Shown here: positions 1-64,000 of the stretch, piece after piece
Numbering within the stretch: the first letter of the stretch is position 1
Layout of the letters: each line of letters begins with the position of its first letter
Origin: a virus
IMG/VR virus record: IMGVR_UViG_3300037502_002145
Span: 51,872-115,871 of that record
Reading direction: 5' to 3' (one strand)
Length of the DNA: 64,000 bases
Notes under the pieces: generated by a model
The model's database searches: none
Told to the model about the DNA's origin: nothing
Seen by the model: the letters and a program-made list of their open reading frames with translations, nothing else
Translations under genes and position numbers: made by a program

Positions 1-500
1 ACAACATAATCTTCAATAAACATTGTACGATTAATTTTATCTTGAATTCTTTGAGCTTCATTGTTATAAACAGTTACGTCAAGGTACTTATTTTTCAATC
101 TTTCAATTATCTTAGAATTGTTATTTACTTTTTTTATTTTGTTATTTATGATTTCTGTATATTTATTGTTTCTTTGTTGATATGTATTAGAATATTTATA
201 ATGATCACGAATTTTTATCAATAACTCTATTTTTTTTCTGTCTACGCACTTATTTCTTATATCTCTTATAGTGCGTAGTATCTGATTATCAGAAAGTCCT
301 ATTATTTCTTTAAGATCTTTTGATTCATTAAATGTATTATTAATATTGTAGTCAAATTCTTTTAATCTACCTGAATGAAATTTACGCACATATAATGGTC
401 TATTTGTCATTAGATTTACCTCCAATTCTCCTTAAATATTATTTGTTTATTTAATGCCATTATCAAACCTCCAATTTCTTTGTTAGATATATTTAAAGTT

Positions 501-767
501 TTATATTAGTTTCGTTTTAGCTTGTTCTTCTAAAACCTTAAAAATATAATTTACTTTTCCATATGAACTTGTGATAGTAGCAATTCTTTTAATTAAATAT
601 GATTTATAATCTTCATAAATGGTCAATAAAAGAGATAAATCATAATTTTGTGTTAAAATTTTTATTTTCTTACCAACGTATCCATTCAGTGCCGTATTAT
701 TATTTAATAATTCCTCTATAATACCCTTATGTAGTTGAATTCTTAATTCTTTATTTACGTTATCCAT
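501..767 (-). CDS. hypothetical protein
   Basis: 88-aa ORF with an AAGGAG RBS, directly downstream of the helicase-like gene. Confidence 0.6.
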   Translation of the reverse strand: MDNVNKELRIQLHKGIIEELLNNNTALNGYVGKKIKILTQNYDLSLLLTIYEDYKSYLIKRIATITSSYGKVNYIFKVLEEQAKTKLI

Positions 768-780
768 TAACTCTCTCCTT

Positions 781-1995
781 TTAATGTTTTATATTAGTGC
801 CGTTAGATACTTCATCAATCCATTGTATAAGTAGTTTTCTCATTCTACTACTTGGTATGTATAACCAAATTTCTTTATTTTCTCTTATTGCAGATCTCCA
901 TATAAACTGTAGCATTTCACTTACGGCATAAGCATCTTCCTCAACAGTAATACCATTCTGTGTAAAGAAATTCTTAATGCAAGGATTAAAATATTTGTTA
1001 ATCAAGTAAGCAACAGCAATTCTATCTCTATATTCATTTGTTGCTCTAACATTGGAAGATACAAAGCCTTTGGCATAACCTTTACCTGCTACCAATGGTT
1101 TAAATTTTTTGAACGTAGTCCATAAGTTTTCACTTGATTTTGTTTTTGTATAATTCTTAAAATAATTACCGGTTGCATTCTTTAGTTGTTTCATTAATTG
1201 ATTATTCTGATTCCTTAAATACCAAGTTTTTGAGAGGGATGATTCCATATCTCCTATACGATTAAGCTTTGCATTATCGCAAATATGTATTAATTTATTA
1301 TAATCAGGTACTTTGTAATCAACAACCTCAGTAGTAAACTCATAGTTGTTTATATTGTCGCCCTTAATGTACAAATATGTATACTCAACCCCGTAGTAGT
1401 CATAGTAATACTTTTGAGTTTGAGCATTGAACATGTAGGTTAATATATAAATATTTCTAAATGCTCTAAAAGTAGTAATAGGGAACAACCACAACATAGC
1501 AACATCACTATATATGGCTAAACAATGTAAATCACATAACCTTTTTTCATCTTGAAATTTACCATCGTAATCTTTAGCATGCCAATTTAATAATCCATTC
1601 TCATCAACATGAACATATTTGTCTAGCATAGTGTTTAAATCATCTTTAGATATCTCGTATGGTTCTATGACATCAGCCACCTCATCCATAATTAACGTAT
1701 AATTATTAGCATAAGCAAGATCAATTATTTCTTCATCAAACATACTAAACAGTGAATGAGTAGATACAATATTGTATCCTTTCTCAAACAGATGTTTAAT
1801 ACCATTTAATTTACTTCCATATGTCTCTGGTTGTTTAAAATTTTTATTAACACAACTAGTCATTATTCTTTTTACTTCTGTCAGATATGGGGTTATGTAT
1901 AAAAACTTTACATCATCATCTGAATTGTTAATAAAGTTTATACTACTGCTGGTCTTACCAGCTCCCATAACTGCATCAATTACATTTACATTCAT
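781..1995 (-). CDS. SF2 (DExD-type) helicase/ATPase-like phage protein, SPbeta YonV-like
   Basis: Walker A GAGKTS, Walker B LIMDEVAD, C-terminal QFIWRSAIR motif VI-like segment; GAAAGGAG RBS; YonV resemblance is from memory. Confidence 0.7.
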   Translation of the reverse strand: MNVNVIDAVMGAGKTSSSINFINNSDDDVKFLYITPYLTEVKRIMTSCVNKNFKQPETYGSKLNGIKHLFEKGYNIVSTHSLFSMFDEEIIDLAYANNYTLIMDEVADVIEPYEISKDDLNTMLDKYVHVDENGLLNWHAKDYDGKFQDEKRLCDLHCLAIYSDVAMLWLFPITTFRAFRNIYILTYMFNAQTQKYYYDYYGVEYTYLYIKGDNINNYEFTTEVVDYKVPDYNKLIHICDNAKLNRIGDMESSLSKTWYLRNQNNQLMKQLKNATGNYFKNYTKTKSSENLWTTFKKFKPLVAGKGYAKGFVSSNVRATNEYRDRIAVAYLINKYFNPCIKNFFTQNGITVEEDAYAVSEMLQFIWRSAIRENKEIWLYIPSSRMRKLLIQWIDEVSNGTNIKH

Positions 1996-2383
1996 TCAAT
2001 TCTCCTTTCATTTTTCTAGAACCTTTTTTCTCTGATTTGGTTCTAACTCATTTTTAAAGAATGTAGTGTTTAATAGGGTTGTAGCGATTCGGATTTTATG
2101 GTTAAAAACATTAAAAGTTCTAAAATTTTTTACAAACCTAGTAAAATCAATGGTTGTAGCCTATACCCTTTAAGAGAGAAGGATATAAAAGTACTAAAAT
2201 ATAAAAATAATAATTATCTCTCTGAGAAATGGCGTCTTTTTGCCATTTGGAAGAGACAGACATCGTTTGGCTTTTTCAAACGGTGGTTGCTATGTTTACA
2301 CTAGTTATCCGTCTAAGATTAATTTTATCAATTTAACACCTCCTATGTTGAATAATTTTCAGTTTTATATTAATCTCATTAAA

Positions 2384-2424
2384 CTATATCATACCAATGA
2401 TTAGGTTGTCAACAGTTTTATATT
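2384..2424 (-). promoter_or_regulatory. sigma-A promoter for leftward genes with a motif-A operator
   Basis: Minus-strand TTGACA (2412-2407), GATAGT/TATGAT -10 region, and AATATAAAAC immediately upstream of the -35, as at the plus-strand promoters. Confidence 0.55.
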
Positions 2425-2490
2425 AATTTCCTTAAATATTTTTAGTTCATTTTCTTTCTGTAGAGAAAGATATAAGCCATTGTAATTCTA

Positions 2491-2559
2491 TAGGTATATT
2501 AGTTATCCTTTTCATAGTTAAAATAGCTCTACCAAACTCACAGAAAGCCTAGGGATATT
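2491..2559. repeat. 69-bp dispersed repeat, copy A (others at 6734-6802 and 6923-6991)
   Basis: Gapless alignment TAGGTA...ATC...AAAAT..TCTAC...GAAAG..TAGGGATATT; all three copies are 69 nt. Confidence 0.7.
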
Positions 2560-2623
2560 CCTACATCATTATCTTAGGTGGTATTTCTATATAAATTGAT
2601 AATAAGTACAAGCAGTTGATATT

Positions 2624-2728
2624 TTTCATGTAAAATCATTAAATTACAGTCACATTTCATGTAAGTTTCTCATATAGTGTATTAACAAATCAAAATTATC
2701 AACAAATGTAGCATGATATTTCATGTAA
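2624..2728 (+). promoter_or_regulatory. parC-like direct repeats (3x TTTCATGTAA) overlapping a sigmaK/sigmaE-like promoter
   Basis: TTTCATGTAA at 2624, 2655 and 2719 upstream of parM; GTCAC-17nt-CATATAGT at 2649-2678. Confidence 0.5.
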
Positions 2729-2753
2729 TTACATTAATTTTCAAGGAGGCTAT

Positions 2754-3674
2754 ATGAGTAAGATTAAAGGATTGGATCATGGTTATCTCTATACTAAGGA
2801 CAATGAGAAGCGTATATTTAGGTCAGCATTTACTAAGTCAGGTTTAGCTATGGGAGCAACATCATTTATCACTATTAATGGAGTTGACCATTCTGTTGGT
2901 ACTGGTAATAGAACAATTTCATTTGATAAAACTGATTCTGATATGAATGAGGTGGGAACATTAACAATGTTAGCTATGGACGGAGACAATGATTATTATC
3001 TTGTAGTTGGATTGCCTATAAGCCAATATCAATCTCAAAAGGATAAGTTTAAGAAAATGATTATGGGATACAACGATAGAGAAGTAATATACCGTGGTAA
3101 GAAGATGGATATTAAGATTAACGATGTATATGTATTACCACAGGGAGTAGGAGCATTACTTAGTCTTGATGAGTTAAAGGGTAATATCGTTATATTTGAC
3201 TTTGGTGGTTTAACTATTGATATTGCCAGTATAGAAATTGTATATGGCAATCCAGTGTTGAAGAAATATGATACATGGACTGAGGGAATACAGAAGATTT
3301 ATTCTAGAGTGGTTAATGCAGTTAATGAGAAATATAATCTAACACTTGATGTATCAGAGGCAGAGAATATATTAGTTAATGGTTTAACTTTATATGGGGA
3401 GAAAGTGTCAACTGATTTTCTTGAGCCAGTATTAAGACAATATCTTGACCCTATACTAACCAATTTCAAAGTTAACTTTACCGATATTAATTCACAAGTT
3501 TATCTATGTGGTGGTAGTGCTATTATATTTGAGAGTTTGTTTAAAACACATTTTCCACATGCAAGGTTAATGTACAATAGTCAATTTGCTAATGCAATCG
3601 GATATCATAAGTGTGGCTTACAAAAGTACGGACATTTATGTGACATTAAACCACAGCCGATATGTAGGAGGTAA
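2754..3674 (+). CDS. parM: ParM/StbA family actin-like partition ATPase
   Basis: GLDHGYLYTK phosphate-1, VVGLP, PQG, FDFGGLTID phosphate-2, LCGGSA, FANAIG. Confidence 0.85.
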   Translation: MSKIKGLDHGYLYTKDNEKRIFRSAFTKSGLAMGATSFITINGVDHSVGTGNRTISFDKTDSDMNEVGTLTMLAMDGDNDYYLVVGLPISQYQSQKDKFKKMIMGYNDREVIYRGKKMDIKINDVYVLPQGVGALLSLDELKGNIVIFDFGGLTIDIASIEIVYGNPVLKKYDTWTEGIQKIYSRVVNAVNEKYNLTLDVSEAENILVNGLTLYGEKVSTDFLEPVLRQYLDPILTNFKVNFTDINSQVYLCGGSAIIFESLFKTHFPHARLMYNSQFANAIGYHKCGLQKYGHLCDIKPQPICRR

Positions 3675-3679
3675 TTGTT

Positions 3680-3973
3680 ATGGGTAAGAAGAAAATTAAG
3701 TCTGAAGATGATAGGCTAAAAATTGAAGTGACATTTAAGAAAACAGAATTTGAAAGAGATTTGTACTCACGTATAGATATGAGCAGTATAATGATTGGTA
3801 AAGCAGTGTGGATGAAAATAGCAGCATTAGAGAAATTGGAAAGAGATGAGAATCAATCATTTTATAGGCAATCAGATGAATATAAAAATAATCAATATAT
3901 TCAACAAGAACATAAAGATGATATTCCATTAGCAGAAGAAGGATTAAATAACTTGTTGAGTATGTTTAGCTAA
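3680..3973 (+). CDS. putative ParR-like DNA-binding adaptor
   Basis: Small ORF directly after parM; RHH-like N-terminus and acidic/hydrophobic C-terminal tail. Confidence 0.5.
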   Translation: MGKKKIKSEDDRLKIEVTFKKTEFERDLYSRIDMSSIMIGKAVWMKIAALEKLERDENQSFYRQSDEYKNNQYIQQEHKDDIPLAEEGLNNLLSMFS

Positions 3974-3985
3974 AGGAGGTCTTCA

Positions 3986-5248
3986 ATGGCAGCAAAGAAA
4001 AGTTTTAAGAAGAATATCGTTACTAACAGTATGTATTCATTACTAAGTGGAGTTGGATTACAGGCTTTAATGCCTATGTTTGTTGAGAATGGAGGTGGTA
4101 CTGAAAATCTATTGTTATATCTGTTAAAGGCATTTGGTATATTGGGTATATTCTATTATGCATGGACTTGGAGTAAATTTGATAAGCTATTTGAGAATTT
4201 AGGGCTAGGTATAGATGGTGCTTACCCTATAATGAAAAGTAAGCGTAAGACAGATTATAGCGAGATATATAAGTTTACATTACCTAGAGGATTGAGTTTG
4301 GCTGACTTTGATAAGCATAAAGATGCGATTGAACAATTCCTCGGCAGAAAGATAGATATTAAGTATACTTACAAGGAGATTTATATTGAGGTGTACAACG
4401 AGAATCAGAAGACGTTGTATGAATATGTACCTACTAAAATTAAAGGTGAAGTTCCTATTATGGTGGGATATGACCGTAAGGGTGAATTACATGGTTGTGA
4501 TTTATCAGATGGTGAACCACATATGGGTATCTATGGAGAAACTGGTAGTGGAAAAAGTACCGTGCTTAGAGCTATAATAACCAATTTAATTCTTATGTCG
4601 AATGTTATACTTCATCTAGTGGATCTTAAAAATGGTGCAGAACTTAATATTTTCCGTAAGTCTAGTAAGGTTAAAAGTTTTTGTAGGAGTATTAATGAAA
4701 CAGAAAAGTTACTCGAAGATTTAGTTTCTGAGGTTGATAGACGATATGATTTGTTTTATGAAAATGATGTTAAGGACATAAAAGAGTATAATAAAAAATT
4801 CAAAAATAAGAAAATGAATTATCAGGTGTTAGTTATAGATGAGTTTGCAGACTTAAAGCCAAAGTCCGATAGTATGAAGAGCTTAAAAGAACTAGGACGT
4901 AAAAGTAGAGCATCAGGAGTCCACATCATAATTGCGACTCAAAGACCTTCATCTACAGTGTTAGATGGAGATATTAAAGCCAACGTAACCTCTATACTTG
5001 GCTTAAAAACCATGAATGGAACAAATAGCTCAGTAGCCATGGATGAAACTGGATTAGAAAAATTAAGAGGTAAAGGTCATGGTATATTTAAGCGTGGGGG
5101 AAAAGTTGAGATTCAAGCTCCATTCTTAGATCCGGATAGAGCTAGAGATCTAATTAAGCATACGTTTATTGATAAGAAAGTTGAAAAAGAAGTCAAGAAT
5201 GGTAATGTATCAGAGGATAGTATATTAGAGGCGGTGAGTAATTTATGA
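3986..5248 (+). CDS. FtsK/SpoIIIE family DNA translocase-like ATPase
   Basis: N-terminal TM segments, PHMGIYGETGSGKS Walker A, VIDEFAD Walker B, GRKSRASGVHIIIATQRP, L..KGHG. Confidence 0.9.
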   Translation: MAAKKSFKKNIVTNSMYSLLSGVGLQALMPMFVENGGGTENLLLYLLKAFGILGIFYYAWTWSKFDKLFENLGLGIDGAYPIMKSKRKTDYSEIYKFTLPRGLSLADFDKHKDAIEQFLGRKIDIKYTYKEIYIEVYNENQKTLYEYVPTKIKGEVPIMVGYDRKGELHGCDLSDGEPHMGIYGETGSGKSTVLRAIITNLILMSNVILHLVDLKNGAELNIFRKSSKVKSFCRSINETEKLLEDLVSEVDRRYDLFYENDVKDIKEYNKKFKNKKMNYQVLVIDEFADLKPKSDSMKSLKELGRKSRASGVHIIIATQRPSSTVLDGDIKANVTSILGLKTMNGTNSSVAMDETGLEKLRGKGHGIFKRGGKVEIQAPFLDPDRARDLIKHTFIDKKVEKEVKNGNVSEDSILEAVSNL

Positions 5249-5805
5249 CAACTAGAGATAGTGCGATTGTTAATTTTCTAAGTGATTGTAAAGTGGCTAG
5301 AACATCTACAATTGCTGAGATATTCTTTCCAAGTCCACATGCGTGTTATAAACGACTACAGGTGTTGTATAAAAATAAAAAGGTTAAGAGGACGAGAGAT
5401 TTTGTATCATGTGAGTATGTATATCATTATAAAAAGAATCTACCCCAACAATTAACACATAGTTTGCTGGTTACTGACTTTTATCGTGAGCTGCATAGGA
5501 AGTGTGAGGTGTTAAGCTTTAAGATTGAGCCTGTAATGGATAATATACGACCAGATGCAGTATTTGGCTATAAGTTTCATGGTAAGCCTTATATGGGGCT
5601 ATTAGAGGTTGAAATAAGCAATAAAGGATTTAATAGTGGTAAGTATGAAAAATTTTATTCTAGTGGCGATTATAAGAAGTTTTTACCGGTTATGCCTACT
5701 ATATTTGTTGTTGGGAATAAGGAGAAGATTAAATTACCAAAGGACAGTAAAGTTAACTATAACGTAATAGACTTGGAATTTAATGAGTTTAGACTATATG
5801 TATAA
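5245..5805 (+). CDS. replication-relaxation (Replic_Relax) family protein
   Basis: wHTH N-terminus (MTTRD..I), HSLLVTDFY, IRPDA, LLEVE; overlaps the FtsK stop (ATGA coupling), a known pairing in Firmicute phages. Confidence 0.7.
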   Translation: MTTRDSAIVNFLSDCKVARTSTIAEIFFPSPHACYKRLQVLYKNKKVKRTRDFVSCEYVYHYKKNLPQQLTHSLLVTDFYRELHRKCEVLSFKIEPVMDNIRPDAVFGYKFHGKPYMGLLEVEISNKGFNSGKYEKFYSSGDYKKFLPVMPTIFVVGNKEKIKLPKDSKVNYNVIDLEFNEFRLYV

Positions 5806-5811
5806 AAGACT

Positions 5812-5851
5812 TAAAGGGTGGATGTAAAATAATCCCCCCTTTATTTTTTTT
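5812..5851 (+). terminator. rho-independent terminator
   Basis: AAAGGGTGGAT...ATCCCCCCTTT stem followed by a T-tract. Confidence 0.6.
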
Positions 5852-5897
5852 GTTTATTTGTTTTAATATTGGACATACTGTGGGTGAGGTGAAGTCT

Positions 5898-6431
5898 ATG
5901 GAAGAGTTAATAATTTTAGTATTGATATTATATTGTATGTATGCATTTGGTAATCAGTTTACTAAGATAGAATATCAAAAATTTAAGAATAATAAGCCAG
6001 TAGGAGATATTGGTGAGAAAATAGTTAAGAGTAGACTAGATAGATTATCTGATGAATTTGTTGTTTCTCATGATGTTTATTTTGGTAATGCCCAGATAGA
6101 TCATCTAGTTGTTAGCCATGAGAAGAATATTATATTTGTGATTGAGACTAAGATGTGGGGAGGTATTATTACTGGGGAATGTAATGATGCTAAGTGGGAA
6201 CAGAATAAGGGTGGTCAGATTAAGTATTTAGATAATCCTATGATGCAGAATAAATATCATTGTAGGGTGGTAAGAAAGTATTATCCGGACTATAAAGTTT
6301 ACAATGTTGTTGTCTTTGTGAGAAATACAAACGTACCAAATTACCCTAGCGTTATGAATGAGAATAATTTAGTTGATTATATTTATAGGGTATCTAAAAA
6401 GGTATCTAATAGGGTTATAATTGGGGTATAA
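5898..6431 (+). CDS. NERD domain nuclease-related protein with N-terminal membrane anchor
   Basis: G..GE, QIDHLVV, IFVIETK.W.G, NP..QN..H; start ATG 5898 after GAGGTG. Confidence 0.85.
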   Translation: MEELIILVLILYCMYAFGNQFTKIEYQKFKNNKPVGDIGEKIVKSRLDRLSDEFVVSHDVYFGNAQIDHLVVSHEKNIIFVIETKMWGGIITGECNDAKWEQNKGGQIKYLDNPMMQNKYHCRVVRKYYPDYKVYNVVVFVRNTNVPNYPSVMNENNLVDYIYRVSKKVSNRVIIGV

Positions 6432-6733
6432 ACAGATTGGTTGTCTATATCCCTACATATCTAGCTTTTATCATATTTAGGACAAACTTTATTAATCCTT
6501 TATCATCATTTTTACTGCTGCTACTACTTCCCCCTCTCTCAACCCTTTAGTCTGTGGTTTGCCTTTTCCCGTTTGCACACTCTGTTGTTTCCCAGTAGCG
6601 TACATTTATGTATTCATTCATTATAGTTATAGTATTGACATAATGACGATGAATTATACTTGTTTGTAGAATGTAATATATGGAAATTTTAAAAGTAGTT
6701 TTATATGGGCTGTTTTAAGCGTTTATTTTTGTT

Positions 6734-6991
6734 TAGGTATAGTAGATATCCTAAAATGATTTAAAATGTGTCTACGGACGTGTAGGAAAGCGTAGGGATA
6801 TTGTTATACATAAAGATTTAGTGTGGAGATTAGATATTAGATAAATGAGATTTATATGCTGGTTGATTGTGGTAATTAAAATATATTAAATATTTGAAAG
6901 GATTTAAGCTAGTTTTATATTGTAGGTAAGGTTTATATCACCCAAGTGGTAAAAATGGCTCTACGGGCTTATACGGAAGTCTAGGGATATT
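6734..6991. repeat. 69-bp dispersed repeat, copies B (6734-6802) and C (6923-6991)
   Basis: Aligns without gaps to copy A at 2491-2559. Confidence 0.7.
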
Positions 6992-7878
6992 ATAAATTAA
7001 TTATATATGTGGTGATTACAATTAAGCAGACCTTTTGGTAATATGATCTGCTTATTGTGTTGATGATAATTTGTGGGGAGTATATCAAAAATATCACTGG
7101 GATAGTTTAAAGGATTATTTGGGTTAAGTCAATGGTAATAATTTGAAAACTTCGGTGATGGTATAGTTTGAAGTTGGAGTTTTGTTAGTCGTGATAAGGG
7201 TTTGAGGGGATTTTATGGTGTGATATATTGGGTTAAGTTTGAGTGATAAAAGTTGTAAATTTGGGTGATTTGGGTATGATTCGGAGAAAAGCCAGTGTTT
7301 ATAAGGGTTTGAGAGATTTGTGGTGATTTTGGTGAAGTCGGGTAATTGAGTAGGAAAAGTGTGGAGATGGTTGATTTTACTAGGGTTGTCGGATTTTAGG
7401 GTTGTATAATTATACATAATGGGAGTGAGTTTGGTGGGTGAGTTAAAATGGCTGGAATGGTTGATTTTAGTGGGTTTTACCGAAGTGGGTATCGAATAAA
7501 AATGGGGGAAATTTGGGGGAAATTGGGATGGGAGTTGGATTTTTGAGGTAAGAGGTGAGTGGAATAGATAGGGGCTATTTGGCTATAGAAAAAGTGTCTA
7601 AAAATGTAAATATACCCGGGGTATATAGATAAATAATGTCATACATTAGTATAGTAATATATGATATTTACTAGTGTTTTAAAGGTTAATATGGTTTTAT
7701 GTAATTTTACCATATTAACTATTATGTGATATTAGTTGAATTGTGACAGTAAGTGGGATCAAGCTTAAAATGTATAGTATACTTTGCATTATTATCATTA
7801 ATCTGGTATGGTTGATATTAATAATTGACAGTGCCAGAGTTCGTTTTAGTCACTTTACTTTTTCAAGTTACTAAAAAG

Positions 7879-7974
7879 TTATCCACAATCTATCCACATT
7901 TCTATCCACAATATTCATCTCAATCACAAAAGTTATCCACATTATCCACATAGTTATCCACCGGTTTATCCACA
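7879..7974 (+). promoter_or_regulatory. cluster of 7 co-oriented DnaA boxes
   Basis: TTATCCACA at 7879, 7933, 7942, 7966; CTATCCACA at 7890, 7902; TTATCCACC at 7954. Confidence 0.85.
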
Positions 7975-8270
7975 ATACATTATGAATAACTATTCACTAT
8001 AAAGCATAATATTACATCTATGTATATCCTACTAATTTACTCAGATATAAACTTTACTGACTACTTACCACAATTCAGTCACTATAATATTCATATCAAT
8101 TTACTATGCATACTATATATTAATAATCTATTTAGACAACTATCGAATTAGTTTATCGCTCTAACCATAATCCTAACTGGAAATAAAATATATCAATATT
8201 AATCCAATACTATTATACCACACCAAGTCAACCGGTTACACCAAACTTGATCCAAAATCCATTCTATCAC

Positions 8271-8328
8271 CTACAATATATAGTACCCAATCCCAAGTAA
8301 TCCCACTCATAACCACTATATATAGCAT
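8271..8328. promoter_or_regulatory. pair of NrdR-box-like palindromes (42-bp spacing)
   Basis: CTACAATATATAGTAC (8271) and CCACTATATATAGCAT (8313) fit the NrdR consensus acaCwAtATaTwGtgt. Confidence 0.55.
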
Positions 8329-8394
8329 AGCAAACTGCACAAATAATAACTATATATACCCAATATATTTGGTAATAATTACACCAATAAAACT

Positions 8395-8435
8395 AATATA
8401 AAACTATAGACAAATAAGTTGAACTATGATATAAT
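8395..8435 (+). promoter_or_regulatory. early sigma-A promoter with a motif-A operator
   Basis: AATATAAAAC, then TAGACA-17-TATAAT with an extended TG. Confidence 0.65.
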
Positions 8436-8726
8436 AAAGATAGTTAAAGAAGAGATACACAAGTAACCAACAAACCCAATAAGTCGCAAGTCGCACACAC
8501 TGTACAATGATAATTGAATATAGGTTTTAAATTAACAACAGTAATATAACACAATGTAATTATATCATACTAGCAACTTATAACTGAAATAATCTTGATA
8601 CCTGAATCAGAGTAGGATATACACGAAAAGATGGAGGATAAAACAACAGCAAAAATAAATTGTTATGACTTGTTAGTATTAATAAATACATTGTAACAAA
8701 CAAAAAATATAATGGAGGTATTCACT

Positions 8727-11700
8727 ATGAAAAGTAAAAATGAGAAATACAACTACATTATTACAAACTATGATAAATATAACCTTGAATTAACTAATGA
8801 GTATGACATGTTAATGCTGTTAAACAAACTAGAAGCATACGGAGAAACATTAGATAGTTTACACGATCTTGACGGTAACATGGACGGTTTTTGTGATTTA
8901 GTAGTAACAAATAACAGTTTATACACTGATTCAGAAGTTGCAAACGCCGTTATGGAATGTAATGCATTTTATGAAAGTAAAGAACAGTATTTAAAATATA
9001 CAGAAGAAGAAGGAGAAGACTTAGAGTTTTTATCTGAATTATGGGATAATCAATTAGAAGATGGAACAATAGTAAAAACAACAGATGGTTATGTTGAATT
9101 AGCAATCGTATAGAAAAGGGGTAAACAGAATATGAAACGTGAAACATTGGAACAAATAGCAGTCGATATTTTATCTCTATCAATGGAACACAATGGAGAA
9201 GAAGATCAAATAATAGAAGAAGTTAAAAACTTATCTGATGAAGAATTACAAAGATTTGTAAACGAATTATAAATTGAACTAACATTTTATTCATATTTTA
9301 GGAGGTACAGGCAATGAAAAAATATACCTATAGTCAACTACCTGCAAGCGGTAAAAAATTAGCACTAGACAATTATCGTTGCATAGTTGAACGTAAAGCA
9401 AGTAATAAAGAAGCCCAAGAGTATTATAATATGGGTGACGGTTACAATCCTATATTATTTAATAGTGAAGGGAATGAGGTAGACAACGATTAACAGTAAA
9501 TAGAATTAAGAATTTATCAATATTATAGGAGGATCTATCCATGAAAGAAAATCAAATAATCGTAGGTTATAAAGAAGGCAAGAAAGTTAAAATTAAAGGT
9601 AGTAAGTTAAAATGGAACGTATTAGAACCTATTACCCTAACAGTTGTAAAATAGTTAGTCATAGCATAACGGACGGCGTTTTAAATTGGTTCAATTCCAA
9701 TAATGCTATTATGAAATAAATATAAAACATAAAAGGAGATTAAGACAATATGAAAAACACTAAAATTTTAGAAATGATTAACAATGGAGAAATTGAAGAA
9801 CTAAAAGCACTATTACAAGATGAAATTTACAATGATACGCTAAACAGTAAAGCAGGATCAAAACAACGTTATGCGGCTATGAAACGTTATCAATCAAGTA
9901 TTGGTAAATATGATAATGAATTATTTAAACGTGTAGGCACTAACATTGATATTAAAGGAGAAAATTACAATTGTTTTATTGACGGTGTATGCCTTGCATT
10001 AACAACTGAAAACATTGGTGAACTAGAAAAACATGATAACAATAAACACGGTGAATATTTTAAAGTCGAAAGAATGATACCTGATTTATACATACCTCAC
10101 GGTAAAGTTAATTATAAAGAAATTCTAGCAGAAGCAAAACAATTAGGATATAAATTCTCTAAGGTAGCTAAAAATAATAAAATCACTGTTAAAATAAGCA
10201 ATGAACACTTAAACGTTGCTCTATTAGAAAAAGCATATAGCATAATAGATGATGGAGAAGAAGCAGAAATATTTATACCTAATGATAATGGAAAAAGTCC
10301 AGTAATATTTAAAACTTCAATTGGTATTTGTTTAGTGTTACCGATTAATATTAACAGCGATAATAATTTAGACTTAGTTATATTTGAAACAGAAATAAAA
10401 AATAAAAAAGTAGCTTAATGAAATAAATATAAAACATAAAAGGAGGTAATAATATTATGGATCTTGAAAAATTTTTAATAGAGTATGGGTTTTCAAATGA
10501 ACAAATAAAAACACTTATAAAAAAACGTACACTTAAAACAATGCACGGGGCTTATAAGTTAGATAAAAACAACAAGTTAACACTTAAAAGATATTAAATA
10601 GACTATAAAATCCTTGTTTTGTTGACAAGGTAGAAAAGAGGTAAACAGATGCAAAACATTAGAAGAAAGTTAGTTGATAAACTTTGTCAGAACTGGAAAT
10701 TTGATATAAATAATTTTGATAACATCATCATTACAGTAAATAATAAAGGCTATTCAAGAAAAATATATAATCGTTTCTATCCTGAACATGCATATATTAA
10801 TTTTAAAGGTGAAAAGTATTATTTTGAGAAGGAGAGGTAAACAAATTATGAAAACGGTTGATAATGATAAAATGACAATTACCTATGAAGATGAAAAGCT
10901 ATCATGTAAGAAATTTATTTATTTAACTTATGCAGATAGTAGCGACATAACATTTATCATGGAAGATATAATTGATATAAAATCAGGGCAATACGTTAGC
11001 ATGGAAGTAAAAGGCTTTTTCTTTGGTGAACCAACAATGGAAGGACTAAACGAATATTATAATAAGTTAAAAGCAGAATTCACATTATAAAATGAAAGGA
11101 AATAATAATATATGATTATTCAAGCAAGTAAAACAGAGGAAAATATTTATTTCAACTATGGAGAAGTTAACGAAACAGATCTAGAAAAATTAAAAGATAT
11201 AGCAGAAGACATATTTCCTATACTGTGCAATTCATGGAATTGCGATGATATTACATTCAGATTTGTAAATAACAAAAAAATAATCGATACATTTAGATTA
11301 TGGAGTTAAACAGAAACAGTAAACAAAACAATTATTTGATTTAAATAGAAGGAGTTTAACATGATAACAAAAAGTGATATAGAAATGAAAACTTATGCAA
11401 TATGGAAAGATCAGAAAGTAATAGGTTATATTGAACTAACAGAAGAACAAGCAAACAAATTAAACAGTAATCCTTTAACTGGTTTATATTTTGGTTTTGA
11501 CAGAGTAACGAATCCAGAAAAGTATGTACATTAATAGAAAGGCTATTTGATCTTATAAGGAGGTTATAAAACAATGTTTGAAATTGACAAAGATTATTTT
11601 GCAGACAATCCGCGAAATTATGATGATTGGATTAAGTATCCGATTACAGTATTCAAAAGAACAAAAAATTATTTATGGATTTACCACAAACACACGTTAA

Positions 11701-12189
11701 AAGATGAAGAGACTATAAGCGAGGATAAGTGCAAAAAGGTTAAAATTTATATGACAAATGGAGGATATGAGGGAATAAAAGTTAATGATGCATATTTTTA
11801 TGCAGCATGAAAGGGTTATTTTATCACTAGGAAGGAGATATTGAACAATGATTAAAGAAGAGTTAAAACAGAAAATAGAAGAACATAAACAGGAAAATAT
11901 AAGATTATATAACATTTTCCAATATAGATTACATGATGAAGAAATGCAAACTCTAATTAATCAATGGAGAGAAGGTAGCGCAAAATTAAAAGCATTAGAT
12001 AATGAATTGAATCAACTGGAAATGAAAGAACGTGACGAAAAACTAGCAAGCAAAGGTAATAAACAGGAAACAAAAACTTTTATAAATGGTTACGGAGAAT
12101 CAACAAACAAATATATAACAAGTTCAACATATGAAAGAGCAGAAAAGCGAAGACAAAAAGAAGTATTGTCTTTTATGGGTAATAGATAA
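8727..12189 (+). other. early-region run of small hypothetical ORFs (8727-9113, 9132-9272, 9314-9493, 9750-10418, 10649-10840, 10848-11090, 11112-11309, 11574-11810, 11848-12189 and others)
   Basis: Each has a strong GGAG/GGAGG RBS; co-oriented; many are separated by ATAAAA-N6-TTTTAT-type sites; no recognisable domains. Confidence 0.7.
9662..9708 (+). ncRNA. tRNA-like T-arm/acceptor mini-structure
   Basis: ATTGG-TTCAATT-CCAAT T-arm stacked on a TAGCAT/ATGCTA stem. Confidence 0.4.
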
Positions 12190-12470
12190 AAAGTATTAAA
12201 CACAATAATAGGAGGGTTATAACATGTTAACATTTGAGGAAATAAGTACAACACAAACAGAAGATAAAGAGTATATCGCAATAGGTGACAACGACAAGGA
12301 ATACGACGCACACTGGACAACAAAATATAACGGTGTAATGTTCTTTTGTATTCCTTCAACCGTTCAAGTGTTAGGATATAAAGAAAAATAAACAATAATA
12401 ATATAGTACAAACTATTGACAAAACTACTAGTTATATAGTAAAATAGTTATTGTAAGGAGGTTATAACAC

Positions 12471-12638
12471 ATGCCAAACAATCAAGCTAAACAGCGTAAG
12501 TCAGAAATCGGGATTAGCTTTAAAGTGAATAATGATTTTTATAAGAAAGTCAAGATACAAGCTACAGAAGAAGAAAAGACAATAAAAGATTTTATCATCG
12601 AATTAATGGAGCAGAAAACAGGAACTAAAAACAAATAA
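12471..12638 (+). CDS. ribbon-helix-helix family regulator (55 aa, not in the ORF track)
   Basis: MPNNQAKQRKSEIGISFKVNNDFYKKVKIQATEEEKTIKDFIIELME; AAGGAGG RBS; TTGACA promoter at 12416. Confidence 0.6.
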   Translation: MPNNQAKQRKSEIGISFKVNNDFYKKVKIQATEEEKTIKDFIIELMEQKTGTKNK

Positions 12639-12668
12639 TAATAACAATATGAAACGGAGGAAATAAAA

Positions 12669-14342
12669 ATGTCAACATATTATGAATATAGGGAAGTTGG
12701 AGTTATGATTGCACATAAATTAATGAATATGGAAGGTTGGAAAGTTTACGGATATCATGCAGACGAAAGCGACAGTATGACAGATTATTATTCTCCTGCA
12801 TGTTGGAACGGAGTAGCAGAAAAGAACGGCTATATTTTATGTGTAAATGTTTACGGATCAGCAAAACAAGAGGAAATAAGAAAATACAATTATAAAAACT
12901 TTTCTTATAGTAATGATATAAGCGAAAAGATCAAAAAGCTTGAAGCAATGACAACAGAACGAGGTGCAAGTGAACAGGAAGAACAAAGCGCAAAAATGAT
13001 GATTGAAAAATTACAGAAAAAAGCAGAAACAGAAGTAGAAAACAATAATAAATATGTTGTTACAGGTTATATGCCTGGACATATGGCACACCCTCCAAAG
13101 TGTAACTGGCATATAGAGAAAGATGGCGTTATTATTGCAAAGGGTAACGGAATACTAAAATATAGTGAAGTTGATAATTATTATAAATACGATAGTTATA
13201 AAAAAGATATGAATGATTTTAGAAAGAAGTCAAAAGCGGAATATATAAAGGAATATGTAACAGATTATCAAAGACGATATAACGAATCAGATGTTGAAAA
13301 GATCACAAAATGGGCTGAAAGTCATTATAATGATATGTTAAAGAAAAGTAATTTAATGAAACAATTTGAAGAATTTGTGAATAAATTAGATACAACTTGC
13401 GGTTGTTTAGTTGGTGAAGGTAGTCTTGAAACATACGAAAAAATCACTGTAACAGAATATAAAACAGAAAATAAAGCAATAGAAACAACAAGCGGAAGTA
13501 TTAAAGAAGGTCAATGCTTTATAGTAAAAACTTCTTTTAATTATGGTCATAATAAAGGTTATGTTTACCGTATACATGAAACAGAATATAACGGAAGAAA
13601 AGGTTTTCATGCGGTAAAACTAAACGGAAAATTAACAAAGGAATGCACAGGTACAGCCAACAAATCTAATTATTGGTATTTGACAGAAAATTTTATAAGA
13701 TGGTTTGAAAAGGGAAGTCTTTCTTTCTGTAACATTGAAGAAGTTAAAACACCTTACGAAGTGGAAAAGGTAGTTAAAAAGGTTATTAAATCAGAAATGG
13801 AAGAACAACCAAAACAAGAAAAGAAAGCAACCACAAAACAACCAGAACGGACAGCAACAACAAAATCAAATAATCTGACATATGATATTAAAGAAGATAC
13901 TGACACCAGAGACAACAGCAAAATTTATGTTGTAAAGGTTATCGAAAAACTAGACAAAGACGAATATATAAAAGTTAATAACTATATGAAGTCAATCGGA
14001 GGATATTATAGCAAATTCAAACATGGCTTTATATTCAAGAATGATCCTACAGAATTTCTGAACAGTGATATTAAACATGAAGAAACAACAACACAAGAAA
14101 AACAAAAACAACAAGCTGAGCAGCCAACACCAGAAGTCAAGCAGCCAGAAGTGAAACCGATTGATTTTGAGATAGAACAAAAGGATAAAATCTGGTTAGT
14201 TAAAATTAAAGATAATTTATCAAAGGATAAGTTTGCAGAGGTAAAACGAAATTTTGCAATACTCAAAGGGTTTTATTCTGGTTTGCATAGTAGTTTTATT
14301 TTCAAATATGATCCAACCGAAAAATTACAAAACAGTGCATAA
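12669..14342 (+). CDS. large hypothetical protein with a duplicated C-terminal domain (polyvalent-protein-like)
   Basis: Two internal copies: VKVIEKLDKDEY...GGYYSKFKHGFIFKNDP and VKIKDNLSKDKF...KGFYSGLHSSFIFKYDP. Confidence 0.6.
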   Translation: MSTYYEYREVGVMIAHKLMNMEGWKVYGYHADESDSMTDYYSPACWNGVAEKNGYILCVNVYGSAKQEEIRKYNYKNFSYSNDISEKIKKLEAMTTERGASEQEEQSAKMMIEKLQKKAETEVENNNKYVVTGYMPGHMAHPPKCNWHIEKDGVIIAKGNGILKYSEVDNYYKYDSYKKDMNDFRKKSKAEYIKEYVTDYQRRYNESDVEKITKWAESHYNDMLKKSNLMKQFEEFVNKLDTTCGCLVGEGSLETYEKITVTEYKTENKAIETTSGSIKEGQCFIVKTSFNYGHNKGYVYRIHETEYNGRKGFHAVKLNGKLTKECTGTANKSNYWYLTENFIRWFEKGSLSFCNIEEVKTPYEVEKVVKKVIKSEMEEQPKQEKKATTKQPERTATTKSNNLTYDIKEDTDTRDNSKIYVVKVIEKLDKDEYIKVNNYMKSIGGYYSKFKHGFIFKNDPTEFLNSDIKHEETTTQEKQKQQAEQPTPEVKQPEVKPIDFEIEQKDKIWLVKIKDNLSKDKFAEVKRNFAILKGFYSGLHSSFIFKYDPTEKLQNSA

Positions 14343-14357
14343 TAGGAGGAATTAAAA

Positions 14358-16019
14358 ATGTTTACAGACAACAAAGACTTCTACCCAACCCCAGACCATC
14401 TAATTAACAAGATGGTTTCGGGATTAGATTTTAATTACATACACAGTATACTAGAACCATCAGCCGGTAAAGGAAATATAATTGATAAGTTAAAAGAAAT
14501 TGAAAAGCCAGCTTACAGTTATAGTAGTAAGAAATATAATTTTGATATTGATTGTATAGAAATTGACGATAATTTGAGAAGCATATTAAAAGATAAAAAC
14601 TATAGGTTAGTATATAACGACTTCCTGACCTATGATACTATGAAAGAATACGATTTAATTATAGCAAATTTTCCATTCTCAAGCGGTGTCAAACATATGC
14701 TAAAAGCTCTAGAAATGCAAGAAAGAAACGGAGGCGCAATAATATGCCTATTGAACGCTGAAACGCTTAAAAACGATTATACAAACGATAGAAAGTTATT
14801 AAACAGAAAGTTATCAGAGTATAGTGCAACTATTGAATATTTACAAGAATCATTTATAGGAGCAGAACGCAGTACGTCAGTTGAAGTAGCACTAATTAAG
14901 GTTAAATTACCAGAAGTAAAAAGAGATAGTTTTATATTAGATGGACTAAGAAAAGCACAAGAACAGCGAGAAATTGAAGAAACAGAACAAACAGCAATAG
15001 TTGAGAATGATTTCTTTAAATCAATTATTGACCAATACCAATTAGAAGTTGAAGCTGGTATTAATTTAATAAAAGAATATAAAGCAATGAGCAAATATAT
15101 CCTTTCAGAGTTTGCAAAGGATGAAGAGACAGGCGAAACAATCCAAAAAGGAAATTGTATTTTAAAATTAGATTTGTCAAGTTATCACGATGGGTATAGA
15201 AGTAATCTTACAATAAACGGATATATAAAAGAAGTGCGTAAAAAGTATTGGAAAGCTTTATTTAATAATAAAGAATTTGTTGGAAAGCTTACCGAAAATT
15301 TAAGGCAAGACTTTTATAATAGACTTGAAGATCTAAGTAATTATGATTTTTCATTATATAATATTTATGAATTAAAAATAGAAATGAGCAAAAAAGTTGT
15401 TAAAGGCATTGAAGAAACAATCATTTCATTATTTGAAGAATTAAGCCATAAGCACTCATGGGATAAAGAGTATTCAAGCAACATTCATTATTATAACGGC
15501 TGGAAAACTAATAAAAGTTGGATCATTAATAAGAAGGTTATTATTCCTTTAAATGCTTATGATAACTATTCAGGACGATTTCAACCGACAAAATACCCAT
15601 CAAAAGCAATTGATAAACTTACAGACATTGAAAAGTGTTTTAATTATCTTGACGGTGGATTAACAGAGGCAATAGACATTGAAGAGTCTTTGAAGTTTGC
15701 AGAAGAATTCGGGGAAACAAAAGACATACAACTAAAGTATTTTACAGTAACATTTTATAAAAAAGGTACTTGTCATATTGTATTCAGTGATGAAAAATTA
15801 CTCAAAAAGTTTAATATATTTGGATCGCAACAAAAGGGCTGGTTGCCACCATCTTACGGTAAATCAACATATAAAGATATGTCAGCAGAAGAAAAAGCCG
15901 TTATAAACGAATTTGAGGGCGAGAAAGCATATCAAGATACACTTGCAAATAAGAATTATTATATATTCAATTCCAATAGCATATTAATGTTAGAGGATAA
16001 TGTCGAAAAATCAGCTTAA
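14358..16019 (+). CDS. DUF4942-type class I SAM-dependent (N6-adenine) DNA methyltransferase-like protein
   Basis: DFYPTP, ILEPSAGKG motif I, CIEID, DFL, IIANFPF motif IV variant, C-terminal YFTVTFYKKGTCHI. Confidence 0.75.
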   Translation: MFTDNKDFYPTPDHLINKMVSGLDFNYIHSILEPSAGKGNIIDKLKEIEKPAYSYSSKKYNFDIDCIEIDDNLRSILKDKNYRLVYNDFLTYDTMKEYDLIIANFPFSSGVKHMLKALEMQERNGGAIICLLNAETLKNDYTNDRKLLNRKLSEYSATIEYLQESFIGAERSTSVEVALIKVKLPEVKRDSFILDGLRKAQEQREIEETEQTAIVENDFFKSIIDQYQLEVEAGINLIKEYKAMSKYILSEFAKDEETGETIQKGNCILKLDLSSYHDGYRSNLTINGYIKEVRKKYWKALFNNKEFVGKLTENLRQDFYNRLEDLSNYDFSLYNIYELKIEMSKKVVKGIEETIISLFEELSHKHSWDKEYSSNIHYYNGWKTNKSWIINKKVIIPLNAYDNYSGRFQPTKYPSKAIDKLTDIEKCFNYLDGGLTEAIDIEESLKFAEEFGETKDIQLKYFTVTFYKKGTCHIVFSDEKLLKKFNIFGSQQKGWLPPSYGKSTYKDMSAEEKAVINEFEGEKAYQDTLANKNYYIFNSNSILMLEDNVEKSA

Positions 16020-16156
16020 GTTATTCAACGTAATTAATATAAAACTATTGACAAATGGGTAAAGTAGTATTATAATGATATTAACATAATAAATATAAAA
16101 CTGAAATATCAATAAACTTGTAATTTTATGGTCTTAATAAGACTAAGACAGAAAGG

Positions 16157-17836
16157 ATGACAAACATGTTATATATAGAAGATAAAAATAAATTAACAAC
16201 TGAGCAATTAAAGTATAAAACTAATTCACCTCAATATCACTTCTTTGAAAGCTTATTTAAATATGGATGTTATTGGCTAGGAAGAACACATAAAGAGGGT
16301 ATAGAATTCGAAAATGAAATGATATCTGTATTAGACAAATTGGGGATAAAATACAATATTGTACCAAATTTTAAACTAGAAATCTAATATAAATAATAGA
16401 ATTTATCTTATGAAAGGAGACAAACAAATGGATAATTGGGAGCATGAAATGTTTCAACAAATGTGTATTGAAGACGATATTTATGAACAAAAAGACGAAC
16501 AAAGAGAATATGACGAATGTATGTCTGATTATTATAGCGGTAGTATGCAAATATAGATAAAAAGCAGATTTCATATAAGAAAGCGAGGTATATTAATGGA
16601 AGATAAAATTATGCAGATAATTAAAGAAGACGAATTCTTTTGTCCTAACGAAACGGGATTTTATGATAAACCACAAGAAACATTTAACGCAATTAAAAAA
16701 CTAGTGGATAAAGGATTAATAAGAAAAAGAAATTGTTTAGGGTTAGCATATGAATTAAACAAACAGTAAATAAAAGAATGTTTCTATTAACAGAAAGGAA
16801 TCAAAATGGAAAGAAGAAAAGTGTTATTTACTACTGGTATGACAGATGATAAACAGATAATTATTACAGATGCATCAAAAGAAGAAATTGAAAAGTGGTG
16901 TTATAGATATAATGAATCATTAGAAAATGGGAAAAGTATAGAACCATTTGACACTTTAAAAACTCAATACTATGTGAAAGAATTACATGATTCTGAAATT
17001 GATGATAATGAAAACGTAGACATTATTGGATATGACGAAGTATACGATCTATTTGATTATTACAGTAAATAAAAAGTAAATTTTATAAACAATAAACATA
17101 TAATGGAGGATTCAATCATGAAACAATATTATTACATCCTAATCAATGGCAAGAAAGCCTATACTAACGATAATCCACCAGCTAAGAAAATCGCAATATT
17201 AACACAGACAATAAACAATTTCAAGCATAAAACTATGATTTTTTGATAACAATACTAATATAAAACTTAAAGCTACTATTATACCGGATAATTGATTGAT
17301 ATATAGTCAAGTGGGTTCAACTCCTACTAGTAGCCATTCCATAATAAACGAAAGGAGAGAAACACAATGTCAACCTTTTACGACTGGTTGAAACTAAAGA
17401 AAGGTATTACAAAGAAATTATACGGTTGTTTGAGCCTTATTAAACAGAACGACCTCAGGGATGAATACTATAAATTATCAAAGAAACATTAGAAAGGAAA
17501 TTAAACAATGAAGAAGAATACATACAATAAAACAGACAAGATACTAACAGAAAGCATAGATTTAATAAACAGATCCAATAGACTAATTAATGACTTAACA
17601 GAGTTAGCAACAAAGTTAGAGCAGCTTAACGAAAGGATGGTAAAACAATGATATATTTAAACTATTTTAAACGATATATAAGCCGATATAGCCGGTTAGA
17701 ATTAGTAGGCATAGTATTTACTCTCTTAATGAGTTTGTGGCTCATATTAAGCTATATGGACATTGTAGCGAATAATCTTAGCACTTATACGTATGCGAAA
17801 TGGAATATAATAATTCTATTATCAAATATATTTTAA
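16157..17836 (+). other. run of small hypothetical ORFs (e.g. 16157-16387, 16806-17072, 17648-17836)
   Basis: RBS-led ORFs behind the TTGACA/TATAAT promoter at ~16048; several separated by motif-B sites. Confidence 0.6.
17272..17336 (+). ncRNA. compact tRNA-like RNA element
   Basis: 7-bp acceptor GCTACTA/TAGTAGC, T-arm GTGGG-TTCAACT-CCTAC, TTGAT/GTCAA arm, minimal D-arm, no variable loop. Confidence 0.5.
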
Positions 17837-18010
17837 CGATATTAATATAAAACTTTATATTGACATTGAGTTTGAATAGTATTATAATGATAGTAGTTAA
17901 ACAGATTGAAGAAAACTGGAAAAGGTTGTATAATGTATCAATAAAATATTGATTTTATTGTATATAATGGTAACTTGAAAACCAGCGTCTTATTTGATAT
18001 ACTGAATAAG

Positions 18011-18080
18011 GCACATAAGTCTTATAAATGATTATTATTGTTCTCTTTACAAATTACAATATCATCATTGCCTTATGTGC
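18011..18080 (+). ncRNA. long stem-loop leader or sRNA with a loop complementary to 18377-18389
   Basis: GCACATAAG/CTTATGTGC outer stem; TTGAAA-17-TATACT promoter just upstream. Confidence 0.45.
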
Positions 18081-18096
18081 TATTTTTATATAAGGA

Positions 18097-18318
18097 GTGA
18101 CAATAATGATTAAATCAAAATTAAAAGTATTACTAGCTTTACATGATATGACACAAAAGGAGTTGGCAGAAAAGACAGGCGTAAGACCTGAGACTATAAG
18201 TAATATTATCAATAATAAAATACGTCAAATTCCAGTAGATGCATTGAATTCTATATGTTATCTATTTGATTGCCAACCGAATGATGTATTTGAATTTACC
18301 AAAGAAAATAACGAATAA
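18097..18318 (+). CDS. XRE/Cro family HTH regulator (YozG-like)
   Basis: MTQKELAEKTGVRPETISNI...LNSICYLFDCQPNDVFEF. Confidence 0.85.
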   Translation: MTIMIKSKLKVLLALHDMTQKELAEKTGVRPETISNIINNKIRQIPVDALNSICYLFDCQPNDVFEFTKENNE

Positions 18319-18420
18319 ATAAAAATAATTTAAAATAACCGTTGACAAATATGCTTATTCGTTATATAATTATAAATGTAAAGAGAACATAGTAATTACA
18401 TTTATAAGGAGGAAATAAGC

Positions 18421-18714
18421 ATGAGCAAAGAAGATTTAAGTAAAGTAGTAGATTTACAAGAGGAACTTGGTAATCCGTTCATCGTAATACATAAGCCAAA
18501 AGCAAAGAATAAAATAGTTGAGTACGATTCTGACACCGCAGCTTTTGATATTATGAATAATGAAATGATATTTGATTTTTGGGAACTGGAAGGCTTTAGT
18601 ATTGGATTAGATAAAATCAAATCAGTTATTACCAATGTAATTGACAACATGACAGTTGTGTATTTGAAACTTAAATATGGAAATACAATAATGTTACATT
18701 TTATGAGTAGATAG
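18421..18714 (+). CDS. hypothetical protein
   Basis: RBS-led ORF behind the TTGACA(18342)/TATAAT(18365) promoter. Confidence 0.6.
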   Translation: MSKEDLSKVVDLQEELGNPFIVIHKPKAKNKIVEYDSDTAAFDIMNNEMIFDFWELEGFSIGLDKIKSVITNVIDNMTVVYLKLKYGNTIMLHFMSR

Positions 18715-18744
18715 CTCTTGTATTTTGAAAGGAAGTGAATTGTA

Positions 18745-19965
18745 ATGAAAACCACAAGAGCAGAACAACATATTATCAAAAAGAACAATCCTTTATGGCA
18801 AGTAGTAGACATCATGTGTTTTAAATCTAAGAACCTATATAACTTTGCCAATTATATTATAAGGCAAGAATTTATCAACAATGGTAACTGGATACATTAC
18901 AATTCACTTTTTGATTTATGTAAAGAAAGTGAACCATATAAAGATTTAGGTAGCAATGTTGGTCAGGCAACATTAAGATTGTTGGATAAAAACTGGAAAT
19001 CATTCTTCAAAGCCATAAAAGATTGGAAACAGTATCCAAGTAAGTATTTAGGTAGACCTAGATTACCAAAGTATAAACCTAAAGATGGTAGATTTATTTT
19101 AAGTATTGATAATAATAAGGTAATGCTGAAGGATGGCTATATATACTTTGCTTGGAAACCATTAAAAGTATTGAATAACCACTTTATTACTAAAATACCA
19201 CAAGATTGTAAAGTATTTCAATGCAGATTTATACCAAGTGGATCAAATTATACAATGGAAATAGTATATGAGATTGAAGTATCTGAACAACCGGAACATT
19301 CAGAAAGAATTATAAGCATTGATTTAGGAGTTGATAACTTTGTAACTATTACAAATAACATTGGACTAAAACCATTTGTTATTAAAGGCGGAGTAATTAA
19401 GTCAGTAAATCAATATTATAATAAAGAAAAAGCAAGAATACAATCCGAATTGAAAAAGGTTAATAAAAAAGATTGGAGTAATAAGTTACAGAAGTTGACT
19501 GATAAACGTAATAACAAAATTAAGTATTTGATGCATGTTTATAGCAAAAATATTATTGATTACTGCTTAAAGAATGGGATTGATACTATTGTATGCGGTT
19601 ACAACAAAGAGTGGAAACAAGAATCTGAAATGACTAAGAAAACTAATCAAAAATTTGTAACCATACCATATGAAATATTTATAAGCATGTTAGATTATAA
19701 ATCATTAGATAGTGGCAAGAAGTTTATTTTGAATGAGGAAGGCTATACGTCTGGAACATCATTTTTAGACAACGAAGAACCAATTAAGACTAACTACAAT
19801 AAAAGTAGAAGAGTTCATAGAGGTTTATTTGTTAGCAACAATGGTATTAAAGTCAATGCTGATGTAAACGGAAGTTACCAGATAATGAAGAAAGTATTCC
19901 CAAACGTCTTTGACAATGGGATAGAGGGTGCAGGTTTACACCCAATGGTATTTAAAATTGCCTAA
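18745..19965 (+). CDS. tnpB: RNA-guided endonuclease TnpB (IS200/IS605-IS607 accessory), orphan
   Basis: KNLYNFANY, PRLPKYK, SIDLGVDN, EEGYTS, NADVNGSYQI; RuvC-II position reads VCGYN; no adjacent tnpA. Confidence 0.9.
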   Translation: MKTTRAEQHIIKKNNPLWQVVDIMCFKSKNLYNFANYIIRQEFINNGNWIHYNSLFDLCKESEPYKDLGSNVGQATLRLLDKNWKSFFKAIKDWKQYPSKYLGRPRLPKYKPKDGRFILSIDNNKVMLKDGYIYFAWKPLKVLNNHFITKIPQDCKVFQCRFIPSGSNYTMEIVYEIEVSEQPEHSERIISIDLGVDNFVTITNNIGLKPFVIKGGVIKSVNQYYNKEKARIQSELKKVNKKDWSNKLQKLTDKRNNKIKYLMHVYSKNIIDYCLKNGIDTIVCGYNKEWKQESEMTKKTNQKFVTIPYEIFISMLDYKSLDSGKKFILNEEGYTSGTSFLDNEEPIKTNYNKSRRVHRGLFVSNNGIKVNADVNGSYQIMKKVFPNVFDNGIEGAGLHPMVFKIA

Positions 19966-20566
19966 GTGATTGATAAATCCATAAATCGGTTATAAAAACC
20001 GAATAAATTACTTATTTTACAGAAAGGAGAGCATAAAACAGTGTACTTTGCAATAGGAGTTATATATTTAATATACGTAATAATAAGTCACTTAACATAT
20101 CCAAAAAGAGCAGATAAACAGACGAGAGAATATAGAGAAAAACAAGATAAGGAGCTGGGATTAGAGCCATGGGAAGTAAGATACAAGAAGTTTCAATAAG
20201 CAAGATAGAAAGATATGTAATATATGATTTAATTGAATCGGCAGGGTTTAGAGTAGTTTCAACAAATAATGCAGTAACATTAGAGGATACAACATCAAGA
20301 GAAGCAGATAAATACTCCGATTTGACGTTTAAAAGCCTCGTAGAAGCAGTTTTTGCAATCGCACCATATATTTGTAACCAAATTAAATTAACGGCTTAAT
20401 GAAAGGAGTATAGAACTATGTGGATATTAAAATTATTACTACTACCTTTTATTGGTGGAATTGATTATTGTAACACAATGAGAAAAATTAAAAAACTAGA
20501 TAATGATCCAACTAGTACAATAAAGAGTGATGACTGGTATAGAAAAAATGGTAAATGAAAGGATGA

Positions 20567-21556
20567 TTGATTATGTGCTATAAGACAGAGAAACAGAAAA
20601 AAGAAAAGTTAAAACTAAAAGAAAAAATAAATGATTTACCTAAGTTTATAAAAGATTATTTTTCATATTTAAACAGTAATGTAACAAAATTAAATAACTG
20701 TGGCATCATAAGGAGTTTTCTTGAATGGTTAATATCTGAAGGAATAATAAAAAACAGCATAGTAAATATCACACCATCAGATTTAAGTTTGGTTACAGAC
20801 ATAGATTTAATTGAATATTTAAGTGGATTAAATAACAGTTTATCATCAATTAACACTAAAAAAAATGTAATAAGTGGATTTTGGGCTTATTTATTAGATA
20901 AAGAATATGTAAAAACCAACATTGTAAATAAAAAGCTACACGATAAATTTAAGGCAAAAGATAAAGAAGTAGTAGTACCAACAGACGAAGATATTTATCA
21001 GTTTATAGTTAATATTAATAATATCAAAAATGAAACTATAGCATTAAGAAACATTGCAATTGTAAGGTTATTCATGGGTAGCGGAATCCGAATTGAAGAA
21101 TTAGTTGGATTAGACGTTATAGATTTACATTTTGAAAACGAAGATGAACCATATGTGGTTGTCATGGGTAAGGGCATACAAGATGAAGACGATAAGCAAA
21201 ATGTTGCAATTAATAAGGCTGCTATGGATGCCATTAATGATTATTTACAAGTAAGAAACACAATTCCTGACATTAAAGAAACAAAAGCTTTATTTATATC
21301 AGAACAGTTGAATAAAGAAACCGGTAAAAGAACAAGAGTTGCTCAAAGTTCAATACAAGATTTTTTTAGAAAATACAGTAATGGAGCGATTCACCCACAT
21401 CTATTAAGACATTATGCTGGTACTAAAATGTATGAAAACAGTAATGATATTGTAGCTGTAGCCGCTCAATTAAGACATGGTGATGTAAACACAAGTAGAA
21501 AGTTTTACATCAAGAATAATAAGAGTGCAACTTATAAAGCGTTAAACAGTTTTTAA
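20567..21556 (+). CDS. tyrosine recombinase/integrase with intact catalytic residues
   Basis: GIRIEEL (R), GKG (K), HPHLLRH (H-x-x-R), LRH (H), KFY (Y). Confidence 0.9.
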   Translation: MIMCYKTEKQKKEKLKLKEKINDLPKFIKDYFSYLNSNVTKLNNCGIIRSFLEWLISEGIIKNSIVNITPSDLSLVTDIDLIEYLSGLNNSLSSINTKKNVISGFWAYLLDKEYVKTNIVNKKLHDKFKAKDKEVVVPTDEDIYQFIVNINNIKNETIALRNIAIVRLFMGSGIRIEELVGLDVIDLHFENEDEPYVVVMGKGIQDEDDKQNVAINKAAMDAINDYLQVRNTIPDIKETKALFISEQLNKETGKRTRVAQSSIQDFFRKYSNGAIHPHLLRHYAGTKMYENSNDIVAVAAQLRHGDVNTSRKFYIKNNKSATYKALNSF

Positions 21557-21601
21557 TTTGATTTACTAGTATTAAAATGATAATATAAGAGGTGATAATA
21601 A

Positions 21602-21826
21602 TTGACTAAAGTAAAGTATTATAGATTAAAGAACAACTTAAAACAGACCGAATTATCATCAATAAGTGAGGTTAAATTAAGCACAGTACAAAAGTTAGAT
21701 AGTGGGTTCAATGATATAAGAAAGTCTAGTTATGACACTATAGAGAAGATTGCTGGTGCTTTAAGTGTAGAGGTAGAAGATCTAATTGGATTTATTAATG
21801 ATGAAGATACGGCATATGGCGAATAG
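21602..21826 (+). CDS. XRE family HTH regulator
   Basis: KYYRLKNNLKQTELS...TIEKIAGALSVEVEDL. Confidence 0.8.
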   Translation: MTKVKYYRLKNNLKQTELSSISEVKLSTVQKLDSGFNDIRKSSYDTIEKIAGALSVEVEDLIGFINDEDTAYGE

Positions 21827-21837
21827 GGGGATGTGTA

Positions 21838-22302
21838 ATGAATAGAAAAGAAATAATTAATATTATGAGAAACGTTGAAGTTGAAAATCTTACTAATGTT
21901 CAAAAAGACATGGTAAAATCAATACTAGAAGGCAAGTTAGTTGAAGATATTGCAATAGAAAAAAATACTTCAAGTGAAAAGATATTGAAAATCATTAAAA
22001 AAATAGTTAAGAACGAAATAATTAGGAATAAGCAAATATCAATATTAAATATTAATAATAAAACAGATATTAATATGTCAAATTTTTTAACCAACAGCAA
22101 GCACGATCCAATATTGTTTGATAATCAATATTTATTGTCTTATCAAGATGTTATAAGCATTATCGATTCTGCCAGAAAAGGAGAGGTGAATGTAAAAGAG
22201 ATAAGCAATTTATTAGGAGGCGTAAAATCATTAGAGTTTAATTCAAAAACGTTTAATAAAGTATTTGAGTTTGGAAAATTTTTACCAGAAAAATTATTAT
22301 AA
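21838..22302 (+). CDS. hypothetical protein, possible HTH
   Basis: 154-aa ORF with an LT..QK..V...EDIA pattern. Confidence 0.5.
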   Translation: MNRKEIINIMRNVEVENLTNVQKDMVKSILEGKLVEDIAIEKNTSSEKILKIIKKIVKNEIIRNKQISILNINNKTDINMSNFLTNSKHDPILFDNQYLLSYQDVISIIDSARKGEVNVKEISNLLGGVKSLEFNSKTFNKVFEFGKFLPEKLL

Positions 22303-22311
22303 TCTACATAA

Positions 22312-22581
22312 AACAGAGATTCTAATTGGAAGGAGAGATACAATGGCAAACAACTTAATGAATTATTTAAAACTATATTAGTTTGTGGTGGCTTAAAAGA
22401 TAGTGCTGAATATATATCCAACTTAATGGGTGAGAAAGAATATATAGAAAATGAAACAACTCACACCAAACCACTTATGACACCTGCACAAGTCAGATTA
22501 ATGGCAGACGATGAAATGTTGATTATCTGCAAGAACAAACGACCAGTTAAAGACAAGATGATGGATTTAATCGTAGCATAG
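22312..22581 (+). pseudogene. C-terminal fragment of a VirD4/TraG-like coupling protein
   Basis: Open frame with no N-terminal start: SAEYISNLMGEKE...KPLMTPAQVRLMADDEMLIICKNKRPVK. Confidence 0.55.
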
Positions 22582-22592
22582 GGGGTGTATAG

Positions 22593-23180
22593 ATGACTAA
22601 CAATAATAGTAATAACAAAAACAAGAAGCAACATTATGTTATGCCTTATGAAAAATTGAGGAAAGAAGCCATAAAAGATGGTCAAAAACTCAATTCACAA
22701 CTTAGAGGAATTGTAGTTAAGACAACGTTATTTGCTGGGGTTGTAGCTTCTTTAAAATACTGTAATAACACAGAACAGAATATATCTGAAGCTGAAGTGG
22801 TTAAGCCTGTAAGTATAGAAGAAATACAAAAAAATTACGAAAAATACAATCCAGAAATGTTTGACATAGATGAATTACTTAATGATTATAACAGCGCATA
22901 TACTATAGAAGATGTAAAAGAAGTAAATGAATTATATTCAGGACAATATATTGAACTAACAGGAGAGATTAAAAATGAATATATCGGATCAGTTGATGGA
23001 GATTTTATCACTTTACAAGGTGAAGAATCTAAGTGGATGAGCGTCCAGTGCAATATTGAAGATAAACTAGAACTTGAAGAATTAAAAGAATACAAGGTGG
23101 GTGATGATATAACAATACAAGGTTATTGCGTTGGAGGAAATGGTTTAAGTGTGAAGATTAACGATTGTATAATCAAGTAA
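22593..23180 (+). CDS. OB-fold (tRNA_anti-like) membrane/lipoprotein
   Basis: ELLNDY...YSGQYIELTG...KVGDDITIQGYCVG...INDCII. Confidence 0.6.
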   Translation: MTNNNSNNKNKKQHYVMPYEKLRKEAIKDGQKLNSQLRGIVVKTTLFAGVVASLKYCNNTEQNISEAEVVKPVSIEEIQKNYEKYNPEMFDIDELLNDYNSAYTIEDVKEVNELYSGQYIELTGEIKNEYIGSVDGDFITLQGEESKWMSVQCNIEDKLELEELKEYKVGDDITIQGYCVGGNGLSVKINDCIIK

Positions 23181-23359
23181 AGGAGTGAAATGTATGACAA
23201 TCTTAATTAAGAAAAAGAAATATAATACTAAGACAGTAATTAGAAAAATTAAGAGAGTACTTTTTACAATAGCTAGTGCAACTGAATACACAATGTGGTA
23301 AAATTGAAGGTACAAAAGATAAATATTACAGGTGATTAACTTAAAAGAGGACAATATTT

Positions 23360-23980
23360 ATGAAAATAATAAATGAGTTAAAAAAAGTTTTTTTTGATAA
23401 AATTAATGCAAAAACTAATATACAGAGTATTAATATATCTATTAAAGAAATAATTCATATTTTAATTTTAGCAACTGCTATACAAACATTTGGAACAATG
23501 ATATTGCAACTGCTTTATTTATTAGAGGTGGATTCAATTAAAATTTATTTTGAGTATGTAGAAAATTTTGATATTGAAACTAGTTTATTTTATAGGATTT
23601 TTTACACTCCCATATTAGAAGAAATTTATTTAAGGTTTGTTATTTTAAAAATATTTTTTATACAACTGATGGAATTATCTTTTTTTGTTGCTAATATTAT
23701 TCAATCTATGATTTTTGCTGTGATGCATGGTAATATTGTACAGGTCTTTTACTCATCTTTATTTGGCATTTTAGTATGATGTTTATATGTTAAATATAAG
23801 AAACTATTGATATGTGTTATATTTCATGTATATATGAATTTTACTGGAAATATTGCTACATCAATAATACATCCTATATTAGATAACAAATTACTAATTG
23901 TAATATTTATAGTAATTGGTGGTATGGTAACGTTTATGGAGATTAAAAGATTATTTTTTAATAATAATTTAACAATATGA
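23360..23980 (+). pseudogene. CPBP/CAAX (Abi) family membrane protease interrupted by an in-frame TGA at 23777
   Basis: PILEEIYLR and FAVMH before the stop; the same frame continues CLYVKYKKLLICVIFHVYMN to TGA 23978. Confidence 0.7.
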
Positions 23981-24335
23981 AAGAAGAGTAGTTTTATTTG
24001 GAAAAATACACCATAAATGGTGTGTTATAATACCTTTTTATAAAAATATAACATAATTAATATAAAACTTTAAAAAATGTATTGACACTTTTACCTTTAG
24101 GTGTTATATTTATATCACAAAGCAAACAATAATATAAAACTTTAAAATTGTTTGCATAATACATCAAGGAAATGAATATAATACTATATAAAGGTGAAGG
24201 AGAGTGTCTGATAAATATGAATAATACAATATGTTTATATTGAATACAAGTGAATTGATAAGGAGAAAAAATAATGAAAAATATTAAAGATGATTCTAGC
24301 TGACTAATAATAATGAAATGAGAGGATGATTATAT

Positions 24336-24764
24336 ATGAATAATACTATGATTAAAAATGATCAATTCAATAAAGTAAAACGAGAATTTAAAAGAGGCGA
24401 AGTTTGTTGGGCATACTGTCCTGAATTAGAAGATAGTCAAATTCAAGGTGGGTGGAGACCTATAGTTATTATTGCAAATGACAAAGCTGGTAAGTATTCA
24501 CCAACACTACAATATATACCATTAACGACTGAAATTAAAAGAGAAGATTTACCTATTCATGTTGTACTTAAATCTGGAAACTTGAAAGAAACTTCAATGG
24601 CATTAGGAGAACAATTAAATTGTATAGACACTCACAGAATAAAAAGTACAATCGGAATGGTTTCAAATAGAGATATGTATTTAATAGAGATGATAGCACT
24701 AAAGCAACTGGGAATCAATGTGTATGATTTTATGAGAAATATGAAACTCCAACATGTAGGATAA
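24336..24764 (+). CDS. PemK/MazF family endoribonuclease-like protein
   Basis: KRGEV, IQGGWRPIVIIAND, PLTT, LPIHV, ALGEQL..ID..RI. Confidence 0.85.
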   Translation: MNNTMIKNDQFNKVKREFKRGEVCWAYCPELEDSQIQGGWRPIVIIANDKAGKYSPTLQYIPLTTEIKREDLPIHVVLKSGNLKETSMALGEQLNCIDTHRIKSTIGMVSNRDMYLIEMIALKQLGINVYDFMRNMKLQHVG

Positions 24765-24848
24765 TTTGTATTGACAAAAAATGCAATTATATGCTAATAT
24801 TGAATTAATACAGTTACATATTTATATTGTTAGGGGGCGATAATATAT

Positions 24849-26096
24849 ATGAAGATGGATGAAGATAAACTTAGAGAAGTTTTAAGAGAAGCAATTTTAG
24901 ATTTAAATAAAAAACCAAATTATATAGAAACAAGATTTAAAGAAATGATGCATACGATGTATAATATAACACCGGGGGATTCGGCAGATATATTAAATGG
25001 TAAGCTTGCAGTTGAACTAATGTCTGATGATATGATGTTTAAATTAACTAGTGTGTTATTTGAGATTAACTCACATCTAGATGATGGATATAATACAATA
25101 AAATTAGATGTGACCAAGTATTTTTTTGACAATGAAATTAATAAATACAAAGAAAAGATAAAAAAAGAAAAAGTATACGGTGATATAATATTTGATAATT
25201 GGCTTAAAATTGATGAAGATCATTATAAAGTTGTATTAGAAAACGATGAACTGTATGAATTGTGTAGTACAAATAGAATTAGATACAATCCTGAAACACA
25301 AAGAGATTTAACAATAAAAGAAACTAAGACTGGTATAGTAAAGCAAATAACTTATTCTGAAGACGCTTTAAATGATATAGTATTGTCGATGGAAAACAAT
25401 CGATATATAACTGACGATTTGAGTTTTAATGTTAATCCGGATTATTATGAACCACCTAGAGTAATTAATAATAAGTTAGTCGCTTCTGGAAAAACGGTAT
25501 TTGATTGTATTGACGGATATCATAGAATAAAAGCGTTTATAATAGTGAAGATGAAAAACCCAAATTGGAACAAAAGAATGTCAATTAATATAATGAGTTT
25601 TGATAAAGATAAGGCTAATCAGTGGATAATACAACAAGACGAAAAAGTTCATTTATCAGATGAACAAGTAACTAGATCTGATAATACCGATGCTGCTAAT
25701 GCCATTATAAAAAAATTAAATGAAAGTAGTACGTTTATTTTTAGAGATACATTATCTGACATTAAGTATAGTTTGAATAAAATGATAAATAAAATTTTTA
25801 ATCCTAAAAAACTTAATACAATTCAAGATAGACAGGATGCAGCCAAGTTAAGTAAAACAATTGAAAAAAATATTAATGATTTAATTGAAGAAAAAAATCT
25901 ATTTAGCAGTCCTTTTACAAAAGAAGAATGGTTTGTATATCTTTATTTATTAAAATACAGTTTAGACAGTAAAAAAAACTTCGTAGATGTTGTTAGTAGC
26001 ATATCAGTTGATGTTATATTAAACGAAATTGCTTTTGTGAATGAACCATTAAAAAAACATTATAATTTATTAAATGAGGTGATTAAAAATGTATAA
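24849..26096 (+). CDS. DndB/DGQHR-like domain protein (SPbeta YopQ-like)
   Basis: YNPETQR and CIDGYHR motifs; coupled to the downstream recombinase-fold gene. Confidence 0.6.
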   Translation: MKMDEDKLREVLREAILDLNKKPNYIETRFKEMMHTMYNITPGDSADILNGKLAVELMSDDMMFKLTSVLFEINSHLDDGYNTIKLDVTKYFFDNEINKYKEKIKKEKVYGDIIFDNWLKIDEDHYKVVLENDELYELCSTNRIRYNPETQRDLTIKETKTGIVKQITYSEDALNDIVLSMENNRYITDDLSFNVNPDYYEPPRVINNKLVASGKTVFDCIDGYHRIKAFIIVKMKNPNWNKRMSINIMSFDKDKANQWIIQQDEKVHLSDEQVTRSDNTDAANAIIKKLNESSTFIFRDTLSDIKYSLNKMINKIFNPKKLNTIQDRQDAAKLSKTIEKNINDLIEEKNLFSSPFTKEEWFVYLYLLKYSLDSKKNFVDVVSSISVDVILNEIAFVNEPLKKHYNLLNEVIKNV

Positions 26097-27051
26097 TCCA
26101 AAGCAAAAAGAATGGTATATGAAAGATAGTAACTACGAAGAAACGACTGTAGAATTATTAGAAAAGATATTTAATTCAACTGAGTTTGAAGAAAATAATG
26201 TTTTTGAAAAAGACGTGTGTTATTTTAATCAATTAGAGGTTACAGATCTTTTAAAAAGTTTAAATTCTAAATCAAGATTGAGGCTGCAAAATATTTGTGT
26301 ATATTTAAAAAAATATTATGACTGGTGTTATAGAAAAAATATAGTTCAAAATATTGACAATCCATTTGATAGAACTATTACTGACATAATTATTGACGAT
26401 ATAATACCAAAAGAGGATATTAGTGATAAATATTTTAATGAAGAAACATTGTTGGAGTACAAAGATAAAGTAAAAGACCCAATGAATAAATTTATTTTAT
26501 ATGCGATATATAGTAGTATTAAAGGTGATGAATATTGTGATTTAGTTAATTTAAAAATGAGTGATTTAGACGAAAAAAATAAGACTGTTACAACTATAAG
26601 TGGAAGGATTGTAGAGGTAAATGATTTATTCATACAACTAATGAAAGACGCTGACAGACAAACACATTACTATCCAAATGGTGAAATACCTGAAACAAAT
26701 TTTGATAATAATCGTTATCCTGATAGTCCATATGTTATTAAGACCTGTAGAGCAACTCCTGATCCTGTAAAATACCAAATAGTAGCAAACAGATTAAAAG
26801 TAATAAAAAATCAAACAGAAAATGAGTTTATGAGTGTTAACATATTATATAAGAATGGGTTAGTTAATTATATACAGAAAAAATTTGCTCTTAAAAACAT
26901 TACATTAAAAACAGCGCTTACTCAAAAAATAAATGGTAGAACATACACTTATGATACAGAAACAGAACAATATATTAAAGAGTTTGGATCATTAATTACG
27001 GTAAGAATGTTAAGAAGAGAAATAGTAGATTATTTGAATTGTTATGAATAA
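26089..27051 (+). CDS. tyrosine-recombinase-fold putative master repressor (SPbeta YopR/MrpR-like)
   Basis: MYN..QK, FEKDVCYF, YYDWC, LVNLKMSDL; catalytic R/HxxR/Y not evident; same gene order as yopQ-yopR. Confidence 0.6.
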   Translation: MYNPKQKEWYMKDSNYEETTVELLEKIFNSTEFEENNVFEKDVCYFNQLEVTDLLKSLNSKSRLRLQNICVYLKKYYDWCYRKNIVQNIDNPFDRTITDIIIDDIIPKEDISDKYFNEETLLEYKDKVKDPMNKFILYAIYSSIKGDEYCDLVNLKMSDLDEKNKTVTTISGRIVEVNDLFIQLMKDADRQTHYYPNGEIPETNFDNNRYPDSPYVIKTCRATPDPVKYQIVANRLKVIKNQTENEFMSVNILYKNGLVNYIQKKFALKNITLKTALTQKINGRTYTYDTETEQYIKEFGSLITVRMLRREIVDYLNCYE

Positions 27052-27329
27052 TTTTTTGGTGGAGAAATCCGCCTTAAAATTAAGGCTAATATGATAAATA
27101 TAAAACTAACATAGAATAAATAAGCATTGAAATATTTATTAAAATATGATACTATATTAACAGAACATGTGTTTGTATTTTGCTAAACAAAAAAAATAAT
27201 AGTCCAGTAACTTTGGTCGGCTGACTGGACTATTATTAGATATAAACCTATATACGCATAAGGTGTTTATATTATAACATATAATACCTTACGTATCAAC
27301 AATTTTAATTAGACACGGGAGGGTTTTAA

Positions 27330-28406
27330 ATGAGCTATAGTGAAAAAAAATGTATTGGATACCCAAAAACTGAAATAACAAAAATCAACATCGAAAGATT
27401 GAAAAACCAATTAAAACAATTTGAGAATGTTAATGAACTTGTTGAATACACAGTAACAGAAAGCTTTAAAAAAAGACAAGATATTACATATAGTTTATAT
27501 AACTTAAAGATAGAAACTGAAGATGAATACGTAGTATGTGATGATGCAGATGGTGTATTAAGTGAAGAAAGTGAAGAAATTTTAATCGTAGATCCAGTGT
27601 TAAGAATGTTTTTAATTGAATCTATTAATGAAATCATAGAAACATGTTATGAAGACGATAACCATTATTATGTTAAAATCATGTTCAAAGATGGGACAAT
27701 AGATATAAATGCATTAATTAACTAAGAGAGAAAGGCAGTCTAACGGCTGCCAAATTTTTTAAATTCAAGGAAATAAATATAAAACTGAGTGTTGACAAGT
27801 GGTAATACATGTGATATGATTAACTCAGATGATAAAGAGAGGGGCGAAAGCTGGTGAATTCAAGTTGAAAACTTATAGAGATATTCAAATTCTAGATATA
27901 AAAATCAAATACAACGAGAAATTAATTAAAATAGAAGAAACAAAAGATAAACCAGATCAAAAGAAAATAAATAAATGGTTAGAAAACATAGAAATACATG
28001 AGAAAGAGAAGAAAGAAGATTGATGAAATAGGAGTTTTATTCACCAAGGTTATTAATATAAAACTAAAAGGAGTTAGAATATATGTGGAAATGTAGAATG
28101 TGCGGTAAAGAGTATAATGATATTAAAGATGTAATGAGTTGTGAATCCAATTGTTATCCTGAATATGAAAAGAAAAGACAAGAAAAATTCAATGCTGAAT
28201 TAACAGAAGATATGAATAAGTTAAACACATTAAGAGAAGAATACATAAGATTTTCAGAAAAGATGTTAAATAAATATGATAAAAAGAGTTTAGTTAAATT
28301 TCTTGGAATGTTTGGAGTACAAAACACGTTTACGATTGACATGGTTAGAAACAAAGAACAATATGGAAATAATGTATTAGACAAGATATTTGGCTTAATA
28401 GAATAG
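27330..28406 (+). other. three hypothetical ORFs (27330-27725, ~27865-28023, 28083-28406)
   Basis: RBS-led ORFs; GGCAGTC..GGCTGCC terminator at ~27734. Confidence 0.6.
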
Positions 28407-28467
28407 GAATCAAAGAAGTCTTTTATAAAGAAACTAATATAAAACTAAAACAAGAAAGGATGTTTAA

Positions 28468-29283
28468 ATGGAGAATGAATTAAAAGTAACTGGTAAGCAA
28501 ACATTTATGGGAATTGAAATTCCGGTAATAGAAGGAGGATTTGGAGAAGATAAACGAATTGTAACAGCTAAAACTATTTCAGAGATACATAACATTGAGA
28601 TTAAAGAGATCACAAAATCAATAAACCGCTTAATATCAAAGAACAGGATAAAAGAAAATGTTGATTATGTTGATATAATTTCACAGGTAAACACTTTACC
28701 TATGAATCTGGAAGAGGTTTTTGGTATTAAACCAGCTTATTTATCAAGAACACAAAATGCATTTATTTTGTCTGAAAGAGGATATTCAAAATTAATCAAG
28801 GCAATGGATGATGATAAGTCTTGGGATGTAATGGATCAATTTATTGATGAATATTTTGATATGAGAAAAGTGATTAAAACTGTTATATCAGAAAGAACAC
28901 TTGCTATTGCTGGCATTGTTGATGCTAAAACAGATGTAGAAAGAGCAGTTGCAATTAGTGATTTTGAAAAAGTAATTACACAGCCTCTAGTTAAAGTGAT
29001 TGAAGAACAAAAGCCTTTAGCTGCATTAGCAGAATTGAGAATAGACAAAAAGGGTTGTTATTCATTAACCGATGTAACTAAAACTTTAGGATTGAAAAAG
29101 GGTCAGATTACAAGATGGGCTAAATCCAAAGAATACATACATAAGAAACTAAGTGAAGTTAATCAAGCTGGTGAACAATTTTTCAAGGTATATTCATCAG
29201 ATGGAGTACATAACAGTATTGGTATTAAAGATGAAGGTTTACAAGAGATAAATATGAAATTAGAAGAAATTAAAACTTATTAA
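28468..29283 (+). CDS. phage antirepressor-like protein (ORF6N domain plus C-terminal ANT-like domain)
   Basis: IPVIEGGFGEDKR, ILSERGYSKLIKAMDDDKSW, EEQKPL. Confidence 0.8.
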   Translation: MENELKVTGKQTFMGIEIPVIEGGFGEDKRIVTAKTISEIHNIEIKEITKSINRLISKNRIKENVDYVDIISQVNTLPMNLEEVFGIKPAYLSRTQNAFILSERGYSKLIKAMDDDKSWDVMDQFIDEYFDMRKVIKTVISERTLAIAGIVDAKTDVERAVAISDFEKVITQPLVKVIEEQKPLAALAELRIDKKGCYSLTDVTKTLGLKKGQITRWAKSKEYIHKKLSEVNQAGEQFFKVYSSDGVHNSIGIKDEGLQEINMKLEEIKTY

Positions 29284-29797
29284 CACGAAGAAATAAAACC
29301 AAGATTTTATAAAGAGAAAGGAGATTACTATGACTTGTGAAAAATGTGGTAACGATGATGGCGATAAATATTGTTTTCCACCGGAAGAAGGAAACGATCA
29401 ATTTGAAACACTAGAATATGAAAGTTCAACATCAAACTGGGATGATTGGGATTTTTGTGGAAGTTTTAAATGTAAAAAATGTGGGCATATTAGAACGGTT
29501 AGTCAGTAAAACTGGTATTTCATCAACGTCACTAATATAATACCTAGAAAGGAGATTGCTATGATTTACGTTTTGCCACCTACTACTGAAGATAAATATG
29601 GAGAAGAATTCCACAAGCCAACTCAGGCTGAATTAGACGATATTTTCAGAGAGGAGGATGGCGAAGATGAGTCTATACAAGATAATTGAATTATTGGTAT
29701 ACATAGTTTGTGGCGGATATATTACATATAGTGTTTTTACATGTATTGGAATAGTGTCAGGAAGAAAAAGAACGAGATAAAAGTCAATTTTTATTAA

Positions 29798-31230
29798 GTG
29801 GGAAGGAGTAGTATGGAAAGATTAACAAAGCAATATTCTGCTGGTTATGGGTTATTAAAAACAAATGATGAATTTTGTGATTCTTACTGTAAAAAACAGA
29901 TGGTTGAAACGTGTAATGAATGTGCTATTAATGAAGCAATACATAAATTGGCAGAGTATGAAAATACAGGACTAACACCAGAAGTTTGTAAAAATTATAA
30001 ACTGTTTGAAGACGAAGTTATAGCCAGTGGTAGAGATTTTAACTACATATTAAAATTATTAAAAGATGATGTAAAGCGTAAACCTATGAAACCAGAAAGG
30101 TTAACATATAAAGCCTTGCTTGAATTGGGTTGGAGATGGCAATGCCCCAATTGTATGGCAGCAACTGGTGAAAACATTTATCACCCAGATGTAACGGGTG
30201 ATGAAAACTATTGTTGCACTTGTGGACAGAAACTTGATTGGAAATAAAATGTGGATTTTAAATGGAAAGGCGTAACATGAAAATTAAAAATAAAAAAGTA
30301 AGAGATGTCTTACATGATGTTATTAAGGATCTTGCAAATGCAAGTAAAAATTCGTATAGTCTTGTAGGAGCAACTAGAAGAGATATTGACTCGGCAAGGT
30401 CGAGGATAAACACACTGTTAACGTTAATTGATTTTGAAGAAGAATAGAAAAGGAGAATAATATGAATAAATTTAGTCAAAGAGAGAATGAATTAATAACA
30501 CATTGCTGGGATGAACCGGATAAGGTTAAGATCAATATTGATCCAACTACAAAAAGGGCAGTTATATACAACGCAGAAGATAATAAGATACTTTGTACAC
30601 TAAGAAACAATGATGTTTTGGCGGAGCAGCTAATCTATTTATGTGACATAAAACCTACATATAAAAAGTTGTAAATTTTATCAAGAAAATAAATATAAAA
30701 CTATTGACATGGTGATTTGAGTGTGCTACAATTACTTTATCACCTAAGGACATTAATATAAAACATAAAAGGTGGTGAGAACAGTGAGAACAAAGGGGTT
30801 GTGTGTTTGCAGAAAATGTGGTAACACTTTTCATCAAAGCAAGATAAAAAAAATACATAAAGAAGTGTTAGGAATAGATTCAATTGAATTAGTATGTCCT
30901 AGATGCGAAAGTTTTAATTTTGGGTTGATTAATTATCGTGAGTTATTTTCTTTAGAAGGTGTTTACAAAACTAGCAGATTTTTTAATAGATAATAATCAT
31001 ACATTAGAAAGGAGCTGGGTCAAATACAATCATGGAAAAGTGTTGAGATCACAAAAGAAGATTTTAATAAATATAGGTGGTGTACAAAAGAAGAAATTAG
31101 AGAATATATAACTAGCCTAAGTATTAAGTTAGGGTGGAAACCTAGTGTCAGAGGTTATAAGGACACCAGATTGAAGGTTGATAATGGTAAATATTATGCT
31201 GAATGGCTACATGAATACAGTATATATTAA
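29798..31230 (+). other. small hypothetical ORFs, several with Zn-ribbon CxxC pairs (29798-30247, 30277-30447, 30462-30674, 30772-30993, 31024-31230)
   Basis: RBS-led ORFs; the last has only an ATA/CTG start. Confidence 0.55.
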
Positions 31231-31364
31231 GTAAAGGATATTAATATAAAACTTAAATTAAATAAAATAAAACCGTGTTTTTATCAAGAAAAAAAGAAGT
31301 TTTACAATGGAATAATCAAAAATATTAAGATTGTTCCAAATCAATTATTAAATATAATTGCGGT

Positions 31365-31560
31365 ATATTCCCATGCCGAAAGGTGAGAACTTAATACATA
31401 ATGAAACGAAATTTAAATGTTACTCACCAAAGCTTGAAATATAGCAGGCTGCTTAATAGCAGACATTTCAGTCAACCTCTAATAATGTAAATTATATAGT
31501 AGGTCGACAATCCTAGTAATTAAAATATTACTTAGATATTTATTGTTAATCTTAAACAGA
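31365..31560 (+). ncRNA. putative tracrRNA of the Cas12f system
   Basis: TTGTTC-16-TATAAT promoter (31331-31358); anti-repeat TATTGTTAATCTTAAAC at 31541-31557; ATTCCCAT (31367) can pair with the repeat 3' end; GGTGAG/CTCACC stem. Confidence 0.7.
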
Positions 31561-31648
31561 AAAAATTATCTTAAAATAAGTCAAAAGTAATAGGTCGACA
31601 ATCGAGACTGTGAAACACATTATAAATTCTTGATATTTTGAGTATCGG

Positions 31649-31875
31649 GTTTAAGGATAAACAATGTTGTAATGTGAATCATTCCGAATTGGTATAACGT
31701 TAGACGAATACAACGTTTAAGATAAATAATATTGTAATGTGAATGAGTCTGGGGCTGAAAACGCTAGCACAAGTAGTTTAGGTTTAAGATGAACAATATT
31801 GTAATGTGAATCTCTATTCAGTGCTAAGTATACTAGAACTAATCCGTTTAATATAAATAATATCTTAAGTTGAAT
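31649..31875 (+). CRISPR. mini CRISPR array, 4 repeats (~30 nt, GTTTAAGATAAACAATATTGTAATGTGAAT) and 3 spacers
   Basis: Repeats 31649-31679, 31715-31744, 31782-31811, degenerate 31846-31875; spacers of 35, 37 and 34 nt. Confidence 0.9.
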
Positions 31876-31921
31876 AAATATAACAATAATATATATAACA
31901 AATAGTAAAAGGAGAATGTAA

Positions 31922-33202
31922 ATGTCAGATAGATTAACCATATGTAGAAAAATAAAACTTTATCCAGTAGGAGATAAAGAAGAAATAAATAGGACATACA
32001 AATTTATAAGAGATGGTCAGTATTATCAATATAAAGGTTTAAATTTATTAATGGGGCAATTAGTAAGTAAGTTCTATGAGTGTGGAATGGATCTAAAAAG
32101 TCAAATATTTAAAGATTGGCAAAATGTTAATTTATGTAATACAAATCAGTTTTTAGATTTAGATTTTGCAAAAGGAGTTGACACTAAATCTTTAATAAAG
32201 CAAAAAGTAAAACAAGATTTTTCAACAGCTATAAAGAATGGATTAATGAAAGGTGAAAGAAATCCACCTACATACAAAAGAGATTTTCCATTATTGACAA
32301 GAGGAAGAGATTTGAAATTTTATCATGAATATGAAGATTATCCAGAATTTTTAAGTAATTTACGTAAGAATAATGATGTTGTATTTATTAAGTGGGTCAA
32401 TGGTATTGTATTTAAAGTGGTGTTAGGCAATCCTAAAAAATCACAAGAGTTAAGAAGTGTGATTCAACAGATATTTGAAGAAAATTACAAAGTTCAAGGA
32501 AGTACGATAGAAGTGAATGATAAGGAAATAATATTAAACTTATCAATATCAATACCAAAGAAAACAATAGAACTTAATGAAGATACATCTATTGGAGTAG
32601 ACTTAGGAATCGCAGTACCGGCTGTGTGTGCCGTTAATAACAATGATTATAAAAAGTGTTTTATAGGCTCTAAAGATGACTTTTTAAGAGTTAGAACACA
32701 ATTGCAAAATCAAAGGAAAAGACTTCAAAGATCACTAAAATCAACTTCTGGTGGACATGGAAGAAGTAAAAAATTATCTTCGTTGGATAATTTAAAAGAT
32801 AGAGAATCAAATTTTGTTCAAACTTACAATCATTATGTTAGTAAGCAAGTAGTGGATTTTGCAATTAAAAATAAAGCTAAATATATTAACATGGAAGATT
32901 TGAGTGGTTTTGATTCAAGTGAGTTTATATTGAGGAATTGGAGCTATTATCAATTACAACAATATATAACATATAAAGCAGATAAATATGGAATAGAAGT
33001 TAGATACATTAATCCATATCATACATCTCAAATATGCTCTTGCTGTGGACACTGGGAAGAAGGACAGAGAATTAATCAGTCAACATTTGTTTGTAAGTCT
33101 TGTGGTTATTCTGTTAATGCAGATTTTAATGCTGCAAGAAATATAGCAAAGTCAGATAAATATATTTCTAAGAAAGGAAGTGGTTCAGTTGCAAAAGAAT
33201 AA
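31922..33202 (+). CDS. cas12f: type V-F CRISPR effector Cas12f1 (426 aa)
   Basis: RKIKL, NGLMKGER..TYKRDFPLLTRGRDLKF, GVDLG, GGHGR, INMEDL, LRNWSYYQLQ, CxxC..CxxC, NADFNAARNIA; closely resembles clostridial Cas12f1 as recalled; adjacent array and anti-repeat. Confidence 0.85.
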   Translation: MSDRLTICRKIKLYPVGDKEEINRTYKFIRDGQYYQYKGLNLLMGQLVSKFYECGMDLKSQIFKDWQNVNLCNTNQFLDLDFAKGVDTKSLIKQKVKQDFSTAIKNGLMKGERNPPTYKRDFPLLTRGRDLKFYHEYEDYPEFLSNLRKNNDVVFIKWVNGIVFKVVLGNPKKSQELRSVIQQIFEENYKVQGSTIEVNDKEIILNLSISIPKKTIELNEDTSIGVDLGIAVPAVCAVNNNDYKKCFIGSKDDFLRVRTQLQNQRKRLQRSLKSTSGGHGRSKKLSSLDNLKDRESNFVQTYNHYVSKQVVDFAIKNKAKYINMEDLSGFDSSEFILRNWSYYQLQQYITYKADKYGIEVRYINPYHTSQICSCCGHWEEGQRINQSTFVCKSCGYSVNADFNAARNIAKSDKYISKKGSGSVAKE

Positions 33203-33257
33203 TTGATTAAATCAATGATACTAATATAACACAATAACAAATAAAAAGGAGATAGTT

Positions 33258-34629
33258 ATGGATAATAATGACGAATATTTAAAGAAACTAAATAACATGA
33301 TTAAAATGTCGGTAGAAGACGTAATGGCATTAAACAATTTATTAACAGGTGTTAAGCAGGGTACAAATAAAGTTGATAACGTAGTTAGAATTAATGGTAA
33401 CAACTTTACAGATTACGATAAGGCTATTCAGTACATAAACAACTTGAAAAACAAAGATTCATCCTATACTTGGTATGAATACAATGTACAGAAATTTGGT
33501 ATAGGATATGCAATTCTTAAGTGGTGTCAATCTAATGATAAGTATTACAATGAAAGAATGCTTAATTTAGCAATCAGTGAATACTCAGATAATATCAGTA
33601 AAAACGAAGGCGATTTTGCAAAACAAGTTTTAGAAATTTACAACAAAATTCTATCATTACCACAGTACAGAGGAAAAAGATTTGAAGGATTAACTAGATA
33701 AAATGAGAATTATATTCAGAAAAGGAGAATTGAATGAGTACTAGAATGATATTTATTGAAGAAGAATTAGCTGGTAAGTTAGAAATAATTAACGATGTTG
33801 TAAAGATCAACAACGATGATATTAATAAAATCATTAAGAGATTGGCAGATGATACTACGCTAATGAGTGAGTGTTTGGATGAAAATGTTTTAAGGTTTAA
33901 ACTTCATGCTCAACAGACAAGGGATGCTTATAAAAAAGTAGTAGAAGAAATTGAAAAGATGATTATAGAAGAATTTAGAAAACATCCTATGGTCGATGAA
34001 GTTAATTATATAGAAATTCCAAATCCAAGTGTGCGAGGAAAATATTCAACAAGACTGGATATAGATGAAACACTTGATGATATAAATTCAATTAGAGAAA
34101 AGGTCAAACATTATGTAAACAATGAAGTATTTAGAGCACTTGTTGAGGTTGGAGAAAGATATATGAGTAAAAAATAACGAACATAAAAATTGATTCTGTG
34201 CTGAGAAAGGAGATTTAATGAAACAAGAAACATACTTTTGCGACTTATGCCATCAACAGGTAGAAAAAGACAAATTACATATAGGTTATTTTGTAAATAT
34301 ATTAAACAGTGGTTTTGGATTAAAGGATGATGAAAAATATACGGATGAAAAACTTGATCTGTGTGATAAATGTTTAGATTTATGTACTCCGGTGATTAAG
34401 TATGGAGATAAATTTAAGGTGCGAGAATATAACAAAGGTGGATACCTATAAAAACAACATTTTATAGTGAAGGAGAATTTAAATGAATAGAAAATATATT
34501 ATTGAACTTACAGGAATTAATGAAGATTATCAAGATGATGTAGAAGGAAATATAGAAGAACTTTTTAACAATGTCGTAGAATTTTCAGAAGAAATAAAAA
34601 TAACAGATATTACAGAAGATGAAGAGTAG
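33258..34629 (+). other. hypothetical ORFs (33258-33701, 33734-34177, 34218-34451, 34483-34629)
   Basis: RBS-led ORFs, mostly separated by motif-B sites. Confidence 0.6.
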
Positions 34630-34672
34630 TAGATAAATGTAACATTTTATTGGGAAAATAGGAGGTGGCTAT

Positions 34673-35095
34673 ACGAATATTTTAGAGTGTTCTTCAAAAG
34701 GCGATAAGAGATTTTCTGCTTTCTTTGCTTGGATTACATTATACGGCAAGAACGCAAATATAGAAACTCATTATCAAAGTTGTAAAAGATTTAATGATTC
34801 TACAATTGACAAAGTAAAGGGTAAACAACCTGATTACATAGTTATAAACGGAAAAGAGTTAGATAAGAAATACTTAACACCATTTTATAAATTACTTTGG
34901 GTAAAGTATTTAGATATGCATCCAGAATTAGTAGAATACGCAAGTAAGTTTGATGATTTTCATGACGTATTCAAAGGTAAGAATACTATCAATTGCCAAG
35001 CAGACGTAGTTAGACAATATGTTAAGCAAGGTAGAAAAAGCATTATGGACGAAGAACTGGTTAAAGAGTTTATAAGTAAATTAAAGAGTAAATAA
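34673..35095 (+). CDS. phage hypothetical protein, 140 aa, ACG start (missed by the ORF track)
   Basis: GGAGGTG RBS, then (M)NILECSSKGDKRFSAFFAWI...IETHYQSCKRF...NCQADVVRQYVK; no in-frame ATG/GTG/TTG upstream. Confidence 0.65.
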   Translation, partial: TNILECSSKGDKRFSAFFAWITLYGKNANIETHYQSCKRFNDSTIDKVKGKQPDYIVINGKELDKKYLTPFYKLLWVKYLDMHPELVEYASKFDDFHDVFKGKNTINCQADVVRQYVKQGRKSIMDEELVKEFISKLKSK

Positions 35096-35115
35096 TTTCA
35101 GAAAGGATAAAATAA

Positions 35116-35433
35116 ATGTTTAGTCAAGTAATAAAACAGCAAGAAGCTGAAATATCATTGCTAAAAATGGAATTACAAGCGTATAAAGACTCCGAAGAAC
35201 AAGGATTATTAGTTAAACTTCCATGTAGAGCTGGTGATACTATTTACGATATTTATGAATTTATCAATAACAGATGTCAACCTGAAATTATTGAATATAA
35301 GGCAGATACAATTGGAATAAAAAAAGATAAAAGTGGTAGATTATATTTTATTATTGATAGTACTATATTTCACCCAGAAGATTTCGGAAAAACTGCATTT
35401 TTAAATAAAGATGATGTGATAAAAAAATATTAA
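35116..35433 (+). CDS. phage hypothetical protein
   Basis: YKDSEEQGLLVKLPC..GDTIY...FGKTAFL pattern common in Clostridia phages. Confidence 0.65.
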   Translation: MFSQVIKQQEAEISLLKMELQAYKDSEEQGLLVKLPCRAGDTIYDIYEFINNRCQPEIIEYKADTIGIKKDKSGRLYFIIDSTIFHPEDFGKTAFLNKDDVIKKY

Positions 35434-35479
35434 AGTACAAATAAATGAGGCATTTTATTTAGAGAAAGGAGGTGATAAA

Positions 35480-36667
35480 ATTTATAAAACAAAGATAATA
35501 CCAGTTAAATGCGATAAAAATGATTATGAATATCTAAAGGGGTTAAATAAATTATCTGCCGAAGTATGGAATTATTGTGTAAAAATTGATAAAGAATATT
35601 ATGAGCTTAATGGTAAACATATGGATATGAAAACTATGCAATTTGCTGTAAAGGGATGCGTTAAACTACATGCAAAAGGAATAAATCATGTATACAGAAA
35701 ATATTTAACGGCTAGGGATGCTATGTTTAGATCAATTAAAGCAAAACATAAAAACAGCAACAAAGTGAAATTGCCATATAAATGTAAGAGATATTTTAAT
35801 ACTGGATGGGATTACCAAAGCATAATTTGTGATTATAATAAAGGGTTGTTAAAATTGTCAAGACCTGTCGGGATAGCTACAGATGGCAAAAGACAAAGAG
35901 CATCGCCTGTAAAGTGTTATACAAAAGAGATACCGCAAAATGTAGTTGAGATAGAGTTAACATATAAAAATAGATTAAACTTAGTCATAAAATATAAAGA
36001 GCCCGATATTACACGGAACATAGCTTCTGCTAATTCAGCCGCTATTGATTTAGGCGAAATACATAGTGTTGCTTCAATAGATAATAACGGCAATGCAATT
36101 ATCATTACAGGCAGAAAAATAAGAAGCATAAAAAGACTGAGAAATAAGGAGCAAGGAAAACTACGCTCCAAGATGTCAAAATGTAAAAAGTATAGTAAAC
36201 AATATAAGAAATACAATCGTGCTTTATATCATATTAAATACGAGAGTGAAAAGCAGATACTTGATTGTGTTCACAAGATAAGCAAATTATATCTTGATTA
36301 CTGTATAGAAAATCAAATATCTACAGTGTATTATGGTGATTTAGATAATTGCACTAGAAATAGTTCTGAAAGAATCGGAAAGTTTGTTGGTCAAAAGCTT
36401 AACGAGTGGAATTATGGTAAATTAACTTCACAATTGCACAACAAACTAGAACAATACGGAATAAGACTGATTAAAATTAATGAAGCATATAGTTCTCAAA
36501 CATGTCCGAATTGCCACAAAAGACACAAACCAAAAGGGAGGAATTACATATGTGAATGTGGTTATAAACAGCACAGAGATTTAGTTGGAGCAATAAATAT
36601 ATTAAATTTTAATAGCACGACAAAAATAAAACTATATGAAACATTTAAGTATCTACGGATAGAGTAA
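35480..36667 (+). CDS. tnpB: RNA-guided endonuclease TnpB, orphan; probable ATT start
   Basis: In-frame N-terminal extension IYKTKIIPVKC...SAEVWNYC after AGGAGGTG; AIDLGE, NEAYSSQTCPNC, HRDLVGAINI. Confidence 0.85.
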   Translation: MYKTKIIPVKCDKNDYEYLKGLNKLSAEVWNYCVKIDKEYYELNGKHMDMKTMQFAVKGCVKLHAKGINHVYRKYLTARDAMFRSIKAKHKNSNKVKLPYKCKRYFNTGWDYQSIICDYNKGLLKLSRPVGIATDGKRQRASPVKCYTKEIPQNVVEIELTYKNRLNLVIKYKEPDITRNIASANSAAIDLGEIHSVASIDNNGNAIIITGRKIRSIKRLRNKEQGKLRSKMSKCKKYSKQYKKYNRALYHIKYESEKQILDCVHKISKLYLDYCIENQISTVYYGDLDNCTRNSSERIGKFVGQKLNEWNYGKLTSQLHNKLEQYGIRLIKINEAYSSQTCPNCHKRHKPKGRNYICECGYKQHRDLVGAINILNFNSTTKIKLYETFKYLRIE

Positions 36668-36837
36668 TCTGAAGTAGTAGATGGCTAGGTTGGAGTCCTA
36701 AGTAGCTCACTTGCTATGAAAGTGAAGAATTTTCAGTGATGAAAAAGCCAACCAAACGGGCTTTTTATTGCAAGGAAACAAATATAACACGGTAACAATT
36801 AAATTAATATAAATAATACATATTAAAGGAGAATCGA

Positions 36838-37575
36838 ATGGCAGAGATTGATGTTAGAGATTTAAAAAAGAGTGTGTTTAATACCTTATACGAAATTGAT
36901 ACGAGAGAAAGAAGTGTTAAAAAAGACACTGGAAGAACTCAATTAAATTATCTTCCTTGGGCAACTACATATTCGGAGGTTTGTAAGCACTTTAATGACG
37001 TTGAGTATGAATTCTTAACTAATACTGAAACCACCGAGATAAAAACGATCAAAAAAGTTGATGAAAATACCACTATTGAAACGACAAAAAGCATTACTCA
37101 GGAAATTCCTTATACTGTAACAGAAGCAGGTTTAGAGGTAAATACAAAGATTACGATCAATGGCATTACAAAAACTATGAGATTACCAGTTTATGATTCA
37201 TCTTTTAGAAGTATGAAATTAGAACCATATGAATACAAAACAAAAAATGGCGGGGGAACAGTTCCAGCAGCAACAATAGCAGACATTTACAAGTCCATAA
37301 TGCGTTGTTTCGCAAAGAATTTAAGTATGTTTGGAGTGGGCTTGAATTATTGGACAAAAGAAGATGCTCCGGAGTCTGTTCTGCAAATGAACAAACTACA
37401 AGCTGAGTGTATGGAATTAATTAAGAAAAAAGTTGGCATATCTGATAACGCTAAAGCAAAAGTAGAAGAACTTTGTAAGAATGCTGATGAATCTGCAAAC
37501 GGAGATCCAAGATTAATTGAAAACGTAGAAGTATTAGAAACACTTAAAAAGGCATTAATGGCAGTTAGAAAATAG
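36838..37575 (+). CDS. Sak/DUF1071 (Rad52-like) single-strand annealing protein
   Basis: LNYLPWA, VNTKITING.TKTMRLPV, IYKSIMRCFAKNLSMFGVGL; lies upstream of ssb. Confidence 0.75.
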   Translation: MAEIDVRDLKKSVFNTLYEIDTRERSVKKDTGRTQLNYLPWATTYSEVCKHFNDVEYEFLTNTETTEIKTIKKVDENTTIETTKSITQEIPYTVTEAGLEVNTKITINGITKTMRLPVYDSSFRSMKLEPYEYKTKNGGGTVPAATIADIYKSIMRCFAKNLSMFGVGLNYWTKEDAPESVLQMNKLQAECMELIKKKVGISDNAKAKVEELCKNADESANGDPRLIENVEVLETLKKALMAVRK

Positions 37576-37628
37576 ATAATGCAATCAATAACAAAAAAAT
37601 AAAAACAATTAAAAGGAGATTACAAATT

Positions 37629-38069
37629 ATGAACAAAACAATTCTTATCGGAAGATTAACAAGAGATCCAGAAGTAAAATATTCTCAAGGAGCAAATCCA
37701 ACAGCCGTAGCAAAATATTCTTTAGCCGTTGATAGAAAGTTTAAGAAAGATGGAGAACCTGACGCTGACTTTATTAACTGTGTAGCTTTTGGCAAAGCTG
37801 GGGAGTTCGCAGAAAAATACTTGAAACAAGGTACTAAGATTGCAGTCGTAGGCAGAATTCAAACTGGTAGTTATACAAATAAAGACGGTCAAAAAGTATA
37901 CACGACAGACGTAGTTATTGAAGAACAAGAATTTGCTGAAAGTAAATCAAGTGGAGGATCAGGTAACGGAAATAGCAAGAACTCCAGACCAGAACCAAGT
38001 AAGGCTAATGGTGACGGGTTTATGAACATACCATCCTCAATAGACGATGAGGAGCTACCGTTCCAATAG
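37629..38069 (+). CDS. ssb: single-stranded DNA-binding protein
   Basis: MNK.ILIGRLTRDPE, ADFINCVAFGK, acidic ELPF tail. Confidence 0.95.
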   Translation: MNKTILIGRLTRDPEVKYSQGANPTAVAKYSLAVDRKFKKDGEPDADFINCVAFGKAGEFAEKYLKQGTKIAVVGRIQTGSYTNKDGQKVYTTDVVIEEQEFAESKSSGGSGNGNSKNSRPEPSKANGDGFMNIPSSIDDEELPFQ

Positions 38070-38078
38070 GAGGTGTAC

Positions 38079-38675
38079 ATGGGTTACACGCACGGAGTTA
38101 AGTGGACTGAAGAATCAATAATTGACGGTATCCTTGGTGTTAAAAACACCTTGGGTATCGAGTATATGCCCAGTAAGAAAGAAATGGCATCTGTAACGGG
38201 GAATAAAAAACTGTCATGCGCTATGACTAAACATGGTGGTCATATCTATTTTAGGGACTTATTAGGATTAGAAGAAAAAGAAAGTTGTAGTAAGTTAGGT
38301 GATGAAAACGAAATGTATGTAATGGATTTATTAAAAGAAAAAGGATATAAACCTAGAAAGACTCCGCCTAGGCATCCATATGACATTCTAGTAAATGATA
38401 TTGTAAAAATAGACGTTAAATCATCTAATGTGATACCAAGCAGAGTTAAGGGAATAAATGAGTTTACATTTTCTATTAATAATGAATTTCCAAAATGCGA
38501 CTTGTTTGTTTTTATTACAATTTTGGGAGACAATAGGGATCTATACATAATACCAAGTAAATATATAATGCAAAGTCAATTGGCAGTCTGCGAAACAAGT
38601 AAATATCAGAAATACAAAAACAGATTTGATTACATTGAATCATATTTAAAACTTCACAACAAAATTAATAATTAA
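38079..38675 (+). CDS. putative free-standing PD-(D/E)XK (homing) endonuclease
   Basis: N-terminal KWT..MPS..E DNA-binding-like repeat, then PYDILVND.VKIDVKSS. Confidence 0.55.
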   Translation: MGYTHGVKWTEESIIDGILGVKNTLGIEYMPSKKEMASVTGNKKLSCAMTKHGGHIYFRDLLGLEEKESCSKLGDENEMYVMDLLKEKGYKPRKTPPRHPYDILVNDIVKIDVKSSNVIPSRVKGINEFTFSINNEFPKCDLFVFITILGDNRDLYIIPSKYIMQSQLAVCETSKYQKYKNRFDYIESYLKLHNKINN

Positions 38676-38723
38676 GTAGTATATTATCATGTTAATTAAC
38701 TGTGAAGATACCACGGAGGACAT

Positions 38724-39200
38724 ATGAATAAAGAAAAGGAATATGTTTGTGGTTATCGGCATTGTAAACACTGTGGAGTAAAAGTGCCATCTAGTCAAGC
38801 AATAAAAGATGGCACTAGATACTACCACCAAGATTGCCACAAAGAGAAAGAAGAGAAACAAAAAATATGTGACTTGTATTATAAGTGTTACAAGTCAACA
38901 GAAGATTGTCATGTTGTCAGAAAAGCGATAGCTCAACTAATTAATGAACAAAATTTTACTAGTGAGTATGTATTGTACGTACTATGTCAATCTATAATAC
39001 AAAAAATACCTTACAAGAGTATATTCACGCTAAGCTACATAGTTAAAAATGACATGCAAATAAAAAAGAAATATAACGATTTTAAAATTAAAGAAAAAAT
39101 TAAGGATTTTAAATTTGATGATACACAAACTATTAAAAGAGAAGATTTTAATTACAAGAAGAACACGAAGTCTTCATGGGAAGATACTTTATTTGGATAG
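38724..39200 (+). CDS. Zn-finger protein upstream of the helicase (possible loader/initiator)
   Basis: C..RHC.HC...YYH.DC; position in the replication cluster. Confidence 0.45.
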   Translation: MNKEKEYVCGYRHCKHCGVKVPSSQAIKDGTRYYHQDCHKEKEEKQKICDLYYKCYKSTEDCHVVRKAIAQLINEQNFTSEYVLYVLCQSIIQKIPYKSIFTLSYIVKNDMQIKKKYNDFKIKEKIKDFKFDDTQTIKREDFNYKKNTKSSWEDTLFG

Positions 39201-39212
39201 GAGGATAGTTAA

Positions 39213-40559
39213 ATGGATTTACCATATGACGTAAGCGCAGAAAGAGGAATAATTTGTACATTAATCATGTATCCTCAATTTATTTTTGAAGTATCTACTT
39301 TAAAAGATAGTCACTTTTATGATAAGCAAAATGGAGTTTTATATTGGGCAATACAAGAGTTAGTTAACAAAGGCATAATGAAATTTGATGAAAGCAATTT
39401 GTTAATTCAGATAAATACAGATGCAGAAAAATCTAAAGTCATAGGAAAAGACATTGAAGATCAACTTTGTGAATTGGTTGATAATTCAGCTTTACTAGCA
39501 AGGTCTTCTGAGCAAGAGTATAAAGCGTTAGTAAATAGGGTTATTGGATTAGGATTTAAGAGAGAATTATACCAAGAAATTAAGAAAATAGAAAATAAGT
39601 GCTTAACTGACTCAACAAACGATATATCTAAAATAAATGCAGATATAAATAAAACCATTGACGGTTTAGCCGTTAAATACATAACAGGTAACAATATTGT
39701 GAATTTTGGTGATAAGTTAGAAAAATTATGGAATAGGCTGGTAGAGAACAGAAATGGAGACGGAACAGTAGGTTATCCTACGGCGTGGGGGTCTTTGGAT
39801 CAGTTTATTACATATCGCAAAGGTGAATTAACAGTAATTGAAGCTCAGAGAAAGCATGGTAAATCGGTTGTAGGTATGAACGAAACGTTCCATCTGCTTA
39901 AATGTGGGCTTGCCGTAGTTTATTTTGATACGGAAATGAAAGACGATATATTCTTTTCAAGACTGATTTCGCACATGACTGGAATCCCAGAAAAAAACGT
40001 GTTATCAGGTGGATACACAGAAGAAGAAGAAAACGTAATTTTTAATGCTATGAAGTGGATTAAAGATAGACAATTAATTCATGAATATGATCCTTCATGG
40101 ACAAAAGAAAGAGTAATTACGGAATGTAAAATATTAAAAAACCAAGGAAGATTAGATTTCTTTATTTATGACTACATAAAAGATACAAGTGGTAAAACAT
40201 CAATGGGTGAGGTTTACTTGGAATTGGGTCATTGGTGCAATGATATAAAGAACAAAATCTGCGGTGCTTTAGACATACCGGGATTAACTTTTGCACAATT
40301 GAACAGACAAGGGCAAACAGGAGATTCATTTAAAATTGAACAGTATGTAACCACAGGTATTACATGGCGACCAAAAACAGAAGAAGAATTAGCTAGAGAC
40401 GGTAAAGAATGTGGGAATTACTGCATGATTATTAATTTTAATCGTATAGGAGATAGTCATAGTGACGGAGATTACATAGATTTTGTATTTAAAAAACCAA
40501 CATTAACAATTGAAGAAGCTGCTCAACAACATAAACGAGAAAATACACCATTTGAGTAA
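39213..40559 (+). CDS. DnaB-like replicative helicase
   Basis: D..AE..II, AQRKHGKS Walker A, YFDTEM, IYDYIK, FAQLNR. Confidence 0.85.
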   Translation: MDLPYDVSAERGIICTLIMYPQFIFEVSTLKDSHFYDKQNGVLYWAIQELVNKGIMKFDESNLLIQINTDAEKSKVIGKDIEDQLCELVDNSALLARSSEQEYKALVNRVIGLGFKRELYQEIKKIENKCLTDSTNDISKINADINKTIDGLAVKYITGNNIVNFGDKLEKLWNRLVENRNGDGTVGYPTAWGSLDQFITYRKGELTVIEAQRKHGKSVVGMNETFHLLKCGLAVVYFDTEMKDDIFFSRLISHMTGIPEKNVLSGGYTEEEENVIFNAMKWIKDRQLIHEYDPSWTKERVITECKILKNQGRLDFFIYDYIKDTSGKTSMGEVYLELGHWCNDIKNKICGALDIPGLTFAQLNRQGQTGDSFKIEQYVTTGITWRPKTEEELARDGKECGNYCMIINFNRIGDSHSDGDYIDFVFKKPTLTIEEAAQQHKRENTPFE

Positions 40560-40571
40560 GGAGGATTTTGA

Positions 40572-41603
40572 GTGACTTCCAAGGACAAAGTAAAGGAAAT
40601 TCTATTATCAGACAGAAATAATATTGTTTATATACTTGAGGAATTGGGATGTCACAAAATAAATCCTAATTTTTCAAGGTATGAAATAAGGTGCGCTTTA
40701 CCAGATGGAGAAACAAGCACTAGTGTTTCAATAAAACTTGAAAGTTATATTCCTTGTCATGTGTTTTCTCGTGGTGGTTGGGATAATTATGAAACAAAAG
40801 ATTTTATAACACTGGTTCAATTCATTAAAGGAATAAATTTTTACGAGAGCTTAAAGTGGTTGTGCTTAAAATTGCGTGTTGATTATGAAGAAGAAACATA
40901 CACAGAAACGTTAGACATTGTACATGAGTTAAGGAGATTAAAAAGAAAAGAGAATTATAAGAGTGATATCATTCATCATCCTAAACTAGATAAGACAATA
41001 TTAAAACAGTATAAACCATGCATAGTTAAAAAGTGGGTATTAGAAGGTATATCAGAAGAAATACAGCGAAAATACGGGATAAGAAATGATGAAAGAGGTA
41101 TGCGCTGGATTATACCTATTTATGATGAAAATAATAACTTGATAAGTGTAAAAGCTAGGACTTATGCTCCTAATTGGGAAGAGATGGGTATAACGAAATA
41201 CATATATTACTATAAACTTAACGGGAATGACATTCTGTTTGGATTAAATTTTAACAAGCTATCAATAAAGCAACACGACGAAATTATCTTATTCGAGGCA
41301 GAAAAATCTGTTATGGCTGCGGATTCATACGGATACGACTGGTGTGGATCAGTAGGAACTAACGGTATAAATAAACATTTATTGAAGAAGATATTGTCAT
41401 TAAAGTGCTCAAATTGCGTAATAGCATTTGACAAAGACGTGAAGTATCAAGAATCCTTAAAAGAGGCTAGAAAACTAAGCAAATACATGAACGTATACAT
41501 AGTTATTGATAATGAAGATTTATTAAAAGAAAAACAATCTCCTGTAGATGTAGGAAAAGAAATCTGGGAACAACTGTACAGAAATCGGATTAGAGTGAGG
41601 TGA
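40572..41603 (+). CDS. DNA primase (Toprim)
   Basis: IIPIYD...VKART, LFGLN, LFEAEKSV, IAFDKD. Confidence 0.85.
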   Translation: MTSKDKVKEILLSDRNNIVYILEELGCHKINPNFSRYEIRCALPDGETSTSVSIKLESYIPCHVFSRGGWDNYETKDFITLVQFIKGINFYESLKWLCLKLRVDYEEETYTETLDIVHELRRLKRKENYKSDIIHHPKLDKTILKQYKPCIVKKWVLEGISEEIQRKYGIRNDERGMRWIIPIYDENNNLISVKARTYAPNWEEMGITKYIYYYKLNGNDILFGLNFNKLSIKQHDEIILFEAEKSVMAADSYGYDWCGSVGTNGINKHLLKKILSLKCSNCVIAFDKDVKYQESLKEARKLSKYMNVYIVIDNEDLLKEKQSPVDVGKEIWEQLYRNRIRVR

Positions 41604-41607
41604 AAAT

Positions 41608-42387
41608 TTGAGTTATAAAAAACTATTAGATGGAATGACATGGAGTTTTTCTCGATTGCATTTGTATGAAACATGTCCTTATGCTTTTTATAAAAAATAC
41701 ATAGAAGAAGAAGAGGGAGAAACAAACTTTTTTGCAGAGAATGGAGCGATAATGCATCAGATTATTGAGAAAATCTTAAAATGTGAATTATCTATAGAAG
41801 ACGCTCCTGCTTATTATATTGATGAATATGAAAATATATATTCAAAAACAAAAGAGTCAACAATGGAAAATATTTTTAACAAGTGTTTAGATTACTTATG
41901 CACATTAGATGAGTTAGATAAGGATAAATATGAAATTGTGTGGGTTGAGGGTAAAGTTAATTTTAAAATAGGTAAGTATAATTTTAGAGGTTATCCTGAC
42001 TTGATTTTAAGAGATAAAAATACTGACGACCTTTTGCTCATTGATCACAAATCTGTTGACTATTTCTTTAAAAAAGACGGTAAGAGTGTTTTAAAAAATC
42101 AAATTGAAGGGTTTAATGCTTATAGCCATCAAATGTATTTGTATTGTAAATGGATAAAAGAACATTTTGGGAAATTCCCTACGAAGATAATTTGGAATCA
42201 TTTTAAAGATAATGGTAAATTTTCTATTATCGAATTCAACCTACAAGACTATGAGAAGACTTTAGAGTGGGCGGTTGAAGTTATCAATAAAATCTACAAA
42301 GACAAAATATTTAAAGAGAAAAAGAGTTATATGCAAGATTATGTGCTATGTGATTATAGGTACTCATGTGAATATAAAGATGATTAG
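41608..42387 (+). CDS. PD-(D/E)XK nuclease (RecB/AddB-like)
   Basis: WSFSRL..Y.TCP, G..MH, GYPDLI, IDHKS, QMYLY, CDY..SC. Confidence 0.8.
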   Translation: MSYKKLLDGMTWSFSRLHLYETCPYAFYKKYIEEEEGETNFFAENGAIMHQIIEKILKCELSIEDAPAYYIDEYENIYSKTKESTMENIFNKCLDYLCTLDELDKDKYEIVWVEGKVNFKIGKYNFRGYPDLILRDKNTDDLLLIDHKSVDYFFKKDGKSVLKNQIEGFNAYSHQMYLYCKWIKEHFGKFPTKIIWNHFKDNGKFSIIEFNLQDYEKTLEWAVEVINKIYKDKIFKEKKSYMQDYVLCDYRYSCEYKDD

Positions 42388-42398
42388 GAGGTGATAAA

Positions 42399-45300
42399 GT
42401 GTCGGAGTTATTGAACATTGTAAATAAAGTAAAAGAAAGATTGAGTTTTCAGTTTTCATATGATACAAGTAAATGGATAAATGAAATGAATATGATGATA
42501 GAAAATTATCATAAACACACAACTTGGTCTGACTTAGTTCAGATGGATTCAGCTACAGATATAAATGAATTTATTAGTTTGTCTGATTCATATGGGTGTC
42601 AATGTTATTTTTCTGGCGAACATGGATTTCAAGGTGAGTGGCTATATGTGTACGACATTTGTAAAAACACTCAAGATGATAAATATAGAACTAAAAATAA
42701 ACTATCCAAACCAATTAAATTCAGGTATTCAACTGAAGCGTATTGGGTTAAAGATATTAATGAAAAAGATAATACAAATTGTCATATTGTAATAGTTGCC
42801 AGAACATATCAGGCAATGAGAAAACTTAATTATTTAATATCAATAGCTCATACAGATGGGTTTTATTATAAGCCAAGACTAGATTTAAACCTACTATTTC
42901 AATTAAGTAAAGAAGAGGTTTATATAACTTCTTCTTGCATTGCTGGGTGGAAATATGATGACGCACAAGAAATATGGTTGAGGTTTTTTGAACACTTTGG
43001 AGATAGCTTCTTTTTAGAATATCAAGCAAATAATACCGATAAACAAAAAAAGATAAATAGGTTGATATATCAATTATCTAAGAAACATGGTATTCAAACA
43101 ATTATTGGTTTAGATACTCATTATATTAATGAAGAAGATAGAATAAAGAGAGATAATTTATTAAAAAGAAAAAGCCTATCATATCCAGAAGAAGACGGTT
43201 GGTATATGGATTTTCCCAATGGCAAAGAAGTACATAAAAGAATGATAGAGCAAGGGGTATTACCAACAGAAGAAATAATTTATGCTATGATGAATACGCA
43301 TGTTTTTATTGATGGTTGTGATGATGTAAAAATAAATACAGACTTTAAAATACCAATACTTAAAGAATACCAAAATCACACGTACAAAGAAAGATCTAAT
43401 ATATTATTGGATTTACTTAAGAAAAAATACAATGAAGAAGAGTGTCAGACAAAAGATAGAGAAGATGGAATGTATTATGAATATGGAGAAGTTGATGGAA
43501 GTCATACTGTAGATTACTTTTTAGATAACTACGCTTTAGTTAATCTTGCAAATACAAAATATGGCGGTCAATTAACTCCTACATCCAGAGGTAGTGCAAG
43601 TTCTTATTATTCTAGTAAGTTATTAGGTTTTACCACTATGGATAGATTTGAATCCGAAGTACCGATTTATCCTGAAAGATTCATTACCAAAGAGAGAATT
43701 TTATCATCTCATCAAATGCCAGATATAGATTTTAACGTTAGCAATCAAGAACCATATGTACTAGCAGCTAAAGAGTTATTTGGTGAGCATGGGTGCTATC
43801 CTTTGTTGGCAACAGGAAAATTAGGAGAAAAGTCAGGATTTAAGTTGTACGCCGATATAAGGGGAATTGAACCTAGTATTGCGAATGAGATTTCTAAATG
43901 TATTGATCAATATAACGAAGCGTTAAAACAAGTCGATGATGAAGAAGATAAAAAAGATATTCACATTGAGGACTACATAACATCTCCGAAGCATTTAAAA
44001 ATATTCAACGACAGTAAATCATATCAAGGCATTATAGAGCAAGCAAAGGTTCATGCGTGTGGTTTCTTTTTATTCAACGGTAATATTAACGAAAAAGATG
44101 TTGTGGGATATGGAGATATTCGATATGAAATAGGTCTTATCAGATGTTCTTCTGAAAGTACAGGTAAGACAACAATCGTTGCGTGTATCGAAGGTGGATT
44201 ATTGGATTCTTACGGCTATGTAAAGGATGATTTTCTTATAGTTGATGTTGTAGGTATCATTTACAAATTGTATAACAGTATTGGAATGAAAGTACCGACT
44301 GTTGGCGAGTTAAGAAAAATGGTAAATGGAGACACTAAAACATGGAGGATGTATGAAATTGGTGCTACTTGTAGTTTAAACCAATGTGAAAAACCAGCGA
44401 CGACAAAAAGAGTAATGAAGTACAAACCAAAGGAGATAAAGGAGCTCGCCGCATTTATAGCTGGAATTCGCCCGGGCTTTAAATCATTGATTGATGGATT
44501 CCTTAATAGGATTGAATACAGTAACGGAGAAAAAGCTATAGATGATCTGTTAAAAGATTGTTTTCAATACATGCTTTATCAAGAGGCGGTTATGAAAATA
44601 TTTTCCTATCTTGGTATTCCAATGAAAGAAAGTTATGATACGATTAAAAAAATAAGTAAGAAAAAGCTTGTAGGAGAAAAACTTGCTCATGTAGAAGAAA
44701 CTCTAAAAAGCCACTGGTTAGATAATATAGGCAATTTAGATAACTTTGAGCCTGTTTACAAGGTTGTAAAAGACAGTGCGAGATATTCATTTAATGCTCC
44801 ACATGCCTTGGCTATGGCAAACGATTCATTATATGAAGCATGGGTAAAGGCTCATCATACATCTACTTTTTATGAAGTCACCTTAAATCATTATCAGGAT
44901 AAAGGAGATAAGAATAAAGTTGCTGCGTTAATAAAAGAAGCAATGTCTATATTCGGCTATACTATGGGTAAATACGAATATGGAAAAGACAATTCCAAAT
45001 TTACAGTAGATGACACAGAAAAAGTAATTTACCCTAATCTAGCAAGCGTTAAGGGCATCGGTGTTCAAGTTTTAACAGACATGATGGGGATTTATAAAAG
45101 CGGATGCAATAACTTTATAGATATTTGTCAAGCGATCAGGGGAACTAAAATAAACTCTACGGTGTTTAAAAATTTAGTTAAGATAGGTTACTTTAATAAA
45201 TTTGGTTCTGTTAAAAAGTTGATATCGACTCTTGAAATATATGAATATTGGAAAGGTTCAAGTGGTGATGGCAGAAAAACCATATCCAAGTCAGACATTA

Positions 45301-45806
45301 GTGAGTTAGGATTAGAAGATGTAGATTTACATAAATTTGCCACAGATCAAACAAAAAGTGGAAAAACAAGTGATAAGCAATATACTAATTTAGATTGGGT
45401 CGGTTTAGTTAGAGAACTGTCCTCTAAATTGCCAGATGAAGAGTTTGGGATTGGAGTTCTTGTAAAATATCAGTACGAGGTTCTTGGATACATTGACTAT
45501 ATTAACCCTAAGTTAGACACGAGATATGCAGTTATAACTGATTTAGATTGTACTTATTCACCTAAATTTAATGCATATTGTATTGCCAATGGTAAGACGG
45601 CTGAAATGAAGATACATAAGAAACTAAATTACAATGACAAAGAAACAAAAGTTAGTTTTCAACAATGTCCTGTTGAAGATGGTGACATAATTTATTTAAG
45701 ACAATGTAAGAAAAAACAGAGACAAAAGAAAATAAACGATGATTGGGTTGACATACCTGACGTATTCGACTGGTGGATTAAAGATTATTATAAGGTGGTG
45801 ATTTAA
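42399..45806 (+). CDS. dnaE: DNA polymerase III alpha subunit (DnaE-type)
   Basis: PHP domain (NYHKHT, EHG, DTHY), RGSASS, MPDIDFN, HACG, KDDFL, YQE, YSFNAPHA. Confidence 0.95.
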   Translation: MSELLNIVNKVKERLSFQFSYDTSKWINEMNMMIENYHKHTTWSDLVQMDSATDINEFISLSDSYGCQCYFSGEHGFQGEWLYVYDICKNTQDDKYRTKNKLSKPIKFRYSTEAYWVKDINEKDNTNCHIVIVARTYQAMRKLNYLISIAHTDGFYYKPRLDLNLLFQLSKEEVYITSSCIAGWKYDDAQEIWLRFFEHFGDSFFLEYQANNTDKQKKINRLIYQLSKKHGIQTIIGLDTHYINEEDRIKRDNLLKRKSLSYPEEDGWYMDFPNGKEVHKRMIEQGVLPTEEIIYAMMNTHVFIDGCDDVKINTDFKIPILKEYQNHTYKERSNILLDLLKKKYNEEECQTKDREDGMYYEYGEVDGSHTVDYFLDNYALVNLANTKYGGQLTPTSRGSASSYYSSKLLGFTTMDRFESEVPIYPERFITKERILSSHQMPDIDFNVSNQEPYVLAAKELFGEHGCYPLLATGKLGEKSGFKLYADIRGIEPSIANEISKCIDQYNEALKQVDDEEDKKDIHIEDYITSPKHLKIFNDSKSYQGIIEQAKVHACGFFLFNGNINEKDVVGYGDIRYEIGLIRCSSESTGKTTIVACIEGGLLDSYGYVKDDFLIVDVVGIIYKLYNSIGMKVPTVGELRKMVNGDTKTWRMYEIGATCSLNQCEKPATTKRVMKYKPKEIKELAAFIAGIRPGFKSLIDGFLNRIEYSNGEKAIDDLLKDCFQYMLYQEAVMKIFSYLGIPMKESYDTIKKISKKKLVGEKLAHVEETLKSHWLDNIGNLDNFEPVYKVVKDSARYSFNAPHALAMANDSLYEAWVKAHHTSTFYEVTLNHYQDKGDKNKVAALIKEAMSIFGYTMGKYEYGKDNSKFTVDDTEKVIYPNLASVKGIGVQVLTDMMGIYKSGCNNFIDICQAIRGTKINSTVFKNLVKIGYFNKFGSVKKLISTLEIYEYWKGSSGDGRKTISKSDISELGLEDVDLHKFATDQTKSGKTSDKQYTNLDWVGLVRELSSKLPDEEFGIGVLVKYQYEVLGYIDYINPKLDTRYAVITDLDCTYSPKFNAYCIANGKTAEMKIHKKLNYNDKETKVSFQQCPVEDGDIIYLRQCKKKQRQKKINDDWVDIPDVFDWWIKDYYKVVI

Positions 45807-46340
45807 ATACTAGAAAGATATAAGTACAGTGAAACTGAGTTAACTCAGCTATTAAAATCCATAGTGATTTTAATTGATACACGTGAAAAGAAAAACGATA
45901 ATATTACTAGTTATTTTGACAAACATAAGATACCGTATGAAGATATAACTATGTCAAATGGAGATTATAGTTTTAAGTTACCAGCTAACCCCGAGTTGGG
46001 AATTATGAGAGATGAACATTTCTGTGACGAAATATTTATAGAGAAGAAAAATTCTCCTGAAGAACTATCTGGAAACTTTGCTCAAAATCGGACTAGGTTT
46101 GAAGAAGAATTCTCAATTTCAAAAGCAAAGCGTAAATATCTACTGATCGAGAATTGTAGTTATCACGACATCGTAAAGGGTAATTATGACACGAAATATC
46201 ACTCAAAGAGTTATTTAGGTAGTCTACATAGTTTTAATAGTAAATATAACCTTGAAGTGGTTTTTATGCCTGATAATTCGTATACCCCGATCTTCATATA
46301 TGCAACTTTTCAATATTATCTAAGAAATATATTAAAGTAG
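45807..46340 (+). CDS. ERCC4 domain nuclease; probable ATA start at 45807
   Basis: ILIDTREK, GDYS, IEKK...EL; in-frame extension ILERYKYSETELTQLLKS after AAGGTGGTG. Confidence 0.8.
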   Translation: MLERYKYSETELTQLLKSIVILIDTREKKNDNITSYFDKHKIPYEDITMSNGDYSFKLPANPELGIMRDEHFCDEIFIEKKNSPEELSGNFAQNRTRFEEEFSISKAKRKYLLIENCSYHDIVKGNYDTKYHSKSYLGSLHSFNSKYNLEVVFMPDNSYTPIFIYATFQYYLRNILK

Positions 46341-46348
46341 GTGAGTAG

Positions 46349-46600
46349 ATGGATTATTGTGTAAGTAAGCAATACGGACACTTTGTTCAAATGTGGAGAG
46401 TTTTTGCAAAAGACAAAGAAGAAGCATGGAAAATAGCAGAAACAGAAGGCAGGTTAATGTATCAAAATGTTTATGAAGAGATTTATCCAGATAGAAATTA
46501 TGTAAAGAGTATGGAAAAGATTAGTGACAACCAGATATCTAAAGAGCAATATAATATTTGGTTAGAAGAAGCTATTTCCCTCGGAATGAAATTAATTTAA
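46349..46600 (+). CDS. hypothetical protein
   Basis: 83-aa ORF with RBS. Confidence 0.55.
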   Translation: MDYCVSKQYGHFVQMWRVFAKDKEEAWKIAETEGRLMYQNVYEEIYPDRNYVKSMEKISDNQISKEQYNIWLEEAISLGMKLI

Positions 46601-46813
46601 AAACTTAAGGAAATAAATATAAAACTGTATTGACAAAGGATTAAACCTGTGATAAGATTAAATCATACCAAACGGACGGTATGATTTACATATTGCGGGT
46701 TTATTTTATAACAAGGACACTAATATAAAACCGGAACAAGTAAATAAAAGTTAAATTTCATTTACAAATCAACTAAAAACAATATTATACAATGAAAAGG
46801 AGATTGAAGTAAA

Positions 46814-47803
46814 ATGGTAGGAATTTATATGATTAAGTGTTTATCAAATGGGAAATGTTATATTGGAAAAGCGAATGATGTATTATCAAGAGAAAGACAA
46901 CATTTTTCTAAATTAAGAACAGGAAATCATCCAGTGCTGAGAATGCAAGAAGACTACAACAAATATGGATGTGATAATTTCAAATTTTCAATACTGGAAG
47001 AATGTACAGAAGACAAGTTGAACCACTTAGAGGATTATTACATATTGTCAAATCACACTGTTGAGAGTGGATATAACAGCAAGCGTGGGGATGTAGTTTC
47101 TCTTTCGTGTGAAGATTTTGATTATGTTGAGGAATTTAATTGGATGCGTAAAATAAATAATGCAAAAACACAATCAAATACTACGTTCAGATGGTTATGC
47201 TTACAATTGTTTATTAATGATTTGAATGAATTAGGCAAATCTAATTACAGTATTTCAGAATATTTAAAAGGAATAAAAGACAAGGATACGAAGTTTTATA
47301 TCGAGGTTGATAGATTGTCAGGAAGAAAACCAGAAGAGATTTCTGTTGACAATGTTATTAGGTTATATGATAAATATGTGATTTATGTTGAGTCAGCTAA
47401 AATTCCTCAAGAATATATTGAATATAAAAACAATATGATTCAAGAACTTCGTAATAGACTTAATGATATTATGAATATGGTTATAAATCCGAATTTAAAA
47501 TACGAAAAATATTCGACCCTTGAAGATGCTTTATTAAAACATGAAGGAATTGAAGAAATAATAATTAGATTAGAAGATGGAGGTCTTGATTATAGAAATA
47601 GCAATGGTACTTTTTACTTATATGAAGGGGATAATTTCAATGACAACGATGATATAACTTCTTCTCTTGTTGAAATGTTGATGGGAGAAGACTGTGAGTG
47701 GGGAGGATTTGCATTATTTATTGCAGCAATAGAAAGAAAAATGACTTTGACACTAAATGATGTTTTGAATATGGATCTAAAGCCTTACATATCAATTATT
47801 TAA
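46814..47803 (+). CDS. GIY-YIG nuclease domain protein
   Basis: GIY...CYIG...R...H, L..LE..YI, GYN. Confidence 0.85.
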   Translation: MVGIYMIKCLSNGKCYIGKANDVLSRERQHFSKLRTGNHPVLRMQEDYNKYGCDNFKFSILEECTEDKLNHLEDYYILSNHTVESGYNSKRGDVVSLSCEDFDYVEEFNWMRKINNAKTQSNTTFRWLCLQLFINDLNELGKSNYSISEYLKGIKDKDTKFYIEVDRLSGRKPEEISVDNVIRLYDKYVIYVESAKIPQEYIEYKNNMIQELRNRLNDIMNMVINPNLKYEKYSTLEDALLKHEGIEEIIIRLEDGGLDYRNSNGTFYLYEGDNFNDNDDITSSLVEMLMGEDCEWGGFALFIAAIERKMTLTLNDVLNMDLKPYISII

Positions 47804-47882
47804 ACCATAAACGAATGCTATATTAGCAACAAAATATTAATAGAACACTGTTTTTATTCGCAAATTTAAGGAGGAGATTATT

Positions 47883-48770
47883 ATAAATAAAGAATTATTA
47901 ATTCCACCTTGTGCATATCAGGGTGGAAAACAAAGGTTAGCTCCACAGATTGTAGATATTTTCTTCAAGGAAAATGAGATTAATGAGGATACAAAATTCT
48001 ATGATATATGTTGTGGAAGTGGTGCGATATCATTAGAGCTAATTAATAGAGGTATTAAACCCAACAATATACATATGGTTGACATTTCACCTTGGGGAAA
48101 GTTTTATAAAATGATAGGCGATGGGACATTCGATTTACAGAAGTTTAAAGAATTTACAGACTCTATTCCTAAAGATATCACACAAATAAAACAGTATGCA
48201 TTAAGCATAATCAATAAACCAGTAGATGATGATATGATGGTTTATCATTTCTTATTCTTACAAGCTTGTGCATTCGGTTCAACTGCAACATGGGTGGATA
48301 ATGGCAAATGGTGTAAAGCAGGAGGGCTAAGAGATTATTGGCTACCAACTGAAACGAGCAATCGTAAAAGTCCAGTAAATCCTATGATGCCAATGCCAAA
48401 CACTTTATATGAAAGAGTAGTTAATATATACAACATATTAAACAATAAGATTAATGGATATTGTATGGATGTATTTCATTTTTGTTATGTGTTAGATGAA
48501 GAGTGGGATGTTAATAAAAATAAGAATCTTATCGTCTATATTGATCCGCCATATATGAATACACAGCAATATGGATTTAGCTTTAATATTTATGAATTAG
48601 AAAGTCAAATATGGAATAATGCTCCAATCTACATATCAGAGGGTATCAAAATGGAAAGGGCTAAAGTATCACACCTGCTTTCAGAAGGTAGAACTAAAGG
48701 AAATATTAATGGGAATGCTAAAAAGAAGCCAGTTGAAGAATATTTGAATGTTTTTACATACATTAATTAA
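47883..48770 (+). CDS. Dam-like (D12 class) N6-adenine DNA methyltransferase; ATA/ATT start
   Basis: PCAYQGGKQRLA and FYDICCGSG motif I lie upstream of the first ATG (48075); YIDPPY motif IV. Confidence 0.8.
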   Translation: MNKELLIPPCAYQGGKQRLAPQIVDIFFKENEINEDTKFYDICCGSGAISLELINRGIKPNNIHMVDISPWGKFYKMIGDGTFDLQKFKEFTDSIPKDITQIKQYALSIINKPVDDDMMVYHFLFLQACAFGSTATWVDNGKWCKAGGLRDYWLPTETSNRKSPVNPMMPMPNTLYERVVNIYNILNNKINGYCMDVFHFCYVLDEEWDVNKNKNLIVYIDPPYMNTQQYGFSFNIYELESQIWNNAPIYISEGIKMERAKVSHLLSEGRTKGNINGNAKKKPVEEYLNVFTYIN

Positions 48771-49370
48771 ACTAAAATGCAAACAAAATTCCACTTTAAT
48801 TGAGTTTTCAGAAAGGAGTAAAATGTTTAAAACAAAAAGATGTCATTATAGCAAGAGTAATACTAGCGAAGATAAATCACTGGAAGATACATTGAATGAG
48901 ATATCAAAGATTGGAACAATAAGATTTATAACATCAGAATATTATGGTGGATCAGAAGTTGGCTACACAATTGTTTATGAATTAGAATAAATTCAGGTAT
49001 TAGTTGGAAAGGAGTATTAAATGAAAGGAACGTATAAAGGTTGCGAAATAGAAGTCACAAAAGAAAAATCATTAGCCGGTTATAAGATGTTATTTTATAA
49101 TATATTTGACGTATCTAATGGGCTTGAGGTCACTAGTGGTTACTCTGAAGGTGGTGATAAGGTAGTAGAGTTTTATGAATCATTAAAAGAAGTTGTAGAC
49201 GATTATAAGGATCACCCAGCGGACTATGAGTAATAAATAAACATAATAAATATAATACTGTAAATCAAAGTTGAGTTTGATGTGGTTTTAAACAACTAAT
49301 AACAAATATTTAAAACAGAAAGGAATAAATAATCCTAGGTAAATGTCTGCGCAGACGATAAGGAAGATTA

Positions 49371-50684
49371 TTGAATCCTATTTTTAATGAATACATACAA
49401 TTTTTAAATGATGCAAGTAAAAATAAACCTCCAGAGTTGAAAGAATTAAAAGAAGGATACTTTTGGTTGGATAAATCAATTATAAAATGCATTGATATGC
49501 AAGGCAATGTTCATAAGATTTTAAGAGTTAATATAGCAAACGATTTAACACATATCACCCTAACAAAGCCAAAGACAGGATATTCAAAACTAGACAACAT
49601 TGAATTAGCCAGTTGGGAAGATTTGATTACAAATAATATAAAATATTTAAAAGAAATAGAATCTGAGTCGTTAAGTTTAATTAGAGGTAAACTTGCTAAA
49701 TACAAAGAATATACACCGATAACACCAATTTCTACAGGTAAAGATTCAATGATTACAGATCATCTAGTAAGAGAAGTTAAAAAAGATGTGCATGACATAT
49801 TTAATAATTCAACGCTTGATTGTGCAGAAACATATAAAATGGCAAAAGCACATCCGAATTGTGAAATCTTAACACCAGATGAAGGGTTTTATCAATACAT
49901 AGAAAGAGATAATGTTATTCCAACTCGCTTCGCACGATTCTGTTGTAGGATTTTTAAAGTAGGAGAGATGGTAAAACGACTAGACCATAATAAAAAGTAT
50001 CTGTTCTTCATGGGCATGAGAAACGAAGAAAGTGATACCCGTAGTGATTATGGAGATGAGTGGGTTAATTCGGCAGAATGGGGAGATACAGAATGGCAAG
50101 GTATTTTACCTATCAGAAAATGGTCTGAGTTAGATGTGTGGTTATATACGTTTTGGAAGAAACTTGAGATAAATCCTAAGTACAGAAAAGGTTATTCAAG
50201 AGTTGGTTGTGCAATTGCTTGCCCCTACTATACAAAATCTACTTGGATATTAGATGTTTATTGGTATCCTACCATGAGAAAAAGATGGGAAGAAATTTTA
50301 AGAAAAGATTTCATTAATAATAAGAAATGGATAGTAATGAATTGCACAATAGAAGAATACATAACGGCAGCATGGAATGGCGGATCGTATAGAAATGAGC
50401 CAACACAAGAAGTAATTGAAGAATATGCTAAATACAATGATTTAGAAGTTGATGTAGCTACTAAATATTTCAATAAGGTTTGCAGTAACGGATGTAAAAA
50501 TACCAAAGGTAAAGAATTAAAAATAAAAGATAAGGCGGTTCTTGGTATGAACATGAAACTTTATGGCAGGCATATTGAAAAATTTAAGTGTAAGAAGTGC
50601 TTAATGAAGGAACTTAGATGGAGTAAAGAGGAGTGGAACAATCAAGTTGCCAGATTTAAAGATCAAGGTTGTAAACTATTTTAA
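49371..50684 (+). CDS. PAPS reductase family (PP-loop) protein
   Basis: ISTGKDS, RFCCRIFK, GMRNEES..R, PIRKWS, Y.KGYSRVGCAIACP. Confidence 0.85.
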   Translation: MNPIFNEYIQFLNDASKNKPPELKELKEGYFWLDKSIIKCIDMQGNVHKILRVNIANDLTHITLTKPKTGYSKLDNIELASWEDLITNNIKYLKEIESESLSLIRGKLAKYKEYTPITPISTGKDSMITDHLVREVKKDVHDIFNNSTLDCAETYKMAKAHPNCEILTPDEGFYQYIERDNVIPTRFARFCCRIFKVGEMVKRLDHNKKYLFFMGMRNEESDTRSDYGDEWVNSAEWGDTEWQGILPIRKWSELDVWLYTFWKKLEINPKYRKGYSRVGCAIACPYYTKSTWILDVYWYPTMRKRWEEILRKDFINNKKWIVMNCTIEEYITAAWNGGSYRNEPTQEVIEEYAKYNDLEVDVATKYFNKVCSNGCKNTKGKELKIKDKAVLGMNMKLYGRHIEKFKCKKCLMKELRWSKEEWNNQVARFKDQGCKLF

Positions 50685-50724
50685 TACATAGTAAAAATAT
50701 AAAACTTATAAGGAGAATGTAAAA

Positions 50725-51294
50725 ATGAGAATAGATATTATGACAGATATTGAAACGTTGGGCAGAGGAGATAATACAACAGTATTTCAGATTGCAGCGT
50801 GTGCTTTTGATATTACAACAGGGAAAATATTAAACACCTTTAACCAAATAGCTAATATTGAAAAGGATAAAGATGTTCCAATTGATGGTGGTACTTTACT
50901 TTGGTGGTTGAAGATCAATAAAGAGTTATTGACTGAATTGTTAGACAAAGGAAATGTATCGCAGAAAGAAATGTTTATAAACTTTAAAGATTGGATTAAA
51001 GAGTTATGCGATGACGAAACAAATGTATTCTTATGGGGTAATGGTATTCTGTTTGATAATAAATTAATTCAATCTAAAATGAAACAGTATAATATTGAGT
51101 ACCCAATCTTTTATAGAAACGATAGAGATATGAGAACAATTGTTGAGTTGGCGGCTTTAAAGACGGGGGTAAAAACAGAGAAGGAATTTAGAAACATTAA
51201 CAGGGGCAAAGAATATGTTGAGCATGATGGATTAGATGATGTTAAAGCTCAGATTGATGTTTTATCAAAAGCTTGGAATATTTTATTGAATTAA
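50725..51294 (+). CDS. DEDD 3'-5' exonuclease (DUF5051/exoVIII-like)
   Basis: DIETLG, WGNG..FD, RDMRT, HDGLDD. Confidence 0.8.
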   Translation: MRIDIMTDIETLGRGDNTTVFQIAACAFDITTGKILNTFNQIANIEKDKDVPIDGGTLLWWLKINKELLTELLDKGNVSQKEMFINFKDWIKELCDDETNVFLWGNGILFDNKLIQSKMKQYNIEYPIFYRNDRDMRTIVELAALKTGVKTEKEFRNINRGKEYVEHDGLDDVKAQIDVLSKAWNILLN

Positions 51295-51295
51295 C

Positions 51296-51342
51296 ATACT
51301 ATATATAGTGTTAGATGGGTTAATATATACAATATATAGATA
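51296..51342. promoter_or_regulatory. tandem NrdR boxes (31-bp spacing)
   Basis: ATACTATATATAGTGT and ATACAATATATAGATA, upstream of dcm-nrdH-nrdD-nrdG. Confidence 0.7.
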
Positions 51343-51415
51343 TATAAAACGAATAAAATGTAATTTTTATTTAGTTTAATGCGATTAATATAAAACAATA
51401 ATAAAGGAGAATGTA

Positions 51416-52768
51416 ATGGAAAAAGTTAAATTAACGATGAATGAGTTATTTAGTGGTATAGGAGCACAGAAACGTGGTATTAATCTTACCGAATTATTTG
51501 ATTGTGAGGTAGTTTGCACTTCAGATATTGATAAAGAAGCGATGCTTAGTTATGCAGCTATACATAATAGTTTAACAGAAGAAATGATAAATACATATGA
51601 TCAATATCCAAGTAGAGAAATTATGGCTCAACTACTTTCAGAAAGAAATATTGGTTACGATTTTAAGAATAATAAACCATATGATTGGAACAAACACATT
51701 AAACAAAAGAAAAATAAAACATTAGAAAAATATTACTTAGCGTGTGTTTTGTCTGATAATCTTGGAGATATAAGCTTAATTAAAGAATTACCATATGCTG
51801 ATTTATGGACTTATTCTTTTCCTTGTCAAGATTTAAGTGTTGCTGGTAAAGGGGCAGGTATTAAAAAAGGAACTAGAAGTGGATTGTTGTTAGAGGTTGA
51901 AAGACTATTAGAGATTGCAGTTAATAATGAAACACAACCTAAAATTTTAATGCTAGAAAATGTAAAAAATCTAGTTGGAAAAAATAATAAAGATGATTTT
52001 GATGCCTGGCTAAGTAAGCTTGATGAGTTAGGTTATAATACATATTGGCAAGTTGTTAATGGAAAAGATTGTGGTATTCCACAAAACAGAGAACGTGTTT
52101 TTGCAATTAGCATAAGAAAAGAATTTGACACTGGATTATTCGAATTTATGAAACCGTTTGATAATGGTCTACGATTGAAAGATTTTCTTGATTACATAGT
52201 TGAAGATAAATATTATATTAATACTGAAAAAGCAAATAATTTAATAGAACAAATAATAAAAAGGGGATATAAAAGCAACACTGTATTAGTCAAAGATCAG
52301 GCAACTAATTATAGCAAAGATATTGAATTCTCAAACACTTTAATGGCTAGAGATTGGAAGGGGTTTGGAAATCAAGATATGGTCGCAGTGGTAGAATCAA
52401 TAAGAATAGGTGGTTTATTTGATGATGATAAGAAACATCAAGCTGGTAGTATTTGGGATGTTAGTGCCATGTCTCCTACCATAGACACATGTCAAGGAGG
52501 ATATAGAGAACCATGCATTTTAACTAAAGACACAGTTTTAAAAATTAGAAGATTAATACCTAAAGAGTGCTGGAAACTTATGGGTTTTGCGAGTACAGAC
52601 ATTCAAAAGGCGATGAACATAGGTATTTCAGATACTCAATTATATAAACAAGCAGGAAATTCAATTATTACATATTGTATCAAATTATTAATGGAACATA
52701 TATACAAAGCACAGTTTGATAATACATATATTTGCTATGATGAATATGTCACAACAAAATTAATATAA
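51416..52768 (+). CDS. dcm: DNA (cytosine-5)-methyltransferase
   Basis: ELFSGIG, FPCQDLS.AG, ENV, PQNRER, RRL.P.EC, YKQAGNS. Confidence 0.95.
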   Translation: MEKVKLTMNELFSGIGAQKRGINLTELFDCEVVCTSDIDKEAMLSYAAIHNSLTEEMINTYDQYPSREIMAQLLSERNIGYDFKNNKPYDWNKHIKQKKNKTLEKYYLACVLSDNLGDISLIKELPYADLWTYSFPCQDLSVAGKGAGIKKGTRSGLLLEVERLLEIAVNNETQPKILMLENVKNLVGKNNKDDFDAWLSKLDELGYNTYWQVVNGKDCGIPQNRERVFAISIRKEFDTGLFEFMKPFDNGLRLKDFLDYIVEDKYYINTEKANNLIEQIIKRGYKSNTVLVKDQATNYSKDIEFSNTLMARDWKGFGNQDMVAVVESIRIGGLFDDDKKHQAGSIWDVSAMSPTIDTCQGGYREPCILTKDTVLKIRRLIPKECWKLMGFASTDIQKAMNIGISDTQLYKQAGNSIITYCIKLLMEHIYKAQFDNTYICYDEYVTTKLI

Positions 52769-52788
52769 CACAATAAAGGAGTGATATT

Positions 52789-52971
52789 ATAGAAGATTAT
52801 ATTTACGGTCAACTATTAACTAGAAATAAAGAAGATACAATCAGAGAATATTTTGTTATTCCATGCCAAAAGTGGTTCTTTATACGTTGGATGTTTAAGC
52901 TGGGATGGGATTATAGAGGAGAGACAGAAGTTAACGATGGCTATATTATCACTCTGACACGCAACAAATAA
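52789..52971 (+). CDS. hypothetical protein, 60 aa, ATA start
   Basis: AAAGGAGTGA RBS followed by an open frame IEDYIYGQLL...TRNK. Confidence 0.45.
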   Translation: MEDYIYGQLLTRNKEDTIREYFVIPCQKWFFIRWMFKLGWDYRGETEVNDGYIITLTRNK

Positions 52972-53025
52972 AACAATCCTAGAAATAGGTTGTTATAGAT
53001 ATCAAAACTATAAGGAGGAATTAAA

Positions 53026-53238
53026 ATGATTCGATTAATAGGAAATCATGGTTGTTCAAGATGTGAAATGACAAAGAAAATATTAGAAAATAAAGGTATT
53101 GAGTATACATACGAATATCTATCTAATCTTTCAGAAGCTGAACAAACAGATATTATGGAAATGGCAAAAGAAAAGGGAATGATGGCTATGCCAATGATAC
53201 TCAGAGACAATAAACTAATTGACATGAAGGAGATATAA
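53026..53238 (+). CDS. glutaredoxin/NrdH-like redoxin
   Basis: CSRC motif, L..KGIEY, MPMI. Confidence 0.8.
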   Translation: MIRLIGNHGCSRCEMTKKILENKGIEYTYEYLSNLSEAEQTDIMEMAKEKGMMAMPMILRDNKLIDMKEI

Positions 53239-53239
53239 T

Positions 53240-55141
53240 ATGTATTTTAAAACAACTTACACAGAAGAATTTGATGATTTATATATGCACTTAAAAGCAA
53301 AATATCCACAAAAATTATTTGATCTTGATGGTATTGGTAAACAGTTAGATATGTCTGAATTTAGTAAGAACTTTTTTGCATCAAGTGTAACGGCAGATGC
53401 AAGTATAGACGCTAATGCTAACGTAGATGATGTGTCCGTTATCGCTTACAACACTGAATTACCTAAGCCATTTTTTAAGATCAACAGTTACTACGTATTA
53501 TGGAAAGAATTAAGAAGATTATATGGGTTAGAAGTAGCCAATAACATAGTTGAATTACAATTAACTGGGGGTATTTACATACATGATTTTCATGGAGTAG
53601 GAGCTGGTATGCCGTATTGTTTTAATTATTCTACATACGACATAATGACCAAAGGACTCCCTATGGTTAAAAAAGTTAAATCGTTACCACCTAAGCACCT
53701 ATATGCATTCAAATCACAACTAGAACAATTTACCGTTATTGCATCAAATTCAACATTAGGAGCTACTGGATTAGCAGATTTATTGGTTGTAATGAGTTAC
53801 TACGTTAATAACATACTAAAAAGCAAAACAGACGCACACTTTAAGTTTGAAACAGAAGAAGATTGCTGGATTTATGTAAAAGAGAACATTATTTCTTTTA
53901 TTTATACAATTAACCAACCAATGAGAGCAAATCAATCCCCATTTACAAACATCAGCATTTATGATGAATATTTTTTAGATAAGTTATGTGATGATTATCT
54001 TTTTCCAGACGGTTCAAATCCTAATAAAGAGATAGTAAAAAACCTACAGAAAATATATTTAGATATTATGAATGATGAATTACGTAGAACTCCGCTAACT
54101 TTTCCTGTGACAACGGCTTGTTTTTCAATTGATAGTGAAAATAACATAAAAGATGAAGCATTTTTAAGGTTTATTGCTGAACAAAATAAGGAATATGGGT
54201 TTATCAATATATATTGTGGCGACAGTTCAACGCTTTCAAGTTGCTGTAGGTTAAGATCAGAACAGAAATCAGAATACTTTAATTCATTTGGTAGTGGTTC
54301 AAGTAAAATTGGTAGCCTTGGAGTGTGTTCAATAAATTTCCCAAGATTAGCTATTCAGTTCCCTAATAGAGAAGACTTTTTACAACAACTAGTAAAAATG
54401 GTAGAAGTCTGTGCGAAAGTTAATAATGCAAAAAGGCACATAATCGAAAAGAGAATTAAAAATGGGAATGAGCCACTATACACGTTAGGATATATGGAAT
54501 TGTCAAAACAGTATTCAACGGTGGGGGTCAACGGTTTTAATGAATGTATTGAGATTTTAGGGGAAGATATACTAGAAGAAAATGGTCAAAATCTTGCTAT
54601 CGAAATATTAGATACAATTAATTTAACCAACACAAAGTTCCAAAAGCAATATAATGCGCCACACAATTGTGAACAAGTACCGGCAGAAGGTTTGTCAGTT
54701 AAATTAGCAGACAAAGATAAACTGCTTGGATATCAACATGATTATGACATTTATAGTAATCAATTTATTCCTCTAGTAACAAATGCAGATATGTTAGATA
54801 GAATTAAATTACAAGGGATGTTTGATAAACATTTCTCAGGTGGAGCAATATGTCACTTAAATGTTGATTCTAAAATTGAGAAAACTGAAGACATAATGGA
54901 TCTAATTCGTATTACTGCAAAGATGGGCGTTGTTTATCATGCTATCAATTATGTATTAGAAGAATGTGAAGATGGTCATATGAGCGTAGGAAATGGCGAA
55001 GTATGCTCAATATGTGGAAAACCAATTATTAATAAATACACTCGTGTTGTTGGATTCCTTACTAATGTAAAGAATTGGAATAAAACACGTAGAGAAAAAG
55101 ATTTTCCTAACCGTCAATTTTACGGCGGAGTACAAGTGTAA
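53240..55141 (+). CDS. nrdD: anaerobic (class III) ribonucleoside-triphosphate reductase
   Basis: YIHD, PYC, TFPV, SSCCRL, GSLGVCSIN, PAE, SGG, RVVGF glycyl-radical motif. Confidence 0.95.
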   Translation: MYFKTTYTEEFDDLYMHLKAKYPQKLFDLDGIGKQLDMSEFSKNFFASSVTADASIDANANVDDVSVIAYNTELPKPFFKINSYYVLWKELRRLYGLEVANNIVELQLTGGIYIHDFHGVGAGMPYCFNYSTYDIMTKGLPMVKKVKSLPPKHLYAFKSQLEQFTVIASNSTLGATGLADLLVVMSYYVNNILKSKTDAHFKFETEEDCWIYVKENIISFIYTINQPMRANQSPFTNISIYDEYFLDKLCDDYLFPDGSNPNKEIVKNLQKIYLDIMNDELRRTPLTFPVTTACFSIDSENNIKDEAFLRFIAEQNKEYGFINIYCGDSSTLSSCCRLRSEQKSEYFNSFGSGSSKIGSLGVCSINFPRLAIQFPNREDFLQQLVKMVEVCAKVNNAKRHIIEKRIKNGNEPLYTLGYMELSKQYSTVGVNGFNECIEILGEDILEENGQNLAIEILDTINLTNTKFQKQYNAPHNCEQVPAEGLSVKLADKDKLLGYQHDYDIYSNQFIPLVTNADMLDRIKLQGMFDKHFSGGAICHLNVDSKIEKTEDIMDLIRITAKMGVVYHAINYVLEECEDGHMSVGNGEVCSICGKPIINKYTRVVGFLTNVKNWNKTRREKDFPNRQFYGGVQV

Positions 55142-55602
55142 TGAATATTCTAAGTACACAATACACCCTTGCAACAAAATCATTAGATATATACGTGGCT
55201 GGTTGCAAGGGGCAGCCACACTGTAAAAACTGTCATAATCCTGAAAGCTGGTGCTTTGACAATGGAAAACCGTATATACCATTCTTCCATAAACACATAA
55301 AAAATAAACTGATTGAGTTTGATATTGCAATAGAAAATATAATGGTTTTTGGTGGTGAACCATTAGACCAAACATACGAAGATATTTTAACCTTACTTAT
55401 GAGATTGAGTGATTATAATAAATCAATTTGGTTATTTACGAGATACGAATTAAATGAAGTACCCGAAGAAATAAAAGGAATATGCGATTACATAAAGTGT
55501 GGTAGATACAGAGAAGATTTAAAGTGTGAAAATAACATAAGTTATGGTATAAAACTTGCTACAAGTAATCAAAAAGTATTTAAAAGAGGAATAGACTACT
55601 AA
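55141..55602 (+). CDS. nrdG: NrdD activating radical-SAM enzyme
   Basis: GC...HC..CHNPESW, GGEPL, KCGRY, SNQ. Confidence 0.9.
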   Translation: MNILSTQYTLATKSLDIYVAGCKGQPHCKNCHNPESWCFDNGKPYIPFFHKHIKNKLIEFDIAIENIMVFGGEPLDQTYEDILTLLMRLSDYNKSIWLFTRYELNEVPEEIKGICDYIKCGRYREDLKCENNISYGIKLATSNQKVFKRGIDY

Positions 55603-55625
55603 TTGTAGTGTAACACTAATTATAA

Positions 55626-55673
55626 ACACTATATATAGTGGTATACGCTTAACACAACCACTATATATAGTAA
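55626..55673. promoter_or_regulatory. tandem NrdR boxes (32-bp spacing)
   Basis: ACACTATATATAGTGG and CCACTATATATAGTAA, downstream of nrdG and upstream of the dUTPase cluster. Confidence 0.75.
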
Positions 55674-55721
55674 ATATTTGTAAATAAAACAGCTATTTTA
55701 TTAAGAGAGAAAGGAGTGTTT

Positions 55722-56907
55722 ATGAAAAACGAAGAAAGATATATAAAATCTTCAGACAGAGGCGAATTTAAGTATGAAGTATTAGAAGCAGATGAATGGA
55801 CTGGAAGAATTGTATTAGAAGAGTGTATTTATAACGATAAATCAGTGGGTACAATAAGAAATAATTGTGGTGAATATGAAATAGAAATAGACAATCTTAT
55901 AAATGATCCTGTTTATATTTTTGAAACTAGATCATCTCGAAAATTAGCTAGACAATTATTAGAGCGAATTATTAATAACGATATTTCTAATAATGGGAAG
56001 AACAATAAATATAAATAAAAGTATATTTTTATTAGGTAAAAAGAAAGGAGAATTAATCATGAGAATTAAATTAGTTTATGAATCAAATTTATGTTGGGTT
56101 ACATCAAGAATTGTAGAGGTTCAATCCAACATCTCAGATGAAGATATTAAAGCTTTGTTTGAATTAAATCTAGGCGTTAAATACGACGATAACACCTGTT
56201 ATTGGGTTGTATTAGATGAAACTGTAACTGAAAAAGAAATGTTAGCTTATACAGAATAGGAGGATTATATGCCAAGAGGACGTAAATCAGAAGAAACAAA
56301 TAATGGTGTACTAAACTTAATTGCACTAGATGAAAACTTAATTGAAGATAACACCAAAACGCCTAATATACAGATTGATGATTGTGGTGGAATTTCGGTT
56401 GACAAGAATGGTAATTGGGAGTTAGTTAAAATTGATCAGACTACTGTTACAGAGGATAATATTAAAACTGCTACAAATTCATTTGGTGATAAATACACCA
56501 TAGGAGATACATATCAACAATGGTCATCAATGGGTAAATACTTAGATTCTTATGTAAGTGCAGTTGAAACATATGCAAAGTTAAGATTCTTAGATGAAGT
56601 AAGCAAATTAAAATATTGTAGAGATATTTCAAAGCTTGTCGAAATTCAAACTGAGATTAAGGATTCTATTAGTAAATTTGCAGTAGAAAACGTTGTACCA
56701 CAGATTGTTAAAGATATTGGATTATCTATGAATCAGCTACAATCAATTAAGAAAGACATCGCTGAACTACAAGAATTAAAGAAAACAATGATCGAAGATT
56801 GCAATGAATTTATGAATGTAGTTGCAGAGAAACGAAATACGATGATAGCCAAAGGCATTATTGAGCAGAAGAAAACCAAACATAGAATCAAGGAGGAAGA
56901 GCAATGA
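55722..56907 (+). other. hypothetical ORFs (55722-56018, 56059-56259, 56269-56907)
   Basis: RBS-led ORFs. Confidence 0.6.
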
Positions 56908-57419
56908 AAATAGGAGAAAATGATTTAGTATTCGCAAAGATTAAGAATGGGGCTATTATCCCAAGCAAGAGAGAAGAAGACGCTGGTTATGATGTATTTG
57001 CTTGTTTCGATGAAGATTTTATGTATTTTAAACCACATCAAACAAGGCTAGTTCCTACGGGTATAGCAAGTGCGTTAAATCCTAAGTATTATATACAAAT
57101 AGAGGAACGTGGTTCTACTGGAAGCAAGGGCATTAAGAAATCGGCAGGTATCATAGACTCAGGATATAGGGGAGAGTGGTTCATTGCTATCACAAATGTA
57201 AATGACGTACCGATGATAATAGCTAAAGATACCGTAACCAATAAAGACATATTTGGTGATATTAATATGAATCATATTATTTACCCATACAACAAGGCAA
57301 TTGCTCAAGCCATAGTACATGAAGTGCATATAATGAATATCACAGAACTATCATATCAAGAATTATTGTTAATAGAATCTGAACGTGGAACTGGTTCATT
57401 AGGAAGTAGTAAAAAATAA
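56904..57419 (+). CDS. dut: trimeric dUTPase
   Basis: DAGYD, RGS.G, GIIDSGYRGE, IAQ, RGTGSLGSS. Confidence 0.9.
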   Translation: MKIGENDLVFAKIKNGAIIPSKREEDAGYDVFACFDEDFMYFKPHQTRLVPTGIASALNPKYYIQIEERGSTGSKGIKKSAGIIDSGYRGEWFIAITNVNDVPMIIAKDTVTNKDIFGDINMNHIIYPYNKAIAQAIVHEVHIMNITELSYQELLLIESERGTGSLGSSKK

Positions 57420-57570
57420 TATATTTTAACAAAATAAATATAAAACTATATTGACAACCGTTTTGTGGTGTGATAGAATTAGTTAACAGCAAAGGTAATG
57501 GCTAGAAACTAAGGAATATCGCACCATTTTATTGCAAGGAGATTAATATAAAACAGAAAGGAGAATAGCA

Positions 57571-57906
57571 ATGTTTAAGAAGAAAGTTAAAGAAGTAATC
57601 GTCACAGAAGATAAGCTACCAGAAGGCACGGATGAAGTAGTGAGGATACGTGATATTATTATACCGCCAGAATATCATAAGCATAAAGTAAGTTGGTATA
57701 AGATCAAGAAAGCAATTGATTACTATAATGAGAATGGGGCATTTGACAAGCCTATTAGTATTATGGTTGAGATTACAAGAAACGATAGTTTAAATGGTAA
57801 TAAGCCAAATAAGTTACATTTAGTAGATGAGTATTCAAGATACATAGCTGCTAAATATTATCTTGGATTAAAAACTATTCCAGTTACATACATAAGTATT
57901 GATTAA
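57571..57906 (+). CDS. ParB-like domain hypothetical protein
   Basis: IRDIIIP, KPI, LVDEYSRYIAAK..G...IPV. Confidence 0.4.
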   Translation: MFKKKVKEVIVTEDKLPEGTDEVVRIRDIIIPPEYHKHKVSWYKIKKAIDYYNENGAFDKPISIMVEITRNDSLNGNKPNKLHLVDEYSRYIAAKYYLGLKTIPVTYISID

Positions 57907-57953
57907 GGATATTAATATAAAACATAAAATCAAAGTTTGATTAAGAAGCACTG

Positions 57954-58508
57954 TTGGTAACAAGTGGTCTAATTAAAAAAGGAGTGATAAAGATTGATAG
58001 CTTAGAATTAGCTAAAGAATTTGGTAGAAATCACAAAGATGTTTTAGAGAGTATATCCAATTTTTTGAAGAGAAATAAAGAATATGAAGAACATTTTGTT
58101 ATTGGTCAATATAAAGCTAGTAATGGGAAACATAATAAGCGATATATAATGAGTGATATTGCTTACAACATTATGAGTGAAAAATTTAAATATAATATTA
58201 GATCACAAAGGCTAGAATACATATTTGGCAATGAAATATATGATTATTTTTCTAAATTAGGCTATACTATCGAAACACAAAAACTAGTTTGTAATAAATA
58301 TAAAGTAGATTTCTACATAGAATCACTTAATTTAGTGATTGAATACGATGAGGAACACCATAAAATTAAAGATAATAATAAAAATGACAAGTTAAGACAA
58401 AAAACAATAGAAAAAGAACTAAAGTGTAGTTTTATAAGAATACCAGAAACTATTAGTATTGGTGAAGCAATAGGTATAATAACTAAATACATATTAAAAA
58501 TTGCATAA
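57954..58508 (+). CDS. Rha family regulator fused to a DUF559-like endonuclease domain
   Basis: DSLELAKEFGRNHKDVL; YKVDFY...VIEYDEEHH...D..RQ..I; the real start may be ATT 57993. Confidence 0.75.
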   Translation: MVTSGLIKKGVIKIDSLELAKEFGRNHKDVLESISNFLKRNKEYEEHFVIGQYKASNGKHNKRYIMSDIAYNIMSEKFKYNIRSQRLEYIFGNEIYDYFSKLGYTIETQKLVCNKYKVDFYIESLNLVIEYDEEHHKIKDNNKNDKLRQKTIEKELKCSFIRIPETISIGEAIGIITKYILKIA

Positions 58509-58559
58509 TAAAAGGTGCATTTTATTGATATTAATTAAGAAAGAAGAGAGGTAAGATAT

Positions 58560-59681
58560 ATGAGCGAATGCTATGAATTAACACTAACACAGAACTATGT
58601 TTCTGATTGGAATTTCTGTGATGCAATTAGGGAGCTTATCCAAAATGGAACAGATCAAGAAATATTGGATAATGAAAATAAGTTTTCGATTAATTATGAT
58701 AAAAAGTCAGAAACATTAAGATTGATAAACACTAAATCAAAGCTAAAAATTAACACTTTGCTTTTAGGTAAGAGTAGCAAAAGTAATAATGAGGATACTG
58801 TTGGTCAATTTGGAGAGGGATATAAAATAGCAGCACTTGTTTTAAACAGATTAGGAAAAACGTTTACTATTTATAATAATGAAAAGAATGAAATATGGAC
58901 ATCGAGATTTAAAGATAGTAAGAAATGGCTAGACAAAATTTTGGTATTTGATGTGGAAGAACATATAACTGATGATGTCGGATTAGTTATTGAAGTGGGC
59001 AATGTAACATATAAAGACAATAATGACATTTATGATATATGGCTTGGGTTTTATGAGGTTGAAAAAATTGAAACTACATATGGTGATATTTTAACGGAGG
59101 AAGAATTCAAGGATCAGATTTTTGTAAACGGACTAAAAGTTGCTTGTAATGAAGATATGGAATATGGATATAACTTCAAGCCAAGGTATATTAAGCTCGA
59201 GAGAGACAGAAAGACTTGCGATGGATGGCAAGCAAGAGATACTACTTCATTAATGATTGCAGAAGCAATGGTTCAAGGTAAACTTGAAATAGAAACAGTT
59301 AAACGACTAGTCGAAAAAAATACTGACGATGTGTACAACTTAGAATTTAACGGATATACAAAAGATGTAAAAGAGGTAAAAAAGATGCTTATTAGTGAAT
59401 TTGATAAGCAATACACTGCTCCATTTTCAATACCTGTACAATCACAAGAAGACATAAATAAAGTTAAAGCATATGGTGGAAACCCAGTAATTGTACCACA
59501 CAAAGTTGCATCATTACTAAAAGAAGAATCTGCTAACAGAATTAGGGATTTAATAGCTTTACCAACTGAAAAAACATTAACTTTAAGAGAAAAATTTCAA
59601 AGATGGTATGATATTTATGCCAACAAACTTGAAGAAGAACCAAAGAAAGATTTATCAAATTTAATTAATGAATTAATGTAA
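58560..59681 (+). CDS. GHKL/HATPase-like ATP-binding protein
   Basis: AIRELIQNG.D, LLLG.SSK, GQFGEGYK. Confidence 0.7.
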   Translation: MSECYELTLTQNYVSDWNFCDAIRELIQNGTDQEILDNENKFSINYDKKSETLRLINTKSKLKINTLLLGKSSKSNNEDTVGQFGEGYKIAALVLNRLGKTFTIYNNEKNEIWTSRFKDSKKWLDKILVFDVEEHITDDVGLVIEVGNVTYKDNNDIYDIWLGFYEVEKIETTYGDILTEEEFKDQIFVNGLKVACNEDMEYGYNFKPRYIKLERDRKTCDGWQARDTTSLMIAEAMVQGKLEIETVKRLVEKNTDDVYNLEFNGYTKDVKEVKKMLISEFDKQYTAPFSIPVQSQEDINKVKAYGGNPVIVPHKVASLLKEESANRIRDLIALPTEKTLTLREKFQRWYDIYANKLEEEPKKDLSNLINELM

Positions 59682-59730
59682 GGTTTATAAAAGATGTATT
59701 TTAACAGGGTAAGAAAGGAGTCAATACAAA

Positions 59731-61066
59731 ATGGGAAAGATTTTGTCTAAAAAAGATTTACAATATGGCTGTTTTTTGGCAGGTTATAATTGCGTGAAAT
59801 GTGGCAAAACAGTAATAGTAAAAAATTTTAGCTGGGGAACTGATAAACTTGGATTTGGTGACACAGATGGAATTTCATTTGAATTAGACAAATTAATGAA
59901 GAAAAAAGAAATCAATTATTGTTGCAAATGTGGGTCTGAATTATAAAATCTAAATATCATAGTGAATTGAATTAGGATTTTATTAAGAAAGGAGTGGGAT
60001 AATGAACGAGATAGAGATTGATAATTTAATTTTAGAACTTAGTAGATTATGTTTTACAGTGTCAGCAGGAACGTATTATTCAGAGACATGTTTAGAATTG
60101 GATGATGTAATTGAATTACTTAAAGAAAAATTACTTAAAACTTAAGATAATAGGTAGTTTGATTTACAACAGACTAATAAAACAGTAAAGGAGTGGTTAC
60201 ATATGATTGAAATGTATGAGAAAGCCACTGGTAGAAAAGTGATTATATATGACATAACAGAAGATGGTCACGGTTATGCTAAATTCTTAGTACGTAAAAA
60301 TGGTGCATGGGTTTGGAGAAGTGCTAAACATTATATTCCGGTTGAAGAAAATTTGATATAGAAAGGAGAATTATATTGGATAAATATTTAATTTTTATTG
60401 AAACAGGAGGTTCACAAGGAGATTATAAGATTAGTTATTCTCACTACTATATATGTGAAGGAACAACTGAGGAAGAGGCTGTAATCAATTGGTATAACAA
60501 AGTAAATAATTACATGAAAGAACTTTATAAGACCGATCAGTATAAAAATTACAAATATAACCAAACAAAGCCAAAATTAACTTGTGAAAATGGAGTTTGG
60601 AGAGAAAGTGGTTATATTTTACAAGTAATAAAGTTAAAAGAATTTGAAGATAATGGAGTTTGGAAAAAGCTTAAATGGATATAAATGTGTTATTTTATTA
60701 AGAAAGGACGTGTATAAATGATAATCAAACGCAACTGGAAAAAGCAAAAGGGATTCAGAACTTATTATTATACCGGCTATTTCCTGTTTGGGATTATACC
60801 ATTGTTCATTGTTAGCGATTATATAGCATAAGGATATTAATATAATACTGAAAGGAAATGAAGATATGACTAAAACAACAAGATTATGTAACAAATGCGG
60901 AAGAGAAATTGAGAGTTTTAATGATTTTACTTTAATCTATCAGTTTGGCTATGAATCTAAGTTTGATGGTGATTATTTAAATCTCGATTTATGTGGTTGT
61001 TGCTTGGATGAATTTGTGGATCACCTAATTGCAACGTGTCAAATAAAGCCTGTAATTGAAAATTAA
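59731..61066 (+). other. small hypothetical ORFs (59731-59946, 60376-60684, 60866-61066 and shorter ones)
   Basis: RBS-led ORFs, some with CxxC pairs, several separated by motif-B sites. Confidence 0.55.
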
Positions 61067-61112
61067 TACATAACAACACTAATATAAAACTATAAACAAT
61101 TTAAGGAGAAAA

Positions 61113-61790
61113 GTGATGATAAAAAGAATGCTAAGTATCGTGCTGATTATAGCTGGTACGACAACACTTCTTATCTCATGGAAGACTCACACTACTGTGT
61201 CTTCGGCTAATGAGAGTAGAAGACCAGTAATACAAGGAGAAAGATATTACAATATCGAAGAAACAAAAGAGGAATTAGTATTAAGCAGCATGGAAGAAGA
61301 TATTACATATACAGTCGGCGAAAGAGAAGTAGTCGGCTTAACGGTTAGTAAGTTGAAGGTTGAGAAAAAAGAACCAGAACCATTATACGATTTTACGGAT
61401 GAAGAAATTGCTATATTGGAACGTATAACTGAAGCAGAATGTGAAGGTAAAGATGTTGACTCTAAAAAGAACGTTGCCAGTGTAATAATCAATAGAGTAA
61501 ATAGTGATAATTTTCCATCCACTGTTGAAAAAGTGGTGTTTCAGAAAAAGCCGTCGATTCAGTTTGCACCAACTGAAGATAAAAGATATTACAAAGTTGA
61601 GATTACTCAAGAAACAAAAGATGCAGTTAAAACAGTTTTGCATGATGGGGTTACTACTGAAGCTACTTATTTTACCAACATGGATAATGTTACATCTCCA
61701 AAGTTAAAGCGATGGTTTAAAAATAGCTTAGAGTTCTTATTTAAAGATGACGCAAATCATAGTTTTTTTATCGAGAAGGATGGTGATTAA
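61113..61790 (+). CDS. SleB-like cell wall hydrolase (Hydrolase_2) with signal anchor
   Basis: LERITEAE, VASVIINRV.S..FP.TV..VVFQ, QF, H.FF. Confidence 0.85.
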   Translation: MMIKRMLSIVLIIAGTTTLLISWKTHTTVSSANESRRPVIQGERYYNIEETKEELVLSSMEEDITYTVGEREVVGLTVSKLKVEKKEPEPLYDFTDEEIAILERITEAECEGKDVDSKKNVASVIINRVNSDNFPSTVEKVVFQKKPSIQFAPTEDKRYYKVEITQETKDAVKTVLHDGVTTEATYFTNMDNVTSPKLKRWFKNSLEFLFKDDANHSFFIEKDGD

Positions 61791-61939
61791 TTGTACGAAG
61801 TACCAGATAACCATTACATATTAGATGCATACGAAAGAGAAGAGGAAAGATTGCAACGGCGCAGAGAAAGAGAAGAGTCTGAAGAAGATATAGAAGTTGA
61901 GGAATTACCTTATTATATAGAAGTTGAGGAGGTGGAAGA

Positions 61940-62421
61940 ATGACAATTGGATGGATAATATTTGTAGCTGTAATTTTAGTTTTACTGGTGGTTATTCCAA
62001 CTATGAGAATGAGTAGTATGTGTAGTCGAGAAGAAGAAAGAAATGCTAATCCGTATGATACGTATACTGTTGGTCATTGCGAGAGATTACATAAAATAGC
62101 AAATAAGTCTGTTGTTATCGATAATGGACATATAACTGAATTTGTTGAAGAAAAGGAGAACGAATAATGTTAATACAAAAAATAATGAAAGCAATTGAAT
62201 ACGAGCAATTAAAGATTGATATATTTAGCGACGAGGTGATATTCCTTTTGTGGGATGGTGAACTACCTATTGTATATGATATTAAAGATAAGACAATTGC
62301 AGTAAGCACTGAATATGCAAATGGCAGTATTGACCTTACAAGTGAAGATGTTGAAATTTTAAGCAACGTTATGAAGATATTAGAAGAACATAAAGAAGAA
62401 ATTGCTAGTTGGTTTGAGTAG
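61940..62421 (+). other. two hypothetical ORFs (61940-62167 membrane-anchored, 62167-62421)
   Basis: Coupled ORFs with RBS. Confidence 0.55.
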
Positions 62422-62433
62422 GAGGATGACGGA

Positions 62434-63159
62434 ATGAAAGTTTATTTAAATAGTATTACAGGTATTGATGATGCAATAATTTCAATGTATATGAGCAAAA
62501 GAAGTTGGACACGAGAAAAGGAGGTTGACATTAGAAAACTTGTTGAAACATGTACATATAGAAACGGCAGAACAAAACAAGGCTTAGAAGATGAAGTTGT
62601 AAATAGGTTTGATTCTGAATTATTAAAGATTTTTAAATGGGGTAAAAAACATATTACTTTATTAAGATATATGGATATCTCTGTGACTGTTCAAGGTTTA
62701 CATAGAGGAGCTACAGATGATTTTGATTCACATGCAAAAAGACTAGATAATAGAATTGTGCGAAGTAGTACTCGATTAGCAACTTATACAACTGAAGAAA
62801 TTTCAGAATGGTATGAAGACAAAATAATTCCTACAGATATAGCGTTAGCTTATTTGGGAATCAATACTCCAGAAGAGATTGTATATAACAATAATATATA
62901 TGTTAAATCGCCAAATGGATACATATTAAAGGGCATGGAAAATCTCCACGATGTTAGACGAGGGTTATATATGTTGTCTTTACCAATGGATTTTATATTT
63001 AAGGTTAATGTAACAGAATTTGCTCATATAGTAAAAGAGAGAGACAAGAATAGCTCAGCAGCTCCAGAATTGAAATTGATGATTGAATCATTAATAACAC
63101 AATTAGAAGAATGGTATCCAATGTTAAATAGAAAATTGTTCTATGATATTAAGAATTAG
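62434..63159 (+). CDS. divergent ThyX-like (FAD-dependent thymidylate synthase fold) protein
   Basis: H..LLRY, SSTR, R..L, N..EF.H...R, APE; nucleotide-metabolism context; canonical RHR absent. Confidence 0.5.
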   Translation: MKVYLNSITGIDDAIISMYMSKRSWTREKEVDIRKLVETCTYRNGRTKQGLEDEVVNRFDSELLKIFKWGKKHITLLRYMDISVTVQGLHRGATDDFDSHAKRLDNRIVRSSTRLATYTTEEISEWYEDKIIPTDIALAYLGINTPEEIVYNNNIYVKSPNGYILKGMENLHDVRRGLYMLSLPMDFIFKVNVTEFAHIVKERDKNSSAAPELKLMIESLITQLEEWYPMLNRKLFYDIKN

Positions 63160-63172
63160 GAGGTGATAAATA

Positions 63173-63727
63173 ATGATTGCTCTATTAGGTTATAGTGCAA
63201 GTGGTAAATCTACTATTGAAAGAGAATTGGTTAAACAATACAAAATGAATAAGATTGTATCTTATACTACCCGCCCACCGAGGCTAGGAGAATTTGACGG
63301 AGAAGACTATCATTTTATTTCAGAACAAGAATTCTTAAAAAGAAAATCTGTCGGATATTTTGCAGAAACAACTAGCTATAATACAGTATATGGCATATGG
63401 CATTACGGAACGGCATTAAAAGATATAACGGATGATAAGGTATGCGTAATTAATCCTGAAGGACTTAGGCAACTAAAACAACATAATCTAAATATTACAA
63501 GCTTCTATATTGATATAGATGAAGTTACCATAATCGACAGATTAAAGAAACGTGGTGACAATGAAGAAGAATATATGAGTAGATTAGAAAGAGATAGATT
63601 GGATTTTGCCAATATACATAATGAGGTTGATTTTGTTATAGGTAACAATAAGAACCAATTAACACCACTAGAAATGACTTCTATCGTTTATCTTTTGAGT
63701 AAGGCAAAGGTGGTGTCTAATGAGTAG
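63173..63727 (+). CDS. gmk: guanylate kinase
   Basis: GYSASGKST, SYTTRPPR.GE.DG.DYHF, YGT. Confidence 0.9.
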   Translation: MIALLGYSASGKSTIERELVKQYKMNKIVSYTTRPPRLGEFDGEDYHFISEQEFLKRKSVGYFAETTSYNTVYGIWHYGTALKDITDDKVCVINPEGLRQLKQHNLNITSFYIDIDEVTIIDRLKKRGDNEEEYMSRLERDRLDFANIHNEVDFVIGNNKNQLTPLEMTSIVYLLSKAKVVSNE

Positions 63728-63873
63728 TCAAGATCAATTATTAATCACCCTAGATAAGAATTACCACTTTATCAGAGAGCAGATTGTACATGGCGAGTTT
63801 AAGAATGCGGTGGAAGGATGTAAGTTGTTGGCAAATTATATGAGCGTTAAGGTGAAAGAGTTGGGAGAGGAGA

Positions 63874-64000
63874 ATGAGGAAAATAAATAAATTATATATT
63901 GATTTCGATGGAACAATGGTGAACACGATCAAGAAAGTGGTTGAATTATACCATGCAGACTACAGTAGTCATCCTGATTATATAAAACATCACTGGACGG
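63874..64000 (+). CDS. HAD-family 5'(3')-deoxyribonucleotidase-like protein (partial)
   Basis: LYIDFDGTMVNT motif I; runs off the end of the window. Confidence 0.65.
   Translation, partial: MRKINKLYIDFDGTMVNTIKKVVELYHADYSSHPDYIKHHWT

Follow-up and report, generated by a model that had tools for sequence, protein, structure and literature searches.

The contig, 115.9 kb in length, is an SPbeta-like phage with a YonO-type RNA polymerase, DnaE, and an MrpR-like repressor. The 64,000-nucleotide stretch analyzed here (the window) carries an 18-bp dyad, ATAAAA-N6-TTTTAT, in its intergenic regions (Table 1). The motif is real and has a fixed geometry, and it lies between about 26–35 genes of this large phage.

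Table 1. Dyads of the window and two proteins considered in connection with them. Arms are in upper case and centers in lower case; scores are from the independent matrix.
Feature	Position	Strand	Remarks
ATAAAA-tccttg-TTTTGT	10605–10622		11.4 bits; intergenic; 7 nt past upstream stop
ATGAAA-gggtta-TTTTAT	11807–11824		12.8 bits; upstream stop within left arm
ATAAAA-agcaga-TTTCAT	16557–16574		11.1 bits; adjoins upstream stop
ATAAAA-gaatgt-TTCTAT	16770–16787		10.2 bits; adjoins upstream stop
Perfect, agtaaa	17069–17086		14.8 bits; left arm holds stop
Perfect, tattga	17941–17958		16.4 bits; long gap, TATAAT-like hexamer after
Xer-like tyrosine recombinase, 329 aa, candidate enzyme	20567–21556	+	Pfam Phage_integrase 6e-22
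ATAAAA-cagaga-TTCTAA	22308–22325		11.7 bits; intergenic; 5 nt past upstream stop; newly listed
ATGAAA-taggag-TTTTAT	28023–28040		12.6 bits
ATCAAA-gaagtc-TTTTAT	28409–28426		12.5 bits
Perfect, ccaaga	29293–29310		17.1 bits
Perfect, gtcaat	29777–29794		15.1 bits
ATAAAA-tgtgga-TTTTAA	30244–30261		16.4 bits; left arm holds stop
Perfect, ccgtgt	31267–31284		16.0 bits; TAATATAAAAC motif precedes
ATAAAA-tgagaa-TTATAT	33698–33715		10.5 bits; left arm holds stop
Perfect, acaaca	34448–34465		15.2 bits
ATAAAT-gtaaca-TTTTAT	34633–34650		12.5 bits
ATAAAT-gaggca-TTTTAT	35441–35458		13.6 bits
Sak (Rad52-type) single-strand annealing protein	36838–37575	+	Pfam SSAP_Sak 3e-24
ATAAAA-gttaaa-TTTCAT	46744–46761		11.9 bits
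ATAGAA-cactgt-TTTTAT	47840–47857		10.5 bits
ATCAAA-gttgag-TTTGAT (weak)	49264–49281		Symmetric C/G change; sub-threshold; center colinear in G002
Perfect, tgtaat	51353–51370		14.8 bits
Perfect, cagcta	55684–55701		17.4 bits; 18/18 identical in G002, flanks non-homologous
Perfect, gtatat	56015–56032		14.5 bits; center also in G002, flanks unrelated
ATAAAA-tcaaag-TTTGAT	57924–57941		12.3 bits; TAATATAAAAC motif directly before
Perfect, ggtgca	58508–58525		17.7 bits
ATAAAA-gatgta-TTTTAA	59687–59704		15.6 bits
ATAAAT-gtgtta-TTTTAT	60681–60698		12.7 bits; left arm holds stop

The preliminary description of the window had reported 10 perfect copies, far above chance, and all are exactly where it placed them, against 0.25 expected from dinucleotide shuffles. 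The whole contig has 13 perfect copies with a spacing of 6, the sole enriched spacing among those tested (N0–N15, 0–3 copies at the others), and the everted and direct arrangements of the arms were flat in the contig. Intergenic DNA makes up 15% of the genome. Under an intergenic Markov model, 12 perfect dyads (0.09 expected) and 21 with one mismatch (1.7 expected) were found there, and the two-mismatch class was close to background (23 versus 17). A matrix trained on other phages only, used at a threshold of at least 10 bits, detected 33 intergenic sites in the contig versus 1.8 expected. All 26 sites in the window at this threshold are intergenic, and one of them (22308–22325) is an addition. 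The earlier list of about 35 boundary sites (36 entries: 10 perfect, 17 with one mismatch, and nine with two) stood in part: 25 reached the threshold, and 11 were below it (9273, 9500, 11323, 11534, 16112, 20003, 29506, 36751, 48783, 49264, and 59966). The upstream stop codon had been said to lie often in the left arm, and this was confirmed at all eight named sites, as TAA at dyad positions 2–4 in seven (11807, 17069, 30244, 33698, 34448, 56015, and 60681) and through the ORF at 29658–29780 in the dyad at 29777. The matrix scan likewise found no confident dyad inside the core replication block (36838–46340), which had been described as free of the site. The information content of the dyad is about 14 bits in total, confined to 6 bp per arm. 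Many dyads are located 5–25 nt 5' of a ribosome-binding site, so their main function may lie in gene expression.

The dyad is family-wide and phage-specific, not private to this contig. Bacillus phage SPBc2 has the same dyad about 30 times (26/17 copies versus 2/1 in the control), and BUCT082 has 18/30 copies versus 0/0 in the control. It is also enriched in many uncultured IMG/VR relatives, and in a 4.8-Mb Cytobacillus genome, 27/37 distinct sites are inside a 133-kb prophage. Some lineages have symmetric arm variants with the spacing of 6 kept, namely ATGAAA/TTTCAW in G009 and AAGAAA/TTTCTT in G005 and G007.

The distribution of breakpoints in SPbeta-family phages, where close relatives exist, associates the dyads with gene exchange. 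Between SPBc2 and phi3T, a dyad is no more than 6 nt away from seven of the 36 junction-zone breakpoints (2.1 expected, p = 0.005), and the association holds at the junction level (odds ratio 4.0, p = 0.002). A 3.2-kb block that is 99.97% identical in these two phages runs from base 1 of one dyad to a point within the right arm of another. Four SPbeta-family genomes together have 160 junction-zone breakpoints, of which 35 map to dyads, about threefold above the 11.1 expected; as this is only ~22% of the junction-located breakpoints, most exchange occurs elsewhere. In the four phages, N6 is common to 97 between-genome site pairs, which are not independent events, versus ~4.4 by chance; neither 150-nt flank is homologous in 31 of these pairs, and one flank only in a further 31. 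Thirteen such identical centers occur in exactly the same order in all four phages with one or both flanks unrelated. Pairs with only the left flank in common have no arm differences on the left and 10 on the right, and those with only the right flank in common have five on the left and one on the right (Fisher p = 0.0014; per-locus count p = 0.018). The arm polymorphisms thus track the adjoining flank and put the crossovers at dyad positions 7–12, inside N6. These results support the earlier view that the dyads border exchangeable gene units, and the earlier question of whether gain and loss breakpoints fall in the N6 core is answered positively for the SPbeta family. The identity of N6 in the family may also come from recent common ancestry alone. 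No N6 is repeated inside the contig, G001, or G030 (4.6 repeats expected, P = 0.01). A center that is unique per junction within a genome and kept at the equivalent junction in relatives would thus act as a locus address.

Laboratory recombinants of phi3Ts and SPbeta provide 17 junctions (Dragos et al., Suppl. Table 1), including N1, scored as "non-homologous," and 7, scored as having "30 bp" of homology. On a coordinate map with seven anchors, N1 corresponds to SPBc2 position 116417, within the dyad at 116414–116431, where the parents are alike over 18 bp only, and junction 7 corresponds to the dyad at 69423–69440. Dyads were thus used at two of the 17 junctions. In the lineage of the contig itself, the addresses GTTGAG, CAGCTA, and GTATAT occur in the same order in the relative G002 (P = 0.009 for the two high-confidence pairs); their flanks are non-homologous, and the genes that separate them are rearranged. 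The contig shares no address with G001, G030, or SPBc2, and no close relative was found, so the own-lineage support is thin, comprising these three addresses with one relative.

The tyrosine recombinase of the window is intact, as had been described, and Xer-like; XerA, XerH, and XerD are its best solved relatives, and its R, K, HxxR, H, and Y residues line up with theirs. It is a candidate for the enzyme acting on the dyads of the contig. To our knowledge, an integrase is present in every temperate phage, and the presence of one is therefore not discriminating. Homologs occur in G001 (37%) and G005 (39%) and are weaker elsewhere, and they do not group by dyad arm type; in SPBc2 YopP, the second catalytic Arg is apparently Lys, as read by eye. 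In phylogenetic profiling, no protein followed the distribution of the dyads. The arms of characterized recombinases are 9–13 bp, and the dyad arms, informative over 6 bp only, are short in comparison. Sak is a possible alternative mediator of short-homology exchange.

Other functions of the dyad were weighed against recombination. A dimeric DNA-binding protein encoded by the phage, for instance a global regulator, silencer, or roadblock, may use the dyad primarily as its operator, with the recombination hot spot as a by-product of tight protein binding or of the short conserved sequence itself. Fixed spacing, palindromic arms, and symmetric arm changes between lineages form the pattern classically seen where a dimer binds duplex DNA; the dyads are phage-specific, the arm positions of G009 lack co-variation (A/T 4, G/C 10, G/T 4, and A/C 4), and the recombinase-fold MrpR of SPbeta-like phages serves solely in repression (PMC10516654). 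An operator function does not explain, however, why a non-contacted center would be unique per genome or would persist at one junction when both flanks are replaced, and the crossovers are within the center, not around the dyad. Most dyads are within operons, distant from promoters, no candidate regulator emerged from the profiling, and the contig and G030 are without HU. We consider this explanation unlikely, although it deserves some weight. An intercistronic mRNA element, that is, a weak or protein-bound hairpin controlling translation, coupling, processing, or stability of the downstream gene, with the breakpoints secondary, would fit the position of the dyads between the stop codon, often held in the left arm, and the Shine–Dalgarno sequence (the right arm often adjoins GGAGG in G001), as well as the bias of the terminal base with transcription direction (TTTTAA). 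An extended Shine–Dalgarno sequence overlapping the dyad could also account for this bias. The 18-mer hairpin is marginal (MFE −0.2 to −0.7 kcal/mol, median stem probability 0.07–0.2), A·C mismatches are no rarer than G·U, and a stable RNA structure at the dyads is unlikely according to these predictions. In long gaps, moreover, the dyad is near the stop or the start, sometimes with no adjacent ribosome-binding site, and a role in RNA does not explain why each locus keeps its own "loop" between unrelated flanks; an mRNA element is improbable.

Ordinary or relaxed homologous recombination, such as Sak/Rad52-type annealing, could use the dyad as a short conserved linker with no dedicated enzyme. 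The phage encodes Sak, the 30-bp score of junction 7 fits, and elements of T4-type phages operate in this way (PMC2839356), but homologous recombination needs neither palindromic arms and a fixed 6-bp center nor symmetric arm changes between lineages. The confinement of crossovers to 6 bp, and the use of 18 bp at two laboratory junctions with kilobases of homology nearby, also make this explanation very improbable. A promoter, pause, or terminator signal for the YonO-type RNA polymerase is hardly credible. The motif was initially seen solely in phages with close YonO homologs, but SPbeta YonO is required for the late operon alone, from a single start site (PMC5467207), whereas the early regions hold most dyads. 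The complete genome G005, with no YonO match in the search, has AAGAAA-N6-TTTCTT dyads, and the conservation of addresses would be left unexplained.

The preliminary description had called the system integron-like. Similar to the dyads, attC/attI sites bound single genes, often contain the stop codon, and have a reaction attributed to a tyrosine recombinase. The attC sites, however, are imperfect repeats of 57–141 bp recombined as folded single strands, whereas the 18-bp dyads are of the duplex type. Integrons capture and excise circles at one platform, whereas the dyads, which have no attI/Pc platform, would exchange at addressed junctions, and the label does not suit a recombinase nearest to XerA, XerH, and XerD. 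The suggested capture of free one-gene circles found no supporting observation, and the analogy with Tn916, which tolerates non-identical cores, does not fit exchanging partners whose cores are identical. Another parallel is engineered recombinase-mediated cassette exchange with heterospecific lox/FRT sites, which have identical arms and differing spacers: recombination needs matching spacers, so that DNA bounded by two different sites is replaced rather than deleted. These sites are man-made with 13-bp arms, and we know of no natural phage counterpart.

In geometry, the dyads correspond to the core sites of tyrosine recombinases. Single-recombinase Xer/dif systems (XerH–difH, XerS–difSL, and archaeal XerA–dif) resemble the dyads in their inverted arms, 6-bp central exchange region, and A/T tracts at the inner arm bases, and the Xer-like recombinase of the window, with its catalytic residues, adds to the likeness. 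In difH, a 6-bp center is bordered by GAAAA at the end of one arm and TTTT at the start of the other (PMC5357621). In contrast, dif occurs once per replicon for dimer resolution and has arms of ~11 bp, whereas there are 25–50 dyads per genome, each with its own center and 6 conserved bp per arm. Multiple pdif sites in the accessory regions of Acinetobacter plasmids, likewise of the Xer type, also flank discrete adaptive gene modules in varied contexts (PMC6449649), but they are 28-bp XerC/XerD hetero-sites presumably served by the host Xer system, whereas the dyads are short homodimer-type palindromes, phage-specific, with locus-specific centers in syntenic order. The promoter-early stem-loops (PeSLs) of T4-type phages recur as short elements between the genes of plastic regions, located at gene insertion, deletion, and replacement differences between related phages (PMC2839356). 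They are promoter-plus-terminator cassettes recombining by homology, unlike the dyads, which have no promoter or terminator, variable centers, and crossovers in the 6-bp core. Within the same phage family, the MrpR operator SPBRE is repeated, intergenic, and bound by a recombinase-fold protein (PMC10516654), but it is a 15-bp non-palindromic element (core AATATGTATA) at about 10 promoters. Its counterpart in the contig is likely TAATATAAAAC, not the dyad.

Here, we propose, as a reading with a somewhat better than even chance, that the dyads are core-type recombination sites with the center as the locus address. The common recognition element around a 6-bp center would be a pair of inverted arms of 6 bp each, (A)TAAAA and TTTTA(W). 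When related SPbeta-like genomes meet, by co-infection or as a phage and a resident prophage, dyads with the same center would exchange with the crossover falling in the center, probably through a tyrosine recombinase that exchanges strands site-specifically and requires identical centers. The dyads of the contig would be used as in its Bacillus relatives. The gene or genes between two addressed dyads would be swapped with the gene order undisturbed. Because the dyads coincide with module swaps in SPbeta and its relatives, they are probably built-in crossover points for gene exchange.

The dyad ATAAAA-N6-TTTTAT is an 18-bp element with inverted 6-bp arms (positions 1–6 and 13–18) around a 6-bp centre (positions 7–12). 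Its ten perfect copies in the window were recovered at exactly the coordinates of the preliminary description, against 0.25 expected from dinucleotide shuffles, and the whole 115,871-bp contig (G000) contains 13. At a spacing of 6, the contig holds these 13 and 24 one-mismatch copies, whereas perfect copies numbered 0–3 at each other spacing from 0 to 15; with the hexamers everted or in direct orientation, counts in the contig were flat, with no enrichment. Intergenic DNA, which makes up 15% of the contig in a simple gene model, carries 12 perfect dyads against 0.09 expected and 21 one-mismatch dyads against 1.7 expected under an intergenic Markov model, and the two-mismatch class is near background (23 versus 17 expected). 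The earlier placement of the sites at gene boundaries was borne out by a weight matrix trained on other phages only (threshold, at least 10 bits), which found 33 intergenic sites in the contig against 1.8 expected, 26 of them inside the window. One matrix match, at 22308, was absent from the 36 sites first listed, and 11 of those 36 fell under the threshold, including all nine with two mismatches. The logo of 147 sites from four genomes holds ~14 bits, all inside the 18 bp (2 × 6 bp arms), with A avoided at position 7 and T at position 12; longer arms or an extended 24–28-bp palindrome were not seen in these sites.

The gene context also agrees with the preliminary description. At eight sites, the left arm contains the stop codon, many pairs of neighbouring sites bracket one single ORF, and no confident dyad occurs inside the tightly packed replication genes. 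Dyads occupy the same kind of gene junction in Bacillus phage SPBc2, where yoqG, yoqS, yoqY, yorT, mtbP, yorZ, yosF, and yosR end with a TAA at left-arm positions 2–4. Some SPBc2 copies were entered simply as stem-loops in the annotation of AF020713. No description of the dyad was found in the SPbeta literature searched; the 1999 genome paper lay outside this search, and an earlier mention is possible.

The contig has a G+C content of 30%, its genes are arranged as two divergent arms, and the window is its last 64 kb (see table). Judged by gene content, it is an SPbeta-like phage, because it encodes a YonO-type polymerase, a DnaE-type polymerase, an MrpR-like repressor, and a YopP-like recombinase. 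In SPbeta, YonO serves as a single-subunit RNA polymerase (PMC5467207); in tblastn, the 971-aa protein matched SPBc2 YonO at 24% and its BUCT082 homolog at 46%. It is flanked by conserved partners of 404 and 318 aa (region 48408–53866 of the contig). Compared with the related contig G001, the polymerase is 71% identical and the two partners 54–65%, and most other genes are unrelated. The closest genomic relatives of the polymerase are in Lachnospiraceae MAGs. A first profile search of genome contigs, based on a narrow alignment, gave no match, and a second led to Lachnospiraceae and Bacillales prophages. The DnaE-type polymerase is 70–76% identical in amino acid sequence between phages that share only 30–43% identity in the rest of their replication proteins, and its gene appears to be either unusually slow-evolving or recently exchanged. 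The window also encodes a Sak annealing protein, DnaB, a GIY-YIG endonuclease, a C5 methylase, and NrdD. No match to 20 kb of the window was found by megablast against the phage collection.

Positions of features in the window; the motif row gives examples
Feature	Position	Strand	Remark
YonO-type single-subunit RNA polymerase, 971 aa	1–410 and upstream	-	matches Pfam RdRP
Conserved partner of the polymerase, 404 aa	781–1995		
ALP/ParM-type actin-like partition protein and FtsK/SpoIIIE-like ATPase	2754–5248		start of rightward arm
Gap of ~2.3 kb	6431–8727		no convincing ORF in the gene model used
TnpB/Cas12f-like genes (three)	18745–19965, 31922–33202, 35621–36667		
Phage_integrase protein, 329 aa	20567–21556		recombinase fold
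MrpR_N_CB protein	26089–27051		recombinase fold; aligns with MrpR/YopR, E=3e-8
DnaE-type polymerase, 1135 aa	42399–45806		
153-aa protein	55141–55602		
Motif (T)TAATATAAAAC	16038, 17846, 24061, 27778, 28057, 30694, 46618, 57439, 57916		

A restriction of the dyad to the contig and its polymerase relative G001 was rejected, because other relatives are enriched in the motif or carry variants of its arms. SPBc2 contains 26 forward and 17 reverse dyads against 2 and 1 for a control pattern, and BUCT082 contains 18 and 30 against 0 and 0. The strict motif is also enriched in many AT-rich uncultured relatives, and relatives have 30–50 sites per genome. The arms of the related phage G009 are ATGAAA-N6-TTTCAW, with 20 copies of the core GAAA-N6-TTTC against ~5 at other spacings, and AAGAAA-N6-TTTCTT occurs 38 times in G005 and 24 times in G007, against ~8 and ~4 at other spacings. 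All these variants are symmetric and restricted to spacing 6. A 4.8-Mb Cytobacillus genome has 37 distinct sites, and 27 of them lie within its 133-kb SPbeta-like prophage. Because of this concentration in the prophage, the dyad is read by something phage-specific, and a site for a general host factor was rejected.

Since the contig has no close relative, the search for breakpoints at the dyads was moved to the SPbeta family; between the contig and its relatives, the polymerase alone is conserved at the DNA level. Comparison of the early regions of SPBc2 and phi3T gave 50 ends of homology blocks, 36 of them in gene junctions. Seven ends are no more than 6 nt from a dyad, where random positions would give 0.8, and when only the 36 junction ends are considered, the expectation is 2.1 (p = 0.005); within 12 nt, 10 ends were found against 2.8 expected. 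A breakpoint is present in 14 of the 29 dyad-bearing junctions and in 18 of the 96 others (odds ratio 4.0, p = 0.002). With the addition of SPR and SPbetaL3, 35 of 160 junction-zone breakpoints are at dyads against 11.1 expected, and each genome is singly significant. One block of 3.2 kb, at 99.97% identity between SPBc2 and phi3T, starts at the first base of ATAAAATGTAAGTTTCAT and ends within the right arm of ATAAAAGTAAAATTT, which continues as TAA in one phage and as CAT in the other. Among blocks of at least 98.5% identity, just 4 of 15 ends are at dyads. The enrichment is real but partial, and most breakpoints lie elsewhere. The TGTAAG dyad (SPBc2 83687, phi3T 76354, SPR 92697, SPbetaL3 101493) is a multi-way breakpoint, where three phage pairs switch from homologous to unrelated sequence at the dyad or within 25 nt of it.

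Two recombination events in the laboratory used dyads. Junctions of phi3Ts-SPbeta hybrids and of extrachromosomal DNAs from experimental evolution have been reported by Dragos et al., fifteen in long homology and one "non-homologous", and the motif is unmentioned by the authors (bioRxiv 10.1101/2020.05.06.055103). Chromosome coordinates were converted to those of SPBc2 by means of seven block ends matching BLAST boundaries, for which the sum of the two coordinates is constant (2,286,450 ± 7). The non-homologous junction (N1) falls at SPBc2 116,417, inside the dyad at 116,414–116,431; here the parents share exactly the 18-bp dyad and nothing else, and the phi3Ts coordinate is no more than ~10 nt from its matching dyad. 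For junction 7, reported with 30 bp of homology, the position is on the dyad at 69,423–69,440, where the parents have the dyad and a few further bases in common. Because 2 of 17 junctions used islands of 18–30 bp despite kilobases of homology nearby, this small sample suggests that the dyads are recombination hot spots. Among sequencing runs, the window was found in one subsurface metagenome, a possible source of this DNA, and in no RNA run listed. The contigs of this metagenome and of two sister runs matched only through the source contig itself and through short stretches of low complexity, with no meaningful joints or circles.

The centres of the dyads appear to behave as locus addresses. 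Among the four SPbeta-family phages, 97 between-genome site pairs have an identical N6, against ~4.4 by chance. Flank homology was assessed over 150 nt to either side by gapped local alignment, with the 99th percentile of unrelated sequence as the threshold; 35 pairs were homologous in both flanks, 15 in the left only, 16 in the right only, and 31 in neither. Thirteen centres (10 in four phages and 3 in three) are colinear in every carrier genome, in the order TGCATA, TCGTAC, TGTAAG, GATGCA, GTAAAA, AGACTG, GATAGT, TATTTA, TGATAA, TATCTC, GATCAA, TTTGTC, and TATTCC, and the intervening genes differ. The arms follow their flanks: pairs with homology in the left flank only differ in the left arm in 0 of 15 cases and in the right arm in 10 of 15, and those with homology in the right flank only differ in the left arm in 5 of 16 and in the right arm in 1 of 16. 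This segregation of arm variants with the adjoining flank is significant by pair (Fisher p = 0.0014) and by locus (0/8 versus 3/1, p = 0.018). Because the informative variants include positions 6 and 13, the sequences place the crossovers inside the centre, at positions 7–12. The check proposed in the preliminary description, whether breakpoints of gene gain and loss fall in the N6 core, thus has a positive outcome in the SPbeta family, from both the breakpoint enrichment and the arm segregation. Within G000, G001, and the complete related genome G030, no centre is used twice, although ~4.6 coincidences are expected (P = 0.01).

In the lineage of the window phage, the sole direct evidence for shared addresses comes from G002, a contig of 40 kb with 76% identity in the polymerase, and it is thin. 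The two contigs share the centres GTTGAG (49264), CAGCTA (55684, 18/18 identical), and GTATAT (56015) in the same order; two high-confidence pairs were found where 0.14 is expected by chance (P = 0.009). The exact 18-mer of 55684 has 29 matches in viral contigs, G002 among them. The flanks of the three dyads are non-homologous at the DNA level, and the genes between the addresses (49264–56032 in the window, 20684–26129 in G002) are rearranged: G002 has NrdD followed by the methylase, whereas G000 has two extra genes, the methylase, NrdD, and the 153-aa protein. The proteins shared between these addresses are just 35–46% identical. Centres shared with G001, G030, or SPBc2 were at chance level.

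A second intergenic motif, (T)TAATATAAAAC, is promoter-like, asymmetric, oriented with transcription, and separate from the dyad at a variable distance. It often immediately precedes a TTGACA −35 hexamer or a ribosome-binding site, and AATATAAAAC has 35 copies in the contig against 2–6 in relatives. The published operator of MrpR, the recombinase-fold repressor of SPbeta, is SPBRE (PMC10516654). TAATATAAAAC is probably a counterpart of SPBRE specific to this contig and read by its MrpR-like protein, for which G001, G005, and G003 lack a homolog.

Several other readings of the dyad were weighed. Identity with SPBRE was rejected: SPBRE is a 15-bp asymmetric motif, and the MrpR-bound promoters carry a different core, AATATGTATA, common to 9 of 10 ChAP-seq promoters, and not the dyad. 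A stable RNA hairpin was also rejected, as the computed folding energy of the 18-mers is −0.2 to −0.7 kcal/mol and their median stem probability in context is 0.07–0.2; among arm mismatches, A·C is as common as G·U, and the arm positions of G009 do not covary. A link to YonO does not hold, since dyads are present in the complete genome G005, for which the search used gave no YonO match, and the SPbeta enzyme serves one late promoter. The Pfam family PF00216 is absent from G000 and G030, and an HU/IHF-like reader was rejected. Phylogenetic profiling for a protein whose presence follows the motif gave no clean candidate, and its premise was lost because relatives taken as motif-negative proved to carry arm variants. 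In the leading alternative, the dyad would serve mainly as the operator of a dimeric protein, and recombination would be a by-product. Such an operator accounts for the inverted arms but leaves the addresses unexplained. Taken together, the inverted arms, 6-bp centre, in-centre crossovers, identical centres of partners, and genome-unique centres point to a site-specific reaction that requires a centre match. Strand exchange requiring matching centres is a hallmark of tyrosine recombinases. From these comparisons, we regard the dyads as recombination joints with moderate confidence.

The 329-aa protein at 20567–21556, put forward in the preliminary description as a possible enzyme, remains a candidate. 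It is closest to XerA, XerH, and XerD, with its R, K, HxxR, H, and Y positions aligned, including all catalytic motifs of XerA, and each of its five solved-structure matches is one of these three. It also aligns weakly with YopP, the recombinase-type protein of SPbeta; in one alignment, judged by eye, H-S-F-K of yopP (SPBc2 78691–79767) stands opposite H-L-L-R of the window protein, and YopP has possibly lost the second catalytic Arg, with Lys instead. Besides this possible loss in YopP, several points weigh against the candidate: the dyad arms span only 6 bp, homologs of the window protein do not sort by arm type, and all temperate phages have an integrase, so that its presence is non-discriminating. 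An FtsK-type motor adjoins the Xer-like sites in the window.

The dyad system lacks defining features of integrons, dif, PeSLs, and SPBRE. The integron-like label of the preliminary description was not upheld, as the dyad is 18 bp long with a marginal hairpin and no attI platform is present. Integron attC sites measure 57–141 bp, with imperfect R''-L''/L'-R' repeats that fold single-stranded, and an integron has an intI/attI/Pc platform at the array end, whereas here the recombinase is mid-array with dyads on both sides; no distinct counterpart of attI was seen, and dyads are spread over both genome arms. The likeness to Xer/dif is closer. The dyad has inverted, symmetric arms around a centre of 6 bp (6–8 bp in Xer sites), the SPbeta-family comparison and the laboratory junctions point indirectly to in-centre exchange between identical centres, and the candidate aligns at the R-K-H-R-H/W-Y positions of tyrosine recombinases. 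The arms of difH, the XerH site, end in GAAAA and begin with TTTT around a 6-bp centre (PMC5357621). However, Xer/dif arms are ~11 bp, whereas the dyad has no information beyond positions 1–18, and dif is one site per replicon for dimer resolution, whereas 26 confident sites occur here in 64 kb. A PeSL combines a strong sigma70-like promoter with a terminator stem-loop, and the dyad has neither a −35/−10 pair nor a G+C-rich stem. The system resembles pdif modules and PeSLs and would work like heterospecific lox/FRT cassette exchange.

Here, we propose, more tentatively, a natural recombinase-mediated cassette exchange by an Xer-like phage enzyme acting on centre-matched dyads, with gene order kept. 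Each phage would carry dozens of core sites that have their arms in common but differ by locus in their 6-bp centres. The recombinase, an Xer-like phage enzyme for which the 20567–21556 protein is the candidate, would join only dyads with matching centres. Related phages and prophages would then swap single accessory genes at high frequency within a constant genome order, an address-coded mosaicism.

Phage mosaicism has been attributed either to random illegitimate joints followed by selection or to dedicated "linker" sequences. The dyad is a short defined site, known here from the tractable SPbeta of B. subtilis as well as from distant relatives in Firmicutes of the gut, the rumen, and the subsurface, and its positions match module boundaries and the joints of two laboratory recombinants to the nucleotide. 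If a recombinase reads the dyads, they would do in nature what heterospecific-site cassette exchange does by design and would be a ready tool for phage engineering, and the system would explain how defence, counter-defence, methylase, and toxin genes are transferred between related phages with gene order intact.

What the first reader, a model, noticed from the sequence alone, without database searches (positions are those of the whole stretch)
31331..33202. Complete miniature phage CRISPR-Cas12f1 system (~1.9 kb) without adaptation genes
Seen: promoter, structured RNA with a 17-nt anti-repeat (31541-31557, 16/17 to consensus) and a 5' ATTCCCAT able to pair with the repeat 3' end, then 4 repeats and 3 spacers (CATTCCGAATTGGTATAACGTTAGACGAATACAAC; GAGTCTGGGGCTGAAAACGCTAGCACAAGTAGTTTAG; CTCTATTCAGTGCTAAGTATACTAGAACTAATCC), then a 426-aa Cas12f with all three RuvC acidic residues intact. 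No cas1/2/4 is present, and I saw no self-target in this window by eye. Established: phage-borne type V-F systems exist. Inference: an inter-phage/MGE competition weapon and a candidate new compact editor.
Basis: partly seen in the sequence, partly recalled or inferred. Interest (0 to 1): 0.75.

Follow-up and report, generated by a model that had tools for sequence, protein, structure and literature searches.

The report
Phage-borne miniature CRISPR-Cas12f1 locus
A temperate tailed phage from a subsurface metagenome carries a real, pocket-sized CRISPR system (helper RNA, three guides and a 426-residue Cas12f1 nuclease, no guide-acquiring genes); the enzyme type is known and this scan has met the same phage family several times before.

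Summary
Window 31360-33202 (+ strand) holds a tracrRNA-like scaffold, four 30-31-nt repeats with three spacers (35, 37 and 34 nt), and an intact 426-aa type V-F1 (former V-U3) Cas12f1. Its nearest solved relatives are CnCas12f1 (8HR5, E 2e-108) and RhCas12f (9NZP, E 2e-95).

The scaffold is homologous to the validated Cn/Rh guide RNAs and to about 28 scaffolds beside phage relatives. Two stems covary (97% of cells paired, 10 of 14 pairs compensatory). The stem-1 loop covaries with the repeat 3' end.

A proximal half at 31463-31471 pairs with the invariant 3' 13 nt of the repeat.

The 116-kb record is a tailed, integrase-bearing phage with no Cas1, Cas2, Cas4 or TnpA.

I found no target for its three spacers, and no RNA data exist. 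The repeats are not identical, so the array looks old and static.

In relatives, one spacer matches a 42-kb rival element beside a 5'-TCCA motif. That supports the weapon reading by analogy only.

It is a new member of a known kind. The scan reported this phage Cas12f family on at least seven other genomes.

The parts
31331..31358 (+). Candidate sigma-70-type promoter: -35 TTGTTC (31331-31336), 16-nt spacer, -10 TATAAT (31353-31358)
   Evidence: Read from the sequence. It was not listed by the consensus scan because the -35 matches only 3 of 6. Its expected start near 31365 would cut into stem 1, so it is doubtful. An alternative is TTATCA-16-TACAAT at 31281-31308.
31361..31378 (+). tracrRNA stem 1 (CGGUAU / AUGCCG) with a 6-nt loop AUUCCC. 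Loop bases 31367-31370 (AUUC) pair with the last four bases of the repeat (GAAU) to form the pseudoknot (R:AR-1).
   Evidence: MFE fold. Six pairs, five of them with compensatory changes, in 28 homologous scaffolds. Loop versus repeat 3' end covariation: 0 of 5000 permutations reach the observed value. Cn/Rh have the loop AUUUA with a repeat end UAAAU.
31382..31428 (+). tracrRNA stem 2 (GGUGAGAAC ... GUU-A-CUCACC) with a bulged A31422 that is invariant
   Evidence: 8 pairs, 98.7% of cells paired, 5 compensatory. Covariance model R1 scores 55.8 bits on 31356-31443, but this sequence was part of the model's training set.
31431..31460 (+). Stem 3 (AGCUUG/CAGGCU) and a small hairpin (GCU-UAAU-AGC). 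They occupy the position of stem 3 of the Cn/Rh guide RNAs.
   Evidence: MFE and cofold. Position compared by eye with the Rh/Cn tracrRNAs in Supplementary Data 1 of PMC10090079. No covariation data.
31463..31471 (+). Proximal anti-repeat ACAUUUCAG. It pairs with repeat nt 18-26 (UUGUAAUGU): 8 pairs including one G-U, plus one U-U mismatch.
   Evidence: RNAcofold with the spacer blocked. It sits in the same place in the scaffold, and pairs with the same place in the repeat, as CAUUCCA of Rh and CGUUUCACA of Cn. On its own it is short enough to arise by chance.
31472..31540 (+). Inserted domain of two predicted hairpins between the two anti-repeat halves. It contains copy A of a 16-nt direct repeat (31497-31512).
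   Evidence: No homologue in any relative examined.
31541..31557 (+).
   Evidence: (16/17 to R3; 0 of 500 shuffles reach it; RNAduplex -17.5 to -19.4 kcal/mol).
31558..31648 (+). Leader. It holds copy B of the 16-nt direct repeat (31588-31603), a third short anti-repeat-like CACAUUAU (31613-31620), and the conserved leader end GATATTTTGAG (31632-31642) followed by 6 extra nt, TATCGG.
   Evidence: Relatives end their leaders in ATTTGAG directly before repeat 1.
31649..31679 (+). Repeat 1 (31 nt, one extra G)
31680..31714 (+). Spacer 1 (35 nt)
   Evidence: No target found.
31715..31744 (+). Repeat 2 (30 nt, reference copy)
31745..31781 (+). Spacer 2 (37 nt)
   Evidence: No target found.
31782..31811 (+). 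Repeat 3 (30 nt, 2 differences from R2)
31812..31845 (+). Spacer 3 (34 nt)
   Evidence: No target found.
31846..31875 (+). Repeat 4, the degenerate terminal repeat (5 differences, including in the 3' handle)
31908..31914 (+). Ribosome-binding site AAAGGAG, 7 nt before the ATG
   Evidence: Read
31922..33202 (+). cas12f1, 426 aa. RuvC D227/E325/D401; zinc ribbon C372/C375/C391/C394; residues D87/R127/R129 equivalent to the PAM-reading D77/R117/R119 of RhCas12f.
   Evidence: PMC13186708

Best explanation
This is a self-contained type V-F1 CRISPR-Cas12f1 cassette carried by a temperate tailed phage. Everything in this paragraph is inferred from sequence and from relatives. One + strand transcription unit most likely gives a tracrRNA of about 110-200 nt (from about 31360), a three-spacer pre-crRNA and the cas12f1 mRNA. 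The mature guide is expected to keep the invariant 3' 13 nt of the repeat (UUGUAAUGUGAAU) followed by about 20 nt of spacer. GAAU pairs with the stem-1 loop as a pseudoknot, and UUGUAAUGU pairs with the proximal anti-repeat at 31463-31471. This is the same layout as in the validated CnCas12f1 and RhCas12f1 single guides. The distal 17-nt anti-repeat pairs with the 5' half of the repeat. It probably makes a long duplex that is cut during processing and then discarded (inferred). By homology, the nuclease acts as a dimer on one guide RNA. It would then cut double-stranded DNA next to a 5' C-rich motif (CCN), because the three residues that read it in RhCas12f are conserved. With no Cas1, Cas2 or Cas4 and non-identical repeats, the three guides are a fixed, inherited set. 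By analogy with relatives, they are aimed at competing phages or other mobile elements in the same host. Only the sequence anatomy and its conservation are shown. Expression, processing, PAM, cleavage and targets are all inferred. The confidence given (0.65) is for the whole statement, including present-day activity. That it is a genuine type V-F1 Cas12f1 locus in a phage I put at about 0.9.
For: Protein:
- phmmer against PDB sequences: 8hr5 at E 2e-108 and 9nzp at E 2.4e-95. Their sequences equal CnCas12f1 and RhCas12f1 as printed in PMC10090079 Supplementary Data 1 and as assigned in PMC13186708.
- PADLOC: Cas12u3 at 1.3e-123 and Cas12f (V-F) at 3e-122, both full length.
- Pfam Cas12f1-like_TNB and NCBIfam guided_TnpB.
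- Catalytic and zinc residues are invariant.

Repeat:
- It has the same orientation and the same ends as the Cn and Rh repeats: GTT... at the start and ...AATGTRAAT at the end.

Scaffold:
- Stems 1 and 2 are 97.4% paired over 28 scaffolds, with 10 of 14 pairs compensatory. 0 of 500 shuffles reach this, and slid controls give 27-46%.
- Pseudoknot covariation covers at least 8 loop/repeat-end classes. 0 of 5000 permutations reach the observed value.
- The distal anti-repeat is beyond chance.
- Cofold gives a bipartite repeat:anti-repeat duplex.

Context:
- Phage hallmark genes are present.
- There is no Cas1/2/4 and no TnpA.
- The record holds a single scaffold, and it lies at this locus.

Family:
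- 38 IMG/VR loci.
- No Cas1 in 5 relatives' records, 3 of which are at least 99% complete.
- One relative's spacer has a 30/30 protospacer in a 42-kb viral contig. A second contig has the flank TCCA.
- Another relative's spacer matches its own genome at 26/28 beside ACCT, with mismatches at guide positions 3 and 6.
Against: - No protospacer was found for any of the three spacers. I searched the 50,697 phage records, PLSDB plasmids, IMG/VR (exact 22-mers only) and the phage's own 116 kb.
- Repeats differ from each other at several positions and R4 is degenerate, as in an old or decaying array.
- The pseudoknot has only 4 contiguous pairs. Relatives have 4-6, most of them 5 or 6.
- The leader's conserved end is separated from repeat 1 by 6 extra nt.
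- Three different short segments (31463-31471, 31525-31531, 31613-20) could each pair with the same part of the repeat, so the exact tracrRNA 3' end is not settled.
- The promoter is not established, and no terminator was found.
- The record is only 81% complete by CheckV, so adaptation genes could lie in the missing part.
Confidence: 0.65

Rival explanations
1. Fossil locus. The array and tracrRNA are decaying remnants that no longer give working guides. The nuclease gene is retained by chance or for another role.
For: - Non-identical repeats, a degenerate R4, and a pseudoknot shorter than in most relatives.
- A displaced leader anchor and a 67-nt insertion with a flanking 16-nt direct repeat inside the anti-repeat region.
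- No targets found.
- Relatives show decayed forms: L042 has a lone repeat remnant and L067 a truncated gene.
Against: - The ORF is intact with all catalytic, zinc and PAM-reading residues.
- Stems 1 and 2 are intact and score 55.8 bits against the family model (W was part of the model's training set).
- The 13 nt of the repeat that the mature guide needs are identical in R1-R3, while the 5' half varies.
- The RBS is strong.
Confidence: 0.2
2. The guides are aimed at the host rather than at rival elements. Targets could be a host defence locus or a chromosomal site used for regulation or takeover.
For: No mobile-element target was found for S1-S3. The host genome is unknown, so it could not be searched. 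Reviews describe phage CRISPR systems that target host defence (PMC11656645).
Against: The only family-level targets I found lie in viral contigs. A cutting Cas12f aimed at the chromosome of a lysogen's own host would be costly for a temperate phage with an integrase.
Confidence: 0.1
3. A TnpB-type transposon nuclease that uses a 3' omegaRNA. On this reading the upstream repeats are unrelated to it.
For: NCBIfam's best model is guided_TnpB. PDB entries of relatives are titled 'transposase'. A second TnpB-like ORF lies 2.4 kb downstream.
Against: - There is no TnpA in the record.
- Only 55 nt separate the stop codon from the next ORF, and no scaffold lies there.
- The upstream scaffold is homologous to validated Cas12f1 tracrRNAs and covaries with the repeat.
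- Cas12f models match over the full length.
Confidence: 0.03

Closest known systems
CnCas12f1 (Clostridium novyi, 497 aa, PDB 8HR5) and RhCas12f1 (Ruminiclostridium herbifermentans, 415 aa, PDB 9NZP): type V-F1 (former V-U3)
   Same: - Nearest solved relatives (E 2e-108 and 2e-95).
- 29-30-nt repeats starting GTT and ending AATGTRAAT.
- The tracrRNA has the same order of parts: stem 1 whose loop pairs with the repeat's last bases, then stem 2, stem 3 and the anti-repeat.
- The TRGRD and GxDTKS residues that read the C-rich PAM in RhCas12f are conserved.
   Different: - Carried by a phage.
- The repeat ends GAAU (loop AUUC) instead of UAAAU (loop AUUUA).
- The anti-repeat is split in two by a 67-nt domain.
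- It lacks the long N-terminal insertion of Cn.
- Activity is untested.
Phage Cas12f1 cassettes of IMG/VR gut-type phages (L003, L015-L052 here), reported before by this scan on other genomes
   Same: - The protein is 51-66% identical by tblastn best segment. The closest protein overall is 72% identical by BLASTP and comes from a metagenome contig.
- Stems 1 and 2 of the scaffold are the same.
- The scaffold is co-oriented and upstream of a mini-array.
- No adaptation genes.
- The conserved leader end (A)TTTGAG is present.
   Different: - Relatives have 2-3 cassettes per gene, each with its own loop/repeat pairing, 36-nt repeats, spacers of about 30 nt, a short scaffold with the anti-repeat straight after stem 2, and identical repeats with spacer turnover between sister phages.
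- The window has one cassette, 30-nt non-identical repeats, 34-37-nt spacers, 215 nt between stem 2 and repeat 1, and 6 nt between the leader anchor and the repeat.
- The flanking genes are not shared.
TnpB with omegaRNA (IS200/IS605, OMEGA systems)
   Same: Same protein superfamily (RuvC plus zinc ribbon). The guide scaffold has a pseudoknot next to the guide.
   Different: No TnpA and no transposon ends. The guide RNA lies 5' of the gene and is split into tracrRNA and an array. The protein is about 27% identical to the TnpB-like ORF in the same window.
Cas12j (CasPhi) and Cas-lambda: phage-encoded compact type V effectors
   Same: Phage-borne, compact, with no adaptation module, and thought to serve competition between elements.
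   Different: By my recollection, those use crRNA alone, without a tracrRNA, and are 700-800 aa. The sequence relation is only marginal (7lys, E 0.001).

Membership tests
Type V-F1 CRISPR-Cas12f1 | Small (400-700 aa) effector with a TnpB-like RuvC (D-E-D) and a C-terminal zinc-ribbon (TNB) domain | tested here: met
   426 aa. PF07282 at 3.5e-24. PADLOC Cas12u3/Cas12f full length at 1e-123 and 3e-122. D227/E325/D401 and four Cys are invariant.
Type V-F1 CRISPR-Cas12f1 | Sequence kinship with experimentally validated Cas12f1 nucleases | tested here: met
   8hr5 (CnCas12f1) at 2e-108; 9nzp (RhCas12f) at 2.4e-95; Al3, As, Os and Un1 Cas12f at 1e-67 to 1e-27
Type V-F1 CRISPR-Cas12f1 | CRISPR array next to the gene, transcribed so that the repeat precedes the spacer | tested here: met
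   4 repeats and 3 spacers at 31649-31875, on the same strand, 46 nt before the ATG. The orientation is fixed by likeness to the Cn/Rh repeats and by the degenerate last repeat.
Type V-F1 CRISPR-Cas12f1 | tracrRNA with an anti-repeat and a pseudoknot to the repeat 3' end | tested here: met
   In silico only. The evidence is homology to the Cn/Rh tracrRNAs, covarying stems, covarying loop and repeat end, an anti-repeat beyond chance and the cofold result.
Type V-F1 CRISPR-Cas12f1 | Expression and processing of tracrRNA and crRNA | not testable with these tools
   Only the DNA run of the source sample holds the locus.
Type V-F1 CRISPR-Cas12f1 | Homodimer on one guide RNA; PAM-dependent double-strand DNA cleavage | not testable with these tools
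   Only indirect evidence: the PAM-reading residues of RhCas12f (D77, R117, R119; PMC13186708) align with D87, R127 and R129.
Type V-F1 CRISPR-Cas12f1 | Adaptation module cas1-cas2(-cas4). From memory, some V-F loci have one, and it does not define the subtype. | tested here: not met
   No PF01867, PF09827 or PF01930 match in the 115,871-bp record, which is 81% complete.
TnpB / IS200-IS605 (OMEGA) | Association with TnpA, or with transposon ends and a 3' omegaRNA | tested here: not met
   No Y1 transposase. There is no scaffold 3' of the gene, and only 55 nt of intergenic DNA carrying the next RBS.
Multi-cassette phage Cas12f1 loci (IMG/VR relatives) | Scaffold stems 1 and 2 with a private loop/repeat-end pairing, co-oriented with the gene | tested here: met
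Multi-cassette phage Cas12f1 loci (IMG/VR relatives) | Two or three cassettes; 36-nt GTTTTAG repeats and 30-nt spacers; the leader ATTTGAG abuts repeat 1; the anti-repeat follows stem 2 directly | tested here: not met
   The window has one cassette, 30-nt repeats, 34-37-nt spacers, 6 nt between GATATTTTGAG and repeat 1, and extra hairpins before the anti-repeat.

The most novel reading that the evidence does not exclude
The window's cassette is a working, hard-wired three-guide weapon. Its tracrRNA carries a split anti-repeat with a 67-nt inserted domain. That makes it a natural link between the long tracrRNAs of cellular Cn/Rh-type Cas12f1 and the short, array-fused tracrRNAs of gut-phage cassettes. 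The distal half would serve only for host-RNase processing of an array that no longer acquires spacers.
Probability: 0.15. Interest if true: 0.5.

Novelty: new member of a known kind. Interest (0 to 1): 0.33.

Why it matters
It adds a subsurface, SPbeta-like temperate phage to the hosts of type V-F1 systems. It also provides a 426-aa Cas12f1 with a guide design that can be read off by homology: scaffold 31360-31471, the 13-nt handle, and a predicted CCN PAM.

For biology, its value is comparative. Together with the relatives, it shows that the stem-1 loop and the repeat 3' end co-evolve as a private lock and key. It also shows that phage cassettes range from fast-turning arrays to static ones such as this.

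It does not open a new question by itself, and its size offers no advantage over enzymes already engineered.

Tried and rejected
Spacer targets:
- blastn of S1-S3 against 50,697 phage records gave only chance-level hits, E 0.4 or more.
- The whole array against PLSDB gave a best E of 0.2.
- Exact 22-mers of S1-S3 in IMG/VR gave 0 hits. Mismatched targets would be missed.
- The phage's own 116 kb has no match with 11 or fewer mismatches.
- About 100 spacers of relatives against six full phage genomes gave one non-array hit.

Expression and population data:
- No RNA holder is listed. Only the source DNA run holds the locus.
- Laying the contigs of three runs of that study on the array showed the identical source contig and one spurious 36-nt piece. 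There were no array variants and no protospacer contig.

Other searches:
- Rfam had no family at the gathering threshold in the whole window.
- blastn of the locus against the phage records found no match.
- The metagenome and protein searches found no relative above 72% identity and none with the same long scaffold.

Ideas considered and dropped:
- A 36-nt repeat hidden by diverged flanks: the 6 nt on either side of the repeats are not conserved.
- A second decayed scaffold in 31560-31648: only the anti-repeat-plus-leader part resembles relatives.
- An Os-type tracrRNA from the AATCGAGAC(T)GTG similarity at 31599-31611: too short, with no stem partner.

The promoter scan was not informative (19 sites against 16.6 expected).
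Full report
**What is there**

On the + strand the window shows a 420-nt non-coding stretch (31231-31648), then four repeats and three spacers (31649-31875), then a strong RBS and a 426-codon ORF (31922-33202). The repeats are 30 nt; R1 is 31 nt with one extra G. They are not identical: R3 differs from R2 at 2 positions, and R1 and R4 each at about 5. Only the 3' 13 nt, TTGTAATGTGAAT, is the same in R1-R3.

**The protein**

- Pfam gives Cas12f1-like_TNB (3.5e-24) and NCBIfam gives guided_TnpB (8e-58).
- PADLOC matches Cas12u3 (1.3e-123) and a V-F Cas12f model (3e-122) over the full length. By my knowledge of the 2020 classification, V-U3 was merged into V-F1.
- Against PDB sequences, the best hits are 8hr5 (E 2e-108) and 9nzp (E 2.4e-95), followed by other Cas12f structures. 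TnpB proper scores only 1e-5.
- The aligned N-termini of 8hr5 and 9nzp equal the CnCas12f1 and RhCas12f1 sequences printed in Supplementary Data 1 of PMC10090079. PMC13186708 assigns 9NZP to RhCas12f.
- In an alignment with seven relatives, D227 (GVDLG), E325 (INMEDL), D401 (NADFNAARN) and C372/C375/C391/C394 are invariant.
- RhCas12f reads its C-rich PAM with D77, R117 and R119 (PMC13186708). In the phmmer alignment these fall on D87, R127 and R129 of the window's protein. A 5'-CCN PAM is therefore the best guess. This is an inference.

**The guide RNA**

The same supplement gives the Cn and Rh repeats and tracrRNAs. The window's repeat has the same polarity and ends (GTT... / ...AATGTRAAT), which fixes transcription on the + strand.

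The upstream RNA has the same order of parts as the Rh and Cn tracrRNAs:
- Stem 1, at 31361-31366 with 31373-31378, with a 6-nt loop.
- An AAA linker.
- Stem 2, at 31382-31390 with 31419-31428, with a bulged A.
- A further stem (31431-31450) and a small hairpin.
- ACAUUUCAG at 31463-31471.

With the spacer blocked, RNAcofold pairs ACAUUUCAG with repeat nt 18-26. The remaining four repeat bases, GAAU, are complementary to AUUC in the stem-1 loop. In Cn and Rh, the loop AUUUA faces the repeat end UAAAU. The 13 invariant repeat bases are therefore exactly the part that the validated Cn/Rh single guides keep.

It pairs with the variable 5' half of the repeat, which is the part that PMC10090079 treats as trimmed from mature crRNAs. 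With a full repeat, cofold uses both segments and folds the 67 nt between them into two hairpins.

Two other short segments could also pair with the same repeat bases: 31525-31531 (chosen by RNAduplex) and 31613-31620 (placed as in phage relatives). The mature 3' end is therefore open.

**Comparative support**

- Searches with the protein and with its family alignment found 38 loci in IMG/VR contigs of 7-171 kb, 17 in metagenomes and 3 in genomes (Roseburia, Lachnoclostridium, Erysipelotrichaceae). About 2000 proteins score E < 1e-40, and the nearest is 72% identical.
- Next to these genes lie scaffolds with the motif CCGAAAGGTGAG...CTCAC.
- On 28 distinct scaffolds, 97.4% of cells in the two stems pair and 10 of 14 pairs show changes on both sides. 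No shuffle of 500 reaches this, and slid controls give 27-46%.
- The stem-1 loop tracks the last bases of the cognate repeat in at least eight classes: UUUUG/CAAAA, CUUUG/CAAAG, CCUUU/AAAGG, UUUGA/UCAAA, UUCAG/CUGAA, UUUCG/CGAAA, AUUUA/UAAAU, and the window's AUUC/GAAU. Permuting repeats among scaffolds never reaches the observed sum (117 against a mean of 89 and a maximum of 104; 0 of 5000).
- A covariance model of the scaffold finds one copy in the window's whole record and two or three per relative genome, always beside cas12f.

**How the window differs from its relatives**

Relatives usually have up to three cassettes: two upstream in tandem and one downstream. Each has a short scaffold whose anti-repeat follows stem 2 directly, a leader ending ATTTGAG that abuts repeat 1, identical 36-nt repeats, and spacers of about 30 nt. 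Spacer sets differ between sister phages.

The window has one cassette and Cn/Rh-like 30-nt repeats that have drifted apart. Its spacers are longer. Six extra nt lie between GATATTTTGAG and repeat 1, and 215 nt lie between stem 2 and repeat 1. None of its flanking genes recurs next to relatives, so the cassette moves as a unit. I read the array as old and static. The intact 13-nt handle argues that it is still used, but this contrast (0 of 13 against 4 of 17 variable sites) is weak.

**Context**

The window is the right-hand 64 kb of a 115,871-bp IMG/VR record. It is linear, CheckV 81% complete, and comes from a subsurface metagenome.
- The record encodes a tape measure, a portal, a minor tail protein, a large serine integrase and an exonuclease.
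- It also encodes a PolC-like polymerase, DnaB, a primase, NrdD and several methyltransferases.
- It is therefore a temperate tailed phage.
- There is no Cas1, Cas2, Cas4 or Y1 transposase match.
- Five relatives' records, three of them at least 99% complete, also lack Cas1.

**Function**

None of the three spacers has a target in the collections I could search.

For the family there are two leads.
- A spacer shared by six sister phages matches two 42-kb IMG/VR contigs of the same sample, inside a 49-codon ORF upstream of a sigma-factor gene. One contig has a 30/30 match with the flank TTCA. The other has the flank TCCA and a 3-nt insertion at guide position 25. The difference GTC/GTT is synonymous and removes the CC.
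- Another phage's spacer matches its own genome at 26/28 beside ACCT, with mismatches at guide positions 3 and 6.

Both fit a CCN PAM and conflict between mobile elements. Both are single examples.

**Novelty**

Reviews and surveys already state that compact type V systems are enriched in phages and nearly always lack adaptation genes (PMC11656645, PMC12607003). The landfill survey found no viral effector in the f1 group, so V-F1 in phages is not often reported.

This scan's own notes, however, describe the same phage family on at least seven other genomes. Those notes cover private tracrRNA cassettes, built-in single guides, type II-A-like arrays and rival-phage targets. They are AI notes. 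I saw the cassettes, the fusions and the ATTTGAG|GTTTTAG junction independently, but I did not test the idea that host II-A enzymes load the arrays.

The window's locus is a new, somewhat atypical member of a known kind.

Noticed in passing
window 35621-36667 (+): A second TnpB-like ORF (348 aa) with PF07282 and OrfB_IS605 hits, about 27% identical to the Cas12f1. In the pairwise alignment the RuvC-II Glu position reads G (YYGDLD). The record has no TnpA. Its guide RNA was not sought.
   Followed up: partly
window 31497-31512 and 31588-31603: A 16-nt direct repeat (TAGTAGGTCGACAATC / TAATAGGTCGACAATC) brackets the distal anti-repeat. Copy B overlaps a promoter-like TCGACA-17-CATTAT site (31595-31623). 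It could be an array promoter, a protein-binding site or a scar of an insertion. Unexplained.
   Followed up: partly
window 30997-31230: An open frame of 78 codons ends at 31230 but has no start codon behind the RBS at 31010. The ATG at 31032 is in another frame and stops after 4 codons. This may be a frameshift or an assembly error in the run GAAAAG.
   Followed up: no
window 31267-31284: The palindrome ATAAAA-CCGTGT-TTTTAT lies between the upstream gene and the cassette. It may act as a weak terminator or an operator, and it marks the left edge of the cassette's transcription unit.
   Followed up: partly
L019:2817-2925, L035:2820-2925, L004:5296-5400: In some relatives the scaffold is fused directly to the 3' part of a repeat (for example ...GATATAGTAAATTACAGATATCAAAAGG followed by a spacer). 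These are natural single-guide RNAs that resemble engineered sgRNAs.
   Followed up: partly
L015, L018, L023 (900-1500 and 2900-3100); L082, L101, L072-L073: One cas12f gene is served by up to three cassettes whose stem-1 loop and repeat 3' end differ (for example UUUUG/CAAAA beside CCUUU/AAAGG). The scaffolds occur nowhere else in these 130-170-kb phage genomes.
   Followed up: yes
L113:3768-3797 (-) and L114:3174-3206 (+): Protospacers for a relative's spacer lie in two 42-kb viral contigs, inside a 49-aa ORF upstream of a sigma-factor gene. The flank is TCCA in one and TTCA in the other; the difference is a synonymous GTC/GTT change. This looks like PAM escape.
   Followed up: partly
L079:17868-17901 (= G004:37868-37901): A spacer of the phage's own downstream array matches its own genome at 26/28 beside ACCT. 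The mismatches are at guide positions 3 and 6, and the match lies in a 411-aa ORF with weak tape-measure similarity.
   Followed up: partly
L042:1362-1500: The scaffold most like the window's (CGGTATATTCAGGTGCCGAAAGGTGAG) is followed by a single repeat remnant that ends right at the RBS of cas12f, with no spacer. L067 has a repeat joined to a cas12f gene that starts at residue 257.
   Followed up: no
window 42399-45806, 53240-55141; L012:720-2324: The phage carries a PolC-like DNA polymerase (1135 aa), an anaerobic ribonucleotide reductase and a 535-aa serine integrase. Together these suggest an SPbeta-like temperate phage of an anaerobic Bacillota host.
   Followed up: partly
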